A DNA stretch of 63,659 nt, the filler included, from Dimargaris cristalligena (lineage: Eukaryota), in the NCBI GenBank assembly GCA_003614675.1. It is 13 parts of 13 records of this genome, joined end to end, with 100 filler letters (N's around TTAATTAATTAA, not from the genome) between each part and the next. Parts side by side here need not be neighbours in the genome. Positions count along the whole stretch, not along the records: positions 39,410 to 44,218 come from ML003728.1; positions 44,319 to 49,090 come from ML003729.1; 11 more parts are not named here. One strand, written 5' to 3'. This document shows, piece after piece, positions 1-63,659 of this stretch; the first letter of the stretch is position 1, and every line of letters begins with the position of its first letter. The notes under the pieces are model-generated. The model did not search any database and was not told where the DNA came from. It worked only from the letters and a program-made list of their open reading frames with translations. The position numbers were made by a program, and so were the translations under genes.

Positions 1-2
1 TC

Positions 3-1490
3 CCCGTTATCGAACACTTGATCACCCGGCCCTTCCCACCCCAAGACGGGATCGGGGCCCTGATTATAACACCAACGAAGCAATCGGCGGAACAAATCCA
101 CCGGGTCCTGGGCCAATTCCTGGTTAATCAACAAAACCTATCGTCCGGATTGCTTATCGAGCGAGGCGTTTGGCAAACCGAAGTCGATGCCCTGCGGAAA
201 GGCACCACCATTTTAGTGACCACCCCGGATCGGCTCGTGAAACACCTGGAGGTTACAGCAGGAGTAGTTATCCAAAACGCGCGGATGTTGGTTATTAACG
301 AGGCGGACCAAATCCTGAGCTCGGGGGGTGGGGAGAGTCTCCGCCACATTATCAGTGCGATATCCCAAGTAAGCCCATCCGACCAACCCCGCCAATCCCT
401 ACTCTTTACCACCACCAAAACCACGGAAGTCGATGCTTTGGCCCCAACGGTGCTGCGCCGCCATTTTCGAACCGTGGGCATGCAGGATCCGGTGGCCGAG
501 CCGAAAGAGACCATCCGGAACCACGGGTACGTGTTGGTCCGCTCGGCTGACCGGTTGATTCTCCTCCACAATATCCTGCAACGTTGCCCGAACCAGAAGG
601 CCGTGGTGTTTGTCGCCTCCTCCGAAATGGCCACTCTGCTCCATTATTTACTCCCCCGTCTGGATCTACCCCAATCGGTTATCCTTCTCAACGACCAGCT
701 GGGCCCCAGTGCGCGTCAGACTGCTTTGGAGGAATTCCAAGCCCCGACCCCACAGGGCATGGTCTTGATTACTACACATACCGCCACCCAAGACCCCCCT
801 TTGACGGCGGTGGATTGGGGTATCCAATTCGAGGCCCCCAGTGATCCGGTCGCTTTCCCGCGCCATTTGAAGGGGGTGGACCGGTCCCTGCTGTTTCTGC
901 TACCGAACGAACTGAATTTCCTCGAGGCGTTGAAGAAGCCGGAAGCTCCCCTTAGTGAGATGTGCATCTACCGAACCCCCAAGAAGGGCCAGTCCGGGGA
1001 CGACCTGGTGTCACTGGCTTCGTTATCACCCAAAGCGGCTTCTTCTGCGGTCGTTTCGGCTCTACCGGATTTACAACCCCGCATCGACGAGTTGATCAAT
1101 AGTAGTCGCGTGGCGCTGAACATGGCCCAGACGGCCTACCGCACTTTTATCTTGGACTACCATGGCCGCACCAAAAAGAGCATCTTTAATATCACCAATC
1201 TGGATACCGTGGGCCTGGCCCAATCTTTGGCCTTCCAGAAAAAGCCCGCCCCTGCCCCTTCGGCGAAGGCTAAGACTGCTAAGGCCAAGGCACCCCTTAA
1301 GACGCCCGCCTCCAAATCGGTCAAAGCCGACCAGGCGGCGAATCAGAAGAAGAGGCAAGCGGACAAGGATGTCAAGCATAACAACAATAAGGATGAGACG
1401 AATGATTCGAACGATACAGTTGGCAAGAAAAATAAGAAACATAATAAGAAGCGGAAGACCGAGGGTGATTCTGCCGATTCAACGAAATAA
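3..1490 (+). CDS. HAS1/DDX18-like DEAD-box helicase paralog, 5' truncated, catalytic motifs degenerate
   Basis: PVIEHL..F.P..GIGALIITPTKQSAEQI, TPDRLVKHL, LVINEADQIL, VDWGIQFEAPSDP, and a C-terminal AYRTFILDY...IFNITNLD extension typical of the Has1/Dbp4 group, followed by a Lys-rich tail. Confidence 0.85.
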   Translation, partial: PVIEHLITRPFPPQDGIGALIITPTKQSAEQIHRVLGQFLVNQQNLSSGLLIERGVWQTEVDALRKGTTILVTTPDRLVKHLEVTAGVVIQNARMLVINEADQILSSGGGESLRHIISAISQVSPSDQPRQSLLFTTTKTTEVDALAPTVLRRHFRTVGMQDPVAEPKETIRNHGYVLVRSADRLILLHNILQRCPNQKAVVFVASSEMATLLHYLLPRLDLPQSVILLNDQLGPSARQTALEEFQAPTPQGMVLITTHTATQDPPLTAVDWGIQFEAPSDPVAFPRHLKGVDRSLLFLLPNELNFLEALKKPEAPLSEMCIYRTPKKGQSGDDLVSLASLSPKAASSAVVSALPDLQPRIDELINSSRVALNMAQTAYRTFILDYHGRTKKSIFNITNLDTVGLAQSLAFQKKPAPAPSAKAKTAKAKAPLKTPASKSVKADQAANQKKRQADKDVKHNNNKDETNDSNDTVGKKNKKHNKKRKTEGDSADSTK

Positions 1491-1911
1491 TCAGAAAACT
1501 CGGACTAACATCAGTTTCATAGGAGCATTTCGGATATCCCCCCACCCCATGGGGCCTTCACCCACATAATCATAATTGTGACTGTTCCATTACATACCCC
1601 TCCATTATTCTTTATAGCGTCTTTTTCCATAAAAAATAAAAGTACAATACAATCTAATAAATAATAGGACGTTTTCTTCCCCTAAACTTTCCTCTGGATA
1701 TTCCAAATGGTTACATGATTGTCAAGTCAACCACCTACACCCAGTGAAAAATCTACAATAGCATAAGTCGAGCTATTATGACCACAAAAAAAAAAAAAAC
1801 AAGAAACAAAGCCAAAAGCTCTTCTTATATTAATGAGTCGTGTCTTTCTAAAAAGAATAAACAAGTATAACGTTCATGGGATATCGTGGTGGTAAGTATC
1901 CGCGAAGGTGT

Positions 1912-4749
1912 TCACAGAGAGCAGATGAACTGAATCAAATAGGTACCAGGTATAATATTCATAGGTAACTGGGCCAAATTCGGATCCATCTGGGGGGTCG
2001 GATGATGCTGGTGGTACTGGGCAATATACTGGTCAATGCGTTGCAGAATACTCTCGACCGTGTAAAAGGAAGTCGGAACGGCGGGAATCGTTTGTGGTAA
2101 AAAGTAATGGGGCGACAGACTGGCCCCCCGAAGGGAATAGTTACTGCCATTAATACCACCGCCACCTTCCATGACGCCGGTGGGTCCTATCATACCCGAC
2201 GATAGGGATTGGGTAGAGGCCCGTCGACTACCCGCAGTGTCGCCATTGCCCATAGGGGATACCCCGTAATGGAGCGAATGGGGATGGTGGGGTAGCTGTG
2301 ACTGCGGTTGGCCTGGGCCAGCCGCCGTCGGGGAGGCAAAGAGCTGGCTGGTTGTAGACCGCCGGGGGTGGTTGGCAAAATAGTGACCGGGCTCGGGTGA
2401 GCCGGTGGGGTTGAGCAGTGGCATACTAGAAGAAGGGGGAGAGTTATGGGCACTATCGACAGGACTGGGCGACAGACATTCCCCAGGTAGCGAACCTGAG
2501 ATCCCCATGGCCGGGTGGGAAATCATACGGGGCTGAATGGGGGTCTGGGTCTGCGACGGTGGTTGGGAGGAAGGTGGAGTGGTGTGTTGGAGGTAGTCCT
2601 GGATGGCCTGTTGGATGGCTTGGTTCCACCGGTCTTTCGCCTGGGCTGAACTGAACCCGAACATGTACCGCTTAAGCTTGAAGGAGTAGCGCAGATCCGG
2701 GGGGCCAAAGGCACTAAGCGGGGTCATGGCACCATTATTACTACCGCCACTGCTACTACTACTGCTGCTGCTACCACTGCCATTACCATGCCCATGCCCA
2801 TTGCTATTAGCCCCTCCTCCCCCTACGGCTGGTGCCGCTTTAAGGCTTTCACGCAAGGTCGCCGCCGCTGCTGCTGCCGCGGGCGACGGGGAGGATGTCA
2901 TTAGATTAGGGGCCTGGAGGGCCACCGTCAGCGTGTGTTCCATAAATCCCCCTTCCACTAGCACACTCCGGACGGGTAACCCGGAATACACCCGGCTATT
3001 CCGACCGCGGGGCAGGAAGTAAATGGATGTACGACCCAATACCGTCGGATAAATCGCGATTTTCTGGGTCTTCGCCAAACTAAAGTCGAGGACCTCCGGG
3101 TAGCAAAAGAGTCCCGGAGAATAGAGGCGGATACAGAAGCACGGGTCGGGGTAGGGGATGCGCACCCAAATTTCGGCGGCGGGCGTCAAGGTGCGGAGAT
3201 GTTCCACAAGGGCCTGTGGGGGATGCGGGGATGGGTGGATAGGGACGGAGGCTAAATAGGCGCGCAGTTCCCGGGAGGGCGGACCGTGCATAATGAGCCG
3301 CGCCGGGAATAAGTCGGTAGAGAAGTTAAGGGGGCCGTTACGGAACGACGGGGGGAAGGCGAACAGGGTATTGGGCGGTGGGACCGGTGGGTTTACGGAG
3401 GTTGGCGGAGAGCCGCCCAACATGCCCAAGCTGGTGGGATTCCAGACGGGGGTGACGTGACTGCATTCGGGCGCCGACTGGAAACGGACCATCACTCGTT
3501 TGGAATCGGCCGCCATTTCCAGTTTTTCGCGCCGGATCCGGTGGAACAGTTCCTGCAGATAGGGGGTGGGAACTTCCGTTTCGAATTGGTCCATGCCCCG
3601 TATCGGCATTTCCGCTAGGGGCAGCTCGTCCAACGATAGATCGTCCGTGGAACTGTGGGGGCCCCGGCCGCCACCACCGCCTGGGACCCCGCGGCGCGAT
3701 GGGTGGGGGTTGGCCACCTTAAACTTGGTGATGAAATCGACGTAAGCCAACTCGGCGGTCATGTCCTGTTGGAGCAGAGGGTTATGGAGATCCGAATTCA
3801 GGGTCATGATGGCGTACACCAGTTTGACCGTCAGTTCCGGGGAGGCCGGTTCGAAATATTCAAAAAAACGGGGGGGCCGGAGGGTGCCGGCTCCTAGGCC
3901 TCCCCGGTTCACCGCGGAGCCATCCAAGGTAGTACTACCGCCCCCAGTTCCTCCCGGAGCATCGGCCGCTGTACGATCGGAATGGGCCAATTCCTGAACC
4001 CCGTCGTACCAGTGCCGGGCGAACGTCTCCAGTAGGTAGTCGATGATGTGCGGGTCGCCGGGTAAACGAATGTAGAGCATGAAGATACGTAGGGCCTCGT
4101 CGATGGGCAGCATATGGTATTTGAAGCGGTCCAAAAAGGCCCACGTCACGGCATGGTGGAACTTGCGGCGCCGTTCGATATCGGCCCCTACGGGGTGTTG
4201 GATGGCCTGTTTACGGAGCAAGTGGGGGTCCTCCCGCATCATGTGTTGGTTATACGGCGAGGTTTGCACTTGGTGACGATTGCGCCAGGCGTGGCGGCAG
4301 CCGAACCCCAGGTACACCCCAAGCTGCTTACGGTTGAGTAGGGTGGTGCGGTAAAGGAACGAGGCGACGTGGTCGGCATCAGATGGAATCAGGTTCTCCT
4401 GGAGGAGCTGCAGGACCGTCAGTAAGGGGTTGGATTCAAATTGGCGGCAGGCGTTCCGCAAGCGGGGTTCCATCCATAGTGTGCCGGAGGGACCGGTCGC
4501 GGGAACGGCACCTAAAACAGTGGAATCCATGGGCATATACTCATTCTCCGAGTTTGAACGCGTAAGTGGTTTGAGTGCGGGGCTGGGGCTGGGGTGGATG
4601 TTGGACCGATCGTTTTGGATATGGGCGCGCTGGAGGGGAATAACGCTCCGAATCTGGAAGAAATCTTGCAAAGAAGGGCCCCCGTGGGAGGTAGAGTGGG
4701 GGGTAGTGGCGGTGGTGGATCGATTTCCGCTCTGGGGAGCAGCAGGGGG
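1912..4749 (-). CDS. Sec7-domain (Arf-GEF family) protein with a C-terminal PH-like region, 5' truncated
   Basis: VASFLYRTTLLNRKQLGVYLG, IDEALRIFMLYIRLPGDPHIIDYLLETFA, LVYAIMTLNSDLHNP; later YMFGFSSAQAKDRWNQAI resembles a PH C-terminal helix. Confidence 0.85.
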   Translation of the reverse strand, partial: PPAAPQSGNRSTTATTPHSTSHGGPSLQDFFQIRSVIPLQRAHIQNDRSNIHPSPSPALKPLTRSNSENEYMPMDSTVLGAVPATGPSGTLWMEPRLRNACRQFESNPLLTVLQLLQENLIPSDADHVASFLYRTTLLNRKQLGVYLGFGCRHAWRNRHQVQTSPYNQHMMREDPHLLRKQAIQHPVGADIERRRKFHHAVTWAFLDRFKYHMLPIDEALRIFMLYIRLPGDPHIIDYLLETFARHWYDGVQELAHSDRTAADAPGGTGGGSTTLDGSAVNRGGLGAGTLRPPRFFEYFEPASPELTVKLVYAIMTLNSDLHNPLLQQDMTAELAYVDFITKFKVANPHPSRRGVPGGGGGRGPHSSTDDLSLDELPLAEMPIRGMDQFETEVPTPYLQELFHRIRREKLEMAADSKRVMVRFQSAPECSHVTPVWNPTSLGMLGGSPPTSVNPPVPPPNTLFAFPPSFRNGPLNFSTDLFPARLIMHGPPSRELRAYLASVPIHPSPHPPQALVEHLRTLTPAAEIWVRIPYPDPCFCIRLYSPGLFCYPEVLDFSLAKTQKIAIYPTVLGRTSIYFLPRGRNSRVYSGLPVRSVLVEGGFMEHTLTVALQAPNLMTSSPSPAAAAAAATLRESLKAAPAVGGGGANSNGHGHGNGSGSSSSSSSSGGSNNGAMTPLSAFGPPDLRYSFKLKRYMFGFSSAQAKDRWNQAIQQAIQDYLQHTTPPSSQPPSQTQTPIQPRMISHPAMGISGSLPGECLSPSPVDSAHNSPPSSSMPLLNPTGSPEPGHYFANHPRRSTTSQLFASPTAAGPGQPQSQLPHHPHSLHYGVSPMGNGDTAGSRRASTQSLSSGMIGPTGVMEGGGGINGSNYSLRGASLSPHYFLPQTIPAVPTSFYTVESILQRIDQYIAQYHQHHPTPQMDPNLAQLPMNIIPGTYLIQFICSL

Positions 4750-4849
4750 NNNNNNNNNNNNNNNNNNNNNNNNNNNNNNNNNNNNNNNNNNNNTTAATTA
4801 ATTAANNNNNNNNNNNNNNNNNNNNNNNNNNNNNNNNNNNNNNNNNNNN
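4750..4849. other. Artificial contig spacer (N44-TTAATTAATTAA-N44)
   Basis: Same 100-nt spacer at 9705, 14657, 19600, 24540, 29478, 34397, 39310, 44219, 49091, 53953 and 58815; the contigs between them fall steadily in length from 4855 to 4762 nt. Confidence 0.99.
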
Positions 4850-5177
4850 TAATAGCTTTCTCCCTTTCTTTTTTTCCCTTCTATTGTTTCACATTGAATT
4901 TATTGGTTACCCGAGTATTACCTATCCTTTGTGATTAATATGATTGTCTGGGAACTCCCTTCCCTTTCCCTTTGCTTAGCCATCTAATCTTCTGGGACCT
5001 TCTCTCCCTTTCTCTATTATTTATTTATCTTTTTATTTAGACTTCCCCTTCTAAGTATAAATACTCCTCCTTACTGCCACCTCTTAGAACAGCAAGTCTA
5101 TTATCACCTTTCCCTTCTTATCATCTATTTTTTAAAATAAAGTTCAGTTTTCAAGGATTTGATTTCAGTTCTTTACA
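4850..5177 (+). mobile_element. Probable LTR 3' part (second family)
   Basis: TATAAATA, then AATAAA, ending ...CTTTACA directly against a family-A LTR fragment. Confidence 0.4.
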
Positions 5178-5309
5178 AGGGTTATATGATATAGGGTAGT
5201 CCTGTAGTACCAGGGGTGACCTATGGGAAGGTTAATATGGTGCTATAAGGCCTAATAAGGGCAGATAGTATGGTGTCCAGATTAAGGTAGATTAGAAGGG
5301 TTGACACCA
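5178..5309 (-). mobile_element. LTR family A, partial copy
   Basis: Reverse complement aligns with 33630-33760; same-strand match to 40356-40485 and 51958-52088. Confidence 0.8.
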
Positions 5310-5315
5310 TCAGTG

Positions 5316-5646
5316 ATTATATTACATATGTCAACCACTATACCTTCACCAGACTGGCTAACTCCACCTCCTTGTGGATGTCCATGAGCTGATGCAATAT
5401 AGTATATGCTGGTTACCTGGATCACACCATGTGCCTTGGCAGGATTTCTCATAATGTGTACCTGGCATCCTGGCTGCCCAGGAGGCTATACCACATCAGC
5501 CCATCTACATTATTTGCAGACTCAGAAATGATTTTATGGAAGTCATATTGCATTTGCAGGAGCAAGGCATCATGGATGCCAAAGATAATGTTGGTGGTCT
5601 TCTGGAGTGGCACCAAAGCATAGACTCCACATTCCCTGCCTACTAA
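5316..5646 (+). pseudogene. UBA4: UBA4/MOCS3 C-terminal rhodanese-domain pseudogene fragment
   Basis: Frame 1 reads TG*LHLLVDVHELMQYSICWLPGSHHVP...QPIYIICRLRNDF...KDNVGGLLEWHQSIDSTFPAY*, matching the Uba4 pattern HLLLDVR..Q..IC.LP...IYVICR.GNDS...D..GGL..W...ID..FP.Y; in-frame TAA at 5359 and 5452. Confidence 0.85.
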
Positions 5647-8450
5647 TTCATTGCTAAGGGATGCCTTTTATATGATGGCAAGTTGCACTGTGGACTAAAC
5701 ATTGTCCCTATTAATGAACCTCAACCTTGAAATACCCAATGTGAAGTAAATAGGGCTGCAAGGGAATCCCCAGGCCATATATACTAGTAACCCCAGTAAT
5801 ATTATATATATATATATGATTTCCCATTTACCTCCCTGGTGAATAACCAACATTAGTTCCAACATTCTTTGAGTAGTATATAATAGACTGACATAGTCAG
5901 TGGTTAATTCATGAGTGTGATTTACTTAATAATTATTAGTTCTGTGCAGACAGCATTGATGACCTGTGGCCATTGAAATATGGGCACCAAAATTCTCTAG
6001 TTGCAACCAGGCTTGAAGCAAGCCTGTAACTGCAGGTATACACATGGGTGTTATACTGATATCAACCCACTATGACTTCCCCCCTTCCTAGTCATAAAGG
6101 TCTTACAGTGCAACATGAGCCATTGTCCCTATAACATTACAGTGGTAGCTAGGCTGTCTACTCTGTTTTTCATAGCTCATTTCTGATGGAAGCATTATTG
6201 TTGCATGTTACCACCCTTGTCTTGGAGCGTATGTGTGGTTAGCTGATGTTATTTAGCAATGGGTTAGGGCAAGAAGGGAGCCTCTCCAATTTATAAATGG
6301 CAGCGTGGTCTGGGGTATAAGTAAAAACCATTAGGGTGGGTTGGCGGTTATCAAGGGAATATGAACATCTCATAGGCCGGATGTTACCACAGCTATGGGA
6401 GATTGAGCTGCTACGATATGCAAGATTACCAATATACCACTCCAGCAACTTGTGTACTCCTCTGTCTCTATTATCGTATACTACTTGATTACCTGAATGT
6501 ATTGCTGCAGACGGTGTCCTCAAGGGCCCTTCAAACGGTGGCTGGCATTGTGATGTCTCTCTCAGTGAAATATCCAAAAGCGCTATTTGCCTTTTTATTT
6601 TTCGACAACTACACCCTTGGTCCAGTAAAAAGGGATCCGTACTGCTTTGTAGCGATAGCTACATCATCAGTGGTCTTATCCGGTAGCCCCCTAGACGATT
6701 TAAATAACTGTTCCACTGAAAAACAAGTGGCTTTATTGGGAACTAGACGATTTGAATATTACCCTCCTTTCTTACACAACCCTGTTATCGATGCAATTCA
6801 CTTGCTTCTATTTTTAACGGATATTTCCAAAACTAAACATACTATAATAAGTCAAATTTACTATGGCATAATATAATAGTACATTTTTTCGTACATTGGC
6901 GCCAATTATTTTACATGTAAAACTTAATATTGGTCATGGTTCTAATCAATGAGAAATGTCAGAGCAAGGTTCAATGGGATCACATTGGTTTATACCGAAA
7001 TTCTCTCATTCCTCTTCACCCTCGCCCCAACCGTATAATTCATGCCTAATGCTGTGGGGTTTAATTGTATGTAGCTTGTGTTACTATACCTCATGGATCA
7101 TTCCTTGGGACTACATGTCTCATTCCAACCACCCCCTCTCACCATAGTTGACAGTGTAGATCAGGTATTTCCCAACTTCATACTCGACTATTCTCCGGTC
7201 TATATCGATCTTCTAATAAAATTGACATTCCCAATCTTCAATATTGATTATGGGAAATAATTATTACATCAATGGTTCAAAAAACAACCATACGAACTGA
7301 ACTGATAAACTTTGTCAAGAAATACGACTCTCGCGTCGAGCACCTTCTTTTGGCTTCGTCAATAAAATTATGCTGCTTTCGCTGGAATGAAGTAACAGCT
7401 AAATGACACAGACATAACCATAGCAGCCTAGAATGTTTAAATACCTAAAATAATAATAGTATAAAACACTTACTGATGGGGGGATCGTAATTATTGGAAA
7501 CATTCATTGCTGTATACTCTACAAGAGAATCTATCAAAATAGTAGGTACCGAGTAAATATTAGGCCTCGTTTTTATCAAGTTCGAACTATATTTACATTA
7601 TAGCCTTCAAATCAGCGCTGAAAATATATTGTTTGGCCTCATAAGACAACTACCCAACCCAGATGACTAAAGGGAAAAAACATACCTTGGAAATAAACCA
7701 TGCCGACCATGTGCTCAAGCCTCGAAACATCCATTATTTCGCTTAAAAAGCCAGTCTGTCTTACCAGCGTACCTGGTACATGTGTAAGGTCCTGGGAGTT
7801 CGGCAATTGGAAAAACGAGCTTAAGACTGATGAACAATTAAGTCCGTATCAGTATTTTCCTAATACTCACCGAAATGAAAATAATAATATCAATACCGCA
7901 TGGTAGGGCCCATTTAGGGATTTACGCAAGGAAATGGTGCAACAGGGATTATACATCGAGTAATGGCGACTTTGACCTTAACCACCTGCAGTGGTTACAC
8001 ATGGCGTTTCCACAACCTAGCTGGAATACTATTGTTTCCATTTATTATTACGTGGGCATAGAGGTAGACGGCAAGTCTCGGCCAAGTAGAAGTTCATGGC
8101 CTGAATTATCGAGGCGATCTACATTTGATGCTTGAAACCAAACTGGTTACACTGTTCAAGGCCCGGTACCACGTCTACCAACGTCCCCGGTAGCTTCCGT
8201 ATAATTCAACTGGCAATTTCTGATATCGAGGGGGACATCCCAACGCTCAGTTCCAGATTTAGCCCAAAGCAGCGTAATGGAATCCCTTTCCGCCCCATCG
8301 TATAAATACCAGTATTTGACCCTCCTTTACAGTCAAATCATCCACTTCTCCGCCCACAGGATTTCAGACCCCAATCACTCCTTGCCATTTCATACCCTAA
8401 ATAAGAACTCACGCCCCCGCCTCCGTCTCCCCCATCAACCACCCGCTATC

Positions 8451-9077
8451 ATGAAGCTGTTCACCATTAGTACCCTGGCTTTCGCCATGCCATCCGCCCT
8501 CGCCGGAAGCCTCCCTATCGTTCCGAATACCGACTCATTCCAATGTTCCCCCGCGGTCCCCCTTGAGATGAAATTGGCGGTAGCAGACCTTAACGGCATC
8601 CTGTGCCGCTTTGAGCCTACCCAGGCTCTCGCCATTGTAGAAAAATTTGTTCAGGAAAAGGGTTACAACGGCCAGGCTTGTCAAGGCGAAGCGGAATGCG
8701 CCCGCCGTCGAGGTGAACTAGCTGGCTACGTGGCGAGTAATCCGGAGGCCTCACTGATTTCGACCATAGCTAATAGCCCCGGTGACCATGCTAGCTCACC
8801 CATGCCGAAACTGTATCGCCGTAGCTCTGGCGAGTGTCCCATTCCCTGTGTCAATGTTTGGGATGTCGTCGAAGACCAATGCGGGTCTGGTGAATGTGTG
8901 GGAAGTCTATGTGCATTTATTTGTGTTGTTCCCGTTACCATTTTCAATATATTCATAGCAGGGCCCACTCAAGCCGTTGCGTGCATATTTACTTGTGGGG
9001 GTAGCTGTGGGGATGTCTGTGGTGATGGCATGACAATGACAATTCCCCCCAATCCAGCTACGGCGCCGGAGTCCTAG
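8451..9077 (+). CDS. Small secreted cysteine-rich protein (effector-like)
   Basis: Signal peptide MKLFTISTLAFAMPSALA, dibasic KLYRR site, C-terminal part with 10 Cys; TATAAATA at 8301; intronless. Confidence 0.75.
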   Translation: MKLFTISTLAFAMPSALAGSLPIVPNTDSFQCSPAVPLEMKLAVADLNGILCRFEPTQALAIVEKFVQEKGYNGQACQGEAECARRRGELAGYVASNPEASLISTIANSPGDHASSPMPKLYRRSSGECPIPCVNVWDVVEDQCGSGECVGSLCAFICVVPVTIFNIFIAGPTQAVACIFTCGGSCGDVCGDGMTMTIPPNPATAPES

Positions 9078-10727
9078 TATGCCACTAAGATTTAATCAGA
9101 GATCTTAAAAAGCTAACTTTGCTGGTATTAATAAAACGAATGTGCATTTCACCAAATTACTTTGTAGCAAATTTGTGGGAGTAAAATACATTTTTGCAGT
9201 AGTTAACCACTTTCTAATTACCAATAGTCGACATGGGTAGGTTTCTATAGAATTCAGTTCTGGGACATGCCCCCATCTATGCTTACTCAATAGCAATAGA
9301 GGAAGGAAGGGGGGCTAATAGTCAATGGCATTGCACAATTGGTAACAATGGACTAGGTATAAAGAAATTCACTTAAGAAACCAGATAAATATAACCTAAT
9401 AAGCTTATAGGTTGTAGCATGTAGATGGTGTTTATATGTACATACAATGCCAGGGAGTTATTATAGAAACCATACCTGAGGTACTTGTAAGAGGTCACTG
9501 ATATCTGGAAAACTATGCTGGGAACAGATGTTGGAATACTAAGGATGTAAAGAAAATAAAACTAGAAGTAAGGGAAGAAAGCAGCTGGAGGACAGTAGGT
9601 GCCTCTAGGTAGTTAGTTTTATTGAACTGTGATTTTGATGGGGTGAAACATAAGTGGCTAACATAAATGATCTCATGATAGCAGAATAAACTAACATAAT
9701 TGGGNNNNNNNNNNNNNNNNNNNNNNNNNNNNNNNNNNNNNNNNNNNNTTAATTAATTAANNNNNNNNNNNNNNNNNNNNNNNNNNNNNNNNNNNNNNNN
9801 NNNNCGCATTGGCAATGGGTTTTTCAATTTGACCCGGCTTGTGGCCACCATATGGGCGACAAGGGCCCTGTGCGCTGTGCGAGTAGAATTTATTTACTAT
9901 GAGTTCCAGTGTAAATGTGAATTATAGTGCTTATCCCTGGGCAGCACTTGGTGTTCCCCTGTCATTAGTGCAATACACCATGTATTGGTGATTATACGGA
10001 TGGGGTGAGTAGGGTTATATATTCGACAGATTAGAGATGTCGCTATCTAGACAAACAATGTAATGTCTCTGTTTATATTCTAATCAGTGTCTAGCTGTGG
10101 TTTATAGGCTCTTAACGGTTCGTTGACTGTTCCACAAGCGCCGTCCATGTTTAATGCCAGTTTTTCCCATATTAACTACTTTATTATTATGCTGGTTTGA
10201 GAGGGAGGATGATGATGTTAGGCTTGCAATCTATTTTTCAGCAATATATTAGTGCTGTAACTTACGAAAGTGGGTGTATTTTTATTGGGGCCTACCACTA
10301 TTGTGTCTGTATTGCTGCTCTAGGGACAATATCCCTTTAGTCCCCTTACGTTTGTGCCGGTTGCGGGGAATAGCCAACTCGGCTACCACTATGGGCCGAG
10401 TTTCCGTTGTACAAATAAGGTACCCACTAATAGTAGCGCTAATGTGCGCCAACATCCTTCCCCATTCAAAATAGCCCGAACCACATTAGCCTATACCCAC
10501 ATTTTTCCCCTACTCCCCTCTTTTCTTTTTTTACCCTCATATTGAATTTCTTTCCCTGCTTACTTCTCCTTTTGTAATTGCCCTTAGTTTTAGTGTTTAT
10601 TTTCGCCCAATGTTTACCAACTGATTTGCTCCCCCCCCTCCACATACACAAAGACACACACACATACGCACTCCTTCGGCCACTATCCACCTCCCCTCCA
10701 TTTCGGGTCCATAAACCATTCGCCACT

Positions 10728-11636
10728 ATGCCCTCGTTCTCAGAACGCCCGTGGGCCTATGCCAAGTACAGTAAATACTACGAACGCACGCTCCGCAATC
10801 CCTTTCTGTTTTTTGGCCTGCCGTTCATTGCGACCATGGTCTTGGGGTCACTCGCTCTAGCTCCCATTGCCCAAACCCGCTACGATCTTCACGATGAGAA
10901 TAAGGGAGTGGTAAGTCAACACCCCTTCCACCCATTGAACAATGGGGGCCCTCTCGACTTTACTAGGAGTGGGGGGTATGCCACAACCCTCTCGCTGCCC
11001 TCTACCCCCCTCACCACATGTCATAGAGGTGTGTTGGTAAACTAATGTCTGTTTCCATTGGGCCGGGTGGGGGTAGGAAACTATATATATAATACGCTAA
11101 TTGTTGCGTCCGTTCCAGTGTTCTTCGCGATCAATAATAATGACACCTGTACTAAACCACCAGGCTCCCCCCTTATTTATCTGTCTCTCTTGACACGACC
11201 CCCTCCCTCCCTTACTTACTAAACTGCCACCAGCTAACCAATGAAGACGAACTAAAAATGAAGGTCAACCGCCGCCCCTTATCGCTACAGGAAGAGTACT
11301 GGGTAAGAAGTTACACCTTCATTAGCGCCATTAGGAGACCTTGTGCATCATTATGGGTTATGGATTGATTTGCAGTTGCAGTTGCACGCCGGCTTCTATA
11401 ACTAACCCGCATTCTCAGCCCTCCCCTCCCCCTGAGCACACATCATCGTCGCGAATTATTCCGGATTTAGCTAATTTATTTCCATTATTTTATCTGGTAC
11501 CATTCTTTCCCCCATTTGGTATCATCTGCCACCTCTTACCTCACCGCATATCCGGCTCAATTAGCGGTTACAAGAGAAAGACCTGGACGATTGGCAAAAC
11601 CAGCGGGTTCAACGCCCACCAGGGCAGGACGAATAA
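10728..11636 (+). CDS. COX16: Cytochrome c oxidase assembly protein COX16; exons 10728-10910, 11234-11302, 11565-11636
   Basis: NPFLFFGLPFIATMVLGSLALAPIAQTRYD...LQEEYWRL....DDWQNQRVQRP; two GT-AG introns keep the frame. Confidence 0.93.
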
Positions 11637-12936
11637 ACTGACCAAACGTCACTACCTCCCATTTATCAATATTAGGGGATGGCTTAACTGAGCTTGTCTG
11701 GATCCAAATACCAATACTCCCGTGACTCCAGATAATAACCCACCCCCTATGTTTCGTACCATAGGGGATTCCAGATACATATCCCTAGATTCAGTCCCAA
11801 CTACGGGTTTACCAACTATACTATATATATTATACATATACCATACTATTCCAAAAGTAAATGTACCTCTAAAAAACACACCAGTGATCGCCCATGACTA
11901 TTTTGACTAGACCAGCTGGTACTCACTAATATCATCGCCTAATCTAAATGCTATAATAGAGCTTCTTCCTGCTACTTTCATACACATATGGAGGATGTTC
12001 ATTTATATTCCAGGTAAGTGCCAAATATGCTAAGTTGTGGCCGTGTAGGTTGTATTGAAGAATTACAATCGAATTATTGAAATATACAAGAATCAGGGAT
12101 GTCGGGGAAATAATAGCAAATAATAAATGGTGGGAGTGGGTTTTTAGAGCCTGGGTAAACCATTCGGGAAATATGAAGTGAAGGGAGGGGGACTAAGCGT
12201 GTGATATTTTGGGGGAAATTGGTGATAGGAGTTGTGGAATTAATTTAGAGACGCCACTGGCAGTACCCTGGATAAGTGAACATTATTCCACCGGCATATC
12301 CTAAATCCACATCTGGAAACTAAACATTCCCCACGAAGATATTGAAACTACACAAATGGGTATATATAAATGCGCATTGAGATGTTCAAGTGTGGGATGG
12401 GAAACCAGAAATAGAAATAGAAATTACAAGGGAGCGAGGTTTGAGGAAGAGCAGTGTGAATATATAAGCAGGGAAGGTGTCATCAATTAGAGGGTTCGCA
12501 ATATCAAAGCAAGCGCCATAAACGCTAAATTAAACCCGATGTAGAAGGGAAGTGATGATACCAAGAGACAGAGAGAGAATGTGACAACTACTGATACATA
12601 AATAACACGAATAATTATCAGCTTCGCTCGGAAACGTCGTTGTAACACAGAATGGTGGAAATGCGTAAATGATGGGAGAGGCGATGTAATAGGGCGGGAT
12701 AATACATTGGTTCCGCGATGCATTGTAGCGTAGTGAGTAACCAGACTGACAAACTGAAACGTAGGTAGGACCCTTGTTCTCTAAACGTAAATCATGGCGG
12801 CAGATATTACAAAAAAGGCAATCTGAGGCAAGACCAAATGGGTGCAGACCGCCATTCACATACTAACAACAGAAAAATAAACACACCTACAGTAGGCCTG
12901 GGGGAAAGTTAGGGTAAAGATTAACGAACCGAGTGG

Positions 12937-14656
12937 CTAATCCGCGAGATCCTCCCGCACTATGGGCAAAGCGGTTGAGGATGGGTTGGTGGTGGGGGCA
13001 GGTCGCCGATCGTTAAGGCTGAGCCCCCCTGTACGGGAACTAGTCATGGTATCCACACCATTAGGGTAACCACCGTTGGCTAGTCCCGGTGAGAAATCAG
13101 GCACCCCGGTCGAGCTAGGAGTTGGCAAAGTCGGGGTAGTGGTATAGGCTGGGGTGGGGAGAGGATGTTTGTAAAGCATGCTGTCGAAGTACGACCGAGG
13201 CTGGGATGAGCCTCCATCCGGTCCCGAAACCGCACCCTGATGCAAATCAGGTAACACGGGGCTGTAGTTGCTGTGACTGGCACCCGACAGTCGGCTATTG
13301 GCCCGACTGGCCCAGGACAGGCGGGGGCTCATGATGGCCGTCGAATCGGACGATTGGGACGCGCGACGGTTTGTACCGGGGTAGAGCATAATGGATAAGG
13401 AACCAATATTATCGTTAAGAAGTCCGCGCACCGACTCAGGGGTCAGCGGGTTCTGCTGCAGCTCGTCGGCAATTTCTTCGTTCTCGGACCCACTTAGCTC
13501 CGCACCCGATCGATCCCCAGAGGAGCTGGACACGGGCGAGGGCTGAAAGTAGGCCCCTCGACTACCTCCTGATCCCACAGCCGTGTCGCCAGCCACGGTG
13601 TGCGAAAGATTGCGGGTCGAGCTATACTGAATTCGACCTACGGCTGCCTTCAGAGCTGACATCCATTGCTTCATGTCCTCTTTGCCCTCGGCCTGGATGA
13701 ACCACGTTCCGATGTTGAGCGATGTAACCTCCAGGACCCATCGTCTGCCGGGGAAGGCGTCAGAGACACACACAATGCTCTCGGGCGTCAGTCCTAGGGT
13801 TTCGCTAGACAGGGAGTCCGGTGTACCGGATTTGAATCGGTACAGGGCCGACCCACAGAGGACGAAGAAGCGCCGCCTCCACGACTTGCGTGCGAAAATG
13901 GCCGAGTGGGTCACGGTCAATTTATTGAGCCAGCCCTTGTGAGCACAGCTCAAAGTTACGTCCCGTAGGGTGACCTGGTGCTCCAGGGCATGGTCGCTGG
14001 AGGAAGAGGTCTGGCGGACCATGGTGTGGCCACCCAAGTTGTTCTCGGATAGGGAGGCCGTCTCTGCGGAATGAACAGAGCCAGTCTGACTCAACAAGGA
14101 GGGGAGAATAGATTTACGAGATCGGATGGAAGACATGGTAGGCTCCCGACTCAGACCGGTATTACGGAAAGTAGGGGAAGCGTCCGAGTTGGTGGGAGAG
14201 ACCAATCGGGGATCTGAAGTGAGGGTATTTGACTTGCGAAGAAGCGAAAAAAGGTTCTTATCCGATTTCCGGGTCATGGGGTTACCGGTAAGGGGGGGAG
14301 TGGCTATTCCATTTCCATTATCGTTCACGATGGAGGGATTGCTAGAATTCACCATAAAACCATAGGCAGAGGGCGGAGGGGAAGCGAGCGAGGTAAGGGA
14401 TTCGGAGGGGTGGGTAGGCATTTCACCGATCAGGGATGTAGTAGAAGACTGGTTACTAGAGGGCGGGGGAACAACCGAGGGAAGCTTCCGGAAGCGCATA
14501 TTGGAAGGTTGGCGGGGAAGCAATGGCTGGGGGTTTAAATTAACGGACGGTGCGCGGGCCAATGCCTCGGCCAGTTCGGGGGGAATGGTTGGAAGGGGGG
14601 CCCCGGCGGTAGCTACTTTACGTGTATCGCGGTCAGGCATGGGCACCTGGGTCAGG
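12937..14656 (-). CDS. PH-domain protein, 5' truncated
   Basis: HKGWLNKL...KSWRRRFFVLCGSALYRFK...WFIQAEGKEDMKQWMSAL embedded in Ser/Pro-rich sequence. Confidence 0.85.
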
Positions 14657-14756
14657 NNNNNNNNNNNNNNNNNNNNNNNNNNNNNNNNNNNNNNNNNNNN
14701 TTAATTAATTAANNNNNNNNNNNNNNNNNNNNNNNNNNNNNNNNNNNNNNNNNNNN

Positions 14757-16319
14757 GGCAGAGGTGATAAGTCCCAAATCCGGAGGGACCGGTCGCGGTC
14801 AATGGCGACCAGGCACTGGTCCCGGGTCGAGGGGCCGGGTGGGGCGGTTAGGCAACTAGCCAGGACGGTGGGGGCCCGGGCTTCCATGGAGTCCGTGCTA
14901 TCAGTCAAGGAGTCGTCCAGTGGCGGTGGGACGGGGCCGCCGGCGTGCCAGAGGGCCGGGCGAACCCGGCGGGAGGGCCGAGCCGGGACGGGCAGGGTGA
15001 CAATGTAGGCCAGGGTCAGAATATCAAACACCCGCACCAAGCCTCCCGCGCCGCTGCAAAACAGATAGCGGTCGTTAGCCACCAGGGAGGTGGCCCGCGG
15101 AATCCGGGTATCCACCCACTTATTGAGGGTGCGCTGGGCCTGGCCGAATAAGCATAGCACGCCGCTGCCGGTAAGGGCGTAGACACAGGGTACGCCCCGA
15201 CCAACATCCCCTTCCGACCCGCTGTCCGACCGCCCCGAGGAGCCGGGTCGGGACTTGCGCAGGGTCGGTGGGGCTGGCCCCTGGGGCGGTTCGCGGAGAC
15301 CGGGCGGGGCATCGTGAGGGGTGGCTGGCTGATCCAGAACCACCACTTCGACAAAGGTATTGTTGCGCTGGTCCCCCAGGATGCCCGACCGGCCCTCCAC
15401 AATGGCCACCTGATCGAGCGTTTTAGAAGAGGCGCCGTCGCGGTCCTTGAAGTACCAGAATTTGACGTGACGGATACCGACGGTGACGAAGAAGGAGCCA
15501 TCGGGAGCAAAGGCCAGGCTATGGATCTTGGTGGTGGCCCGGTTGGACCCCACCTTCTCGCCGGTCCGCCAGTCCCACACGTTAATAAACCCGTCGTGGT
15601 GCTTCCCGACGGAGACCACGTGGCAGAGATCGGGGGAAAAGCGCACGGCCACGACGCCGAATTTATGGCCCAGCAGCTCGGCCAGGATGGAGCCGGTCCG
15701 CCAGTCAAACACGAGCACGCGGGGCTGGTGGCCCGTCTCCCCCAGGACCATATACTGGCCGTCAGGGGAAAAGGCGATGCAGGAGACGGTCTTGGGGGGA
15801 ATAGGGCGCCAAGTGGCCTTGGTCGAGTCGGGAAAATGGGCGGACAGGTCCGTCGGGAAGTGGCCGCCAAGCTGGGGGGATAGAAAAGGCAGGGGATTGG
15901 CCATGGCCGGCTGGAGAGACGCCGCGGCCTGGTGACGACGCTGGACCAGTTCCTGGACCGAGTAGCGCGTACGGTCAGCGCACAGGAAGCCGAGCTGGTG
16001 GTTGGCCACATGGTCGTATATGACCACGGTACAGCCGGCGGTGTAGGCGATGACCTGGGCCAGGAAGGGGTGGGCGGCACACTGGCTAGAGCGGGTAGTG
16101 GTCAACCCGACTAGCTGCTCCAGACGGAGCTATTGCAAGAGGGATAGGCAAAGCAGTGGGAAGTTACCGTTAGGGACGTAGTAGTGGGGCAATGAGGTTA
16201 GAGGGTTAGGCCGTTGCGAACCACGGGATCGTATGGCGTTAGCAGGGGGGGTCAGGGCATAAACTTACGGAAGCCGTTGGTGCAGCGTCCTTTTTGGTGC
16301 GACGGCGAGTAAAGCTCAT
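14757..16319 (-). CDS. WD40 protein, MAPKBP1/WDR62-like, 3' truncated; exon 1 16319-16269, exon 2 from 16129
   Basis: LRLEQLVGLT..., IAYTAGCTVVIYD, IAFSPDGQYMVLGETGHQPRVLVFD, GHKFGVVAVRFSP, VSVGKHHDGFINVWDWR, FVTVGIRHVKFWY. Confidence 0.85.
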
Positions 16320-18892
16320 GGGTGAATTGTAGCATAGAGACCCCGAAGCGTCTACCTGGGCAATGGACGGGAATGGGCTTGAAGGAAAATAAAATTGAAT
16401 AACATAAAGAAAGGAAAGGGAAGTAATAAATAAATAAATAAATATAAACTGAGGGGCTGCCTATACTGCGCAACACAATAGCTTAGTAGGGCTGGTTTCC
16501 AGGGCCTATAGTCAACAGAGCGGCAAGCCATTCTATCCATTCACTGAGGAATAGGTGGGTGAGTAAGAGAATGCGGCCGCACCGCCTAAGCATCTAAAGC
16601 AGCAGCAGCCGCTATTAAATATAACCTGCCAGGGCTTTTCCAAGAGTCGGACTGCCGAATTGAGTGACGCAAATCCTTTTTTCTTCTTCACCCTCGCCTC
16701 ATTAATAAAAGAGGAAGAGAGGGACACACATAGTGACGAATCGGCTGGCGGGGTTTGCTCTCATCTAGTCCACTGTGGAGCGAATGATACTATAAATACA
16801 CCCAATAGCTTCCATATATTATGATCACCCTACTTAATTAGCCAAGTAGTCCTTGGCGGCGTGGAACAAATGACCAGCCCGACTTTAGGGTTAGGGTATA
16901 GAAACAAATGAGACAACGTGGTTTGATGTTGCGTGCAAACAACTGGCAACAACTGCTTTCGGTATAAAACATTTAATCACACGATGGCAGGAAATTATAC
17001 AACCCATTTGCTTCGCATTACTCGGCAGGGGAGTTCTAATAACGATCGTTTAATGCCATTATCTCGAGTAGGTCGCGCCAGGAAGCTGATAATGGGCTGG
17101 CCGAAAGCAGTCGAGGATATTGGGCAAGAGAAACTGCAGGAGTTATTGATAAAGCACGCCTCATGCACGATGAAGCAAAGCCGCCCTATGGGACTCTCCC
17201 AATCGCGAAAGGGCCTGTTGCCAAAATGGTATTAATAAGGGCATCCCCCTTATTCATTTGAATTACAAACTACCTCCCCTCTATAACCCGGCACTGTAAT
17301 TTTAGGCGGGCTGCGTCTTAGATTGGCACTAGGGGCTGCTGGTGGTGAAGCATCAAGCACCCGTTACTCTAAAGCAGTACGCTGGCTAAGCGGAGTATAG
17401 AAGAATGTCCCAAGAATGGGTTGGGATTGTTAACCATGGGGTAGTCCGTGAATCCAGGCGACTGTAGGCATTACGTGGGCTTTACTCACACTAAATAAAT
17501 TTAACGTGTCTTTAAGCAACCTAGCTATTAGAAGATTACACTCTCCAGGCCGAGAATCCATACCCCCCTCATCTGCTTTAATTATCCTATGCCGAGCCAT
17601 TCCATTACACCCGAGCTCCTTTAATCTGACCAGTCCACGTGATTCGGCTAGAGGGTTAGTTTGGCTACTGCGATACCTGAGGTTTGGGGATGCGCTCCGA
17701 TTGGACACGGTCCCCGCGCTCCTCTAATAAAAAAGCACCCCTTAGAGGATTAGAATCATTCGTGGCGACGAGTTAGTTAGGGTTAGTTAGAGATGCCCTT
17801 TTTTTCAGACGGGCCCTTCGTCGACCTACTGCCTGGTCGTCAATTCCACACCCACACATTCCTGTATATAATAACCTAGTCCGGTGGTCGATTCCACTAG
17901 ACACTCCCCCCTCCTCGGTCGTTGTAACCGAGAAGGTGCATCCCCAGCGGACTCGAATTGCCGATTCAACCCCGCCAAAGTGGGCGGGCGCTCTTGGACC
18001 AATCCCAGCCCATAAAATAGCGCCGCAATCGTTCTTTAATTTCCGTTTCAATCTAGTACAGCGTCCGCCCGTTACCTCATTTCCTGGGATAAGGAAAGCG
18101 ATGTTGATGGGAATCCAGGCTATTTAGGAATAGGTTGCCTATCAGATATGCCCCCGCCAACAACAACAACCCACTGCGCTCATGCCAAACAAACCAACCC
18201 AGGCATTTCTAAATGGGGCGATATCCCCGTCGTTCTTCCAAAATGTTTCGCCCGACTGTCTAACTCGCCGCAATTCAATCCGACCTCCAGTCCGTCCGAA
18301 CCGCATAGCCGAGTGATCCCAGCCCCAGCCGCATTCCTTTGGCCCAGTTAGGGCTATCACTTCAAAACGTACAGCGGGCTCACTGGCCCCAGTCCATGGC
18401 AAATCGCGCCAAGACGGGAACTGTACTGGCAGGTCCGCATGGCAACGCATCACTCTCCTCCTGCAAACCCTTCGCAGTCCCGCTCAGGTGTGGGGCGGTA
18501 GCCCAGATGCGAGGCCGTCCCGGCCAACACTGGAGGTGGTCAATAGGCAGCTCACCTGGTTCTCGTACAACACAACGGGGTTCTCAATTAAGACCCCCCC
18601 TGGGCGTTGTGCGTCTTTTATATCTCGCCCATTATATTACCTGGCCCCTCCATCACTAGCCCTCCTCCCATTGCTACTTTTTTCACGCTCGCCGTGTTGG
18701 TTGCTAATTCCCCTCTACCCAAGTGTCTTGATAGTAGACCGCCAATAGGGGTGGCATTTTTACCCGCTCCCCACAATCACACACCTCCCCCCACCTTTTC
18801 CGCCCAGCTCGCCTTGTCCATTCGGCTCGTCTCTTCCCCGGCCCGCCGATTCCCCGTGCGCCCTTCCCCCTCCTCGACTCTAGTTTTGCACC

Positions 18893-19599
18893 ATGGTCCA
18901 GGACGAACCCCCCGCCCAGCCGAACCCAGCCGATGCCGACCCCTCCCACATTCGTTTCCGAAAGGTCGGTCACCGCTCCTTACGGGAGCAGGACCCGGCC
19001 AAGCGAAGCCGGGTCCAGGGCCTAGTGGAGGAAGACGCTCTTATGCAAAGTCAGCGACCCCGCTCGTTCGGGGACACCACCCCGCCCTCCGAACCTAGTC
19101 TGCTGGACGTGCCCACGGGCCTGCACCGCCGGTCCCGCGTCCGGACCGCCTCGCTGGATAGCCCTGCCGGCGAGGGCCAGGACCCCATGCAATCTTACGG
19201 CACCTTTCACGGCCGCCACACCTCCCCCCAGTACCCCAGTCTTGTGCGGCGCCGCGCCCTGCGCACCATCCGCTCTTCGGTCACTCTGGATATGCCCGAC
19301 GGCGCGCGGGACCCCGCCGTTGACTCCGGCCTTGCCGAGACCCCCGGGGCGGACAACCCGGAGGGCAGTCGGGCCATGTCCGTGTTCGACACCTACCCGC
19401 GCGATGACTTTACCCCCTTCGAGGCCTTTTCCACCGACCAGAGCTACCGGGCCGCCCGCGAGGCCACCCGCCGCCAAGCCTCCCACGTGGGCATGGCCCC
19501 GGCTCTCCGGCAGCGCCTGGCCTTCTACATTGACACCTCCCGCGTCGGCCGTATCTGGGACCTGGTGGATGCCCTCATTAACCTCATTTTTGTCATGGT
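18893..19599 (+). CDS. N-terminus of a probable ion channel (BK/Slo-like K+ channel), 3' truncated
   Basis: Disordered N-terminus, then RQRLAFYIDTSRVGRIWDLVDALINLIFVM at the first transmembrane segment; pore is not in the window. Confidence 0.5.
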
Positions 19600-19699
19600 N
19601 NNNNNNNNNNNNNNNNNNNNNNNNNNNNNNNNNNNNNNNNNNNTTAATTAATTAANNNNNNNNNNNNNNNNNNNNNNNNNNNNNNNNNNNNNNNNNNNN

Positions 19700-20048
19700 T
19701 CCACCTTATTGTTAGCCATTATGTAGTTCCCCCTTCAGGACCTCCCCTTTGGAGGCACCCTCAGCGTATATATAACCGGGCTCCCCTTTGGGACCGGTTC
19801 ACCTCAGCTTATTCTTACCCCCGTAGTTTACCCCAATAAACTCTATATACGCTCACCCCCTAGTACTGACCAGTAAGTGTGCATCTAGTGCACGGACCTC
19901 ACCTACGTCCTACGCTTGCTTTATTCGGTTAGTCTTGTCGCCATCCCTAACACTAGTAGCCCGCTTGGCCGTGTCCAACGCCCCGCCTACTGTTAGAAGC
20001 CTACCCCCGAGACTCTTGACGGACTAAGAGTGGTTAACTTGGGCGACA
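19700..20048 (+). mobile_element. LTR family A, least mutated (CpG-rich) copy, cut by contig edge
   Basis: TATATATAA, AATAAA and terminal ...GGGCGACA; homologous to 33880-34213 and to the reverse copies. Confidence 0.85.
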
Positions 20049-20073
20049 GTCGGTAAATATTCTGGTAGTAATT

Positions 20074-20225
20074 TATGTAGGTGAAATGTGACCCAGCGGT
20101 AAAAAGTTGTAAGTATTACGTGTATGGAACAATAGGTGGGATATCTATTATTATTTTATACCAGTGGTCTTAACCCTATCTAATAGATTTTTCACATCAC
20201 TGCCTGGTTGAACCTTGCCTATATA
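20074..20225 (-). mobile_element. ~150-bp MITE-like element
   Basis: Imperfect terminal inverted repeats (TAGGTGAAAT...AACCTTGCCTA) in TA context; reverse complement aligns with 27513-27656. Confidence 0.75.
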
Positions 20226-20410
20226 AACACAGCATATATCCTATCCTTGGTAGTCATTACTTTTTGTTCTACATGCTAGGTATGCATTTCCAAAACCCTA
20301 CCCTTACCAGCATTTTCATATAGTATCTACCTACATGGTGATCTGTCTCTCTCCATATCTTTCTCTCTCCAAAACTTTATCCCCCTCCCTCACTTCCACC
20401 CTTGCCCAAT

Positions 20411-20618
20411 GGCCATATTCAGGCCTTCACCTGCACCAATGCAGGCAATTATCCTACTTAGTCACCCCCAACAGGGTGACTCACAGTATCCCTCATTTAT
20501 TTTGAGGGATTACATAGTCCACGACCCCCGGGCTGAGCTCACAGGTGCCGACCGGGGTCAAGCAAATCAACCAGCCTCCAGCTAAATCAAAGCTGGGAGG
20601 TGCCTGCCAAAGTGCAGG
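20411..20618. ncRNA. Candidate structured RNA element of seven hairpins, copy 1, family unknown
   Basis: Seven consecutive stem-loops; about 19 differences in 208 nt from copy 2, mostly in loops, linkers or CpG sites. Confidence 0.5.
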
Positions 20619-22485
20619 TTAAATGTATTATTATTGACTAATAAATATTTTTTTATAGTTTTGTAGATTTCGTTTTTAGTATTTTACTGGATGTAGCGCC
20701 CTTTTTATAATAATGTTTTCAGTTCAATCAATAAACCTCATCTATATTCTGATGTGTGTTTATTTAGAATTAAGTCTAGGATAAAGGTCGGTAACAAGGC
20801 AACTGGGCTGAATTATTACATACACCTACCATAATGCCACCATGGAGGTGTGAGTAATGGGGGGGGGGGGGCTGTGGACATATGTCTTTGTTTGTTTCAA
20901 TGTAAATAATATAATTGGTTTACTGAAATAGCTGCACTAACAATTTAACCACTGAATAAGGCTATACATGTTAGTCTGGATGGTATATTCAGATTGTTGT
21001 AGACTGACCGTGCTCTCAATTAGTCACATTTAATCTGGCGACAATAACTGTAAATACACTCTCCATCAATCTGTGAACATCTTCATTTTGACCTTTGGGT
21101 ATAATAATAGTTTGGTAGTCCATTGAACACCACTTAGTTGATTTTACAACCCCACTGGTTTTCCAATATTACATCTATCCCGGTGGCTAAGGTAAACACA
21201 AGTTCCCTACCGGTGGCTGACACTAGCCTTGCCAATTATGACAAGGCAGTATCCTCACCAGAGAACAATTTAGCCAAGAATGCAACTAACCAGGGGGCCG
21301 ACCATTCAGACACCCCAGTCATTGAAGAATGATTAACTGGGCTGCATTTGGTGGGGAAACAATTACATACAGTTCTCTGGGTTACAAGGCTAGCATTTCA
21401 ACCTCTACGTGATAGATTTTATCTGACTATAAAGGGTACTCGGTCAGGGAACTGATATCCTCTTAGTTTACTAGCGTTTATGCCACTCATACCCTCCATT
21501 ACTTATTTCATACTATTCATTTCTAATAAAAACCACTCCTTTCATCTGCTAATATATCATAAGCATTTGGTATGCCTACCTCCGATTGACAAAAGATCCT
21601 AATGACTCTTACACTCATTTGTGCTGGTTCCCTTTTGAAGGTAAGTACCGTTATTTCTAGCTAGGAATCCATTCAATTTAAGGGAGGTCTAGTATGTATA
21701 TGAGAGAGGTTTCAATCTGGCTGTATACAATGAAAGATATGCTAGATGGGGCAGGTGTTGCTGAATAACAAATAATAATACCACATGTATTAAACTGTAC
21801 CTAAATATTACTCCGGGATACCACCAACCTATTATACCAATTTTATGAAAGTATGGTACAACTACCCAACTATAAACCATCCTGAACTGTAATTTCCACC
21901 CCCAATCGCCAGGGGCACCGCCACTAAAGTGCAATATTAATATATAAATGAAAACGGGCTTCAATTTATATGACTTATCCTAATAGTAACTTGAATGGTC
22001 ATCAGTAATTCCCGGCCTGTCTATTGTTATTATCCAGTACCGAAGGACAGGAAGCTTGGTGCTTCTCATTAGGGGCGCAGCATTTGACCATGGCTACGGC
22101 TATGCTACGACTAGACTGTGAACATTTGCTCGATGGTTAAGCAGGTCCGGTGGGGTTTAACGGGAGGCATCGGCAATGTATTACAATGACTGACAGGTGG
22201 ATTCATCTTCCCCAAATGAGGGCTCCAGCGGGATACAATAAGGAGCCTAACTGGAATGGCCGGTCTGATCCTCCTCGGGTGAAACCAGGCCTGGAAGTTC
22301 AGAGAACGTTGCAGCATTGTTGTCAAGGCAGTCCTATTTTTTTAGAGAAGCCTCTTGCCAAAAGCCTCGGTCATAACCCTGTGTCCCAAGATTAGGCGCC
22401 GCCGGTAAAAATAACTCATACCGTTAAACCAGATAATAACGCCTAACCATAGTATAATAGCTATTGTAATGCAGATTCGTCAGCT

Positions 22486-22635
22486 GAACATGGCAGAAGT
22501 TCATCCAGGCTGTATAACGAATAATCCATTTGATGAGGTAAATATTACTGGTCAAAAGTTATTATCCCACATATTATCCTATACACATGTTGTGTAAAAT
22601 CTTATACAGTTGGGTTGAAGTTCACCCACATGTTC
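22486..22635 (+). mobile_element. MITE copy
   Basis: GAACATGGCAGAAGTTCATCCAGGCTGTATAA...TTATACAGTTGGGTTGAAGTTCACCCACATGTTC terminal inverted repeats. Confidence 0.8.
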
Positions 22636-22835
22636 AGGAAGACATTCAAATAAGACAAAAAAGGGAATACTGGGGCTTGGTTGCCATTCCATGGCCGATT
22701 CCTAATATGCACCGCCTGATTAAGGTATTGTATCCCGATTAATTATTTCGGAATAGCCGCATGATTGAACCCCACTATGAAGAGATCGCTAGGTTCCTGC
22801 ATGGTATCTGGTTGGTAAATTTTTTGGTAGTAATT

Positions 22836-22987
22836 CATATAGGTGAAATGTGACCCAGCAGTATAAGGCTGTAAGTATTACGTGTATGGAACAATAGGTG
22901 GGATATCTATTATTATTTTTTACCAGTGGTCTTAACCCTATCTAATAGATTTTTTACACCGCTGCCTGGTTGAACCTCGCCTATATA
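22836..22987 (-). mobile_element. MITE copy within the duplicated unit
   Basis: Near-identical to 20074-20225. Confidence 0.75.
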
Positions 22988-23173
22988 AATACAGCTGAAT
23001 TCTATCATCGGTAGCCATCACTTATCGTTCTACATGTTAGGTATGCTTTTCCAAACACACTGATTCCTACCAACATTCTCTCATATCATCTACCTACACG
23101 GTGATCTGTTCCCCTCCCTCTTTTTCTCTCGTCATAACTTTGTCCCCCTCCCTCACTTCCACCCTTGCCCAAT

Positions 23174-23381
23174 GGCCATATTCAGGCCTTCGCCTGCACC
23201 AATGCAGGCAAGTATTCTATTTAGTCACCCCCAACAGGGTGACTTGCAGTATCCCTCGTTTATTTTGAGGGATTACATAGTCCATGACTCCCGGGCTGAG
23301 CTCACAGGTGCAGACCGGGGTCAAGCAAATCAACCAGCCTCCCCTTAGCCCGAATCTGGGAGGTGCCTGCCGAAGTGCAGG
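23174..23381. ncRNA. Candidate structured RNA element of seven hairpins, copy 2
   Basis: Same length and same stems as copy 1. Confidence 0.5.
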
Positions 23382-23750
23382 TTAAATGATTGGTGCTTCC
23401 ATAATAAATATTCATATTGTATTTATATTCATATATATTTGAATGAGGCTGGATGTAGCACCCATTTTATATTCTGATTTCTATACATTTTATAAACTGT
23501 TTCCAGAGTCCAGTATATTTTTCTTGAGAACCACGTCTAGGATAAAGACCAGTAATAAGCTGATTGGGTTGTATTGTTATGTAAAGATGTTAATGCTGCT
23601 GAGGTGATATGAAGAATGGGGTGGGGGCTGTAGAAGAATGTCTTTGTTTGCTTTGATGGAAATTACTATATTGGCCTGTTATTACAGCTGAAACGCCCAA
23701 TTAAACTATATATGGAAGTGGGGGTGGTATCTTAGGATTTTTATAGGTCT

Positions 23751-24125
23751 TGTAACGATATAGAGGTTTAGAGAGAACCCCACTTCGTTCAACGTCAATG
23801 TTGGTGTTAGGACGAAGATTTATTCAAAGTATAATAAAATAATAGGTAAAAAAGGAAATAAATGGAAGAACTAAAGCGGTAATGATGTAGAAATGTTGCG
23901 GGCTATGATGATTGTTCTTATTCAACGTCCACCGAGGACGTCCTTTTTAAAGCATTGACATGGTTGTTGGGGCTGGGATGTAAACGTGGCGTGTTGTAGT
24001 AAAGCCAGGATACCTTGGACGAATGTATGGTAGGAATGACTCAAACTACTGAGTGGTAATTTGAGAGGTGTGGAGGGACATTTGATAATATAATGTGCAT
24101 TAGACAAGGGACGTAAAACGTCACA
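23751..24125 (-). mobile_element. Solo LTR (375 bp) with 5-bp target-site duplication
   Basis: TGTAACG...CGTCACA termini flanked on both sides by GGTCT; absent from the paralogous site in copy 1 (~21000). Confidence 0.92.
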
Positions 24126-24455
24126 GGTCTATTGTATTTTTGATTAGTCTTATTAAAACTAGTTCCAGTAACTGCGCATACTCTATGCATCAACCTGTAC
24201 ACATCTTCTTTCTGACTTCCTAGTAATATTATAAGACTGCCATACCTTTAAAAAATTTCTCTTATCTGTACCTTCCCATTGGTTTTCCACTGTCTACCTT
24301 ACTAACGGGCATGCATTTATAGGGTTTTGATATGAGGTAGCAGGTTTTACATGGATATATTTATAACCCTATGGTTTTCTTTATTAATAGTTTTTGGCCT
24401 ATCAATATATTAAATACAATATAACCTGTAGATGTACCTCTCTCTGACTTATTGC

Positions 24456-24539
24456 ATATGGGAGAAGTTCATCCAAGTTGTATAACGAAAAATCCATTAG
24501 ATTCGGCCAATATTACTAGTTAAAAATACATTTCCCATA
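24456..24539 (+). mobile_element. MITE copy cut by contig end
   Basis: Almost identical to 27513-27594. Confidence 0.8.
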
Positions 24540-24639
24540 NNNNNNNNNNNNNNNNNNNNNNNNNNNNNNNNNNNNNNNNNNNNTTAATTAATTAANNNNN
24601 NNNNNNNNNNNNNNNNNNNNNNNNNNNNNNNNNNNNNNN

Positions 24640-25127
24640 GGGGGGTGAGTGTATATAGGGTTTATTGAGATAAACTAAGGGGTCAGAATAAGCTGAACCA
24701 TTAACCAGTCCCCATGGGGGGCCTGGTTATATATATGCAGGGGACTACTCCAAGGGAGGTCCCGAGGGGAAACTACATAACTAAGATAATAATAGGGAGG
24801 GCTGGGTGGTCCTCATATGAGCAGAGGCTTCCATGGGAACTGGAAGACACTAAGATCACCTAGGAGTGAGTAGTGCAAACTCCGGGGGGGTCTAGCCAGT
24901 AAGATGATATATATGATGTCCGGCCCCATTAGGACAGGGGGTACAATATGGCACTATACAGCCTGCTATGATGGCAATCATTAGCAGACAGATTAGGTCG
25001 GATTAGGAGGATAGACAATCATATAGTACCAGGTGTGATCATGGAATAGCTAATATGGTGCAATAGGACCTAATATAGTTAAATATCTAAGCTGGTCAGA
25101 TTAAGGTGTATTTAATGGGCTAACAAC
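24640..25127 (-). mobile_element. LTR family A copy (partial, diverged)
   Basis: GGGGGTGAGTGTATATAGGGTTTATTG...GAATAAGCTGA...GGAGGTCC matches 40082-40210. Confidence 0.75.
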
Positions 25128-27126
25128 TAAGGTCAATGAAGCAAGGTGTTGGAGGGAAAATATGTTAAATAGTATTTTGCATGGGACTTATCAATATGGA
25201 ATATAGAGGAGGAGGGGGGTAGTACACAGATACATCTAAGTGTTAGGTTACTAACCAGGAGTGAGTGTTAATGAGGCTGTTGGAATAATATGTTCATTAT
25301 TAAGCTGAGTAAGAACAGGCCATAATCTGGGAGAGTATATATATGTAGCAATACTAGAGGTGTCTTCATGAATGGTAAAGATGTAGAAGGGGTGCTCTTC
25401 AAGAGTCGGCCAGGCTGGGCAGTTGGTTGGTATTGGGACCATTTTTGCAATGAGAAGGGCATTATGGCATAATAGGATCTATACTTTTGATAGAAGCTGA
25501 GACAAGGCCCGGTTTTAATTGCACATATTATCATAAACAATTAGCAGTTATAAGAGAAATATAATTTTAATTAAACCCTAAGCGAGTTTTTTCTAGATAT
25601 ATAGGGATTGTTACGTTTGGTCGAGGTGGACTAGTGTTTTTAAGGGAGCCGAGTAGGACGTGGGGTTTTTTAAGATATGTATAGTTATTTTATTAGAACA
25701 TAAAGAACCCACGTTATGGCGAGCTAATCCTTATTTTATACTCTGGGCACGTTGGTATTGATGGTAAGTCTTGTAACTGTTCGCTCCCCGCTTGGCGGTG
25801 CACTCTCACTGAGAGAGTCAGGTGACCACTCTAGTTCAGGGGGACTGATTCCCTCAGATGGTTGCAGGATGGTAATGGAAATGGCTGAATTACACATCAG
25901 AATTAGGCGGGTTGGTAATATCCTATTCCAATCGGCAATTCGATATAATTCTCTTCTAACTGAACTCCAGCCTTTCTGGTTCTAGGTTCAACAAGCGGAA
26001 TCAACTTGGTTACCACCAGTTATTAGACCAACCCCCCCCCCACCGACAATGAAGCATTGCATGGACTCCACAGTAGGTTGAGATCTAGCATGGCAGGTAC
26101 TTGGGGCAAGTGGATGTGTTGGCTATCGGCCTTAATGGCCATGGCTAGGCACTTTAGAGTGTATTTTTGAAACCTGGCGTTTTACTTGGCAGAGGCTCGC
26201 GGAAGGTCCTATAAACGATCAACTTTGTGTCATCTGATATCCACAGAAGATTTCCTGATAGAAACCAAGGCTTGGCGATTAGTCTAACCATACCCTCTCA
26301 TATCGGTTCGTATACTTGGCTGCTATCACGTCAATTAATGCGGAATACGTACCCCGCGAGCGGACAGGTGTGTGAAGCCAGGGGTGATGCCTTGTCATTC
26401 GCTATTTTTCCCGAAATATATTTTTTCGGCCACAAATGCCTTTCACCCCACCGGTCCATTTTAGGCGTATATGCCTTCTTAGTTGATTACTTGTTGTAGT
26501 GTGTTGGCACATGCATCGACTGGAATCGAAAATTCCGCAAGTATATTATTAGCCGCCAATGAAGTAACCAACCGAGCATAATTCTATCGGAATTGAGCAC
26601 GGCTAAATACGATCCTGAATTGAATATTGGTCCCCAACAATGGCCTGCAATTCGATTTTTAACTAGGCATACTCTCTGTTGCATCTCATCACACGGGTAT
26701 TTACATATTCAGCTGAACCAAACATCTCTCACAAACATCTGCCAAACATCCGTTTGCCCAGCCCACTGAACTTATCCACCTGCTTACGTGGACATCCACA
26801 TACCGGTCCATGGTATTTGGACCTATGCAAGGGAAACTGATACCTGCCGCCGTTTCCAGTTGACGGGCTGGGCCTAAGACAACCTGGTTTTCCCTTAGCT
26901 AGGGACTGACTGATGTCCTGGAAAGATATTTAATCTCGCCTGTCTGGCAATCCCACCGGAGCACTACTGTCGTTATTAAATTCTCCGGTGTTTGCTATAG
27001 TTTCTTTCTGTTGAATATATCCCTCCATCATTCTCCCGGGTGGTTATTCGAATCATTTTCATCAGACAGTAGCTCTCCTCACTTTCTTATATCTCCAACC
27101 GTGTTCGCCTGCACCTAAACCCGACT

Positions 27127-28603
27127 ATGCTACTTAAAGTAATACCTCTTTTTTATGCATACGGCTCCGTTCAACAACGAATTTAATAATGCCCAAATCG
27201 GTCAAGTTGCCCAACCTATCTAACTTTCATGTTATACTGCAATTCTATTACGACTTTCCTCTAGTCCCTCGTCGGAGGCCTCATTGGTGCCGTATTAGCC
27301 ACCGGCCTTGTTGTTACACGCAAAGAGTTTGTCACCACTCAACTCTCAAACCAACAAATCGACGACCTCAAGATCTACGCCAGGTAAGAGCAACCACAGA
27401 GGTGCCTGTCAAGAAGTTTTACACATGTTTCAAGCGGGGATTGTTATTTGATCGACCAGCACGTATTTACACGTAGCGCCACTAGAATACTTCATTGTTC
27501 TACCTATTGTGAATATGGGAGAAATTCATCCAAGCCGTATAACGAAAAATCCATTAGATTCGGCCAATATTATAGTTAAAAATACATTTCCCATATATTT
27601 TCCCATACACGTATAATGTAAACCCTTATATAGCTGGGCCGAATTTCACCCATATATAATACAGAATAACCAATACCACTTTTATTTTCTTGCCTATAGA
27701 CTTGCGGCGATTTCGTACGATAACATTACCTCGTGGGACTGCGATGAATGTGCTAAAGTCGCTGATTCTACTTTGGTGGGCAATTTCCAGTCCAAGAACA
27801 AGCGCGCTGTAGGCTATGTGGCCATAAACAATGATATCAAGTCGGTTAGTATGGTTTTCCGCGGCACGGATAACATTAACCAGTATTTGACCGACCTGCA
27901 AATCAAGAAGAAGGATTGGCCCGACTGGGCTAAGGACAGTGCCGTCCACACCGGCTTTTTAGAGGCCTATGAGTCCGTGAGTGATTCCTTGTATACACAG
28001 GTTACCGGCCAGCTTGCAAAGCACCCTAGTCATAATCTAACTATATCGGGCCACTCCCTGGGGGCAGGTAGGTTGAACTACGCTATTATCTTATTAGACT
28101 ACCTATTAGCTTATGATCCGATTATTTTATTAGGCACTTAGTTGTTGATTGATAGTTACTGAAATGGATATGCTTTTTTATTTCAACTCTCTAATTACTT
28201 TCTGGTTCCCCTCACTCATAAACGTGCTTTTCGTTCAGCACTTGCCTCCCTGGCCGCGGTCGACTTTGTCCACCGCAACAAAACCCTGGCTAATATTATG
28301 CGAGTGGTGACGTTCGGGAAACCACGGGTTGGTAACCAGGAGTACGCTGATCATTACAACTCCCTCGACCTCGACAGCCTTTTCGTGGTTAACAAAGACG
28401 ACATTGTACCTCATTTGCCACCCAAAACTCTGGGATACCGCCATGAAAACGGCGAAAACTGGATAAAGCCGGACAGCAACAGCAACACAACCATTTCATG
28501 CCCCCAGGTAGACAACGATGCTAACCCCAACTGCTCGGCCAGCGTGAAGTTCCGAAACCTCAGTAGAAAGGATCACCACTGGGCTTGGAATGTTGAGATG
28601 TAA
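27127..28603 (+). CDS. Secreted class 3 lipase; exons 27127-27138, 27265-27383, 27700-28067, 28239-28603
   Basis: VFRGT, VHTGF, GHSLGA nucleophile elbow, TFGKPRVGN, DIVPHLPP, GYRH, C-terminal DH; GT-AG introns keep the frame. Confidence 0.93.
27513..27656 (+). mobile_element. MITE copy inside lipase intron 2
   Basis: ATATGGGAGAAATTCATCCAAGCCGTATAA...TATATAGCTGGGCCGAATTTCACCCATAT terminal inverted repeats. Confidence 0.85.
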
Positions 28604-29583
28604 ATTTGTGTAAATGGCATTTATCATTATTCACATTGTGTCTTACGGCTAGGGGCTAGTGTTGATATAGTATATTATTTTTAGAAGTGCATTGATTTAG
28701 TAAAATATATCCAGTGTTGGGTAGACGTTTGTAAAAGTGCATGTCGCTCTGCTATAAAATACAATTTCATCAATTGAGTATCAATGTTATAGGATACAGC
28801 GTATAAATAATATAACCCCTATTCGTTTTTGGGGAAACCTCAGTTGGGATATCAAGGGTAATGGGAGCGCTACGTCAAAGTGAGAAATCATGAATTGCAA
28901 TCATTAAACCAAGGGATCCCCGGAGCCCCTGACACCTCACGTGACTCCCCCCTCTCCTGATCCCCAGTCCAACGTAGTGCGTGCGATAGCCGACTCAACT
29001 GAGCCAGAGAAACCAACCAAGGACGTATAAAACCGGTTTATCCAACCGGAAAGTCTGGGTTCGACATTAACGAGTAAATATAAATTGTGATTTTATTGAA
29101 TTGTCTGCTCACCCTCCCCACTCGGAACTCCACCTACGGTAACACTCCCTTTGACCCCACCTGGTCGTATTTGGTTATAGAATATGCACCATACATTCTG
29201 GTAAGCAGCTAATCTATGTGTTTGGAGCGTAGTTGGGGAGGAGACCAGCGTACGTTGGCTTTCTGTACCTTTAGGGTACCATTCCTTACTATTTGGTGGG
29301 GCACTGCTGTATGAATGGCCCATTTGAAAATACCGCTTAATATCAATTGGCTGGGCCTTTCTGAAACATTGGGCTAAACATATTACCCAGCCCTCTGAAC
29401 GTGGATGGAGGATATTGCAACTGAGGGAGGTCACCATCACCCACCGGCAGGAGGCCGATCCTCCCCACAGTACCCCTNNNNNNNNNNNNNNNNNNNNNNN
29501 NNNNNNNNNNNNNNNNNNNNNTTAATTAATTAANNNNNNNNNNNNNNNNNNNNNNNNNNNNNNNNNNNNNNNNNNNNCTGTGG

Positions 29584-29665
29584 GGGCAGATGGCCGAGTG
29601 GTCTAAGGCGCTACGTTAAGGCCGTAGTCTCTCCGGAGGCGTGGGTTCGAATCCCACTCTGCTCA
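29584..29665 (+). tRNA. tRNA-Leu(AAG)
   Basis: Acceptor GGGCAGA/TCTGCTC-A, D arm TGGCCGAGTGGTCTAAGGCG, anticodon arm CTACG-TTAAGGC-CGTAG, long variable arm, T arm GTGGG-TTCGAAT-CCCAC, followed by a T6 Pol III terminator. Confidence 0.97.
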
Positions 29666-29949
29666 CGTTTTTTGATTATTTTGTTTGATGACAACCTTTT
29701 CCTTAAATGATATGCACTTCAGTTGAACGATTATGAGAATAGCAGCATCTCAATATATAGGGTCTCTAGTTGTTGTTATGCCGGCGAATAAAGAAATCCC
29801 AGTTTTTATTAATAATATATCAAGAGGAAATAATCAGAGCCTACATTGTCTGGTGGCTTTACTGACTTAACTCATGGAAGTAGTTGAAGGGATTTTATCG
29901 AGTTGGTGTGTATGACTGTATAGAGCAGGTTAGTGAGAATGTAAAATAG

Positions 29950-30081
29950 CTATGGGAGATGTTCGACCAGGCTGTATAACGAAAATACCATCCAATTAGG
30001 AAAACATTACTTAATAAAAACCATTTTCCCATACACATATAGTTCAAAACCCTATACAGCTGCACTGAATTTCACCCCTAT
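29950..30081 (+). mobile_element. MITE copy
   Basis: TATGGGAGATGTTCGACCAGGCTGTATAACGAAAA...TATACAGCTGCACTGAATTTCACCCCTA. Confidence 0.8.
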
Positions 30082-33000
30082 TGGTTTTATCGGTTACGAT
30101 CATTTCCGAAATTATCTTTATAAGTGGCATATTCATTACCATCGACCCCAACAAAAGTATTCAGCGGCACCGCTAAAACTATGGGAAGAAAAGTCAGCCA
30201 CAGGCAAAATCCAGATCGATAGTAGATGTCGTTGGTGGTGAAGGACCCGTCGCTGGTGACAACGTGGTCACCTTAGACTTATAATTTCAGGTTTTGTAGT
30301 TCGTCTTTTAAGAAAAAAAACCATCGATTTTGCTCGTAAGACTGGTGCTAATAGCCCTAGGTGCGATCTCAAACAGAAGCCCAAGCCCGATTATGACACC
30401 TATTTTTTATAGCTACCATTCCTAAAGATTACATTGAAATAATATATATATAAAATATTCGAGGATATATTATTTAAGGGAATTATTTGTATATATCTTG
30501 GAGAAGGAAATAGTAAAAGTAAAGCAGAAACTAACCACGATTTCTCGTATACGCAAAGATTGATTTGGATCTAGGAGGTATATTCGACTTTCTCATATAG
30601 AAAAATCAATACCAATTATATTCACTGTTTAATCTCTCCTTTAGATACATTGTCGTCATAGTCTTCCCGCCGATTTCGCCTCCCAGTGGACACCGCCTTT
30701 ACGGGATAATCAAGAGATCAGGGCCTACTTCTCCCCATTTGGCAACATCACGCCAATTCTCCCTGACATAACTCTCTGTCACACACAGGGTTATCATACA
30801 AATATAGTTTACAGATGACTACAAAGCCTAAGAAGCTTCGAACAGAAAACCTCACTAATATAAACACAGGCCGATTAACTTTATGGTGTAGTTATTGGTT
30901 CTAGACCAATTTCGATCTATACAGGGAAGAGTATCATAATTAGGGACCACATAGCCCGAACACAGTGGATCATAGTCGACTGCCAAGTAGGTATACCTTA
31001 GAGTCATGATCAAACTGACAGTGCCAGCGGCCCAGTTATACATTTAGAAAAATGGCCTGGAATTTGACCAAAGCTGAAGTTGAACAGTGAGAATCACGAG
31101 TTTGCTGTTGGTGGCCAGTTTCTATAGGTATACCCACTATTATTCTTAAGATATCATTACACAATGTATAATTTTGGGGATAATGAAAGAATGGTGCCAA
31201 GAGCCGTCGAGTCAGGCGGATTTCCCCTAATATGGAATGTCTGTCTATAAATGGGCAAATGGCAATATGCAGTAATATTCATATTGCATAGCAACATGAA
31301 TCATTAATGGCAGAAGGCAGCTTTTGACATTCCGAAACAGTCCAAAATCCAGCAATGGCATTAAATCCTGCTGAATAGGGCTGTCTGTGGTTATATCTCG
31401 AAGGAACAACAACAATAACTTTATACATGGTCATTTTATCTTGATGAAGGGGGGGGGGGAGAATAGGAGGAATGTGACCAACAAGAAAATATCCATAAAT
31501 GAAAGAAACAAAGTTTGGAAGGGGGGAGGGGGGATAGTATGGTGTGCCTTGTTTTACATGAATCTAAGTTATTAGGACAATGTCAGTGGTACTCTTGACC
31601 GCTCTGGGCATGGGTGTGGTACCTATCAGGATAACGGGGTGCATCTACACACGGGGGAGGGTGCCCTCATTTATGAAATACTCATCTCTTTGGAATAAAC
31701 AGGCCCAGGACATCAGCACTAGTAAAGGTGCTAACCATGTAGCCTTCATATTGGGGCCTAGTTAGAAGGGCGAGCCCATTGTCAGGTCTGATCAGGAATA
31801 GACTGTACTATTGTTACTTAGTGTGCAAACTAAATCACATTTATTAATCCTACTGCTGTATTCCCTTTGTTGGTAAAGGGGATTCAGCATCAGAAGCAGA
31901 GCTATGGACAATAATGACTATTTGGGAGCGTAATGTCTGCCTTCCATATGGCCCAGGTCGGTGGCAAAGCCATGAGTTGACCTTCCCATATGAATTGTCC
32001 ACTGTAGTTTCTGCAGTGGGAATTTTTCGTTGGTTTTTGTTACACTGTTAGGATTAAGCGCCCATTTCCCTGGACTGGGTGATGTGTTTTCATCAGGTAT
32101 ATAACCTGTGGTATTTCCACCTCCTAAGTCTTTAACGACGAACACCATACTGCTGCAAATTCATAATAATATGGCATTTGTATCCTATTTTATATCCAAG
32201 AAGGGTCGGCCTAGTAGGGATTATCCTACTGCCGACCCGAGAGCACCAATTGTCAAGCCCATCAAGTGGGCATTCGATAAGGTAAGTATTGTATTTATTT
32301 TATTTATACTGTGAAATCTAGTTGGGCTGGCAATTGTATTTATACTCCTTCATTGATATATAATGATTTGAAGTATTATAAAAAACGCCGATTTCCCCTA
32401 TTTCATTATCAGACTTGACAATGGTTGCAGCAATAAAATTGTGGCGCCTCCATTCAATGCAAGTATAATGCCCGACTTTCATTATGCTGAATTATTAATG
32501 AATGACTTCCAAATGATATTCCAAGAAATCATTTTGGACTTACTGATTACTATGTAAGCCGATTTCTAACTATGTGCTTCTATGTTTGTTCCCTCTTTCC
32601 TATTATGATATCAATCTAGCTCAAGAAGATTTTTGGGCCACACAAATAAATGGCCCAACTGTGTCATTGGGATTCCCTTTGTCCCACCCCCATCCCTCTG
32701 CCTGTGACTTCACCAAGTCATCATGGCCAAGTTACCAGAGCCCACCCCCAACTACTCATCTTGACTTTTGGCCCAACCATGGTAGCTGTAACTACCCTGG
32801 GATATCCACTGCTTGTTACAGTTCTTTCTCACCGGCCCATACCCTGGCGTACTCTATAACACACCTTTTCTCCATCAGTTGATCAACCACTATCCTAGAG
32901 CTTGTTGGTACTGAACCACCAAGGGTTGCCTGGTAATAACCAGACATCCCATGAAACCGGGATTTAACTAGAAAACCACCAGCACCCACTCTTCCCATGG

Positions 33001-33629
33001 ATACCAAACCCCTAGATAATACCAAAAGAGTGCCGGCCAAGTGTAACCATATCACACTAACACTTGGCATATTGCTAAGAAGCCCTACTTGGCCCCTTAA
33101 GGGCACTGCAACCATGACCTCCTCTTAGAACACTAGCCTGATGGGCTAAATACCTACCACCTATGGCTAATCCTAATAGTAGTACTATCAGGTTCATTAA
33201 TTATTCTAGATTTAAAAAGAACCATTGACCTACACTAATAGAGGCCTTCAGTTGACTATAATTTTGCTTGCTTCCTATTACAATACAGTTACTGGTAATA
33301 TGTCACATACCCTGTTCACTAATTCAACTAATAAATAATTTTTCCTTAGTTACTTATACTCATATATACTCACTACCAACAACCTCATAGTTATAAGTAT
33401 TGGCCACCCAATATAAATTGTTGCAATAAACTTTCTCATGGCATCCTCAAAATATTTCTACAGCTAATTTTATAGCAATAAATCTTAATCCTAAAATATG
33501 GTCTTAATTTCTGAAGCAAAATATGCCCCCTTAGCCCTGTCTACCAGGAAATCTGCCACCATCTAAGCAGAAAAAGTACAAGAGTAGTAATGGTAGAAGG
33601 TGCCAACTAGACCAATATTGGGCTTAGTG

Positions 33630-34213
33630 GACCATCAGGCCTTCTAATCTAACTTAATCTGGACACAATACTGTCTATCCCTATTAGGCCTTATAGTGCC
33701 ATATAACCTTCCCATGGTTACCCCTGGTACTATGGGATCACCCTATATCATATAACCATTCCCCTTCCAGATTCCTTATTTTGCACTAATCACTCCAGTG
33801 CTAATCCTAAGACTCTTCTAGCTACTATCAGATTTTACCAAGAGCTTATGGCCATCTGGTTAGCCTATTTATCTTACCCTAGTCTTAGTAGTACCCTTTT
33901 CTGGCGACCTCCCTCTGGAGTTTTCCCTGTGTATATATAACTGGGCCACATTTTGACTGATTTGAGCCCTTAGCTTATTATTACCCCCTGTTTACCCCTA
34001 TAAACTCTATATATACTCACCACCCTTGTATCAACTAGTAAGTGTGCTTACTACACATCCCTGGCTTATACCTATATCTTATAGCCTTTATTAGTTAGTA
34101 CCATGTCCCCCACCTAGTACTAAGACCTGCTTGGCCAAGTCCAAGCCCCATCTGCCATTAAAAGCCTATCCTCAGGGCTCTTAATGGACTAAGAGTGGTT
34201 AACCTGGGTAACA
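33630..34213 (+). mobile_element. LTR family A, near full-length solo copy (~585 bp)
   Basis: Ends ...GGACTAAGAGTGGTTAACCTGGGTAACA, aligning with 20048; no internal retroelement ORF follows. Confidence 0.85.
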
Positions 34214-35643
34214 TTGACTTTACAAGGTTCATTTAAATTTCTTATTTATACTAACAAATAGTACCCAGCAAATCCACTATTTAGACAATCCTGTTACTGG
34301 GCTATCACTCTGGCAGATATGTTAATGTTGGAAACATCTTCTCACATTTGCCAGCCGCTCTTAGGGCTTTCAGCTGAGGGGGCTGCTATTATAATGNNNN
34401 NNNNNNNNNNNNNNNNNNNNNNNNNNNNNNNNNNNNNNNNTTAATTAATTAANNNNNNNNNNNNNNNNNNNNNNNNNNNNNNNNNNNNNNNNNNNNTCGC
34501 CGTTACCAAAGGTGCAAATACGTATGGGGATGGCATGGAGTAGAAATAGTGATGCACCACCACCACACGGGCGGCGGTGGTCCTTCTACTATTAAGATTC
34601 TTTTCGATCATTAGTTTCTTGTGGTTCCCCGGTATGATTAGGACAGTTCCGAAAATTACGGCCTAAAGAGGCGGTGGTTTTACCCACTTCTTCAATTATT
34701 AATCACCCAATGTGCTGGGTCGCAGAATTTTTGGGGTTGATTTTTCGTTTGGCAGGGGGCTTCTAGGGAGGGATCCCATATCTTTCCTTGGTCAGTTTAT
34801 TATAATATAAAAAAAGAATTGTGCTCTTTTTCACGCGTGTTGCTTAGAATGATAACCGCTGGTATTCATTTAACGGGGTTCATCCCCGAATTTCAAAAGC
34901 TCTGCATGATAGCAGACCGCAAGTTGAAGATTGGCAACGTGTTTTTGGGTGTCACACAATCCTCGGTGGCGGGAGACACGTATTCTCCCAAACTTTGACC
35001 GGACAATGGTCGCAACGACCCCTGTTGAAAAAAAACGGGAAGTTAATATGAAAATAGACAGTCAGCCAGTTGGTTGCAATGGCATCATTCTGACAGAGTG
35101 CCATTACTGAACGCCTTGGATGATCCGCTGCTGACTGGGCCATTTCAACAGGTAATAGGTGTTGCATTTTATATCGGGCTGTGGGAGCTATGCGGTGTCC
35201 CAAATTAAATATCTAGCTAGGACAGTTATCCACGTACGTACAGGGCGTACTTAGTATGGACTGTTTACTCAGGAGAACATAAACCTTGAAAGTGCTTATG
35301 TTGCTGGGAGGCGCTTGTGAGGTGGCCTATTCCAGTGAATGGGGCTATGGGAAACAATGTTGTTTGAAGTATTTTTAGATTAAGGGTTGGTGGCTCTGCG
35401 GTTGGTTTCTCCTTCCGATGCAATGATAAAAAAATTCCCCTAAAACCAAATTTGATTGTCTCATCTTTAAAAAGTATATATAGTTGCCAAAAGGGCGGAC
35501 AGAGGAGCATTCTTTAAGCCTTGGCCCTATTCCTCCTCTCTCAGATTGAATACCCGCTACTCCTATATTCTGATAACATTCGCCTATCGATATTTCCACG
35601 CCCAATCACTTACTTCCTTTCATCCAACGTTTACAGTTCACCC

Positions 35644-38600
35644 ATGATGCTTAATCAGTCCTCTGTTGCCTCCACCGCGGCCTTGCGCTTACCTGTTGTC
35701 CCAGTGGACCACCAGCCCTCCATCAATTTACCCCTCGGCAAGCCCCGGGTCAATCTATCGGGCTATTCCGCCTGGGCCAGCGGTCATCTATTCCCTGCTA
35801 CGAACGAGTTCGTGCGAAACGACTTTGAACTCACTCATCGATTGGCCACGGCCATCATCCTAAGCAGGTACTATCGCCAGCCCGCGGTCGCCTTTGCCCA
35901 CTGGCGTGGTCAGTTCGGGCTACACACTCTCATTGAGCAGTCCCGTGAACCACTTCAGTTGGTTCTCGCCCAGGTGGACCCCGATGTCCCCATCTCCACC
36001 GCCATCCTGCACGACCATGCGCATGGTCATCCCCCTGATTCGCCTGGTCCAACAGTGGAGGTTCTGCTCCTCACTGATTTAGGTGACTCTAGTGTGACCC
36101 ACCCCATGTCCGAATCCAGTAGCAGTCACAGTCAGCCCAAGGAGGTTGAAGTCGATCCGCATATAGCGGATCTATTGGCCGGAAGCACTGCCCGCCTAAT
36201 TATAAGTTGTTCGTTAAACCAGGCGGGGTTCGCCCAGATCACGGTAACCTATGCCCGGGCTCAATACCGCGATTCAGCTGTAGCAGAATTCACTAGCCAG
36301 TTCCGAACTATCTGTTCGGCCGTCGCCCGGGCTCTGCAAGGTGGTCAGTCCACCCCTGTGCGCGATATTGCGTGGGTTAGTTACCAGGAACGAGCCCGCC
36401 TCTTGGATTTTTCCCAAATGACCAAACCAATCCAGGGAAACTATCGACCGTTCCACAATCTATTCAGCGACCGTGCCCAACGCTTTTCCAACCATCTTGC
36501 TTTGGTCCACGGCTGTGAGGAGTGGACCTACGCTCAGGTGGATTACGCCAGTTCGGAACTGGCCCGCATTCTAGTAGACGAATATGGGGCCCGTCCCGAA
36601 GTTCGGTTCGCACTGTTCATTCCTAAGTCAGTCGCCTATAATCTGGCTATTTTAGCTGTGTTCAAGTCAGGCGCCGCCTATGTACCTATCGACCCCGACT
36701 ATCCCGCTGATCGAATCCAGTTTGTCCTAGATGACAGCGGCGCTTCACTGGTAATTGCTGCGGAATCAGTTCTAGGTCGTTTACCAGACCAGCTCAAGTT
36801 GCCCACTGCGACCGTAGACCTATTTGCCCAACACCCAACTTTTAAGGAGCCTTCGGACTTCCTACCGTTCCCTTCATCACCCAACCATTTGGCATACGTT
36901 ATCTACACATCTGGTACTACTGGTCGTCCCAAAGGTGTCTTGGTCGAGCACCGGGGAGTGGCCAATATATCTACTGACCAGTTTTTAGGGGATGTCTATG
37001 GCCCAGGCCAGCGAGTCTACCAGACTGGATCCGTTGCCTTTGACGGCGTACTTGTGAGCTCCTTACGGGCTCTCTGCACCGGTAGTACGGTTGTGGTCGC
37101 AACTGACAACATGCTGGAAGACCTGCAGAATGTAAATATGGGGTTTCTAATGACCTCATTTCTATCCCGCTTGAGCCCCCAGGACGCTCCCGAAATGAAG
37201 GTTTTTTCATTTGGCGGAGAATCCTTCCTGCCGGAGCAGCTAGCTCGGTGGGCATCACATTGTGTTTTGGCCAACCATTATGGGCCGACGGAAACCACCG
37301 TTTACTGTAACGTAGCACTGGTTGGGGCCGAGGACGACATCACTTTCGGCAAACCTATCCACAACGTCTTCAATTTGGTCGTGGATGATGATCTGCAGTT
37401 AGTGCCAGTCGGGGCTCTTGGTGAGTTACTCATTGGTGGCGTGGGTGTGGCTCGGGGCTATCAAAACCTACCGGAGCTCACCGCTAAAAAGTTTATTCCC
37501 AACCCACTTGGCGAGGGCCGGGTATATCGCACCGGTGATTATGTCCGGTGGCTCCCTAACGGAACGCTCGAATTTATTGGTCGCATCGACAGCCAAGTCA
37601 AATTACGCGGGTACCGGATCGAGATTGAGGAGATCGAGAACGTGGCGAGCCAATTCCCCGGACTTAAGCAGTGTACCGCGGCCGTGGTTCAGGATACTTT
37701 AATTATTTACGCCAGCCCTGAAAACATCGACCCGACCGACCTATTAGATTGCTTAAGGGATCGACTCGCTAAGCAAATGGTACCTAAGCTGGTGGTACCG
37801 ATTGCGGACTTTCCATATACAGCCTCGGGTAAACTGGACCGCAAGTCTCTACCTTCAGTCGACCACTTGCTATCAAGTCAGACACTGTATTCCCCCACTA
37901 GATCCAATATCAACACTCCTCAAACTGATACAGAAGAAGAGCTTCGCCGAGTCTGGGGTCAGATTCTCCAGCTGGACCCCGACCGCATCAGTACCACTGA
38001 CCACTTTTTCCGCATCGGTGGTGACTCTATTTCGGCGATTTTACTGGTGTCCAAGGGACAACAGTTGGGGTATCAACTAACCGTGCCATTGATCTACCAG
38101 TACCCCGAGCTTCGCCTATTGGCTCAGAATACTGAAAAGATTACTGGCCACCAGGCCAATGTGAACGCCGCCTACCAGGAACAGGTTCAGGGTGAGGTGG
38201 CTTTGACACCTATCCAGCGCTGGTTTAGTGCCATTGGTCTTCGTAATCCCCACCACTTTAACCAGTCCTTTACCCTGAAGGTCAGTCCCAAAGTCAATTT
38301 ATCATTGGCGGCTCTTTCCGACGCCCTTGTGGCCCTGGCCAACCATCACGATATTCTCCGGGCCCGATTCCTGCCAGGTGATGGCAACCGGCCATGGGAC
38401 CAGACGATACCTACAGCCAGAGCCGTCCCTGCCGATTTTTTATTGTTGGAAGAAACGGTTTTGTCCGAAAACTATGCCAACTTTATCCTGCGGGTCCAGT
38501 CCGGCCTTAACCTTACTACAGGCCCTGTGTTGGCAGTTGCACTGATTCGTGACCCGGACAGTACGTCCCAATCCCGCCTGTTCATTACCATACACCACAT

Positions 38601-39309
38601 TCTGGTGGACCTGATCGCTTGGCGTATTCTGATTGAGGATTTAAATACACTGCTCCGAGGCGCCTCGCTTCCGCCGAAGACACTGCCTTTCCAGGCTTGG
38701 GCCTCCCAACTGGGTGACTATGCTGCCACTCTTTCGGCCGATATTTGGCCCACTCAGGTTGAGTCCGACAAGCCTATTCCCAATATCCGGGCCCTACTTC
38801 CACCTCCTGAATTGGATGTTAACCGTACCCAGGCTGCCCGCCTCACCACGTCTTTCGAATTCGACTCCGAATCCACGCACTCCCTACTGTTCCAATTGGC
38901 CCCGAAGCTGCGAGTCACTCCACGCGACCTACTTCTGGCCACCTTTACGCACGCCTTTGCCATGGCCATTGGGCTAGACCAGGTTACTTTTTGCATGGAG
39001 GGACACGGCCGTGAACCGTGGCTTCCTGATCAAGACATTACTCGCACCGTAGGTTGGTTTACCGCTCTCTATCCTCTTGTTCTTCGGGTTCATACTGACC
39101 AGTCCTTACTGGACCTGCTGCGCCACACTAAGGAGGCCCTGCAGCAAATCCCAATGAAGGGATTCCCCTATTCCTTATTGAAGTACACGTCTGGGGTTTC
39201 GATGGTAGAGCGGGTCAAATTGGAGGCCAAGACCCCATCCCGCCTAGACGTCCAGTTCAACTATTTCGGGCGGTTCAATAATACTGGTGTTGAACTAAGC
39301 GACGATTTT
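35644..39309 (+). CDS. Non-ribosomal peptide synthetase (degenerate C-like region, A, T, E), 3' truncated
   Basis: A domain: KSGAAYVPID, AYVIYTSGTTGRPKGV, NHYGPTE, GELLIGGVGVARGY, YRTGD, QVKLRGYRIE, SGKLDRK. T domain: FFRIGGDSI. E domain: LTPIQRWF, HHILVD, EGHGRE, RTVGWFT, FNYFG. Confidence 0.96.
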
Positions 39310-39895
39310 NNNNNNNNNNNNNNNNNNNNNNNNNNNNNNNNNNNNNNNNNNNNTTAATTAATTAANNNNNNNNNNNNNNNNNNNNNNNNNNNNNNNNNNN
39401 NNNNNNNNNGCCTGGAGAAGCCACCCTTCCCTTTTGATATATTTTTGTTGTTCATTTTAGTGGCTTGACACCACCACACTGTGACACTAGTACTGCACTC
39501 TGAGGGACCATCCGAGGTCAGCACTAGTAGATGCATTCACCCAGAATTAGTCACAGGAGAATGGTTGGTTCAACCCTCTGTGGTGAACTTACCACATATT
39601 TTACTTAAATGTAAATTAGGAATGGTAATCCAACCTTCTGTTCCTGGAGATATTTTATAGTTATTGCCATATATAATTGAGGGGGGGGGGGGATGTGAAT
39701 ATTAGATTAGCTAAAGGCTTGAATATACACATTCCATTCTACTGTAATATAAAGTAAATATATTATTTATTAATGAAACTTTCTTATTTAGACATCCAAC
39801 CTCCTTAAATAGTAGATTACTGCTTGAGTCTCTAATAATACCTAATGAAGTCTTACTTAGGTAGGGTAAAAGTATTTTTTTTTATACAGGTATTG

Positions 39896-40485
39896 TGTTA
39901 CCCAGGTTCACTACTCTTAGTCTATTAAGAGTCCCAGGGATAGGCTTCTAATAGTAGGTGGGGCCTAGACTCAGCTAAGTAGGCTACTAGTATTAGGTAT
40001 GGGGTATAGTATTAACTAAATAAGGCTAAATAGTAGGAATAGGCAAGGGATATACAGTAAGTATACTTACTAGTCAGTATAAGGGGGTGAGTATATATAG
40101 AGTTTATTGGAGTAAACTGGGGGGTAAGAATAAGCTAAGAAATCTAACCAGTCCTAATAGGGCCTAATTATATATATATATATAGGGATAAATCTAGAGG
40201 GAGGTCCCAAGGGAAGCATATCACTAAGGCTATAGGATAAGTAAATAGGCTAACTAGATGGCTACTAGTATTTGGAAGACTCTGATGGTAGCTAGAAGAG
40301 TCTATGGATTAGCACTTGAGTAATTAATGTAAAGAGGTAGAGTCCAGAAGGGGAAAGGTTATATAATAATGGATAATCCCATAGTATTGGGGTAACCATA
40401 GGAAGTTTAATATAGTATTATATAGCCTAATATGGTCAGATATCTAAACTAGTGGGATTAAGTTAGATTAGATGGTCTAATAATA
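39896..40485 (-). mobile_element. LTR family A solo copy, heavily C-to-T/G-to-A mutated
   Basis: Starts TGTTACCCAGG...CTCTTAGTC; reverse complement of 33630-34213. Confidence 0.85.
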
Positions 40486-41019
40486 TGAAAAATTACTATA
40501 TCAAATATGATACTGTATTGAGTACTCAATAATGTAAACAGATAATTTCATTATCTATTAGAGGGAAATGTTTGGGATGGTTATAAATATAAAGAAATTC
40601 CGAATTTTATTGGGGTTACAAAGTTAAGTGCCCAACAATTAGTATAGTATAAGGTAAATGGTGGCAAAAATGGGTAGTGTTGTAAATTTATTCTTCTTAT
40701 ATATTATATATAAAATAGGATGTAATACTTTGAACTATTGGAACCTTTATAAAATGCTGATGGACATTAGAGAGAACCTACTTAAAACTGCGCAATAAAT
40801 CCTCCTTAGATTAGGGGGAAGGACACCAGGGCTATGAATAGGATATAGAAAATGTGACATCCAACTATATAGATGTTTGGATGATTTATAAGTAATAATA
40901 GACGGGGGGATTTATTATTAACTATAGTGGATGCGGGCTAGGCAAACGAATCTTTCATCATATAATTTATATGAAAATATCCGATATGGACTTTGATTAT
41001 TTAACCGCCTCACATAAAT

Positions 41020-41812
41020 TTACAGTCGATTATTCGTTGACGCTACCTTGGCCTTGTGAATTTCTTCGTAAGCTTTGGTCTCTTCAGGCAAAGTGTTACC
41101 TAACTCATTGAGCAAGATATCCTTAAATTTCCGAACGGACTGAATCTTGCCGTTTGTAAATTGGTTCTCGGCTGCTACTTGGTCAAGTACATCGCGCATC
41201 AGGCAATCAGGGTTCCGGCCCTCCTCTACACAGCTGATGACATCGAGAGGTACGCTGCCTTCAACGGAGTCTTTGAGCTCATCCAGTTGGGCGAACTTGG
41301 CGATTAAGTCGGATCTGATTCAGTGGTATTGGAAATACAAATAGCATTAATGTAGGGTCGGTTAGATAGGGAAGGCCGCCGTTCTTAAGACAAACATGCC
41401 GCAGTATACTAGCAAAGGGGGGATGCACATTTGCTGTACCAGAAAAAGCAAAATAGTTGAGGTTGGATTGGGAAAAGCTTGGCCAGCCAGGTATGGTTGT
41501 AGGTAATAGATACTGTTGGGCTCGGAAATCGCCAGGCTAATCAAATGGAAGCCAACCAGTTCCAAATAAGAATAGGGGCGTCGTGCCCCTTGGCCAACTA
41601 TTCACGAAAGCAAAGCAGGTAGGTAGTAAGATACCTACTCCATTCGAAGCTACTTACATGCGATTATGAACTACCGGGCCGCTTTCGCTCTGGAATTCGT
41701 GGACGGTAATGCCAAGCTCGAATAGGGTATCTATTATTTCTTTGACCTTGGCTTCTGCCTGGCGACAAGGACTAGAGACCTCAACGGGCCGATTCGCATC
41801 AGAGGAGGCCAT
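41020..41812 (-). CDS. MED10: Mediator subunit 10 (Nut2); exons 41812-41658, 41314-41020
   Basis: IIDTLFELGITVHEFQ...VPLDVISCVEEGRNPD...ENQFTNGKIQSVRKFKDIL; one GT-AG intron. Confidence 0.92.
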
Positions 41813-42251
41813 GGTACGGCATGGGCGTAAAGTCAATGAGGACCGTAAGAGCGGGAATACTCGAGTACGCGAGGGGTAGAAAGCAGGGCACGGCTAAGAG
41901 TTGGGAGCGTAGAAAAATAAAGGTAACAAGAAACCGGACAAGGTTGAGTTCGAGATAAATTGGAAAAGCAGAGAGGTAATATATTACGGAAAGGTCGGCC
42001 CATTCATAATAAAGTGCGTCCTTGAATGGGAAGATGGATTGTGTAAGCCACACAATGGAAGAAGGGTGACAAAAGAGATTAGTTGGTTCTAGTGGAGTGG
42101 CCTATTCTTGCCAGTCTAATATTTTTTCTATTAGAGGGTACTACATTTGGGCCCTGCTAAACTACACACTTTATTTTCCTTCACCCTACAGGATCCACAT
42201 TCCAATTGACAAAATCCATATTTTCACATTTGCATTTCTTGTTACTTCCCA

Positions 42252-43235
42252 ATGCCCCTATTTGTTGTATCTTCTACGTTCAGTCGAACTGGGTTGGCCC
42301 GCGTGGGTCAGTCAGCCCGTCTCAGAGCCTCGGGTACCTCATTATACCCGCAGTTCCCCAGCACTAATGCACTTGCGGCGTTCTCGACCCGAAAGCCACC
42401 GACCCAACGTATGGACGAGCAGCAGTACCACCCCGATTTCCCGGCCGTTAACTCCATCGCCCCGAAAACTACTCCCAGTCGATTGGGAGTAGAGCTACGC
42501 CAGCACGTCGAAAGAGGGGGCAGTTTGACCGACAAACGGTTACCATCGTCAGCCCCGCGCTCTCCATTGACGGCCCCTAAAAAATACGCTAGGCCTCAAC
42601 GCAAACCCGCTCGTGCTACACCTAAAGGCACCGAGGAAGTCCCGGTGACGCCAGCGGGTAAGGCTGGCGAAGGCTGGCGGATACGTAAGCAGGAACAAAA
42701 GGCCAGCCTAGAAGACGGTAAATGGGCACCGAAGAAGCGAGTTGCCCGCTCTACCATGGAACGTATCCGCTTCTTGGCTATCAATGTAAGTAGTATGTTT
42801 CGGACTAACGTACACGATGCTATATTTTGCGGATCATCTATTTTTTCCTCGCCACCGTTTCCATGTGTTCAGCCCATGAGTCATTTACCTAAATCCATAT
42901 AACCAAGTCTAACTGAGCATCCTGTCGAATTCCGATATGTATTATATATATATATATATATTTAAATCACCGCCCTTTATTGGACCGAACAGATGCCCGA
43001 TACCTTCGATATCCCTCGTCTCTCGTACGAATTTAAAATATCATTCGAGGCTGTCCGACGGATTCTGAGGTCCAACTTCAACCCAAGCCCCGAGGTGATC
43101 CAGACCCAGGAATCAAAACGGCTCGCCCTACGCAAGGAGTACTGGTCCGCTACCCAGGAAGCCAATCAGCCCAAACCACCGACCTTACCCCAACCGGTTA
43201 CGATTATCACACAGCGGCCTAAACCTAAGTCTTAG
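42252..43235 (+). CDS. RRG9: Rrg9/neugrin-family mitochondrial protein; exons 42252-42785, 42993-43235
   Basis: W..QK..L....WAPKKRVARSTMERIRFL...P..F....L...FKISFEAVRRILRSNF.P; presequence-like N-terminus; divergent from MED10. Confidence 0.88.
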
Positions 43236-44319
43236 TATGTTAATACAGTGGGCTCCCAATGGAGACTATACCAAAATCACCAATAAAAGGAATATGATAT
43301 AGTTAAAGGGCAGTGGCAGCACGGTCATTAAAAAACTGGAGGGGTATAGGCTAATAGTTTACAGTGGTATTACGCTGCAACCCACTACAGACCATGGTGT
43401 TTGTATTCCTGTCAAGTGTAAAATGGGGAGAAGACTATCGGCACCACTGCCATATTTCGTTAATTTATTGAGATGAAGAATATGGTATGTTTATCCTAGA
43501 GTTGTGTTGCAGGCCATCGTTGTCACTGAACCGGGCAGGGAAAACCACTTGTCGAGTGGAACTTTGACTAGACAATGAAAGAAGCCGACATTGTTAAATC
43601 CCCAAGCAATGCAAATTTACTATCCACCTCATTTTTCTCAAAGCTGACTGACATTCCAGGGAATTCTGGCCAAAGGTAAAAGTTGAGTGTCCCTTGGTAT
43701 CTATAAGTTGCTCAGTCCTTCTTTTGTCTGGCTCATTTGCCAAAATTTCGCCCACCCCTTTAGTCCCTGGTGATCCGATAATTGAACCAAACCCCAGTTG
43801 AGATATGTATTGTCCTTACCCAGTGACCTTTAAACTACACTGGATTATAAAATATCAATGAATTAGATTCATAAACTGCAAAAATGAACTAAAAAAATAT
43901 AGCATCGATTATTCCCCAGGAGTTACCCACCTCAGTACTAAATCAACTGATCAGAGCTTATCTTCACAGATCCAACATGATACAGAGCATATTCTGACAT
44001 ATGGCCATCTCTTTTGTTGTTACAATATTGGGCAATATAAATAGTAATAAAATATAAATATAAAAGAATTAATACCCTCGGGTACTCAAAAGTAACTAAA
44101 GCATAATCAAACTTCCGCAGAAGTGCTATCTGGTGAATTCTTTAGCCTCGACTAAAAAGTTATTTTATTAATAAGATATTACACTGAGTATTTATACTAA
44201 AACTCAGGGATTATAAATNNNNNNNNNNNNNNNNNNNNNNNNNNNNNNNNNNNNNNNNNNNNTTAATTAATTAANNNNNNNNNNNNNNNNNNNNNNNNNN
44301 NNNNNNNNNNNNNNNNNNC

Positions 44320-45054
44320 ATCTCTTTTGTCTCGTCTGCACCTTCAAAAAACAACTCCTCAACAAATGCGTCGAATTGTTCAAAACATTGCAACTCCAGA
44401 TGTGATCGCCTTTCCTAAAAATGCCAATTCTTCAACCAAAAATCTTTTAGTTTTTAACGACATGTCGAACGACAGTTTATGGATCAATTCATCTATCCAG
44501 TCATCAATAAAAGAACAAATTATGAATTTACAAAGCACAGTTTTTAGACAATTCGTGTTGTGGTTCGCACGAATTATCCCATGTGCTCGTGTTCTAGTTC
44601 GCTCGACTTATCCCACCAATGTTTTTCAGTCTTTATCGCGTCTGTTGTTTCTTTTTTGTATTTAAGAAAATATCGATATCTTTCTATTTATATGTATTGT
44701 TCAAATAGAAATAGAAATAAATCACGAATGTTGCAGTCTGAATTTTTAGGTTCATGTATTTCATTTTTTCCAATGAGATGCTTTCGCAACACTCCTTCGC
44801 ATTCACAAATTCCGTTGGTCATTGCCACCTCCGATCCTACTAGACATGACCCCATGTATGTTTGCAAAAAAGATGATTATTCTGAATCTTTTGTTTACGC
44901 AAAATGACCAATATGCATCGATTTAATAACAAAGCCGACCTGTTTCGTCGACTGCGGACACGTAGGTTGCGCAAAATGTTTTCAAAAACTGTCAAAACTT
45001 CGTGAATGTCCTGTTTGCTGGACACATGGCTCAACCATAAAACTGTTTTTTTAA
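44320..45054 (+). pseudogene. C3HC4 RING-finger protein with a possible N-terminal zinc-deaminase domain, disrupted
   Basis: Frame 1 ends K*PICIDLITKPTCFVDCGHVGCAKCFQKLSKLRECPVCWTHGSTIKLFF*; TGA at 44905 occupies RING Cys1; further in-frame stops at 44416, 44455, 44545. Confidence 0.75.
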
Positions 45055-45203
45055 TGGATGTTTTTGTAAATAAGATCAAGGAAAATCGTTTGAGATGTTC
45101 TTTTCTTTCTTATAATCTTCATCTATGAAAGTTTTCAATATTTTTCAATACCACTTACAAAACTTTATAGAAACTTATAGAACTTTATAAAACTGAATAC
45201 AAA

Positions 45204-46083
45204 TCATATGCTCTCAAAAACAACACTCGATGTAAAAGCGGACAAAAACGAGTCAAGAAGGAAAGGAGTCTTGTCCATCTGTTGAAGATAGTAGTTTGCA
45301 TTAAAAATATTCTGGTATGTTATTAGATCGGGAACATCTGCGGGGTTATTATAGAGCAGAGGATATTGTGGACCAAGAATGTCTACAATCGCCGGCAAAG
45401 AGTTGATAACTATTGGAGTATTACGCGCAATGCACTCTAACAATGTGTTAATCGCAGCCGCATCAACCATGTCTAGAAAGACGACATTTTGGGACAACAA
45501 TTGATCATAGTCATCATCAGACAATTTGTTTGTTTTCGTTGGTGAAAAAGTTTCTCATTGCAAAGTTGTTGTCCACAAACTCTGTTGGATGAACCAATGC
45601 TACCACTGGTATGTTTGGAAAACCTCAGTTTGTCAGTTCGCATGTCCACCTTAATTGGAACTCATTGGAAAACACAAACAATCCTTTACAAGTTGGCAAT
45701 GATGATAAAAATTTCGGATTTTTCAAAAGATTCACGTTATTGTACTCTGAAAAAGTTGTATTGAACGTGTGGTGGTTAAAACCAATCCATGGAACTGTGT
45801 AAGGAATGAGAGGTGGGTTTAACCAATGAAATGTTCGGTCGATATATGTATCACACCAAATTTCATTGTCATCTTGCAATTGCTCCAATCCACTCATAAC
45901 ATACGGCCATCCACTTCGATGAAATCCTTGAAGGTAACTAACTTGATCCATGAATTTCAAATTTATTCCAACAGGAAATGCCATAATGTTAACGGTCTTC
46001 TTTCCTTATTGGTCCGAAAAGAAATCATGCACTATACGCGATCCCTGCGTTTTACATCCTTTTAGTATATGTGTGTTTGTCAT
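45204..46083 (-). pseudogene. Glycosyltransferase-like protein of a type I recall from giant viruses, disrupted
   Basis: FHRSGWPYV, PWIGFNHHT, CKGLFVFS, HPTE, YDQLLSQNVVFLDMVDAAAINTLLECIARNTPIVIN.LPA....LG..YPL; in-frame TGA at 45625, frameshift near 45520; start is either 46083 (with a TAA at 46006) or 45984. Confidence 0.65.
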
Positions 46084-46866
46084 TTACTCATATGCGGCTT
46101 CACCGATGACATTTCCAGGCGGTGAATATTCACATGCGTAAATTACGTTACTTAATAGTCCGTTTTCCGCTGCACAGCAACCAATTGATTTTGTTGTAGG
46201 CCAAACCATCTGTGTATAATGTCCAAATCTTTCGAAATTTGTAGTGTTAAATATTTCACCTGGCGAATAAAATTGAACTTCGTTGGCCCAATCTTCAATG
46301 GCAGATGAAAGATTAAACAATATTGGCGCTGTTCCCGCAATCTTGTAGAGATTCTCCCCGTATGGTCCACCGCTGTGCTTGAATGTGTTCATTTCGATCA
46401 AAAACAAAGTATAATTACATGCTTATTGTTCCAATAGTAAATCATAAGAAAGTGCAGCATGTTTTTGTGTCGCGGGAACATTCGCGCGGATCAAATTATG
46501 AAGAGCTAGAGCTGCAAGCCGATCAGATTGTGAGCTTGCCAAATGTGAAATGTTATCAAACGCTAATGTTGGGGACGGTCTTATCTTTGATAGTAAAGTT
46601 GAAGATGGACAAGCTTTAAACGTATGGTGTTTTTTTGTCGACGTTTTCTCTTTAGAATGCTTAACCGTTGTTTTACATTTTGAATGTTTTGTCTCCCTGT
46701 CAACTTCATAATCATGACAGTTTTTCCCAAAATTGCGATATTGGTTCACACATAAAAAATGTTCCTCTTCGTTGTGTTGCCATTTCTCAGAAAAACTTGC
46801 ATTTGTGGTGATAGTTAAGTATATTGTGTAAAAAAATAATACATTCGCAATAAATGTTTTCAACAT
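46084..46866 (-). pseudogene. Secreted CAP/SCP/PR-1 family protein with one in-frame stop
   Basis: Signal peptide; LALHNLIRA...LSYDLLLEQ*A...FKHSGGPYGENL...W..E...Y...GHYTQMVWPTTKSIGC...YACEYSPPGN; TAA at 46423. Confidence 0.88.
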
Positions 46867-46937
46867 ATTTACTGTTAAGATAAGTAAGTATAACCAGAAC
46901 TCTTTTATACAAATTATTTTGAATAGGTATAAAACCG

Positions 46938-47593
46938 TTTATCGATAAAAACTTTTAACATTAATATTCAATTTATGGGTGTCAACGTTCAACGAATGTG
47001 AACATCTTTTGCATTTGTGTTATTTTTATGTGATAATATTTGTTTATTGATCAAACGTTTTTCAAAGTGCATTTTGCAATCTCATCCAAAAAAACTAAGA
47101 GAATTCAAGAAAAAACACTGAGCTCGTACATAATTGGAATGTTGAAAAATTTAAATGTTTAAAAGATCGATTACTCGGTATGTTGAAAATTTGTTTATCG
47201 ATAAAACAGATTCGGATTGTTCAAGAAATTGAATTTCAAAATGTTGAACATCTTTTTATCGATTAAGCAGATTCGTAATATTGAATCTCGAAGAATTGAC
47301 GAAATGTTGAAGAAATTGAATGTTCGTAAATAATTAATACAGAAGATCTTGTATCTTGTCATGTCAAAGTAATAGACATAAATCGGTAGTAATTATTCGA
47401 TGACCGCAATCACATTTCTTGAACCGATCCTGTTCGACGAACAAAATCATAATCAATAAACAAAATTATAATCATATTCTATAAACAAAATTAGATAAGA
47501 TTGATACACAAAATTATGATCATAATCCATCAATGGTCATATTCGATTAAATTGCACATGTTTTTGAATATTCGATAATTGTTTATCGATAAA
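46938..47593. repeat. Dispersed palindrome TTTATCGATAAA and degenerate ~60-bp tandem repeats
   Basis: Exact at 46938, 47194, 47582; variants at 47043 and 47255. Confidence 0.85.
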
Positions 47594-47622
47594 ACATTTT
47601 CATATCGTATTTTGCAGTATCA

Positions 47623-49090
47623 TCAATTTGCAACCATAAACACATATCCGGATGCACCTGCTGCAGCCGCTGATGCAGAACCAACACTAGTCCCTGCTGA
47701 ACCACCGTTAGCAGTTACTGTTATCGCAGAAGATATTCCTTTGTAAATAACTATTGCAGCACCACCCCCTCCTCCTCCTCCTCCTCCGCACGACAGATTT
47801 GTTGTGGAACCTGTATAAGTCGCCGACGATCCATTTCCTCCGTTGGCTGTGATAGACCCAGTTCCGTTAATTACGTTTGCACATACTATCACGACGCCTC
47901 CACCTCCGCCGCCAGCTCCTGTTGAAATTGTCGTGGCCAACCCCAATGCAGCATAACCACTGCCTCCTCCTGAACCTCCTTGAATGTAACAATCTGTGTT
48001 AGAGTCTGGATTGGTATCGATAGACTGAAATCTTCCGTCAAGATAAGTTGGCATCATCGAAAATACGTACGGTCCACCATCAACAGCGGAAATTGAAATT
48101 ATTGTCCCACGAGCTCCGGGTGTCGTTCCCCCACCAGAACCCCCAACTCCTCCTAGACAAAAGTAAGTCACTGCGTTTGTCCCCGCTGTTCCATTTCCAG
48201 CCGTTGTCCTGCCAGCACCACCGACCGTACCGGGTCCTAAAAACGTCGCCCCTGCTGTGATTCCAGAAGTACCACCTGTGGTTCATGTTGTATTTCCACC
48301 ATTTGCCGATATAGAACCATTCAAAGTTAATGTTCCTGAACAGACGATTCTCCAGCCACCAGTAGTCAATGTAACACCACTGTTGATTGTCAAATTTGAA
48401 TAATACATATTTCTCCCCAACGTTGTATTTGAAGATATGACAACAGCTCCATCCGGCGAGGCGCCGATCCCTGGAAAAGAGACGGTAGGTATCGTTTCAG
48501 TCAACTTTACAACAATCAATGCACCCGAACCAGTAGAAGTCAAAGTCACGCACGAAAAATTTCCAATCAAAATAATCGTGGAACTGCTGTTTATCAACTC
48601 TCCGGACGCTGCGGCTATGGTCAAAGTATTCACATCTGTTGATATCTTTGTAAGAAGATAAGTTCGTCCTGTTGCTCCTGTTGCTGTTGGCAAAGTCACG
48701 GTAAATGCTCCACCTGAAGTGTTGCATGATATTATGTAATCTGTTTGTTGCACTGTGTAAGCCGCGGAGACAGATGTTACATTATGTGTCATACTGCCGT
48801 TGGCGACACTCAAATTTCCACCCACAAATACAGAACCTGTCATTCCAGCACCGCCAGAAACAATCAAAGCACCCGTTGCAGTGGACGTTGATGCCGTAGT
48901 GTTCAGCAAGCTTGCAGATGCAGCTGTAATATTGTTATTGACTCCTAGGCCTCCTGAAATTACCACTGCTCCTGTGGATAAAGAAGTTGAATTAGCGGTC
49001 CCCAAACACGAAATCTTGCCATCTGCCCTCCATTTTGCCACAATAGTGTTCGGATCGCCAGAAAGTGTTGTTCCATTGTTTAATCCCGAC
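47623..49090 (-). pseudogene. Gly/Thr/Ser-rich virion fibre-like protein, 5' truncated, one in-frame stop
   Basis: Repeats STSLSTGAVVISGGLGV and STSTATGALIVSGGAGM; YTVQQTDYIISCNTSGGAFTVTLP module; glycine-rich C-terminus; TGA at 48283 with the frame continuing TTGGTSGITAG... Confidence 0.8.
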
Positions 49091-49493
49091 NNNNNNNNNN
49101 NNNNNNNNNNNNNNNNNNNNNNNNNNNNNNNNNNTTAATTAATTAANNNNNNNNNNNNNNNNNNNNNNNNNNNNNNNNNNNNNNNNNNNNTCTTAGCAGA
49201 CTAAGAGTAGTTTACCTTGGTAATAAACTCTAAACTTATTATATATGCCCCAAACTACCACATTAAAGCAGCCATACTCCCTTTTCTTTTCGGATTCCTT
49301 CAAAAACTTAATTTTCTAACTGATTCTAAAAACATAAAATATAGGTTATCAATAGCCACCAAGCCATTGAAGTTCACGCATTTCACAATACTATAATTAT
49401 TTTTGATAAAACTTTAACTATCTTCATTAATATTTTCCTAGCCCTTTAGCAATTTTATTTTCGTGTTTCCGATGATACTATTCAGCATATATC

Positions 49494-50500
49494 ATGAGTT
49501 CTAACACTCCCGAGGCCATCCTATCGGTATCATCAAGTATCATCAAACCTGTCAAGTCGGGCCCCTTTATTGTGCCGCCGAAGTAGCCTAAACAAACCGC
49601 CAAAGTCGCTTTGCAGATCCCTAAGTCTATTACTTTGAAGGCGGAGTCATCCAGCTATAAAACCATACCCTAGCTGATCAACCGGGCCACCAAACCGGTT
49701 GTGCCTGAATAGGTATTTTTGCCTTCAGAAACATTATGTGAGGGGACTGCGACTTCAATGAATTGAAATACACTAAAGGCCAACCAGCCTAACCTTTCTA
49801 AAATACTTCCAAAAACTAGTCCGTCTCTGCCATCGAAAAACTAAATGGTTTCCTGGTAATTACCATTAGGCGTGAGCGGCAACAGCGAATCGGTCCTGTT
49901 TAGCCCGATTGTGTGCATGGCCAACTTAACGGATGAAGTCATTCTCATTGATGGTCAAGATATTTGCCGAGTGGCCTAGGGTGATTTACGCTCCCAGATC
50001 GCGTACATCAACCAGTCCTTTGTGACTTTCCTGGGCACTATTTACTACAATATCGCCTATGGTGCTGTCAACCGGGGCGAGTTAGCCTCTATAGACGAGG
50101 TGGTGGAGGCGGCCAAAGCCGTTAACTTATATGATACGATCATGGGGCGCGAGGATGGCTTTGACGCCAAACTCGATGGGAGTGGCAACAAGATGAGCGG
50201 TGGCGAGTTGCAGCGCATGGGAATTGCGCGGGCCCTGGTAAAAAAGTCACTCATCTTACTTTTGGATGAGGCCACGGCCGCCCTGGATACCGCCACTGAA
50301 ACGAAGATCATGGACTACATTCGTAACTCTAAGGAGTCGCGAACGACTGTTACAATCGCCCATAGGATTTCGACTATTATGGATGCCGACCAGATTGTGG
50401 TCCTGGGACACGGCAGGGTGGCCGAGCTTGGCATACATAATGAATTAGTGGCCAAGGGCGGCATTTATGCCGAAATGTGGGCCAATACCCAGATTAACAA
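49494..50500 (+). pseudogene. ABCB-type (ATM1/HMT1/MDR-like) ABC transporter nucleotide-binding-domain pseudogene fragment
   Basis: ILIDGQDICRVA*GDLRSQIAYINQ, MSGGELQRMGIARAL, LLLDEATAALD, IAHRIST; Walker A degenerate, no transmembrane domain, in-frame TAG at 49977. Confidence 0.85.
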
Positions 50501-51499
50501 TATAATATTTATATTTTTGCAAAAACAATCTCCTCAAGTTCATTGGCTATGCCTATACCTTTCATTTTTATTTGTATTATATATATATATTGATAATATG
50601 AGAGAGGCCCAGTCCAGCTGTATAATGCATATTGCACTTAGAAAAATCGACTGCAGAGGTTAAAAAGAACCCCGTGGCCTATTTTGGACTCTATATTTTA
50701 AACTTAACACTATCCATTTTTGTTGGATCTAAAGGTATAAGTTTTGGCTTTTATGGATGCGATGTAGGGTTACTTATATATTGACTGATGTTTTAACTTC
50801 TCCGACAGGCGCTGCACCCAAGATACATCCTTCAACAACTCAAATGTTTCCAGGAAACATACACCTCGTTAGGAAGACAGTGTACAAGAACCCCATTAGT
50901 GTGGTTAAGATAAAGGGAATCCTTCATGGATTACTGAGAATTGAAGGTTCAAAGGTTATGTGCATGAGGTGGGTGAATATTTTAGCTGGAAGAATGACCC
51001 TTGTTGTCATTTGAATGACGGCAATAAAATGTAAGGGGCAAAAAGGCTAGCTGATTCTCTCCTGTGTATAATATTCACTATAAGACATTCATGAATATAA
51101 GAAGGATAGGATATCCATTTCTAAATAGGTCCAACTAATTCGAAGCCTTTTATGCAAAGAGTAACAATGAATCTTTTATATATACGTCATGAATTGCTAT
51201 CTTTTATAACTGTAAAATGATAAAGTTAAGTGTATAATCACTGAGAAGTTGAAAAGAGAGACCAGCATAAATAAGGGAATGCAAAAATCATGTTACTGCA
51301 CAGGGGTGGAATTTTGTACAGTTGTATGAGGCTTTAAATGATATGGGTATGTGATAATAGGCAGGATATTTAGGAGAGAAATTCAATTGGGCTGTATTAT
51401 AGTATATAGCTAAGAGGGACTTGGGGACTGGAGGAGAGCTACCATGTGTGGATATAAGGGGGGGGGGGTTTGGGGGTCATATATAATAAGTTTAGAGTT

Positions 51500-52088
51500 T
51501 ATTACCAAGGTAAACTACTCTTAGTCTGCTAAGAGTCCCAAGGATAGGCTTTTAATAGTAGGTGAGGCTTAGACTTAGCCAAGTGGACTATTAGCATCAG
51601 GTATAGGGTAAAGTACTAACTAATAAAAGCTAAGTGGTAATTATATATAAGGGATATGCAGTAGTTATACTTACTAGTAAATATGGGTGGAGTAAATATA
51701 TATAGTATTTATTAGGAGAAAATTAAGAGTTGGAATATATTAAGGAATCCAACTGGTCCCACTAGGGCCCAGTTATATATATATAAGGACAACTCCAGAG
51801 GGAGGTCCTAAGGGAAGGATACCACTAAGGCTAGGGTATAGGTAAAAAGGCTAACCAGATAACTGTTAGTATCTGGAAGACTCTGCTGGTAACTGGAAGA
51901 GTTTAATGGATAAGCACTTAAGTAATAAGTGTATGTAAGTAAAGTCTAGAAGGGAAAGGGTTATATAATAAATGATAATCCCGTAGTACTGGGGGTGACT
52001 ATGGGAAGGCTTATATAGTACTATAATGCCTTATATAGTCAGATGTCTAAGCCAGTGGGATTAAGGCAGATAAAATAGTCCAATAATT
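51500..52088 (-). mobile_element. LTR family A solo copy, heavily mutated (terminal TG changed to TA)
   Basis: Colinear with 39896-40485 along its length. Confidence 0.85.
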
Positions 52089-52425
52089 ATATAGCTAAGT
52101 GTAAAAAAAAGGGAGATAATTATTAAGATATATCAGGGTGGAGAGTTAAAGGGAGTATCCCATTGACTAGAAATTTGCAAGGTAGTAATTTTTTTTGCCC
52201 CACTAGAAGTAATGGTTCTTTTTTAAGATGTAGATATCATTTCATATAGGATGTTTCCGTAAGTTAGACTGATAAGTTCAAGTTAGAAATAATATGCATA
52301 ATTAGTTATAGTTCAACTAATTACCAACAGTGCTTTTGTAGTAAGGCCATACTGACTTCCTCTGATGTCCTTCACTGCAACTCAATGAATACATATCAGC
52401 TCAATACAATGGTACTAGACCATTA

Positions 52426-52568
52426 ATATGAGAGAGGTTTAGTACAGCTGCATAATGGAAAATATATTAAGTATGGCTGGCACTTCTAGTTGAATAGAAA
52501 TACACAACCTATTTGACCATACACGTTATTTAAGATCCTATATAGCTTGGCTAATTTTCACCTATATA
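52426..52568 (+). mobile_element. Diverged MITE copy
   Basis: ATATGAGAGAGGTT...CAGCTGCATAA...CCATACACG...TATATAGCTTGGCTAATTTTCACCTATAT. Confidence 0.65.
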
Positions 52569-53866
52569 GTACAAGGGAATTCACCAGTAGGAAAACCTAA
52601 TAATTGGGCAGTTTTAGATGGTGGGAGGGGGGCTGGCCGTGAACATAAAAATTATAACTATCGACAATAGTTGAAAATAGGGCTGTAGTATGCATGCTGA
52701 ATAGGACCCAATGAGGCCAAATAGCCATAGTGCCCATTGAATCGGGGTGGTAACTGTTCGGTGTTTGCATGGCGGAGGTGATTACCAAGCTGTGTACTGA
52801 GTAAGACATTCCCATTAATAAAACTAAGTGACATCCCGAGTACTGGGGTGGCCAGAATTGTCTGGTGGCTACAGAGCGAATTGGAGAAAAGAAAGGAATA
52901 GGGAAAATGGAAAATAGTGAGAGCTGCACAAGGTACAGCTTCTCATGTTATTTATTATGCCTTTAAGGGCTGACTATACATGCAAAGTGTGGGATGGTGT
53001 GAAAGTGCCGGTTTACCATCTGATTGCAAGCTGTTATAGCAGCACTATATGTTCAACTGTATTTGTGAGATAGGAAGAGTTCACAGCCGCTGCCCTCAAA
53101 TAATCTCCAGGGGGCTATAGTTCGGCTATCACGGAAGGTGCAGTTTGCAAAGGACACTTAGTGACTTGTATAGAAGAACGAAAGCTGCGAAATGGCAATA
53201 TTTAACCCCCACTGAATACAGGCGGGGGCCGGGTAATACTAGCCACAATAGTGCTCAATCCCAGTCCCAGTATAATCAGTGCTCCAAGCCACTCTTGTTC
53301 TATATGGTTGGTCATAACCAAGTGCAGGTACCTAGAATGGGCTATCAGAGGATACTATGGCCAGAGGAAACATATTTAGAGCTGTCTTACGGCACACTTC
53401 AACAGAAACTTTATTCCCACAAACACCCCCAATTCCAGATGAAACGATTACACTTAAAATAATAAGGCAGATTGACAATATAGAATATTATCCGTATTCC
53501 CATCAAATATGAAGTTAGGGCCCTCTTCCATTGTTCTCCAAAACAGCTGTAGTGTTTGGAAGATGCATCGCCCCTTAATAGCTATATTAACCATATGCCA
53601 ACCGCTCTTGACATTGTGCTAGCCGACCAATATATAGCCAACCCCTACGCCTGGCCCTTTCATGAATGCATTACTCGGTGTTCTTCGTCCACCCATCCCT
53701 ACCTATTTCCATTGCTTGACTACCAATCTAAACATTCGAATCCTTCTACATATCTACCTATTCTTTACCACTGGTGCCCTCAAGTAGCACCCTTCAAGTA
53801 TCTTACACAGTTCGTTAAATGTGCCCCTAATCCTAACCATGGCCCTGCATATTCTTTGGACGGCTC

Positions 53867-53952
53867 TATATGGGTGAAGTTCAGCTTGGTTGTATAAGGT
53901 TTTAACCAATATGTGTATGGGAAAATCGGTGGGATGTTTATTTTCAACCAGT
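53867..53952 (-). mobile_element. MITE copy cut by contig end
   Basis: TATATGGGTGAAGTTCAGCTTGGTTGTATAAGG...GTGTATGGGAAAAT. Confidence 0.75.
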
Positions 53953-55275
53953 NNNNNNNNNNNNNNNNNNNNNNNNNNNNNNNNNNNNNNNNNNNNTTAA
54001 TTAATTAANNNNNNNNNNNNNNNNNNNNNNNNNNNNNNNNNNNNNNNNNNNNTCGGTCGGGCCATGTCCGGCCCTTATACCTTCTCTTTGATTGTGCCGT
54101 ACTTTTATTTTTTGCTATTTTATACAAATACCATCGGTAGGGTAAAATGGGGAGTAATCGTCGTCCCTTCTAGATCCTCTATTATTCCCCTGTCTGCATA
54201 CCAATGCAGCCCCTCTTGCCCCCATTGTTCGTAACTTAGTCGTTCTTCGTTATTTAAAATCTAAACCAGTGTCTCATTATCAGGCCTGGTTGTCAAATTC
54301 GTTTTGGAAAAGACCATCTCACTCGTGAACCGCCGTTTAGTATTCAGCTGTGACTCTATTATCATTCGGCCATTTACTTCCCTTTTAGGGACCACTTCCA
54401 TTTTCTACTTTATTAATTACTTTGGTTTCCCATACTATCAATACAATGATACATTACTTACAAGTAGGTGCTGCTGACAGTGAATAATGGGAGCCCTTGA
54501 ATAAGTGGAGTTGAGTAAGGTGATTGTAAACTATCACTCGATACTTGAGCTGCCTTCTGCTCCAATAATTGATCTGCCATTAGCTAATAGGCAATTTTTA
54601 AAAAATCTCGGAGTTAACCCCAGTCTCCCCGCTAGTAGTTAGGACTCTTTAAATTATTATATAAAAATGCGCTTGACATTACATTTATCAATTGTCCTGT
54701 TGGTGTTAAATATGAATCGAGACACATGTTCGTTTTTTTAGAAACATGTTGCAAGTCGCGAGGATTGAATAAAGCTGGATGTTGTACTAATTCCATGTAT
54801 CCTGTACACACGTTTAAATAGTTAATTCATTTAGCATAACGCGCTAAATAAACTAGCGTAGATATAATTTTTTTAGCGTTTAAATCAGACCCCACTCTGC
54901 CATCTCTGCCTTGCAATCTTGGGCATTTCTGTGCCAGTCAACGCCACCCCCCTTCTAGATAGTATTGTGGTGGAAGCGTACTATACCCTCGTTGACTCTT
55001 CCGAATCTTGGAAAATCTCTTGCGCTGAAATAATCAGGCCAAATTACTTCCAAAATATATCCAACGCGACTTTATGAAGGACTCCGCGTAGTATCCTCTG
55101 TAAAGACACGCTTTTCTCCTACCCTTATTAAATTAGCGCTCGCACCTTAAGGCATTGGTCCACAGCGCCTCACCTGTACTACTATCCGAATCCAAATGGT
55201 GGTTTAATTAGCGGTTTCTCACATACTCCTCTATTGATTCCTTGGGTTTGTTTCCTTCCTTTGTGTTTGTCCGCC

Positions 55276-56421
55276 ATGTTCTTCCTTGTAAGTGACTCTG
55301 GCATTCCGACGGGCTCCTCTGAATCCATGTTCGCCCAGATGTACCCTTCCGGTCCGCTGGGTTACTATAAGTCCGTTACTCCCCGCGACCCGTCATTATG
55401 GGTCATTCAGGGCCTGCCATTCATCCACCTGCCTTTTTTTTTCTCACATTCATACATACACTTTGGCCCTCCCATAGAAAAAGCTCAAGCACACCATCAC
55501 ACTCCATCCCCGGTTCTTCGGGCCGGAAATGGAGGATTTCGTCAAGACTAAGCTCTACCAGGATGTCGAAGGGACTTGCACGGGGCGTTACGGGTACGTC
55601 ATCACGGTGGTGGAGGTGATTAAAATCAGCAAGGGTCGGCTGATTTCCGGACTGGGCTCCGCCGAATTCGAGGTGGAGTACCAGGCCATCGTGTTCAAAC
55701 CTTTCAAATACGAAGTACTGGATGGTATCGTGAAGAATGTCAGCAAAATGGGCTTCTTCGTGGATGTGGGCCCCCTGGTGGTCTTTGTGTCGAGTCACGC
55801 TATGCCCAGCGATATGAAATTCGACTCAACCGCTAATCCGCCCTGCTTCCAGTCCGATGAACAGGTAAATACAACATGAATTCCTTTAGGTTTGCTTTAT
55901 AAACCTGTTGTGAATACGATGCTTCGTCGCTTAGACATTGCAACCTATAAGGGTGCGAACTCTGCTTGTTGGAGTCCATGTCCAAGTTCTTAACCGGCAG
56001 CCCGCTTTTATATCCCTTGAATATCCCGGCCTTTCTAACCTCTCGTGTGAATGTGTTCTTTGGTACTTATGTTACTATATCCCTAGACTATTGATAAGGG
56101 CGCCCTGGTGCGGCTAAAAATCATGGGTTTAAAGATGGAACCGAACGACATTGTAAGTTTTTTTTTACTAACCATTGACCTGTAACCGAGGACCAATAAC
56201 TAATACTATAACTCCGGCTCATGAAGTGATCCTATTTCCCCTATGATTATAACCAAACATTCGGGAATACTCATGTCGTATAGAATGGCGCGATAATTAT
56301 TTACACATGTATTGACACCGCCTGTTCAAACCCCCACTATATCTCAACCTGACCTACCAATACCATCCAGCGGGCCATTGGCACGATCAAGGAGGACTAT
56401 TTGGGTATGATTGGTCATTAA
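55276..56421 (+). CDS. RPB7: RNA polymerase II subunit RPB7; exons 55276-55287, 55478-55864, 56087-56152, 56371-56421
   Basis: MFFL|KKLKHTITLHPRFFGP...VEGTCTGRYGYVI...FKPFKYEVLDG.V..V.KMGFF..VGPL.VFVSSH...AIGTIKEDYLG. Confidence 0.97.
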
Positions 56422-56757
56422 CCGGTGCGAAGCTGCCTGTCTGGATCATTTAGCTACCGTACCCACCACCGTTTACCTAGGAAATGGCTAGTCAGCGATT
56501 CAACCGGAATGACATTTTAGCCATATAGCTATATATCTCTCAATTATGCGTACATTATTTTTAGTCCAGCCCAACCGCTTTGCGGTCTTTTTTTTTTCTA
56601 ATTGATTCCCGTGAAAAGAATATCCCGTAGAATTATTTCTATGTTTACATTAATCTATAAATACACCAACTTTTGCCAATCGTAAACTTCGATAGAGAAC
56701 CGTGGTCTATTGTCAGGAATGGTTGCACACATGGATTGTGCCAAATTTTCCCTTTCT

Positions 56758-58320
56758 TTAGTACCCGAGGTGCTGTTTACGGAGTTCTTTGGCAGCCCGG
56801 CGGATCTGGACCCACTCAGCTGAGACGGCTGGTACGACGGCGGGGTCGTCGATCCAAGCAGCAATGGCATCCTTATAAGCAACCTCTTTTGCTTCAAAAA
56901 GGTGGCGCTGGCCACCTTCTTCCAGACCCTGGATTTCTTGGTGGTACAAGCGCCGCATGATGGTTTCTTCTGGAAGTAGTGTTTGGCCGGCGTAGACACT
57001 AGCCACCAAATGGCCCTGATAATAAGCCATGGGAAAGGGGGCAATTCGGGACATTAAGGACAGGAAACACAATGTTGGGATGGGTAGATAGAACAGCTGG
57101 AAAAACAGGTTGTGCACTTGGCGACCGGAAGTGATTAGAGTTGTCTCCGGTGAAGGATGGGGCAGCTTCTCCTGCTGGTGGTGGTCGGACTGGCTATGCC
57201 CCCAAGGGCGTGGGGGATCGTACAACTGGGGTAAAAATGGAACTGAATAGAGATAGCCGGTGGCAAACACCACCACATCCGGCAACGGGATTGAGCGCCC
57301 GTCGGCGAATCGGACCCTACGGTTGTCGGGGTCAAATCCGACTAGAGCCGCACAGGGAACGAAGGGGGCACGTTGGGCCACACCGTCGGACTCCTGCGCC
57401 TGTTGAGCGTCAAACTGATCAACCGAGAATATCTGGTCGGCGTTTCGAGTGGAGTGGTATACTTGACGGGCGAAGGGCAGGATTTCTCGGATGATATCAT
57501 GCCCAGACGGACCACCCCCGATGACCAGGACAGTGCGATCGGAGGCAGTGGTGGAGGCTAGTTTATACTGGCGGGAGTGAATTAATTGGCAATGGGAATC
57601 ATTCTGGGCCACTTCACGGAGGCCGGGAAGATCAGGAACGTAGGGGACGTTAAAGTGGCCCGTACAGACCACGACAGCGTCGAATTGCTCAGTCCGCGTG
57701 GTGGGAGTTGAGTGTGATGACGTGGCCGCAACCGCAGTGGCTGTGGTTGCGAGCTCACAGTGCCATGTTTGAATAGTTTCCGTCCACTCCAGAAGGATCG
57801 CCCGAGTATTAAACTCAATTAGGCTACCCAAGTCTTTGTCATGTACATAAGTCCGTAGATATTGGAGAACGGCTGAATGATGGGGAAAGTCCGGTACTTG
57901 ATTAGAAAACGGCTGATCCGGGAAACACATGACATTGGTGGGTAGGTTGGTGTGTAAGTCGTGGTAAATATTACCTACAAAGCAGTCGTTCTTGGAGGTA
58001 GGGGTATCGGGTGTGGGCCCGTAGGGGTCAACCGATGGAAACGTGACGCTGTCGTCCACTTGGTCGGAGTAGTTCCAGGTCCCCCCGGGGTGGGAGTTTT
58101 GTTCAAACACTTGAATGGTTGTAAACGGCTCAGGTTGGCCCTGTTGCTGGGCCCGCTGGTTCGCCTCACGTAGGGCGAAGGCACAAGCCAACCCAGTGGG
58201 TCCGGCACCAATAATGGCGACCCGGCGTATAGGGTGCGGCCACCGGTACGGTAGGGCCCGGCAGGTGTTACGGAACGTCGGTAAGTGGGCCTGGAACTCT
58301 TCATAAAAGGACGGTGACAT
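56758..58320 (-). CDS. Flavin-containing monooxygenase (FMO1-like)
   Basis: VAIIGAGPTG, FEQ....GGTW, Y..L.TNLP..VM.F.D.PF, DAVVVCTGH, IHSRQYK, VIGGGPSG.D, ATGY. Confidence 0.93.
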   Translation of the reverse strand: MSPSFYEEFQAHLPTFRNTCRALPYRWPHPIRRVAIIGAGPTGLACAFALREANQRAQQQGQPEPFTTIQVFEQNSHPGGTWNYSDQVDDSVTFPSVDPYGPTPDTPTSKNDCFVGNIYHDLHTNLPTNVMCFPDQPFSNQVPDFPHHSAVLQYLRTYVHDKDLGSLIEFNTRAILLEWTETIQTWHCELATTATAVAATSSHSTPTTRTEQFDAVVVCTGHFNVPYVPDLPGLREVAQNDSHCQLIHSRQYKLASTTASDRTVLVIGGGPSGHDIIREILPFARQVYHSTRNADQIFSVDQFDAQQAQESDGVAQRAPFVPCAALVGFDPDNRRVRFADGRSIPLPDVVVFATGYLYSVPFLPQLYDPPRPWGHSQSDHHQQEKLPHPSPETTLITSGRQVHNLFFQLFYLPIPTLCFLSLMSRIAPFPMAYYQGHLVASVYAGQTLLPEETIMRRLYHQEIQGLEEGGQRHLFEAKEVAYKDAIAAWIDDPAVVPAVSAEWVQIRRAAKELRKQHLGY

Positions 58321-59904
58321 AGGGCTGGCTGGATAGAGGAATAGAAGGGGGGAGAGTTAAGCGGCTGGGCCAGTGGTGGAATATACAGTTCGAGTTGAGA
58401 AGAGTCGCAATGGCAATGGGCTGACCTAAGGAACTTTGGCAGTCAAAAGGGATACTGGATATAATAAGGTAGCGTGCTTCAGGGAGAGCTGAGCGGAGGT
58501 CGGGGGAACTTGAGGGGGGGCTTCGTGCACCTTGTTTAGTTGCCCTAATAACTAAAAAGTCCTTACTCCCTGCCCCTCAAAATGTAGGAGGCACACCACC
58601 TTTCGGCGGGACCTGGCTCTGAACCTTAGAGAGTGACAGAATAGAGGAGAGAGGGACCCATCTCGTTGATTCTCTCACCTCCCTTACTCACCCCATCATC
58701 AACTGACTGGTTGGTCGATTGGTCTGATAAAAAGATATATAGATAGCCAGAGAAGAGAGGGGAGGGGCTGCGTGGTTAATCCTCACCAGCGGCGACGTAT
58801 TTCGGGTTCATAGTNNNNNNNNNNNNNNNNNNNNNNNNNNNNNNNNNNNNNNNNNNNNTTAATTAATTAANNNNNNNNNNNNNNNNNNNNNNNNNNNNNN
58901 NNNNNNNNNNNNNNACAAGTCGCAGAGTCCCAATCCACAATACCGGCTAATTTATTAATAAAAGGGGTATAATTGCCAGCATTTAGTACTATTGGTGGGG
59001 TGATATCTATCAGATGGTACCAATGCTGTTTTGCTTCACATTTCGTCTTCGCCCGCTGTTTATGGAACTAGTATGTTAAATTCTCTTTTATAAGTTTTGA
59101 CAGCCGTTCATTTTTGAATGAATATCATCACCATTTCTCATTGTAAGACACTGGGCACGGTGTTGGTTTTTGGATCGGATATTAATTGGCAATAGCTCAA
59201 AGGAATAGGGACGGCGGCTCAATGTTGACCCAGGTACACAGGATAAGGCCAGTGTGGGGAGAAGAGTTCGTAGTGCGCTCGATTACTTGGTCCTCCCCTA
59301 GTGGATCCATTTCGCGTATACTACCATTACAACTCCAGTCAACCCAAACTAACAGCGCCCCTGGTTTAATGTGGTACCGGGCCATTGACGCTCAGCCCCG
59401 TGTCTGATTAATGCCACAACAAATCGGGGCCAGCCCCTTTCTGTCGTGCGTTATGCCCACTATTCTATTTAAACGTAAGTCCCGCTGTTCAATCTATTCG
59501 CTAGTTTGTCAAAATACTGATTTTTCTCGCTGATTTGGAGTTGGCCCGTAGTCAATCCTAGTTTACAAAGGCGCCCTTTAACAACTAATAATGTCTATTC
59601 ACTCCTATAAATCATACAGCCTGCCTGCCTCGTTCTCGCCAGTTTCACATTAGCTATTCCGTAATATATTCGAATTTCATTAGCCTAGTTTAGTATACTA
59701 TCACTCCATTGGTTTCATCCCAGTGGTCCCTGACTCTATTATCGCACCAAATACATTCTCTTTGGCTAGTCTCAATATTCTTCAGCCTCCTACTATAATT
59801 ATTTTACCAATTAAATATACTCCACCAAGGTCCACCCGGCGTCTACATACCCCCTGAACCCCGAACCATCAGGCAACGGAGCCAGTGTACTTGGCCTTAC
59901 TTAC

Positions 59905-62900
59905 ATGGATCGAGTCAGCTCAACAGCAGACTCCATTCCGCCTCGGTCACCTGCACATTCTCCCGTTTCAACCCCGCCCGACCCAGCCCAAACAACTCCG
60001 CATGGCTCTCCTCCACACTCCCTTAGACGCCGCCCAAAGGCCCTCCCAGACCGGCTACGCCCCCACCGCTCCCGGTTAGTATTCCGCCCGCCCAGCCGTA
60101 CCCCATGGCGCTACCCTTCGGCTCGTCATTCCCCAAGCGCCCTCCGGAAACCTCGGTCGTTTCCGGCTCATTCAGCGCACTCGTCCATGGAATCCGTCAG
60201 TGCCCACCCCATGTCGTCGGAATCAATGTCCGGTTATTTCGACATGTCCACCCAGCCTGTGGGCGTGTCCTCGTACAGGTCGGAGGAACCTCATCCCTCG
60301 TCCGAAGGCCGCGAGTCCCCAGAACGTATCCATTCTTCGTGGGCGACTGCACTCCATCCACGAAACAGCAGCCCAGCTAGTCAATTCCAAGGTAGTCCAC
60401 CATTGCAGCCCCTTCACCCACAGGCACCCCTGGCCCGGGTCTGGAGTTCCCGAACCACTCATTCGACGGGTCAGTTGTCGGCCCACCCGGCAGATCCCAC
60501 AGGCCCCCAAACCTACGATATGCGCCACTATCCGACTAGTCCTGTAAAACTCATAACCGAGCTGCATCCGGAACCTAGGCCCTCCCCTGGGGAACCGAAC
60601 CAATTCACCTGGCACAGCCAGGATCACCCCCTCCGCTCGCGCCATTCTAATACAGCCCACACCCCGTCCTGGCGGCGGTCATATGATTATAATCATTCGG
60701 ATTCGTCTTCCCGATCCTCATCATTGTCTTCCCCACCACTAACATCGCCACCACCACCACCACCAAGGTGCTGGGCCCAGCTGCGGGCCTCTCTGTCTGC
60801 AGAAGCCCAGGTCGTAATTGCCCGTCTGCGCCCCCCGGGGGCCATGACCAGGTTGATCCGCTCCGTTTTAACGTTTGCCATATCAACTCTCTTCATTCTG
60901 ATCAGTAGCATCGAGAAATGGATTGGCAAGTATTCGTATCTTTTGCCTTTTTCCACTATATTTCTCTGTTCCGCTCCGACTATCGGGGCCCATGTGGAAG
61001 CTATGGTCTTGGCCTACATTGGACTGGCCCTCGCTTTCGGGTATAGCCTGCTAGGTAGGTTTGCCGCTGAGGAATGCAACCGCCGTTTTCTACAGAATGG
61101 CAACCACGGGGCCCGGGCCATTTTGGCCGTGTGGCTTTTCGTAGGGTTATTCCAAGTAAGCCTGTTCCGGGTGCGTAATAAACGTTACTACATCCCAAGT
61201 ATTCTATTTTGCTTCCCCCTGATTTTAACGATGACCGCCAAAGTGGACAACACTACCGGAGCCGTGGCCTTTGTATGGGCCTATTTTAAACCGCTTATAT
61301 TTGGCGCCAATATCGCTTTGGTTTCCGGTATCGTCTTCTTCCCCGTTTCGGCCATTTTCGTCCTGGAGAAGCACGTTCTAACTGTCATGTGCCGGGTTCT
61401 CAAAGTGTTAGATATCACCACCAAAGCCTTCCTACTGCGGGACTCATCTGCCATCCTGACACCCCAGCAGTTCGGTGCTCAAATGGCCAATGTTCGCCAG
61501 GCCATGTCGGCTTTAAAGGAGGCTGCTCTCGAAGCCAAGTATGAAATATCCTACTCCAACCACAAGCCCGAGGATTTTGACGCCATCCAAAATACCCTGC
61601 TCCTCATCTCGCAGCATCTAGGAAGTATGACACTGTCCGCCCAAAATGAGCGCTATTTGATGAACGCCCGGGTCTTTCTGGACCAGCGCACGACGTGTAA
61701 CGAGCCTACGGGACACCCGCCCGATTTGGTCCTGCCACTGCCCAGGAGTGACGATGGGGAGTCTACGCCCGTGACCGAGCAGTCTAGTGGGATGTATCCA
61801 TATACCCCGGCAGTCACCATGTCCGCTTGCCCTTCTAGACCGTCGTCATTCCAGGCTGGACCTGGTCTACATACGCCTTCAGTCATGTCCTTGGATCAGC
61901 CTGCTTTGATACGTCGGAAACCTAGCGTGCCCAAGGAGCTGGCCAAAGCCGATCGGAAAATTTTCATGCAGCTTTTGCATAGCTTCGGGCCGTCCATCCA
62001 GGAACTTTCCTACCTCTGTGAATTGACACTTGACCGGTGCGTTCACCAGTTTATCAAAAACTGCGAAGGCTTCATTCAGTCCAGCGCGACGGTGCGCATA
62101 GTGAACGAGTTGCCAGACGACCTACTGATTCACAACTACTCCGTTATCGAAGCCAGGTACCAGAAGCGAGCCGGGGATCAATCCCACGGGTTTTTTGTGA
62201 ATCTCTATCGTCATCTCATAGGGTTACATACGGAGTCAGAAGAGGCGAAGCTATCGTCATCGGAGGTACCCCATCATGGAAAACCGGCTCCCCCTGCTGC
62301 GGAAAGGGGAAGTCCTCGACCCGAACCCGAGTCTCCATCGACCCACCCACGAACCAGTGCCAGCAGTGTATCCATTGAGATTGATGACCAGGGTAATTTC
62401 AATCGGGTTGTCCGGCCCCGACGCCTATCCCAATTGTTTGCGGGACCGAGGATGGATGTCCCAGAGAATCCAGCCGTCCCTGGGGGCGAGAAGGCCGCCG
62501 AGGCAACATCAGGTGGAGAAGGCTCACCCACCCCGGCCCCAGCGCCAAGTCCCTCTCACTCTGAACGCCCAGAAAATCAAATCCCCCATCCCGTTCGGTC
62601 CAACGACCCCCTATCCGATGCGGATATGCAGGACTTTGTCAATCAAATCCAACAAGCCATCGCCCGATTCGATAAATTGGAGGTAACGGCCATTCGCAAA
62701 GTATACCGGCACACCATGAACGTGGTGGGCCCTACTGGGCCTCGGGATTCGCATCGGGAACCCGGGGGTACTGGGGATGGCCCATCCGACTCGGGCAACC
62801 CCGCCTTGCCATTCGAAGAGCCACGGGAGGAGGCCTTTCTGATTTTCTTTTTCTTATTCAGTCTCCGCGAAGTCGCCCTCCTTCTGTCAACCTTAGTAAC

Positions 62901-63659
62901 GCAGATTCACACCTTGCAACTCGCCCGTTCCAAAACTAAACGCCTGTGGGTACGCTGGAACGGCGATGCCCGGTGGCTGTTCCGTCATTTTCGGTTCTAC
63001 ATGTCTGGACTTCTGTTTGGCGCCAAACCGCGACCATCCCCTAAAAAATCAGAAACTGACCTGCGCAGAAAATCCCAACCCACCGAGTCCTGGGGAACGT
63101 TTCGCCAACATCCTTCGGGCCGGCATCATAATACGCCGAGTGACAAGAAACGCGATAGAGAGTTTGGTAAAATGCCCGTGGGTACCGTGTATGGCCGGTC
63201 CACTGGGGTCCTGGCTCGACCTGCTCAACCCCGCCCGCCGAATGTCTCGTCTAGCGCCGATTCGACTGTTCGCCGCCGCCGGTATGGCCGTCGTGATAGC
63301 CATTTGGCCGCGGAGCACAATGAACTCTACCATGACTATCGAGAAGCCGTAAGGCAGGTGTTCGATGAAAACATCGACGATACTAATTCCGAAAGCGGGT
63401 CCGAGTCTGAAACGACGGCTGGTCGTGAAGCCAGTTATAGTGGGTGTAATAGTCCGTCAAGCCCTGAGCCCAAATGGTGGTCCCGTTGGTTGGGGCGTGC
63501 ATGGCCTCCGTGCCTCACCAAGGGTAGCAGACACCTATCATACACCTCACTTGCTGATAGGGCCAGAAGCCACTCCCTTGAATTGAGACAGAGAAACCCC
63601 AATATGTCTAATGCGGACCAAACTGGCCCACAGCCGACCGAGACCGGGAGAATAGGCCA
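59905..63659 (+). CDS. Large membrane protein of the aromatic acid exporter/ALMT/FUSC-like (Bre4-type) family, 3' truncated, absent from the ORF track
   Basis: Frame 1 is open from ATG 59905 in the stretches I translated; Pro/Ser-rich N-terminus, transmembrane cluster at ~60840-61350 (APTIGAHVEAM, IALVSGIVFFPVS), then EAKYEISYS and EEAFLIFFFLFSLREVA. Confidence 0.8.
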   Translation, partial: MDRVSSTADSIPPRSPAHSPVSTPPDPAQTTPHGSPPHSLRRRPKALPDRLRPHRSRLVFRPPSRTPWRYPSARHSPSALRKPRSFPAHSAHSSMESVSAHPMSSESMSGYFDMSTQPVGVSSYRSEEPHPSSEGRESPERIHSSWATALHPRNSSPASQFQGSPPLQPLHPQAPLARVWSSRTTHSTGQLSAHPADPTGPQTYDMRHYPTSPVKLITELHPEPRPSPGEPNQFTWHSQDHPLRSRHSNTAHTPSWRRSYDYNHSDSSSRSSSLSSPPLTSPPPPPPRCWAQLRASLSAEAQVVIARLRPPGAMTRLIRSVLTFAISTLFILISSIEKWIGKYSYLLPFSTIFLCSAPTIGAHVEAMVLAYIGLALAFGYSLLGRFAAEECNRRFLQNGNHGARAILAVWLFVGLFQVSLFRVRNKRYYIPSILFCFPLILTMTAKVDNTTGAVAFVWAYFKPLIFGANIALVSGIVFFPVSAIFVLEKHVLTVMCRVLKVLDITTKAFLLRDSSAILTPQQFGAQMANVRQAMSALKEAALEAKYEISYSNHKPEDFDAIQNTLLLISQHLGSMTLSAQNERYLMNARVFLDQRTTCNEPTGHPPDLVLPLPRSDDGESTPVTEQSSGMYPYTPAVTMSACPSRPSSFQAGPGLHTPSVMSLDQPALIRRKPSVPKELAKADRKIFMQLLHSFGPSIQELSYLCELTLDRCVHQFIKNCEGFIQSSATVRIVNELPDDLLIHNYSVIEARYQKRAGDQSHGFFVNLYRHLIGLHTESEEAKLSSSEVPHHGKPAPPAAERGSPRPEPESPSTHPRTSASSVSIEIDDQGNFNRVVRPRRLSQLFAGPRMDVPENPAVPGGEKAAEATSGGEGSPTPAPAPSPSHSERPENQIPHPVRSNDPLSDADMQDFVNQIQQAIARFDKLEVTAIRKVYRHTMNVVGPTGPRDSHREPGGTGDGPSDSGNPALPFEEPREEAFLIFFFLFSLREVALLLSTLVTQIHTLQLARSKTKRLWVRWNGDARWLFRHFRFYMSGLLFGAKPRPSPKKSETDLRRKSQPTESWGTFRQHPSGRHHNTPSDKKRDREFGKMPVGTVYGRSTGVLARPAQPRPPNVSSSADSTVRRRRYGRRDSHLAAEHNELYHDYREAVRQVFDENIDDTNSESGSESETTAGREASYSGCNSPSSPEPKWWSRWLGRAWPPCLTKGSRHLSYTSLADRARSHSLELRQRNPNMSNADQTGPQPTETGRIG

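Follow-up and report, generated by a model that had tools for sequence, protein, structure and literature searches.

Family A is an abundant dispersed element

The 63-kb stretch of DNA analysed here (the window) consists of 13 short contigs and the spacers between them, taken from a fragmentary assembly with contigs of about 4.8 kb. Positions 19700–52088 span seven separate contigs, with spacers reading N44-TTAATTAATTAA-N44, and because the contigs are joined by spacers, distances between copies within this interval are meaningless. The window holds the following copies of a repeat, family A (nhmmer model of 583 positions), together with one inverted duplicate:

5176–5306, plus strand: c2, a 3′ fragment terminating TTGACA
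19700–20048, minus strand: c5, CpG-rich (GC 0.52, 17 CpGs), truncated by the contig end, 5′ terminus TGTCGCCC at 20048
24640–25125, plus strand: c6, from nhmmer and alignment, starting where its contig starts, model positions 187–580 at 24640–25015
33634–34213, minus strand: c7, full length (GC 0.42, CpG observed/expected 0.04)
39896–40484, plus strand: c9, full length (GC 0.36, no CpG, observed/expected 1.77 for TpA and 0.52 for CpA+TpG)
49191–49255, minus strand: inverted duplicate, 65 bases, 97% identical to 51468–51534 (start of c11 plus flank), at the very start of c11's contig
51500–52087, plus strand: c11, full length (GC 0.36), terminal TG changed to TA

Both nhmmer and alignment revealed an additional partial tandem 3′ piece in c6 (25014–25125), terminating CTAACA. 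The inverted duplicate probably arose as a chimera during assembly or amplification.

Family A, a dispersed element some 585 bases long and bounded by TGT...ACA, is very abundant. When contigs of further sequencing runs were aligned to the window, 26–42 contigs per run had dissimilar flanks beyond 20048, so that 20048 marks a genuine end of the element, which has inserted at many sites. LTRs are a few hundred bases long with TG...CA termini, are accompanied by a target-site duplication and an adjoining PBS or PPT, and belong to elements with internal gag/pol genes. Termini of this type are present in family A (starts TGTCGCCC or TGTTACCC, ends TTGACA or CTAACA). The flanks of c7, c9 and c11 do not match as those of a target-site duplication would, and no PBS or PPT was found. 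Reverse transcriptase, integrase and gag gave no Pfam match in the 80 ORFs of at least 70 aa in the window, nor in 149 of the 159 ORFs of 38–69 aa, the other ten lying over family C, a second repeat (22415–22742 and 29898–30272); with no such remnant in the window, family A is a retroelement only putatively. Judged by its TGT...ACA ends, the one feature pointing to LTR status, family A is most likely a solo LTR, and its copies may be old solo LTRs with decayed duplications. A search for family A elsewhere with a 22-base motif led to a single metagenomic locus sharing only 23 bases with the window, which we rejected as a chance match. As to its origin, contig 10 gave only weak leads to phage proteins (atlas scores up to 0.83 and one PHROG match at 2.7e-6).

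The host lies outside Ascomycota

Best named matches were collected for three proteins. The helicase matched Dispira parvispora (25% identity); the Sec7 protein matched Coemansia interrupta and then a chytrid; and the MABP1/WDR62-like protein matched Racocetra, Linnemannia and Actinomortierella, followed by animals. Dikarya headed none of the three lists, which come from a word-limited search with low identities. The ascomycete host that the original prediction had named as fatal to its reading is thus not what these matches point to, since they fall in Kickxellomycotina and other zygomycetes. By these best named hits the host is no ascomycete but a fungus outside Dikarya, with Kickxellomycotina as its closest named relatives and Zoopagomycota as its likely phylum.

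Cytosines are lost directionally at CpG and CpA

The original prediction described RIP-like C-to-T hypermutation of family A at CpG and CpA, quoting five changes between the reverse complement of 19700–20048 and 39896–40250. All five are present (TGTCGCCC>TGTTACCC, GTCCGTCAAG>GTCTATTAAG, CTAACAGT>CTAATAGT, GGCCAAGCGGG>AGCTAAGTAGG and TAGTGTTAG>TAGTATTAG) and fall within well-aligned blocks, and the copy at 51500 has indeed lost its terminal TG, its start reading TATTACC.

Relative to c5, C>T changes per site in c7, c9 and c11 amounted to 0.56–0.72 at CpG, 0.36–0.55 at CpA, 0.14–0.22 at CpC and 0.20–0.26 at CpT, with the opposite T>C change at 0.03–0.25. No c5 CpG survives as CG in c6, c7, c9 or c11 (0/17). 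At the 15 alignable c5 sites, CG had become TA at four in c7, nine in c9 and seven in c11; the double hits in c9 (9/15) are more than expected had the second change occurred only as often as at CpC/CpT (p=2e-4). A given CG site can read TG in one copy and CA or TA in another, which indicates that CG is ancestral and that the hits were independent.

We then scored polarised terminal-branch events, in which the target copy differs while at least three other copies agree. Unfiltered pooled counts of C>T were 13/30 at CpA, 27/237 at CpC and 29/219 at CpT (CpA against the remainder, 56/456; Fisher p=5e-5). The bias grew stronger under a strict local-alignment filter: with c5 omitted, C>T reached 10/22 at CpA, 13/128 at CpC and 10/132 at CpT, with T>C at 20/488, giving an odds ratio of 8.6 for CpA against CpC/CpT (10/22 vs 23/260, p=3e-5). 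Across the 5–7 copies of this one family, with only 22–30 terminal-branch CpA opportunities, CpA mutates 4–5 times faster than CpC or CpT, beyond chance. Per-site rates against c5, CpG loss and polarised counts all bear out the predicted directional bias at CpG and CpA.

Both strands were affected at similar per-site rates (G>A 8/72 vs C>T 5/35 in c7; 6/68 vs 5/32 in c9), in keeping with a process that acts on double-stranded DNA. Raw plus-strand counts favoured G>A over C>T in c11 (19 vs 4) and c6 (9 vs 3); after normalisation for G content, strand asymmetry was not significant (p=0.2 to 1.0; c11, p=0.2).

The bias is restricted to family A within the window

Two further repeats and unique DNA served as controls:

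20049–20918, plus strand: family B copy 1, 80% identical to copy 2
22811–23674, plus strand: family B copy 2, on the same contig as copy 1
22490–22627, plus strand: family C, a repeat roughly 170 bases long and high in copy number, with CpGs retained
24453–24539, 27510–27662, 29951–30081 and 53867–53948 (the last on the minus strand): further family C copies
20068–20193 and 22837–22915, both minus strand: related ends of family C

The linked 870-bp duplicate of family B carries 102 transitions and 89 transversions with no C>T context bias. Its CpG is depleted (observed/expected 0.29–0.39) and CpA/TpG is in excess; if family B is methylated too, the CpA step is not operating there. Families A and C have equal background T>C change (20/488 and 12/286), and yet CpA>TpA reached 10/22 in family A against 4/44 in family C (p=0.001), where only 1 of 11 CpGs was altered. 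Unique AT-rich non-coding DNA (GC 0.39) has observed/expected ratios of 1.05 for CpA/TpG, 1.04 for TpA and 0.57 for CpG, compared with 0.67–0.70 for CpA/TpG and 1.65 for TpA in family A.

Within this window the bias is confined to family A. The general AT drift that would have emptied the original prediction of meaning is rejected, because families B and C and unique AT-rich DNA are free of the bias; CpA changes faster than CpC/CpT, and unique DNA has neither a CpA deficit nor a TpA excess.

Slow methylation-linked deamination as the preferred explanation

We give roughly even chances to the view that slow deamination following element-targeted CpG and CpA methylation explains the decay of family A; that methylation is involved, which class of enzyme is responsible and when the changes took place are what we infer from the pattern. 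The original prediction had offered heavy non-CG methylation as its alternative to a mutagenic defence, and it is this alternative that we favour. After insertion, copies would lose cytosines by C>T change on both strands, at rates highest at CpG, lower at CpA and far lower at CpC and CpT. With such a ranking CpG would end as TpA, and TpA would act as a sink. Cytosines would be methylated specifically on family A in CpG and CpA contexts, by an enzyme of the DNMT1/Dim-2 class with a 3′-purine preference, and then deaminated cumulatively. Cytosine methyltransferases are typically specific for the 3′ neighbour, and the 3′-purine preference of the family A mutations is consistent with methylation-linked mutation of the Dim2 type. 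The chemistry would be that of RIP and of the Dim2-dependent "mitotic RIP-like" process, proceeding as gradual decay and not as a burst, since transversions and A:T>G:C changes accompany C>T.

Precedents are available in part. In Zymoseptoria transposons, C>T change at CA is promoted by Dim2 during mitosis (PMC8016269), and PMC7862722, citing Bewick 2019, states that Dim-2 occurs in early-diverging fungi.

How far family A resembles RIP

RIP of the Neurospora/Pezizomycotina type is premeiotic, depends on a RID/Masc1 methyltransferase homologue, and produces almost exclusively C:G>T:A transitions at CpA, or at CpG and CpA. Its targets are duplications of every kind longer than about 400 bp and more than 80% identical; unique DNA is spared, and near-identical repeats are purged. 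A true RIP-like hypermutation of family A would involve homology or repeat sensing, premeiotic or otherwise, that deaminates the cytosine of CpG and CpA in duplicates above a length threshold, with neutral decay superimposed later. We regard this as rather unlikely.

The dinucleotide preference of family A for CpG and CpA is of the RIP type, and in c11 13 successive changes are all G>A. A dual preference for CpG over CpA is reported for Aspergillus nidulans MATE repeats (PMC2621366), and the threshold of about 400 bp quoted there for RIP would suit a 585-base family A that is hit and a 170-base family C that is spared. Transitions, however, are far from exclusive: each of the 13 pairwise comparisons of family A copies gives a Ti/Tv of about 2, C:G>T:A accounts for only 24–69% of polarised changes (11/16 in c9, 23/42 in c11, 13/32 in c7, 12/51 in c6), and RIPCAL-type CpA dominance is 0.30–0.40. 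These values do not sustain the term hypermutation. Nor is the term repeat-directed supported, with the high-copy 170-bp repeat and the linked 870-base duplicate, an ideal RIP target, lying unbiased on the same contigs; family B is thus spared just as family C and unique DNA are. In one further sequencing run (X1), 728 of 1717 aligned contig pieces matched the reference contig at 95% or better, and pieces accumulated on the two repeat parts, so that copies with little divergence seem to persist; families A and C are not separated in this tally, and the depth of contigs does not equal copy number. The lack of significant strand asymmetry also speaks against RIP-like mutation.

Window indices were dropped as evidence. 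Of 586 windows, 15 have a composite RIP index above 1, and 11 of these lie on family A, but the highest score belongs to c5, the supposedly unmutated copy, whose indices are already extreme (TpA/ApT 2.46; (CpA+TpG)/(ApC+GpT) 0.66), so that TpA richness is partly intrinsic to family A or c5 is itself partly mutated. The RIPCAL authors also deem such indices unreliable (PMC2621366). Finally, a kingdom-wide screen of 1,239 species finds RIP-like signatures confined to Ascomycota (PMC12543289). That screen excluded scaffolds below 50 kb, a cut-off that may have left out fragmentary assemblies such as this one.

Alternatives involving drift, pre-integration change and artefact

Neutral mutation biased towards AT throughout the genome and subject to neighbour effects, under which c5 would be a young insertion and the old copies would have drifted to the non-coding equilibrium, is disfavoured and in our view improbable. 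It would accommodate the AT-rich, CpG-poor non-coding DNA, the similar GC of the old copies (0.36–0.42) and their age, with pairwise identities of 63–82% and many transversions. Yet the CpA/TpG and TpA ratios of unique AT-rich DNA, both close to 1, the rarity of CpA>TpA and the retained CpGs in family C at equal background divergence, and the absence of context bias in family B all contradict it.

Less probable again, and no better than a slim prospect, is change before integration, with copies born different either because retroelement master lineages gave rise to subfamilies or through APOBEC-like editing of minus-strand cDNA. The raw plus-strand excess of G>A would agree with this, and loose ends of contigs aligned from other runs suggest several subfamilies. 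We rejected an APOBEC-like strand bias, since the asymmetry is not significant once normalised for the G-rich strand and plus-strand C>T occurs too; known AID/APOBEC enzymes, moreover, read the 5′ and not the 3′ neighbour, and no retroelement protein remnant was found in the window.

An artefact of alignment, assembly or amplification is very improbable: the assembly is fragmentary, an inverted 65-base duplicate opens one contig, and AT-rich repeats with TATATA runs can misalign, but strict filtering strengthens the bias, the quoted changes sit in well-aligned blocks, and contigs from three additional runs, belonging to two studies, reproduce the unique portion of contig 5 with 0–1 differences.

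Comparison with known systems

The decay of family A shares features with several described processes. MATE repeats of A. nidulans (PMC2621366) likewise show C>T in repeats, most at CpG and then at CpA, with TpA as end product, whereas family A sits in a non-ascomycete host, its transitions are not dominant, its CpA dominance is low and a linked duplicate is spared. The Zymoseptoria tritici process is also an element-restricted C>T change at CpA, attributed to a methyltransferase preferring CG and CA and accumulating gradually without meiosis; there, more than 98% of C>T falls at CA and CG is spared, whereas family A lost CpG first and completely (PMC8016269). The Dim2-type pattern of mutated CA beside intact CG was accordingly not found in family A, where CpG is the context hit hardest, and this is a point against our preferred explanation.

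In Pucciniomycotina such as Microbotryum, alignments alone likewise pointed to RIP-like, context-specific C>T in transposons outside Ascomycota, but the target in that case is TpCpG with no CpA effect, and a non-CpG excess is described as absent in Agaricomycotina and Ustilaginomycotina (PMC3318451). For Entomophthorales, which share the phylum of the likely host, PMC11105155 assigns a composite-RIP-index signal to 24.2% of the Zoophthora radicans genome, suggesting RIP-like mutation outside Dikarya. Since this signal in Zoopagomycota was published, with caveats, the original description of the phenomenon as undescribed is not supported; the Entomophthorales claim uses window indices only, whereas ours uses a polarised alignment test with internal controls, on a single family within 63 kb. 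Passive loss of methylated CpG would explain the complete CpG loss in old family A copies, and family B and bulk non-coding DNA have its classical mark, a deficit of CpG together with an excess of CpA/TpG, but it leaves unexplained the elevated CpA>TpA rate and the ending of CG as TA.

Implications for early-diverging fungi

A literature search on RIP-like mutation and methylation of transposable elements in early-diverging fungi returned no match, and the words "RIP" and "repeat-induced" are absent from the text of a review of zygomycete genomes (PMC10386755). An element-directed C>T mutagenic defence in Kickxellomycotina, outside Dikarya, is unlikely on present evidence; it would favour CpG over CpA and leave unique DNA and short repeats (170 bases) untouched, and its enzyme need not be RID. 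If it were true, C>T mutagenesis directed at transposable elements would either predate Dikarya or have arisen twice. Whole-genome and methylation data are needed before the RIP-like signature in family A is called genome defence. The polarised CpA>TpA excess in a Kickxellomycotina-like fungus provides a concrete test case for non-CG methylation or RIP-like mutagenesis in zygomycete lineages.

Composition of the window and affinity of the host

The 63,659-base window comprises 13 contigs of 4.75-4.86 kb each, ordered by falling length and separated by 12 spacers of the form N44-TTAATTAATTAA-N44 (e.g., 4750-4849 and 9705-9804). Because it is a concatenation, any feature crossing a spacer is without physical linkage, and the span 19700-52088 covers seven unlinked contigs. 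GC content is 0.54 in gene-bearing parts versus 0.39-0.42 in the remaining AT-rich DNA. The gene set is eukaryotic and fungal, comprising a DEAD helicase, a Sec7 protein, a PH-domain protein, a MABP1/WDR62-like WD40 protein (14759-16129), an NRPS module, FMO, ArAE_2_N, lipase, Med10 and Rpb7. The top named relative of the helicase is Dispira parvispora (25% identity) and that of the Sec7 protein Coemansia interrupta, with a chytrid next; the best named relatives of the WD40 protein are Racocetra, Linnemannia and Actinomortierella (Glomeromycotina and Mortierellomycotina), followed by animals, with Dikarya absent among the named matches ranking above the first bacterial ones. Since Dikarya headed none of the match lists for these three proteins, the host is a divergent zygomycete-grade fungus, most likely of the Kickxellomycotina (Zoopagomycota) as judged by low-identity protein relatives.

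The NRPS module (AMP-binding, PP-binding, condensation) lies in a long intron-free ORF at 35518-39309 that continues past the contig end; among zygomycetes, secondary-metabolite genes are enriched in the mycoparasitic Dimargaritales (review, PMC10386755). Contig 10 (44319-49090) differs in dinucleotide composition from every other contig (CpG o/e 1.0-1.2, TpA 0.6-0.7), lacks the CC/GG excess and carries intronless ORFs densely on one strand; it includes a CAP-domain ORF (46087-46422) and a single weak PHROG match (47626-48282, E=2.7e-6), and atlas leads to phage tail proteins were also weak. This contig may be foreign DNA, bacterial or phage, within the assembly.

Copies, termini and abundance of family A

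Self-BLAST, an nhmmer profile and MAFFT alignments delimited family A as a dispersed repeat of ~585 bases, starting with TGTCGCCC or TGTTACCC and ending in TTGACA or CTAACA.

Family A sequences in the window
5176-5306: c2, 3′ fragment
19700-20048, minus strand: c5, truncated by contig end
24640-25015: c6, with a partial tandem piece extending to 25125
33634-34213, minus strand: c7
39896-40484: c9
51500-52087: c11
49191-49255: the c11 start duplicated in inverted orientation over 65 bases, at the first bases of the same contig

The inverted duplicate is 97% identical to 51468-51534, taking in the c11 start and 5′ flank, and looks like an inverted chimera of amplification or assembly rather than biology.

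The TGT...ACA termini of family A resemble LTR ends. A search for target-site duplications, PBS and PPT was negative, and no retroelement domain was detected in the window's 80 ORFs of at least 70 aa or in 149/159 shorter ORFs; LTR status is therefore likely but unproven. Contigs of four sequencing runs, placed on 19700-22800 at 80% likeness, yielded 1384-1865 pieces per run, with pile-ups at 19700-20115 and 22404-22715, and unlike flanks follow position 20048 in 26-42 contigs per run. These pile-ups and many unlike flanks indicate that family A is very abundant and that 20048 is a real end.

Context-dependent C>T change in family A

All base changes quoted in the original prediction, which proposed RIP-like C-to-T hypermutation at CpG and CpA in family A, were found in the sequence. 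Relative to c5, a CpG-rich copy with 17 CpGs, the older full-length copies showed a marked dependence on the 3′ neighbour.

Per-site C>T differences in c7, c9 and c11 relative to c5
CpG: 0.56-0.72
CpA: 0.36-0.55
CpC: 0.14-0.22
CpT: 0.20-0.26

None of the c5 CpGs (0/17) is still present in any other copy. Single ancestral CpG sites often differ among copies, with TG, CA and TA each in one, indicating that CG is ancestral and that the hits were independent; CG became TA at 4/15 sites in c7, 9/15 in c9 and 7/15 in c11. Because these three copies share ancestry, counting was restricted to terminal branches, where the target copy differs while at least three other copies agree.

Changes on terminal branches
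All copies: CpA 13/30, CpG 0/2 (hardly any remain), CpC 27/237, CpT 29/219
Strict local alignment, c5 excluded: CpA 10/22, CpC 13/128, CpT 10/132, T>C 20/488, CpG none

CpA exceeded CpC+CpT across all copies (Fisher p=5e-5, T>C not pooled) and under the strict filter (odds ratio 8.6, Fisher p=3e-5). Together with the c5 comparison, these counts confirm the predicted directional context bias.

Evidence bearing on RIP

The interpretation placed on this bias was supported in part: the context dependence is distinct from general drift, but RIP-like hypermutation was not demonstrated. Ti/Tv is ~2 in every pairwise comparison of family A copies, and C:G>T:A accounts for 11/16 polarised changes in c9, 23/42 in c11, 13/32 in c7 and 12/51 in c6. 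RIPCAL-type CpA dominance versus c5 is 0.30-0.40, passages of PMC2621366 placing the low-RIP band below 0.5; other passages of that source report for Aspergillus nidulans RIP the same dual CpG>CpA preference as in family A. Of 586 index windows, 15 have a composite RIP index above 1, and family A accounts for 11 of the 15; values are highest on c5 (TpA/ApT 2.46); as c5 itself scores highest, the index is partly intrinsic to the family. In one run (X1), 728/1717 placed pieces, families A and C counted together, show a likeness of 95% or more to the reference contig. This may point to a large subfamily that has diverged little and kept its CpGs, of a kind incompatible with efficient RIP. RIP proper is an unlikely reading.

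Controls for general drift and editing

Two further repeats served as internal controls.

Control repeats in the window
20049-20918 and 22811-23674: family B pair, direct repeat, 870 bases, 80% identity, same contig as c5
22490-22627, 24453-24539, 27510-27662, 29951-30081, 53867-53948: family C (~170 bases, high-copy), among seven copies

Unique AT-rich non-coding DNA has o/e values of 1.05 for CpA and TpG, 1.04 for TpA and 0.57 for CpG; the family A values are 0.67-0.70 (CpA/TpG), 1.65 and 0.20. Family C equals family A in background divergence (T>C 12/286, CpC/CpT 9/79), but its CpA>TpA rate is 4/44 versus 10/22 (p=0.001), and only 1/11 of its CpGs changed. Family B shows 102 transitions versus 89 transversions, flat context rates (0.09-0.14) and a classical methyl-CpG dinucleotide pattern (CpG o/e 0.29-0.39, CpA/TpG 1.13-1.14). 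General drift was accordingly rejected and is distinctly improbable, since unique DNA lacks a CpA deficit and families B and C lack CpA bias; in this window the CpA step is specific to family A. Strand asymmetry after G-rich-strand normalising was not significant (c11, 19/81 vs 4/33, p=0.2), which argues against cDNA editing; pre-integration divergence or editing is highly doubtful as an explanation, and an artefact scarcely credible.

Family C is very abundant and SINE- or MITE-like, with CpGs conserved in TAACGAA and ACACGTA, and in some run contigs it follows directly on the end of family A (joint 20048>22497). In family B, near-perfect blocks of >100 bases alternate with scrambled blocks, which suggests that constraint or gene conversion has acted on the pair. 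The opening ~130 bases of family B are related, inverted, to family C, and c5 adjoins its left edge within 3 bases.

Proposed targeted methylation and relation to earlier reports

C>T change builds up on both strands of family A; it reads the 3′ neighbour, prefers purines (G over A) and is restricted to this single element, which is long and abundant. Targeted cytosine methylation at CG and CA followed by deamination would yield such a pattern, and on the sequence evidence we give this reading of family A decay an even chance. The nearest tested precedent is Dim2-dependent CA>TA change during mitosis in Zymoseptoria transposons (PMC8016269). Early-diverging fungi are said to carry Dim-2-class enzymes (excerpt of PMC7862722, citing Bewick 2019); a review describes very little 5mC in these fungi (PMC13297926), which counts against the methylation reading.

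A kingdom-wide k-mer screen, limited to scaffolds >50 kb, found RIP-like signatures confined to Ascomycota (PMC12543289), and the sections of PMC3318451 on basidiomycetes describe TpCpG hypermutation in Pucciniomycotina, with non-CpG excess not found elsewhere. For Entomophthorales, an extract of an eLife study (PMC11105155) reports positive composite RIP indices and states, with major caveats, that RIP 'may be active outside of Dikarya'; the RIP-like idea has thus already been published for the host phylum. Our literature search found no earlier report of a CpA>TpA excess demonstrated from alignments and with controls for a Kickxellomycotina-like fungus, and the excess in family A is a good lead based on few data.

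Follow-up and report, generated by a model that had tools for sequence, protein, structure and literature searches.

A duplicated block of seven short hairpins on contig ML003724.1 of Dimargaris cristalligena most likely belongs to a low-copy repeat, and we tentatively read it as a palindrome-rich non-coding module of that repeat, which is probably transposon-derived, rather than as a free-standing cellular RNA gene. The reading includes the setting of the module, taken to be a methylated, MITE-invaded part of the fungal genome, and the two are put forward together and with the same reserve.

The window, that is, the whole 63.6-kb stretch of DNA that was analyzed, consists of 13 short contigs with linkers between them and is not one continuous locus. 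The contig that carries the hairpin block (19700-24539) is rich in repeats, ridden with MITEs, depleted in CpG and 41% G+C, and its six read-through frames contain no Pfam family at E <= 0.001; neighboring contigs carry eukaryotic, fungus-like genes. The ratio of observed to expected CpG is 0.50 for this contig and 0.27 and 0.39 in the two hairpin blocks, compared with 0.83-0.90 on five gene-bearing contigs (1, 4, 8, 12 and 13) and 0.78 on contig 3, which also carries a gene. The depletion of contig and blocks, together with the six of 19 differences between the blocks that fall at CpG, is the pattern of methylated repeats, and the CpG depletion seen across the A+T-rich contigs suggests that the repeats of this genome are methylated, a point of use in its annotation. 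Two MITE families occur on the contig, and contigs 6, 7 and 9 of the window carry related copies (further members of the MITE2 family lie at 27510-27662 and 29951-30077), and the same MITEs are found on the contigs with a 5S rRNA gene and a tRNA-Leu(AAG) gene.

The hairpin block lies within a direct duplication (Table 1). Sequence between the two copies (about 1.8 kb) and beyond them is non-homologous except for inserted MITE copies. Each duplicated segment has a MITE insertion, a TATA-like sequence and a CT tract to the left of the hairpin block and an AT-rich tail to its right; the TATA box upstream of the block is derived from the MITE. Identity between the copies is 92% over 20049-20233, 74-78% over 20234-20381, 100% over 20382-20410, 91% over the hairpin block (20411-20618) and 59-67% over 20627-21000. 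A run of 47 identical nt (20382-20428) takes in the last 27 nt of the CT tract. The earlier note had described the downstream flank as much more diverged than the block, and the difference is indeed highly significant (Fisher p 2e-12). The short conserved islands that it placed to the right were found as GGATGTAGC.CCC (about 20690) and TCTAGGATAAAG (20776), and the features that it placed to the left are a pyrimidine tract and, at the end of a MITE-family copy, TATATAAA (20220-20227). In AT-rich DNA the AATAAA of the otherwise diverged flank may have arisen by chance, or it may be a poly(A) signal. The MITE-derived block next door (20049-20233) is conserved like the hairpin block, with 15 differences in 185 positions (8.1%) versus 19 in 208 (9.1%; p = 0.86), and both differ from the spacer, which has 35 differences in 147 positions (p = 9e-5 and 3e-4). 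The hairpins are thus not set apart by their high identity, which alone is no proof of constraint on an RNA.

Within the block, the structural description given in the earlier note proved accurate. The two 208-nt copies differ at 19 positions with no indels, and all seven stems are present with the coordinates and pairings that were claimed, in a fold well beyond that of shuffled sequence. Eight differences cluster, as described, in the distal part of hairpin 6 (20580-20592), where copy A has a stem AGCU/AGCU whose four pairs are gone in copy B. The other 11 were said to be mostly linker or CpG changes; 10 of them lie in loops or linkers (for CpG, see above), and the one in a stem, a C>T at 20526, turns a G-C pair into G-U. 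The block is made up of near-perfect short inverted repeats, and hairpins 2 and 7 bracket the rest, rather as terminal repeats would. These two hairpins are inverted copies of each other, over 22 nt in copy A (20426-20447 and 20601-20622, 77% complementary) and 18 nt in copy B (78%). They form the strongest long-range inverted repeat in each copy, and the conserved block reaches past them on both sides; around the hairpin block, a search for a longer inverted repeat gave chance-level pairs only, none of them common to both copies.

Table 1. Positions of the features in the window (a dot, no strand given)
Feature	Position	Strand	Remarks
Duplication copy A	20049..21010	+	about 960 bp, direct orientation
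Duplication copy B	22811..23770	+	offset 2762-2763 nt from copy A
MITE1-family repeat	19719..20048	.	adjoins copy A on the left; relatives 24641-24780, 33888-34208, 39901-40139
MITE2-family copy in copy A	20070..20227	-	TATATAAA at end
MITE2 insertion, copy B counterpart	~22832-22989
MITE2 complete copy	22490..22627	+	between the two duplicated segments
MITE2 copy	24453..24539		cut by contig end
Pyrimidine (CT) tract	20340..20408	+	counterpart in copy B 23103-23171
Hairpin block copy A	20411..20618	.	208 nt, seven short hairpins
Hairpin block copy B	23174..23381	.	fold as in copy A; without distal stem of hairpin 6
Stem 1	20411-14/20422-25		GGCC/GGCC
Stem 2	20430-35/20440-45		CCTGCA/TGCAGG
Stem 3	20460-67/20474-81		AGTCACCC/GGGTGACT
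Stem 4	20488-95/20503-10		ATCCCTC(A)/(T)GAGGGAT
Stem 5	20523-31/20552-59		GACCCC.GG/CCGGGGTC
Stem 6	20575-79/20596-600		CCTCC/GGAGG
Stem 7	20603-07/20614-18		CCTGC/GCAGG
58-codon ORF, copy A	20409..20585	+	ATG to TAA, across hairpin block
58-codon ORF, copy B	23172..23348	+	ATG to TAG, same codon; 5 of 58 residues differ
Right edge of conserved block	20625..20626	.	sharp; identity falls from 91% to 59%
AATAAA	20640..20645	+	in 11-nt conserved island (TAATAAATATT); copy B 23403-23408

The minimum free energy is -90.1 kcal/mol in both copies, against shuffle means of -60.4 for copy A and -66.0 for copy B (z of -6.4 and -5.8), and none of 200 shuffles folds as well; the minus strand of copy A has a z of -6.0. 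In the predicted fold, hairpins 2 and 7 pair with each other and close a multi-branch domain around hairpins 3-6. Corrected for G+C, the fold puts the block second among the 2980 windows of 220 nt in the 63.6-kb stretch. Perfect hairpins with stems of at least 7 bp show no general excess over the 13 contigs, so the folding of the block is a local feature. The substitutions between the copies were tested as a set of 20, in which position 20626 joins the 19 of the 208-nt block. Random placement of these changes reached the observed energy in 3.9% of 700 trials from A to B and in none of 700 from B to A. This sparing of the fold is equal on both strands, as expected for DNA palindromes, and the strand therefore cannot be assigned, in agreement with the earlier note, which had not chosen one. 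With the structure of copy A only, eight of the 20 differences fall at paired positions (P = 0.18); in the joint structure there are two stem changes, A-U to G-U on the + strand. The earlier note had looked to covariation, and none of the 53 predicted pairs has a compensatory change between the copies, a test of very low power since it compares just two sequences that are 91% identical.

No RNA had been recognized in the block by the earlier note, and the Rfam checks likewise gave no family. Rfam 15 at gathering thresholds over the whole window yielded 5S rRNA and one tRNA only, both outside the block; the contig at E <= 10 yielded a single chance match, also outside it; and the 371 nt around the block yielded HOTTIP_3 only, whose 7.7 bits fall short of the threshold of 50. 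Further copies, which the earlier note wanted sought in the genome and in relatives, are absent from the window: BLAST found no third copy in the 63.6 kb, and a covariance model of the two copies, run over the window with filters off, recovered just those two, the next-best matches being the reverse strands of the same copies (14.4 and 13.3 bits), followed by noise. A 22-nt pattern from hairpin 3 had no match in metagenome_contigs or genome_contigs, a 30-nt pattern none in genome_contigs, and two patterns none in viral_contigs. The single match to a 25-nt pattern in metagenome_contigs (L001) lies inside a bacterial topoisomerase IB gene, has no likeness past the 25 nt and was rejected as chance. 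Among Logan contigs, those of run X6 (organism B) repeat the locus nearly letter for letter, with 0-1 other letters on five pieces and partial cover, and being near-identical they bring no comparative power; those of run X7 have the MITEs only in common. Other arrangements do occur in the run contigs, in which internal-region sequence is followed by the right part of the block (joints 22217>20547, side 44, and 22716>20589, side 37), and one contig each in runs X1 and X6 has unlike sequence after 20626. The joints come from short contigs placed at 80% likeness, with short sides, and are rated weak.

Several of these observations argue for a repeat module: a contig without recognizable coding capacity that is largely repeats, CpG depletion as in methylated repeats, perfect stems with no compensatory change, a fold spared equally on both strands, a MITE block as conserved as the hairpin block, the strong inverted repeat of hairpins 2 and 7, other arrangements of the block in contigs from public runs, and no match in Rfam or relative in the pattern scans. 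The hairpins would then be DNA-level palindromes inherited from a non-autonomous element, which would have carried them at its end or in its leader; folded in its transcript or as single-stranded DNA, they would be recognized by the machinery of its replication or transposition. That the hairpin and MITE blocks have kept more identity than spacer and tail would be due to gene conversion, or to mutation rates that are unequal, rather than to selection for a host function. This account has difficulties of its own. It has to invoke either two independent tracts of conversion or mutation rates that differ without explanation, whereas a promoter-like block, a body and an AATAAA that are conserved while spacer and tail diverge form the mosaic that a small gene under selection would show. 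The fold is kept better by the 20 differences as they stand than by the same changes placed at random, and the 58-codon ORF is intact twice, with its stop kept through a change of TAA to TAG. Hallmarks of a transposon class were not found (target-site duplication, TG..CA ends, primer-binding site, transposase or reverse transcriptase remnant); by reading, there is no direct repeat in the flanks, which are GGCCTTCA before CCTGCAC and TTAAATGT after GTGCAGG. Finally, the window holds no further copy, and the evidence for extra copies consists of the weak joints.

It is rather unlikely that the two copies of the block are instead tandem paralogues of a gene for a lineage-specific structured non-coding RNA. 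Its transcription would begin within the CT tract or after it, below the MITE-derived TATA box, and run to near the conserved AATAAA, giving an RNA of about 245 nt whose multi-branch domain is closed by the pairing of hairpins 2 and 7. Such a gene would fit the z values and high rank of the fold, the equal energy of the two copies despite 20 differences and its rarity under random placement, the two A-U to G-U changes on the + strand, and the significantly better conservation of the block than of spacer and tail; the 47-nt identical run would span its putative start, with TATA upstream and AATAAA downstream. It is harder to reconcile with the lack of compensatory pairs, the eight of 20 differences at paired positions of the copy-A structure, the same result on the minus strand, the four hairpin-6 pairs lost in copy B, the equal conservation of the MITE block, the CpG-depleted repeat context, and the absence of an Rfam family or of any relative found elsewhere. 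The earlier note had proposed a constrained structured RNA; the structure is real and the substitutions spare the fold, but they do not demonstrate constraint on an RNA. Between the two origins that it offered, a novel ncRNA or the structured end of a mobile or viral element, the context favors the mobile or repeated element, with the block as a structured part of it, over a novel ncRNA gene. The fuller claim of a new, lineage-restricted RNA of about 245 nt, with a promoter donated by the MITE and two tandem copies under selection, is fairly improbable; in its boldest version the body would end at 20625/6 and the adjacent variable sequence would serve as guide, making a scaffold that stands on its own, away from any nuclease gene. 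The hairpin block is also crossed in both copies by a 58-codon ORF, which the earlier note had missed and whose predicted product has no cysteine and no signal peptide. We consider it decidedly unlikely that this is a small protein-coding gene (58 aa) duplicated in tandem, with hairpins that are incidental or regulate the mRNA. The ORF is open in both copies with start and stop codons in register, and dinucleotide shuffling of the 245-nt stretch yields a complete ORF of at least 58 aa, in any frame, just 5.7% of the time. Third codon positions take six of the 10 differences in codons 1-57 (P = 0.077), or seven of 11 with the stop codon (P = 0.039), and five silent changes stand beside five changed residues. 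G+C at codon positions 1 and 2 is like that of the window's genes, and the ATG is preceded by the CT tract, a feature typical of fungal core promoters. Yet the frame would stay open in 39% of trials that place the same changes at random, so that its being open in both copies is weak evidence; G+C at position 3 is 0.50, where the seven genes checked are all higher (0.57-0.76); a fold z of -6 is unusual in coding sequence; and conservation runs 33 nt past the stop. Protein searches gave no credible homologue: there was none among proteins of 31-102 aa, and a language-model search had no usable match. The sole HMMER match among 1.84 billion representatives (P0001) is a 2044-aa cysteine-rich repeat protein reached by summed weak matches; BLASTP, with nothing at E <= 100, does not confirm it, and it was rejected. 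By eye, no splice donor able to extend the ORF is convincing.

Two further readings place the block in a specific kind of element. It is very unlikely that the segments of about 960 bp are the LTRs of an old non-autonomous LTR retroelement, with the hairpin block as an R or leader region, between TATA (U3) and poly(A) signal, that would fold in the element's RNA. Some retroelement LTRs do have a structured R or leader, as in the TAR and poly(A) hairpins of retroviruses. The locus resembles these in its long direct repeats, offset by 2762 nt with some 1.8 kb of unrelated sequence between them, and in the structured stretch between an upstream TATA and a downstream AATAAA; the run contigs also join the internal region to the block in the order expected of deleted copies. 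The duplication differs from such elements, however, in lacking TG..CA ends (in either copy homology begins at GGTAAAT, and it dies away with no CA end), a convincing primer-binding site after copy A (just the 7-nt TGGCGAC about 40 nt beyond its end), a polypurine tract directly before copy B (22811), and any gag/pol sequence, the Pfam search of the contig's six frames having given no gag, reverse transcriptase or integrase remnant. The two repeats have also diverged very unevenly, by 8% to 36%, whereas neutral LTR decay should be even. Hardly probable at all is an omega-RNA-type guide scaffold of the TnpB/Fanzor kind at the end of a non-autonomous element, whose body would end at 20625/6 and whose neighboring sequence would be the guide. 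Fungi, and transposons too, are known to carry Fanzor nucleases that have RNAs of this kind (PMC10432273, PMC3627910). The block is like omega RNA (PMC10432273) in being an RNA-sized (210-245 nt) predicted multi-hairpin structure from a fungus, with a sharp 3' edge and following sequence that differs among copy A, copy B and a third contig. Unlike those systems, the contig has no nuclease gene (no TnpB/Fanzor or RuvC-like ORF in six frames) and no definable element ends or adjacent motif; moreover, the flanks of the copies are homologous though diverged, and the two copies thus did not come from separate insertions.

Likeness to other systems is similarly partial. The block resembles MITEs and foldback non-autonomous DNA transposons in being short, non-coding and hairpin-forming, in lying among genuine MITEs in AT-rich, CpG-depleted DNA, and in having its core bracketed by the inverted repeat of hairpins 2 and 7. 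Unlike them, it has no target-site duplication, is low-copy (two in the window), carries seven different short stems in series rather than one long terminal-repeat stem, and has a conserved edge (20625/6) that sits 5-8 nt outside the inverted repeat. Fungal mitochondrial DNA is known for clusters of GC-rich palindromes, the 'PstI palindromes' of Neurospora, and the short G+C-rich palindromes with CTGCA cores in A+T-rich surroundings recall these. The contig differs from mitochondrial DNA, however, in its 41% G+C, its lack of a mitochondrial gene and the MITEs that it shares with the 5S rRNA and tRNA contigs. Short perfect inverted repeats can be made and kept by replication template switching (PMC8794818 and PMC8604942). 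The perfect stems, the lack of compensatory substitutions and the eight changes within 13 nt are like those repeats. Template switching as the source of the hairpin-6 cluster found no support, the best nearby reverse-complement match being 8/13 with no exact complement of at least 7 nt. Inspection by eye also spoke against an H/ACA or C/D snoRNA (hairpins too short, no pocket, no boxes), a Pol III transcript (no T-run common to the copies after the block) and telomerase RNA (only the 8-nt TAACCCTA, inside a MITE copy).

The locus offers a caution for repeat-rich DNA, in which a patch of paralogous sequence that exceeds its surroundings in identity need not be constrained. Nothing read from this locus shows the hairpin block to be a working RNA gene. 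If it were transcribed and under selection, it would represent a fungal RNA class without a relative in Rfam, born from a promoter supplied by a MITE, and would thus be a case of repeats creating a gene.

Non-coding fungal DNA, rich in MITEs and depleted of CpG, contains a mosaic duplication and within it a duplicated, unusually foldable block that ends sharply on its right side. This 208-nt hairpin block occurs as copies A and B on contig 5 (19700-24539), inside a directly repeated segment of about 960 bp, and the sequence between and beyond the two duplicated segments is unrelated, MITE insertions aside. Each duplicated segment consists of five parts, numbered from left to right in the table. 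The earlier note had described seven stems in the block, and all of them are at the positions that it gave; the two copies likewise align without gaps and differ at 19 of 208 positions, as it had reported. Eight of the 19 differences cluster within 20580-20592. The remaining changes were said to be mostly linker changes or CpG decay, and indeed 10 of the 11 outside the cluster are in loops or linkers and 6 of the 19 fall on CpG sites, in agreement with the CpG depletion of the contig and of the blocks themselves.

Features of the duplication on contig 5 and members of the two dispersed repeat families (positions along the window)
Feature	Copy A, or sole position	Copy B	Identity, A vs B	Remarks
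Direct duplication	20049 to about 21010	22811 to about 23770		
Part 1, MITE block	20049-20233		92%	complete MITE2-family copy (140-160 nt), reverse orientation
Part 2, spacer	20234-20381		74-78%	about 150 nt
Part 3, CT tract				
Identical stretch	20382-20410		100%	inside identical run reaching 20428
Part 4, hairpin block	20411-20618	23174-23381	91%	
58-codon ORF (+)	20409-20585	23172-23348		across the hairpin block
Part 5, tail	20627-21000		59-67%	A+T-rich; few conserved islands, including TAATAAATATT
AATAAA	20640	23403		in TAATAAATATT, part 5
MITE2, reversed members	20070-20227	22832-22989		
MITE2, other members	22490-22627, 24453-24539, 27510-27662, 29951-30077			
MITE1	19719-20048			relatives at 24641-24780 (-), 33888-34208, 39901-40139 (-)

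The conservation of the duplication is uneven. The tail is more diverged than the hairpin block (p = 2e-12), as had been claimed for the downstream flank, and the block has also diverged less than the spacer (p = 3e-4), while its conservation is indistinguishable from that of the MITE block (p = 0.86). The MITE2 family, with members of 140-160 bp, is TA-rich at its ends and carries terminal inverted repeats about 22 nt long, and one of its copies donated the TATA-like sequence that lies upstream of the block; TATATAAA, which the earlier note took to be MITE-derived, falls exactly at the end of the MITE2 copy on the left. MITE1 is a dispersed repeat, about 330 bp long, with many short G+C hairpins; it adjoins copy A on the left and draws the majority of about 2000 contig records from the public sequencing runs X1 and X5. 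Inside a conserved island of the tail, a G13 homopolymer in copy A (20859-20871) corresponds to GGGGTGGGGG in copy B (about 23619-23628).

Both copies of the block have an MFE of -90.1 kcal/mol (z -6.4 for A and -5.8 for B, with 0 of 200 shuffles as stable), and the reverse strand of copy A folds with a z of -6.0. After G+C correction, the block ranks second among the 2980 overlapping 220-nt windows of the whole window. Perfect hairpins of at least 7 bp are in no general excess on 12 of the 13 contigs, contig 9 being the exception, and the block is thus a local feature, not one of the genome at large. In neither copy is any long-range inverted repeat as good as the one formed by hairpins 2 and 7, which are mutual inverted copies (22 nt, 77% complementary); these two hairpins pair in both the MFE and the consensus fold, closing a multi-branch domain around hairpins 3-6. 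Copy B lacks four distal base pairs that hairpin 6 has in copy A. Elsewhere, the most foldable G+C-corrected stretch (z -3.3 on the window's own scale) is coding, at 2121-2400 (-) within a Sec7-domain ORF. Another A+T-rich contig has a second hairpin-rich patch at 31850-32260, which belongs to the most foldable windows once G+C is corrected for and is unrelated in sequence to the hairpin block; its stems measure 15 bp (at 87%), 9 bp and 8 bp, the last with a 6-bp stem nested inside it. The contig at 39410-44218 has 15 perfect hairpins of at least 7 bp, compared with 2.9 +/- 1.9 in shuffles, their stems mostly A+T-rich, and also bears a 5S rRNA gene (43894-44012, -).

The 13 contigs, 4.7-4.9 kb each in descending length, are joined at 12 joints (4750-4849, 9705-9804, etc.) by the linker N44-TTAATTAATTAA-N44, so that contigs adjoining in the window are not genome neighbours. 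Their G+C content runs from 38% to 58%. The G+C-rich contigs hold eukaryotic, fungus-like genes (a Sec7 domain protein, an SPB4-type helicase, an NRPS module, a flavin monooxygenase and an ArAE_2_N transporter), and two A+T-rich contigs bear the 5S rRNA gene and a tRNA-Leu(AAG) gene, respectively. The NRPS module, at 35521-39357 (+), is single and uninterrupted (adenylation, carrier and condensation domains) and runs into the contig end. Contig 5 has 40.8% G+C, and its six read-through frames match no Pfam family. CpG observed/expected is 0.50 on contig 5 and 0.27 and 0.39 in the two hairpin blocks; it is 0.40-0.53 on contigs 4850-9704, 19700-24539, 29578-34396 and 49191-53952, 0.83-0.90 on five gene-bearing contigs (1, 4, 8, 12 and 13) and 0.78 on gene-bearing contig 3. 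GpC is normal on all contigs. This pattern points to methylation and decay of CpG sites in the repeat DNA of this fungus rather than to RIP.

Contig 5 is present in six public runs (share of words 0.77-0.94), which come from three studies and none of which is recorded as RNA, and run contigs were placed on 19700-22800 at 80% likeness. In organism B, the source of run X6, the locus has 0-1 differences on five pieces and so adds no comparative information; run X5 differs from the block at 20453 and 20485, both in linkers. Some run contigs join the right part of the block to sequence of the internal region (22217>20547, side 44; 22716>20589, side 37), and one contig each of X1 and X6 has unlike sequence directly after 20626. 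These arrangements, on short contigs, hint at further, partly deleted copies or alleles, and they tentatively confirm the sharp right edge at 20625/6 as a real boundary. A covariance model built from the two copies found no others in the window. Pattern scans of metagenome, prokaryote-genome and viral collections yielded no relative, one 25-nt match apart, and together with the run contigs revealed none outside near-identical strains. The match, exact between 20403-20427 and 1610-1634 (-) of metagenome contig L001, falls in a bacterial DNA topoisomerase IB gene, in the region of the N-terminal domain; it is rare for its length, yet with no similarity beyond the 25 nt it is probably due to chance.

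The earlier note proposed a constrained structured RNA matching no recognised family. Rfam indeed gave no family match at gathering thresholds, nor at E <= 10 on contig 5 or on 371 nt around the block, and the duplicated, unusually foldable block is real. The consensus fold, from two sequences only, has compensatory changes at 0 of 53 pairs and A-U to G-U changes at two. Just 2 of 20 differences (the 19 in the block and 20626) fall in its paired columns (P = 2e-4), a test biased by a structure derived from both copies; when the MFE structure is taken from copy A only, 8 of the 20 fall in the 116 paired of 222 positions (P = 0.18). In what we consider a fairer test, the same 20 base changes were placed at random positions, and the observed energy was reached on the + strand by 3.9% of 700 placements (A towards B) and 0 of 700 (B towards A), and on the - strand by 4.6% of 500 and 0 of 500. 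The fold is spared beyond chance, equally on both strands, which fits DNA palindromes as well as RNA and favours neither strand. The conservation mosaic and this sparing are the strongest argument for function; the strongest against RNA constraint is the equal conservation of an ordinary MITE insertion 150 nt from the block, together with the strand symmetry. A lineage-specific ncRNA gene is possible but unlikely, and we tentatively prefer, at somewhat less than an even chance, a palindromic module from a transposon-derived repeat of low copy number, with conversion keeping the copies alike.

The earlier note missed the 58-codon ORF, which stops at the same codon in both copies (TAA and TAG). 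ORFs of such length arise in only 5.7% of shuffles, third positions take 6 of 10 differences in codons 1-57 (P = 0.077; 7 of 11 with the stop, P = 0.039), and the copies show five silent changes and five residue differences. A 58-aa gene is nonetheless improbable: the ORF stays intact in 39% of random placements, its third-position G+C of 0.50 is under that of all seven genes checked (0.57-0.76), and neither copy is open in any of the other five frames. No homologue was found among proteins of 31-102 aa or by language-model search with the predicted product, and a screen of 1.84 billion representative proteins gave a sole match, an artefact of repeats that BLASTP does not confirm. An LTR-type R/leader is quite improbable, since the locus lacks TG..CA ends, primer-binding site, polypurine tract and gag/pol, and its divergence is uneven. 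An omega-RNA-like scaffold is very improbable; unlike a TnpB/Fanzor locus, contig 5 has no nuclease gene. Some other explanation altogether retains a small probability.

The block also differs from a MITE, having no target-site duplication and a low copy number. As it fails the tests applied for membership in the MITE, LTR, TnpB/Fanzor and Rfam classes, it stays unclassified within the general kind of palindrome-rich repeat DNA. It is not a new kind of system, and it most resembles a structured end or leader such as a non-autonomous element would have.

Follow-up and report, generated by a model that had tools for sequence, protein, structure and literature searches.

Giant-virus DNA has only recently become a subject of study in fungi. 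A recent study (PMC13533422, PLoS Biol 2026) describes, in the part of its text available, giant-virus DNA (Mycodnaviridae) that is endogenous or latent in zoosporic fungi, and contigs in which viral, bacterial and fungal genes form a mosaic; some of these are taken as 'viral fossils'. In the same text the Zoopagomycota are counted among three fungal phyla with evidence of giant viruses, and Dimargaris cristalligena, with a single match to an NCLDV capsid, is the sole non-zoosporic fungus reported; words beginning with 'contamina' do not occur in the main text. D. cristalligena and Blyttiomyces helicus were sequenced in one single-cell project (PMC6784888), whose accessible text mentions DNA of many non-target species in the B. 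helicus samples, a library preparation designed to rule out plate-based cross-contamination, and the removal of tetramer outliers.

Here we examine a contig of the D. cristalligena assembly GCA_003614675.1 within a window of 63,659 nucleotides, i.e. the whole stretch of DNA that was analysed, which consists of 13 contigs of ~4.8 kb apiece with N spacers between them. The finding comprises one whole contig (positions 44319-49090, 4772 bp, GC 0.38) with four broken, intron-free genes: one is fibre-like, one belongs to the CAP family, one resembles GT-B glycosyltransferases, and a small one is of the RING type. Like the Mycodnaviridae-type fungal DNA, as far as the available text of PMC13533422 describes it, the contig is low in GC, intronless and located in an early-diverging fungal assembly. 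It differs from that DNA in measuring a mere 4.8 kb, in having every gene broken and in lacking capsid, polymerase and other core genes, and, unlike for the virus DNA reported there from fungi, run data point to a different library as its source. We give a probability of roughly one half to the reading that the contig is a decayed giant-virus-type fragment carried between libraries, and not a piece of the D. cristalligena genome. The features are as follows.

44319-44853, no strand: unassigned left end, with a 114-codon frame (plus strand, 44321-44662) open at the contig edge
44854-45054, plus strand: small RING-finger gene of ~66 codons (Pfam zf-C3HC4_2)
45204-45984, minus strand: GT-B-fold glycosyltransferase-like pseudogene with HRSGW motif (tblastn of five intact homologues)
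46084-46866, minus strand: CAP/PR-1 superfamily gene (Pfam PF00188, hydrophobic N-terminus)
46867-47622, no strand: AT-rich spacer that separates the CAP gene from the fibre gene
47623-49090, minus strand: fibre-like gene, its 5' end off the contig (translation and homologues)

Composition and layout of the contig

In composition the contig is foreign and stands apart from the rest of the window. Its observed/expected (o/e) ratio for CpG is 1.03, against 0.41-0.72 in the six other contigs with a GC of at most 0.45, its TpA ratio is 0.64 against 1.03-1.17, and its tetranucleotide profile correlates with those six at 0.43-0.57, while the six correlate at 0.82-0.92 among themselves. These values agree with an earlier note on this DNA, which had set the contig apart from all others. 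Hypermutation of the RIP type or through CpG methylation was considered and rejected, since the CpG and TpA ratios, like a TpA/ApT of 0.64, are the opposite of those in the AT-rich host contigs. Low GC as such is not peculiar to the contig, five other contigs of the window having a GC of 0.40-0.42.

Alignments with homologues are collinear and do not necessitate introns, in line with the earlier note, which had called the coding DNA intronless. When every sizeable frame was scanned with Pfam, CAP and RING were recovered and nothing else; the NCLDV hallmarks major capsid protein, PolB, A32 ATPase, VLTF3 and D5 primase-helicase are absent from these frames, and the contig includes neither host sequence nor a junction with host DNA. 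The earlier note had likewise seen neither hallmark gene nor junction. The 114-codon frame at the left end matched 0 Pfam families at E values up to 1 and gave no tblastx match among 163 fetched loci. In the spacer between the fibre and CAP genes the palindrome TTTATCGATAAA occurs four times, at 46938, 47194, 47255 (with one mismatch) and 47582; these are the only four matches in the entire 63.7-kb window, where 0.31 would be expected and where none of 100 shuffles yielded four or more. A variant copy of this spacer is present in run X1, in which 47092-47631 is swapped for 40 other letters.

Gene families and lesions

The fibre-like gene is of viral type. In its product, N-terminal Ser/Thr/Gly repeats are followed by a conserved core (NMYYSNLTINSGVTL..GWRI..GTLTLNG), and the C-terminal module is rich in Gly. 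The gene is interrupted by a TGA at 48283-48285, opposite an Arg of the closest homologue, before it terminates in TGA TGA at 47620-47625. The top match and nearest named protein is BDK51DRAFT_42173 of Blyttiomyces helicus (79% identity, 96% coverage), and a relative from Chytriomyces hyalinus is 46% identical. The core and the Gly-rich module are shared with phage tail-fibre-region proteins of the phrog_13336 type (E 1.1e-6; e.g. L001:9911-10972), whose neighbours in the sampled loci are tail-fibre, baseplate or other virion structural genes. In contrast to these, the N-terminal part of the fibre-like protein is different and longer, with STS..TGA..V.GG repeats, and this part was otherwise found in just two proteins of chytrid assemblies and a few metagenome proteins. 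In IMG/VR, 206 stretches encode the fibre core; none of the 80 loci listed from these bears a GVMAG name, and phage head, tail or baseplate genes are present in all seven sampled loci as well as in L001. Judged by these searches, the core is commoner in tailed phages than in giant viruses. The earlier note had treated such repeats as a trait of large dsDNA viruses; the viral type of the fibre stands, but its core belongs mainly to the tail regions of tailed phages. The best BFVD matches of a structure model are collagen-like proteins of Pandoravirus and Orpheovirus and proteins of uncultured tailed phages, and these fold matches constitute weak evidence because the model is poor (mean pLDDT 57).

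The CAP gene scores 42.2 bits against PF00188 (cut-off 21.1), with the motifs HSGG.YGENL and HYTQ.VW aligned, and thus belongs to the CAP/PR-1 superfamily, its frame being cut by a TAA (46423-46425) upstream of HSGGPYGENL and HYTQ.VW. This TAA sits in a variable alignment column that adjoins an invariant Ala. BLASTP relatives are bacterial, fungal or unnamed, none of them viral, and reach at most 39% identity, except for one with 45% over 37% of the query. The abutment of the CAP stop on a following ATG (TAAATG, 46086-46081), to which the earlier note had pointed, is present, but this ATG opens a frame of 25 codons only; the start of the glycosyltransferase supported by homology is the ATG at 45984, ~100 nt downstream.

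The glycosyltransferase-like identity proposed from the HRSGW motif is borne out by tblastn homologues and by the structure model of P0150, an intact homologue of 411 residues. This model (mean pLDDT 76) matches SenB, BshA, SdgB, WaaG and others (130 chains at E <=0.001, TM up to 0.65), and the family is predicted to possess the two Rossmann-like halves of the GT-B fold; it has no model in Pfam or NCBIfam. Among its 1279 relatives the best is 61% identical and the fourth-best (57%) is encoded on a GVMAG contig. One relative, P0153, is encoded on the IMG/VR contig GVMAG-M-3300015360-128, and to the family member at locus L002 of that giant-virus bin the N-terminal part of the window copy is 55% identical (tblastn). 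The C-terminal part shares 47-53% identity with homologues, and the motifs HRSGW and W[IV]GF.HH of the giant-virus-bin family are retained, whereas the frequent fusion of that family to a polysaccharide pyruvyl transferase (PF04230) is lacking. The family is confirmed in 116 stretches of IMG/VR, and 35 of the 79 loci listed are named GVMAG; other listed loci lie on contigs of 200-900 kb. PCNA, DHFR-TS and an Erv1 protein whose C-domain resembles that of Mimivirus R596 are among the neighbours of the gene at L002, L005 and L007. By these sequence matches the family is abundant on giant-virus metagenome contigs.

The window copy of this gene has an in-frame TGA (45625-45627, opposite an Arg of P0150) and a frame change at 45520/45521. 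The earlier note had reported a frameshift in one gene; the frame change is there, but the damage exceeds a frameshift, as residues 4-153 and 307-411 of P0150 directly abut and ~150 codons (~154-306) have been deleted. The missing part straddles the boundary between the two halves and takes residues from each, so that the two-halved arrangement of GT-B is not found in this copy.

In the RING gene the domain is recognised by zf-C3HC4_2 (31 bits, cut-off 27), and of the eight C3HC4 ligands the first is replaced by a stop: residue 17 corresponds to profile position 2 in four profiles, which places the TGA (44905-44907) at position 1, that of the first zinc-binding Cys. A single weak tblastn match (E 5.6e-4) was found beside a GVMAG glycosyltransferase locus. 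In-frame stops are therefore located in all four genes, as the earlier note had maintained. The gene families alone suggest a viral ancestry, and the nearest relatives support it in part: those of the glycosyltransferase occur in giant viruses, those of the fibre at full length in chytrid assemblies and metagenomes, those of CAP are non-viral, and RING has the weak tblastn match.

Occurrence in sequencing runs

The contig sequence is contained in four runs of organism A (0.89-0.96 of sampled words). Of the three runs listed for organism B, one has it (0.93) and two lack it (0.00), and organism C has it in part (0.14). Word depth amounts to 1,280-9,425 in X1 and X2, 0.29-11.7 in X4 and 0-3.1 in X6, and is at least ~110 times greater in the runs of organism A than in that of organism B, although Logan word depth does not equal copy number and coverage varies strongly within amplified single-cell libraries. 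Nothing suggests a depth like that of a host genome in organism B, where a single listed run of three reaches 0.3-12 while organism A has thousands. The sequence may be missing from the other two organism B runs because the genome was incompletely recovered there, and not because it is truly absent.

At the left end the X1 contig runs on for 194 nt and that of X2 for 488 nt, while the X4 contig ends exactly at 44319, like that of the window; extensions at both contig ends are common to runs of the other label. Further pieces in X1 (records 6 and 7) are 91-93% similar, i.e. diverged paralogues, and this run also has the variant spacer. Position 47200 is G in the window and X4 and A in X1 and X2, and at 44847 the window differs from all three covering runs. 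The five lesions in the four genes are all covered by contigs of X1, X2 and X4 and nowhere contradicted, with four other differences from the window, so that the stops noticed earlier hold in the run data.

An identical sequence under three organism labels and in three studies, with depths 2-3 orders of magnitude apart, in a contig that is a compositional outlier in its assembly, resembles carry-over in amplified single-cell data. Such carry-over is likely here, and we infer its direction. In that case the contig would have slipped past the filters that the available text of PMC6784888 describes. The earlier note had allowed that depth and linkage might place the contig in a contaminant. The data come close to this, because depth is far greater under another label, one of three organism B runs has the sequence and traces occur under a third label, yet they fall short of proof. 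For the same reasons the fungal host implied by that note is doubtful.

Origin of the fragment

Under the favoured reading the contig would be dead DNA of giant-virus type, with genes for a fibre-like structural protein, for a CAP protein that is secreted, for a GT-B glycosyltransferase and for a RING protein of small size. Nonsense mutations have inactivated all four, the ~150-codon deletion additionally affecting the glycosyltransferase, and the genes are unlikely to work because all four carry inactivating lesions. The sequence would have entered a single-cell/multi-cell amplified co-assembly by low-level carry-over from another organism's libraries processed in the same pipeline, in which it is at least ~110 times more abundant, longer and accompanied by diverged sister copies. 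In its true source the fragment could be an endogenised, multi-copy viral relic.

An unlikely alternative with the same carry-over is a pseudogene-rich cellular stretch, from a chytrid or other microbial eukaryote in the organism A sample, whose genes belong to families shared with viruses. Full-length fibre relatives are annotated in two chytrid assemblies (B. helicus and C. hyalinus), both CAP and RING are commonplace families in eukaryotes, the contig has no hallmark gene, and the diverged copies in X1 are what a cellular repeat family would show. Against this stand the absence of introns and the close spacing of the genes, the identifiable glycosyltransferase relatives on giant-virus contigs and a fibre module that is otherwise viral. 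Moreover, chytrid assemblies including that of C. hyalinus hold mosaic viral regions according to the available text of PMC13533422, and 'fungal' homologues may therefore be viral insertions themselves.

The view of the earlier note, a giant-virus relic integrated in the D. cristalligena genome, we regard as improbable. It draws on the presence of the contig in the public assembly and in one organism B run with an identical left end, on gene decay as expected for an old insertion, and on the NCLDV capsid match reported in the accessible text of PMC13533422, which would imply other virus-like DNA in that assembly. However, it has to accommodate a depth of 0.3-12 in X4 against 1,280-9,425 in two runs of another label, the sequence missing from two of three listed organism B runs, an occurrence under a third label that vertical inheritance leaves unexplained, the lack of a host junction, undepleted CpG where AT-rich host contigs are depleted, and paralogues and longer flanks in organism A and not in B. 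That the integration was recent, as originally proposed, fits poorly with four of four genes broken and ~150 codons deleted, no junction and no hallmark gene.

It is very improbable that a live virus or organism reads these stops as sense, by an alternative code or programmed read-through, with its genes intact. Each gene does contain an in-frame stop, three of the four being TGA, but the TGAs stand opposite different residues (Arg in the fibre, Arg in the glycosyltransferase, the first Cys in RING), the TAA of CAP occupies a variable alignment column, and both codons serve as terminators of the genes as well, for which reasons stop-codon reassignment was rejected; the glycosyltransferase, having lost parts of both Rossmann-like halves, is beyond repair by any genetic code. 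Least probable of all is that the stops and the frameshift arose as errors of assembly or amplification, the contig being of low coverage. The low depth of X4 and the deviating base at 44847 would fit this idea, but X1 and X2, each thousands deep, agree with X4 on all five lesions.

Given that a carried-over, decayed giant-virus-type fragment is the favoured reading, the contig is weak evidence that D. cristalligena ever bore such a virus. More tentatively, and with odds clearly below even, the fragment may be a relic of an undescribed giant-virus lineage that survives in several decaying copies in the organism of the high-depth libraries, the virus-like DNA of Dimargaris being carry-over. If so, the capsid match reported for Dimargaris in the available text of PMC13533422 could also be carry-over, and the fungi known to host giant viruses would again be zoosporic ones alone. 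Libraries of another label contain at least one virus-like piece of the Dimargaris assembly in far greater abundance, and the Dimargaris record should therefore be re-examined for depth and linkage before it is used in questions of host range or evolution. As dead DNA, the fragment has its worth as a marker of provenance, and it points to a fibre family common to chytrid-associated sequences and phages and to an uncharacterised GT-B family common in giant viruses.

Composition and gene content of the contig

The window is not a single locus but consists of 13 contigs of 4.7-4.9 kb each with N spacers between them, and the virus-like contig (44319-49090; 4772 bp, GC 0.38) is exactly one of the 13. 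Each spacer has the form N(44), 12 bases (GC 0.0) and N(44), as at 4794-4805 and 11 other such islands, and is an artificial joiner. On the remaining contigs, long reading frames code for proteins usual in fungi, namely a Sec7 protein, an SPB4-type DEAD-box helicase, an NRPS module and a flavin monooxygenase; the frame of the latter (contig 54053-58814), translated straight through with introns ignored, is 95% identical to D. cristalligena BJ085DRAFT_24203 over 98% of its length. The earlier note had singled out the virus-like contig as different from all others, which compositional statistics confirm. Its observed/expected ratios are 1.03 for CpG and 0.64 for TpA, versus 0.41-0.72 and 1.03-1.17, respectively, in six other contigs of GC <=0.45, and its tetranucleotide correlation with these six is 0.43-0.57, versus 0.82-0.92 among the six themselves. 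A CpG ratio of 0.41-0.53 occurs in the AT-rich host contigs 4850-9704, 19700-24539, 29578-34396 and 49191-53952, not so in the virus-like contig. A tRNA search and an Rfam search returned no match.

Four genes, each with an in-frame stop as previously claimed, are recognisable on the contig:

47623-49090, minus strand: fibre-like gene, running off the contig edge; in-frame TGA at 48283-48285; terminates in TGA TGA
46084-46866: CAP gene (PF00188, 42.2 bits versus a cut-off of 21.1); in-frame TAA at 46423-46425, ahead of the HSGGPYGENL motif
45204-45984: glycosyltransferase-like (GT-like) gene; in-frame TGA at 45625-45627; about 150 codons missing at 45520/45521
44854-45054, plus strand: RING gene (zf-C3HC4_2, 31 bits versus 27); in-frame TGA at 44905-44907

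The CAP and RING assignments made by eye are thus upheld by scores above cut-off, and the genes are intronless, as had been stated, because alignments to homologues are collinear with them. The TAAATG at 46086-46081, in which the CAP stop was said to abut the next ATG, is present, but this ATG opens a frame of just 25 codons, and the homology-supported GT start is the ATG at 45984. Likewise, the reported frameshift is real in that the frames differ at 45520/45521, but more than one base has gone: in tblastn alignments of five intact homologues, each roughly 400 aa long, residues 4-153 and 307-411 meet at this point.

All five lesions, i.e. the four stops and the GT deletion, are covered without any difference by contigs of three public runs (X1 and X2 of an organism coded A, X4 of an organism coded B), which differ from the window only at 44847, 45348, 47200 and 47525. 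Since these contigs agree with the window at every lesion, the stops are not errors of the D. cristalligena assembly. An alternative genetic code was rejected because the stops align with different residues, while the same codons also end the genes: the fibre TGA stands opposite Arg in the closest homologue, the GT TGA opposite Arg of P0150 (an intact 411-aa homologue; tblastn alignment), the RING TGA opposite a Cys position in the profile alignment (the first zinc-binding Cys in four RING profiles) and the CAP TAA in a variable column. RIP-like mutation was rejected as the source of the stops on dinucleotide statistics, as CpG is undepleted and TpA scarce. The lesions are plain decay and, with all four genes broken, the proposal of a recent integration is not borne out.

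Relatives of the four genes

The HRSGW protein had been called glycosyltransferase-like, and this is supported by the AlphaFold model of the intact P0150 (mean pLDDT 76), which resembles GT-B glycosyltransferases, SenB, BshA, SdgB and WaaG among them (130 chains at E <=0.001). No Pfam or NCBIfam model exists for the family, and a PDB sequence search with its profile gave just E 0.1-0.4 to SenB-type enzymes. Among 1.84 billion representatives, 1279 relatives of the GT N-terminal part were found. The best are stand-alone proteins with about 400 aa and 55-61% identity; a length of 800-900 aa is seen in many others, and each of the four long relatives scanned begins with a polysaccharide pyruvyl transferase domain. 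IMG/VR contains 116 stretches coding for GT relatives, and 35 of the 79 loci listed lie on contigs with the giant-virus metagenome name GVMAG, with several others on contigs of 200-900 kb. P0153, the fourth-best relative, is coded letter for letter by GVMAG-M-3300015360-128. Neighbouring genes in three sampled loci include those for PCNA, a DHFR-thymidylate synthase fusion and an Erv1 oxidase with a Mimivirus R596-like C-domain, together with a GT41-TPR protein, ankyrin proteins and LRR proteins. Close relatives of the window's own GT piece were not found in IMG/VR. On contigs of giant-virus metagenomes, the HRSGW GT-B domain often forms the second half of an 800-900-aa protein whose first half is PF04230 (L005:2264-4771, L007:8711-11152); this arrangement suggests a two-step glycan-decorating enzyme.

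The closest relative of the fibre-like gene (compared region 47626-49089) is the Blyttiomyces helicus gene model BDK51DRAFT_42173, which is 79% identical across 96% of the query. In this model the family's 21 most conserved residues are missing and Arg stands where Gly is conserved; it looks like another decayed copy that gene prediction has patched. Next follow four metagenome proteins without a name (39-47%) and, from Chytriomyces hyalinus, one at 46% over half of the query. The C-terminal module matches phrog_13336, and the 53-residue core of the fibre family, which served as the IMG/VR query because the full alignment was swamped by a glycine-run pattern, is coded by 206 stretches, none of the 80 listed being GVMAG-named. 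Phage structural genes (head, tail-fibre or baseplate) are present in all seven sampled core loci and also in the tailed-phage locus L001. Five of the seven (L085, L089, L092, L129, L138) have, about 2 kb downstream of the core gene, a gene assigned to phrog_2928 ('tryptophan halogenase'), and this neighbourhood is conserved among the five. The earlier attribution of such fibres to large dsDNA viruses is supported as regards a viral fibre type, but the core module is more widespread in tailed phages than in giant viruses.

For the fibre, AlphaFold gave a poor model (mean pLDDT 57), which has collagen-like proteins from Pandoravirus dulcis and Orpheovirus, along with uncultured tailed-phage proteins, as its best BFVD matches (24-29% identity in the top four, TM about 0.4). 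A PDB search with the fibre profile gave spurious low-complexity matches only (E >=0.028), IMG/VR returned no close relative of the window's own fibre piece, and the one GVMAG record searched held no fibre relative. The fibre homologue P0006 yielded one weak match in IMG/VR (L081) and, in metagenomes, no more than two matches, both weak and confined to the N-terminal repeats (L082, L083), its own contig not being returned. GT and fibre relatives occurred together on none of 163 fetched loci.

The CAP gene has no close relative; its matches are bacterial, fungal or unnamed, and identities reach at most 39%, bar one match of 45% over 37% of the query. In the 756-bp spacer between fibre and CAP genes the palindrome TTTATCGATAAA occurs four times (46938-46949, 47194-47205, 47255-47266, 47582-47593), three times exactly and once with one mismatch, and nowhere else in the 63.7-kb window (0.31 expected; at least four in none of 100 shuffles). 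One copy lies about 30 nt past the fibre stop and another about 70 nt ahead of the CAP start, and the element may be a promoter, terminator or protein-binding repeat of the source genome.

Judged by these similarities, one gene (GT) points clearly towards giant viruses, one (fibre) is of a viral type common to phages and two are uninformative; the gene set as a whole is virus-flavoured, and no hallmark giant-virus gene was found on the contig. Reading its DNA as a decaying giant-virus-like fragment is reasonable and, in our judgement, fairly probable. The main rival, an origin from the genome of a cellular organism present in the source sample rather than from a virus, appears unlikely.

Occurrence in public runs and origin of the contig

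An index of public runs places the contig sequence under three coded organism labels from three studies. The share of sampled words found is 0.89-0.96 in four runs of organism A, 0.93 in one of three listed runs of organism B (with next to no words in the other two) and 0.14 in one run of organism C; no RNA run is among those listed as carrying the sequence. Word depth, which in Logan does not equal copy number and is uneven in amplified libraries, ranges from 1,280 to 9,425 in X1 and X2, from 0.29 to 11.7 in X4 and from 0 to 3.1 in X6 (organism C). Some further pieces in X1 are only 91-93% alike, and in a variant there 40 other bases stand in place of 540 of the spacer, so that sister copies exist in that sample. 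To the left of 44319 the X1 and X2 contigs run on for 194 and 488 nt, while that of X4 ends exactly there; at 47200 the window and X4 have G, X1 and X2 A. Because it shares both this left end and this G with X4, the window contig looks to have been assembled from low-depth data of the organism B type, the sequence itself being at home in the libraries of organism A.

Vertical inheritance cannot account for 4.8 kb of DNA that is non-conserved and laden with pseudogenes, yet identical under three labels; carry-over between libraries is the simplest account and a likely one. According to PMC6784888 and PMC8042348, D. cristalligena and B. helicus went through one single-cell pipeline, the reference for D. 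cristalligena was co-assembled from amplified single- and multi-cell libraries, and DNA from many organisms other than the target was present in the B. helicus samples. The best single reading, to which we assign a probability of roughly one half, is that a decayed fragment of giant-virus type would have reached the Dimargaris assembly via such carry-over. Of the earlier view of a decaying giant-virus relic in this fungus, the decay and the virus-flavoured gene set are retained but the host is not: that the fragment belongs to D. cristalligena itself is improbable in view of a depth of at most 11.7 in X4 against thousands in runs of another label.

Implications for giant-virus records in fungi

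In PMC13533422, D. cristalligena is the single non-zoosporic fungus with a capsid hit among 2,543 MycoCosm genomes, and Zoopagomycota are one of three phyla credited with giant-virus evidence in its discussion. Words beginning with 'contamina...' are absent from the main text of that paper, and its readable supplements mention neither Blyttiomyces nor Dimargaris. A preprint (10.64898/2026.09.08.750034) names Blyttiomyces among the fungal genera listed alongside giant-virus genomes called fungi-infecting. If the capsid-bearing Dimargaris contig shares the depth pattern of the virus-like contig, the Zoopagomycota record would fall.
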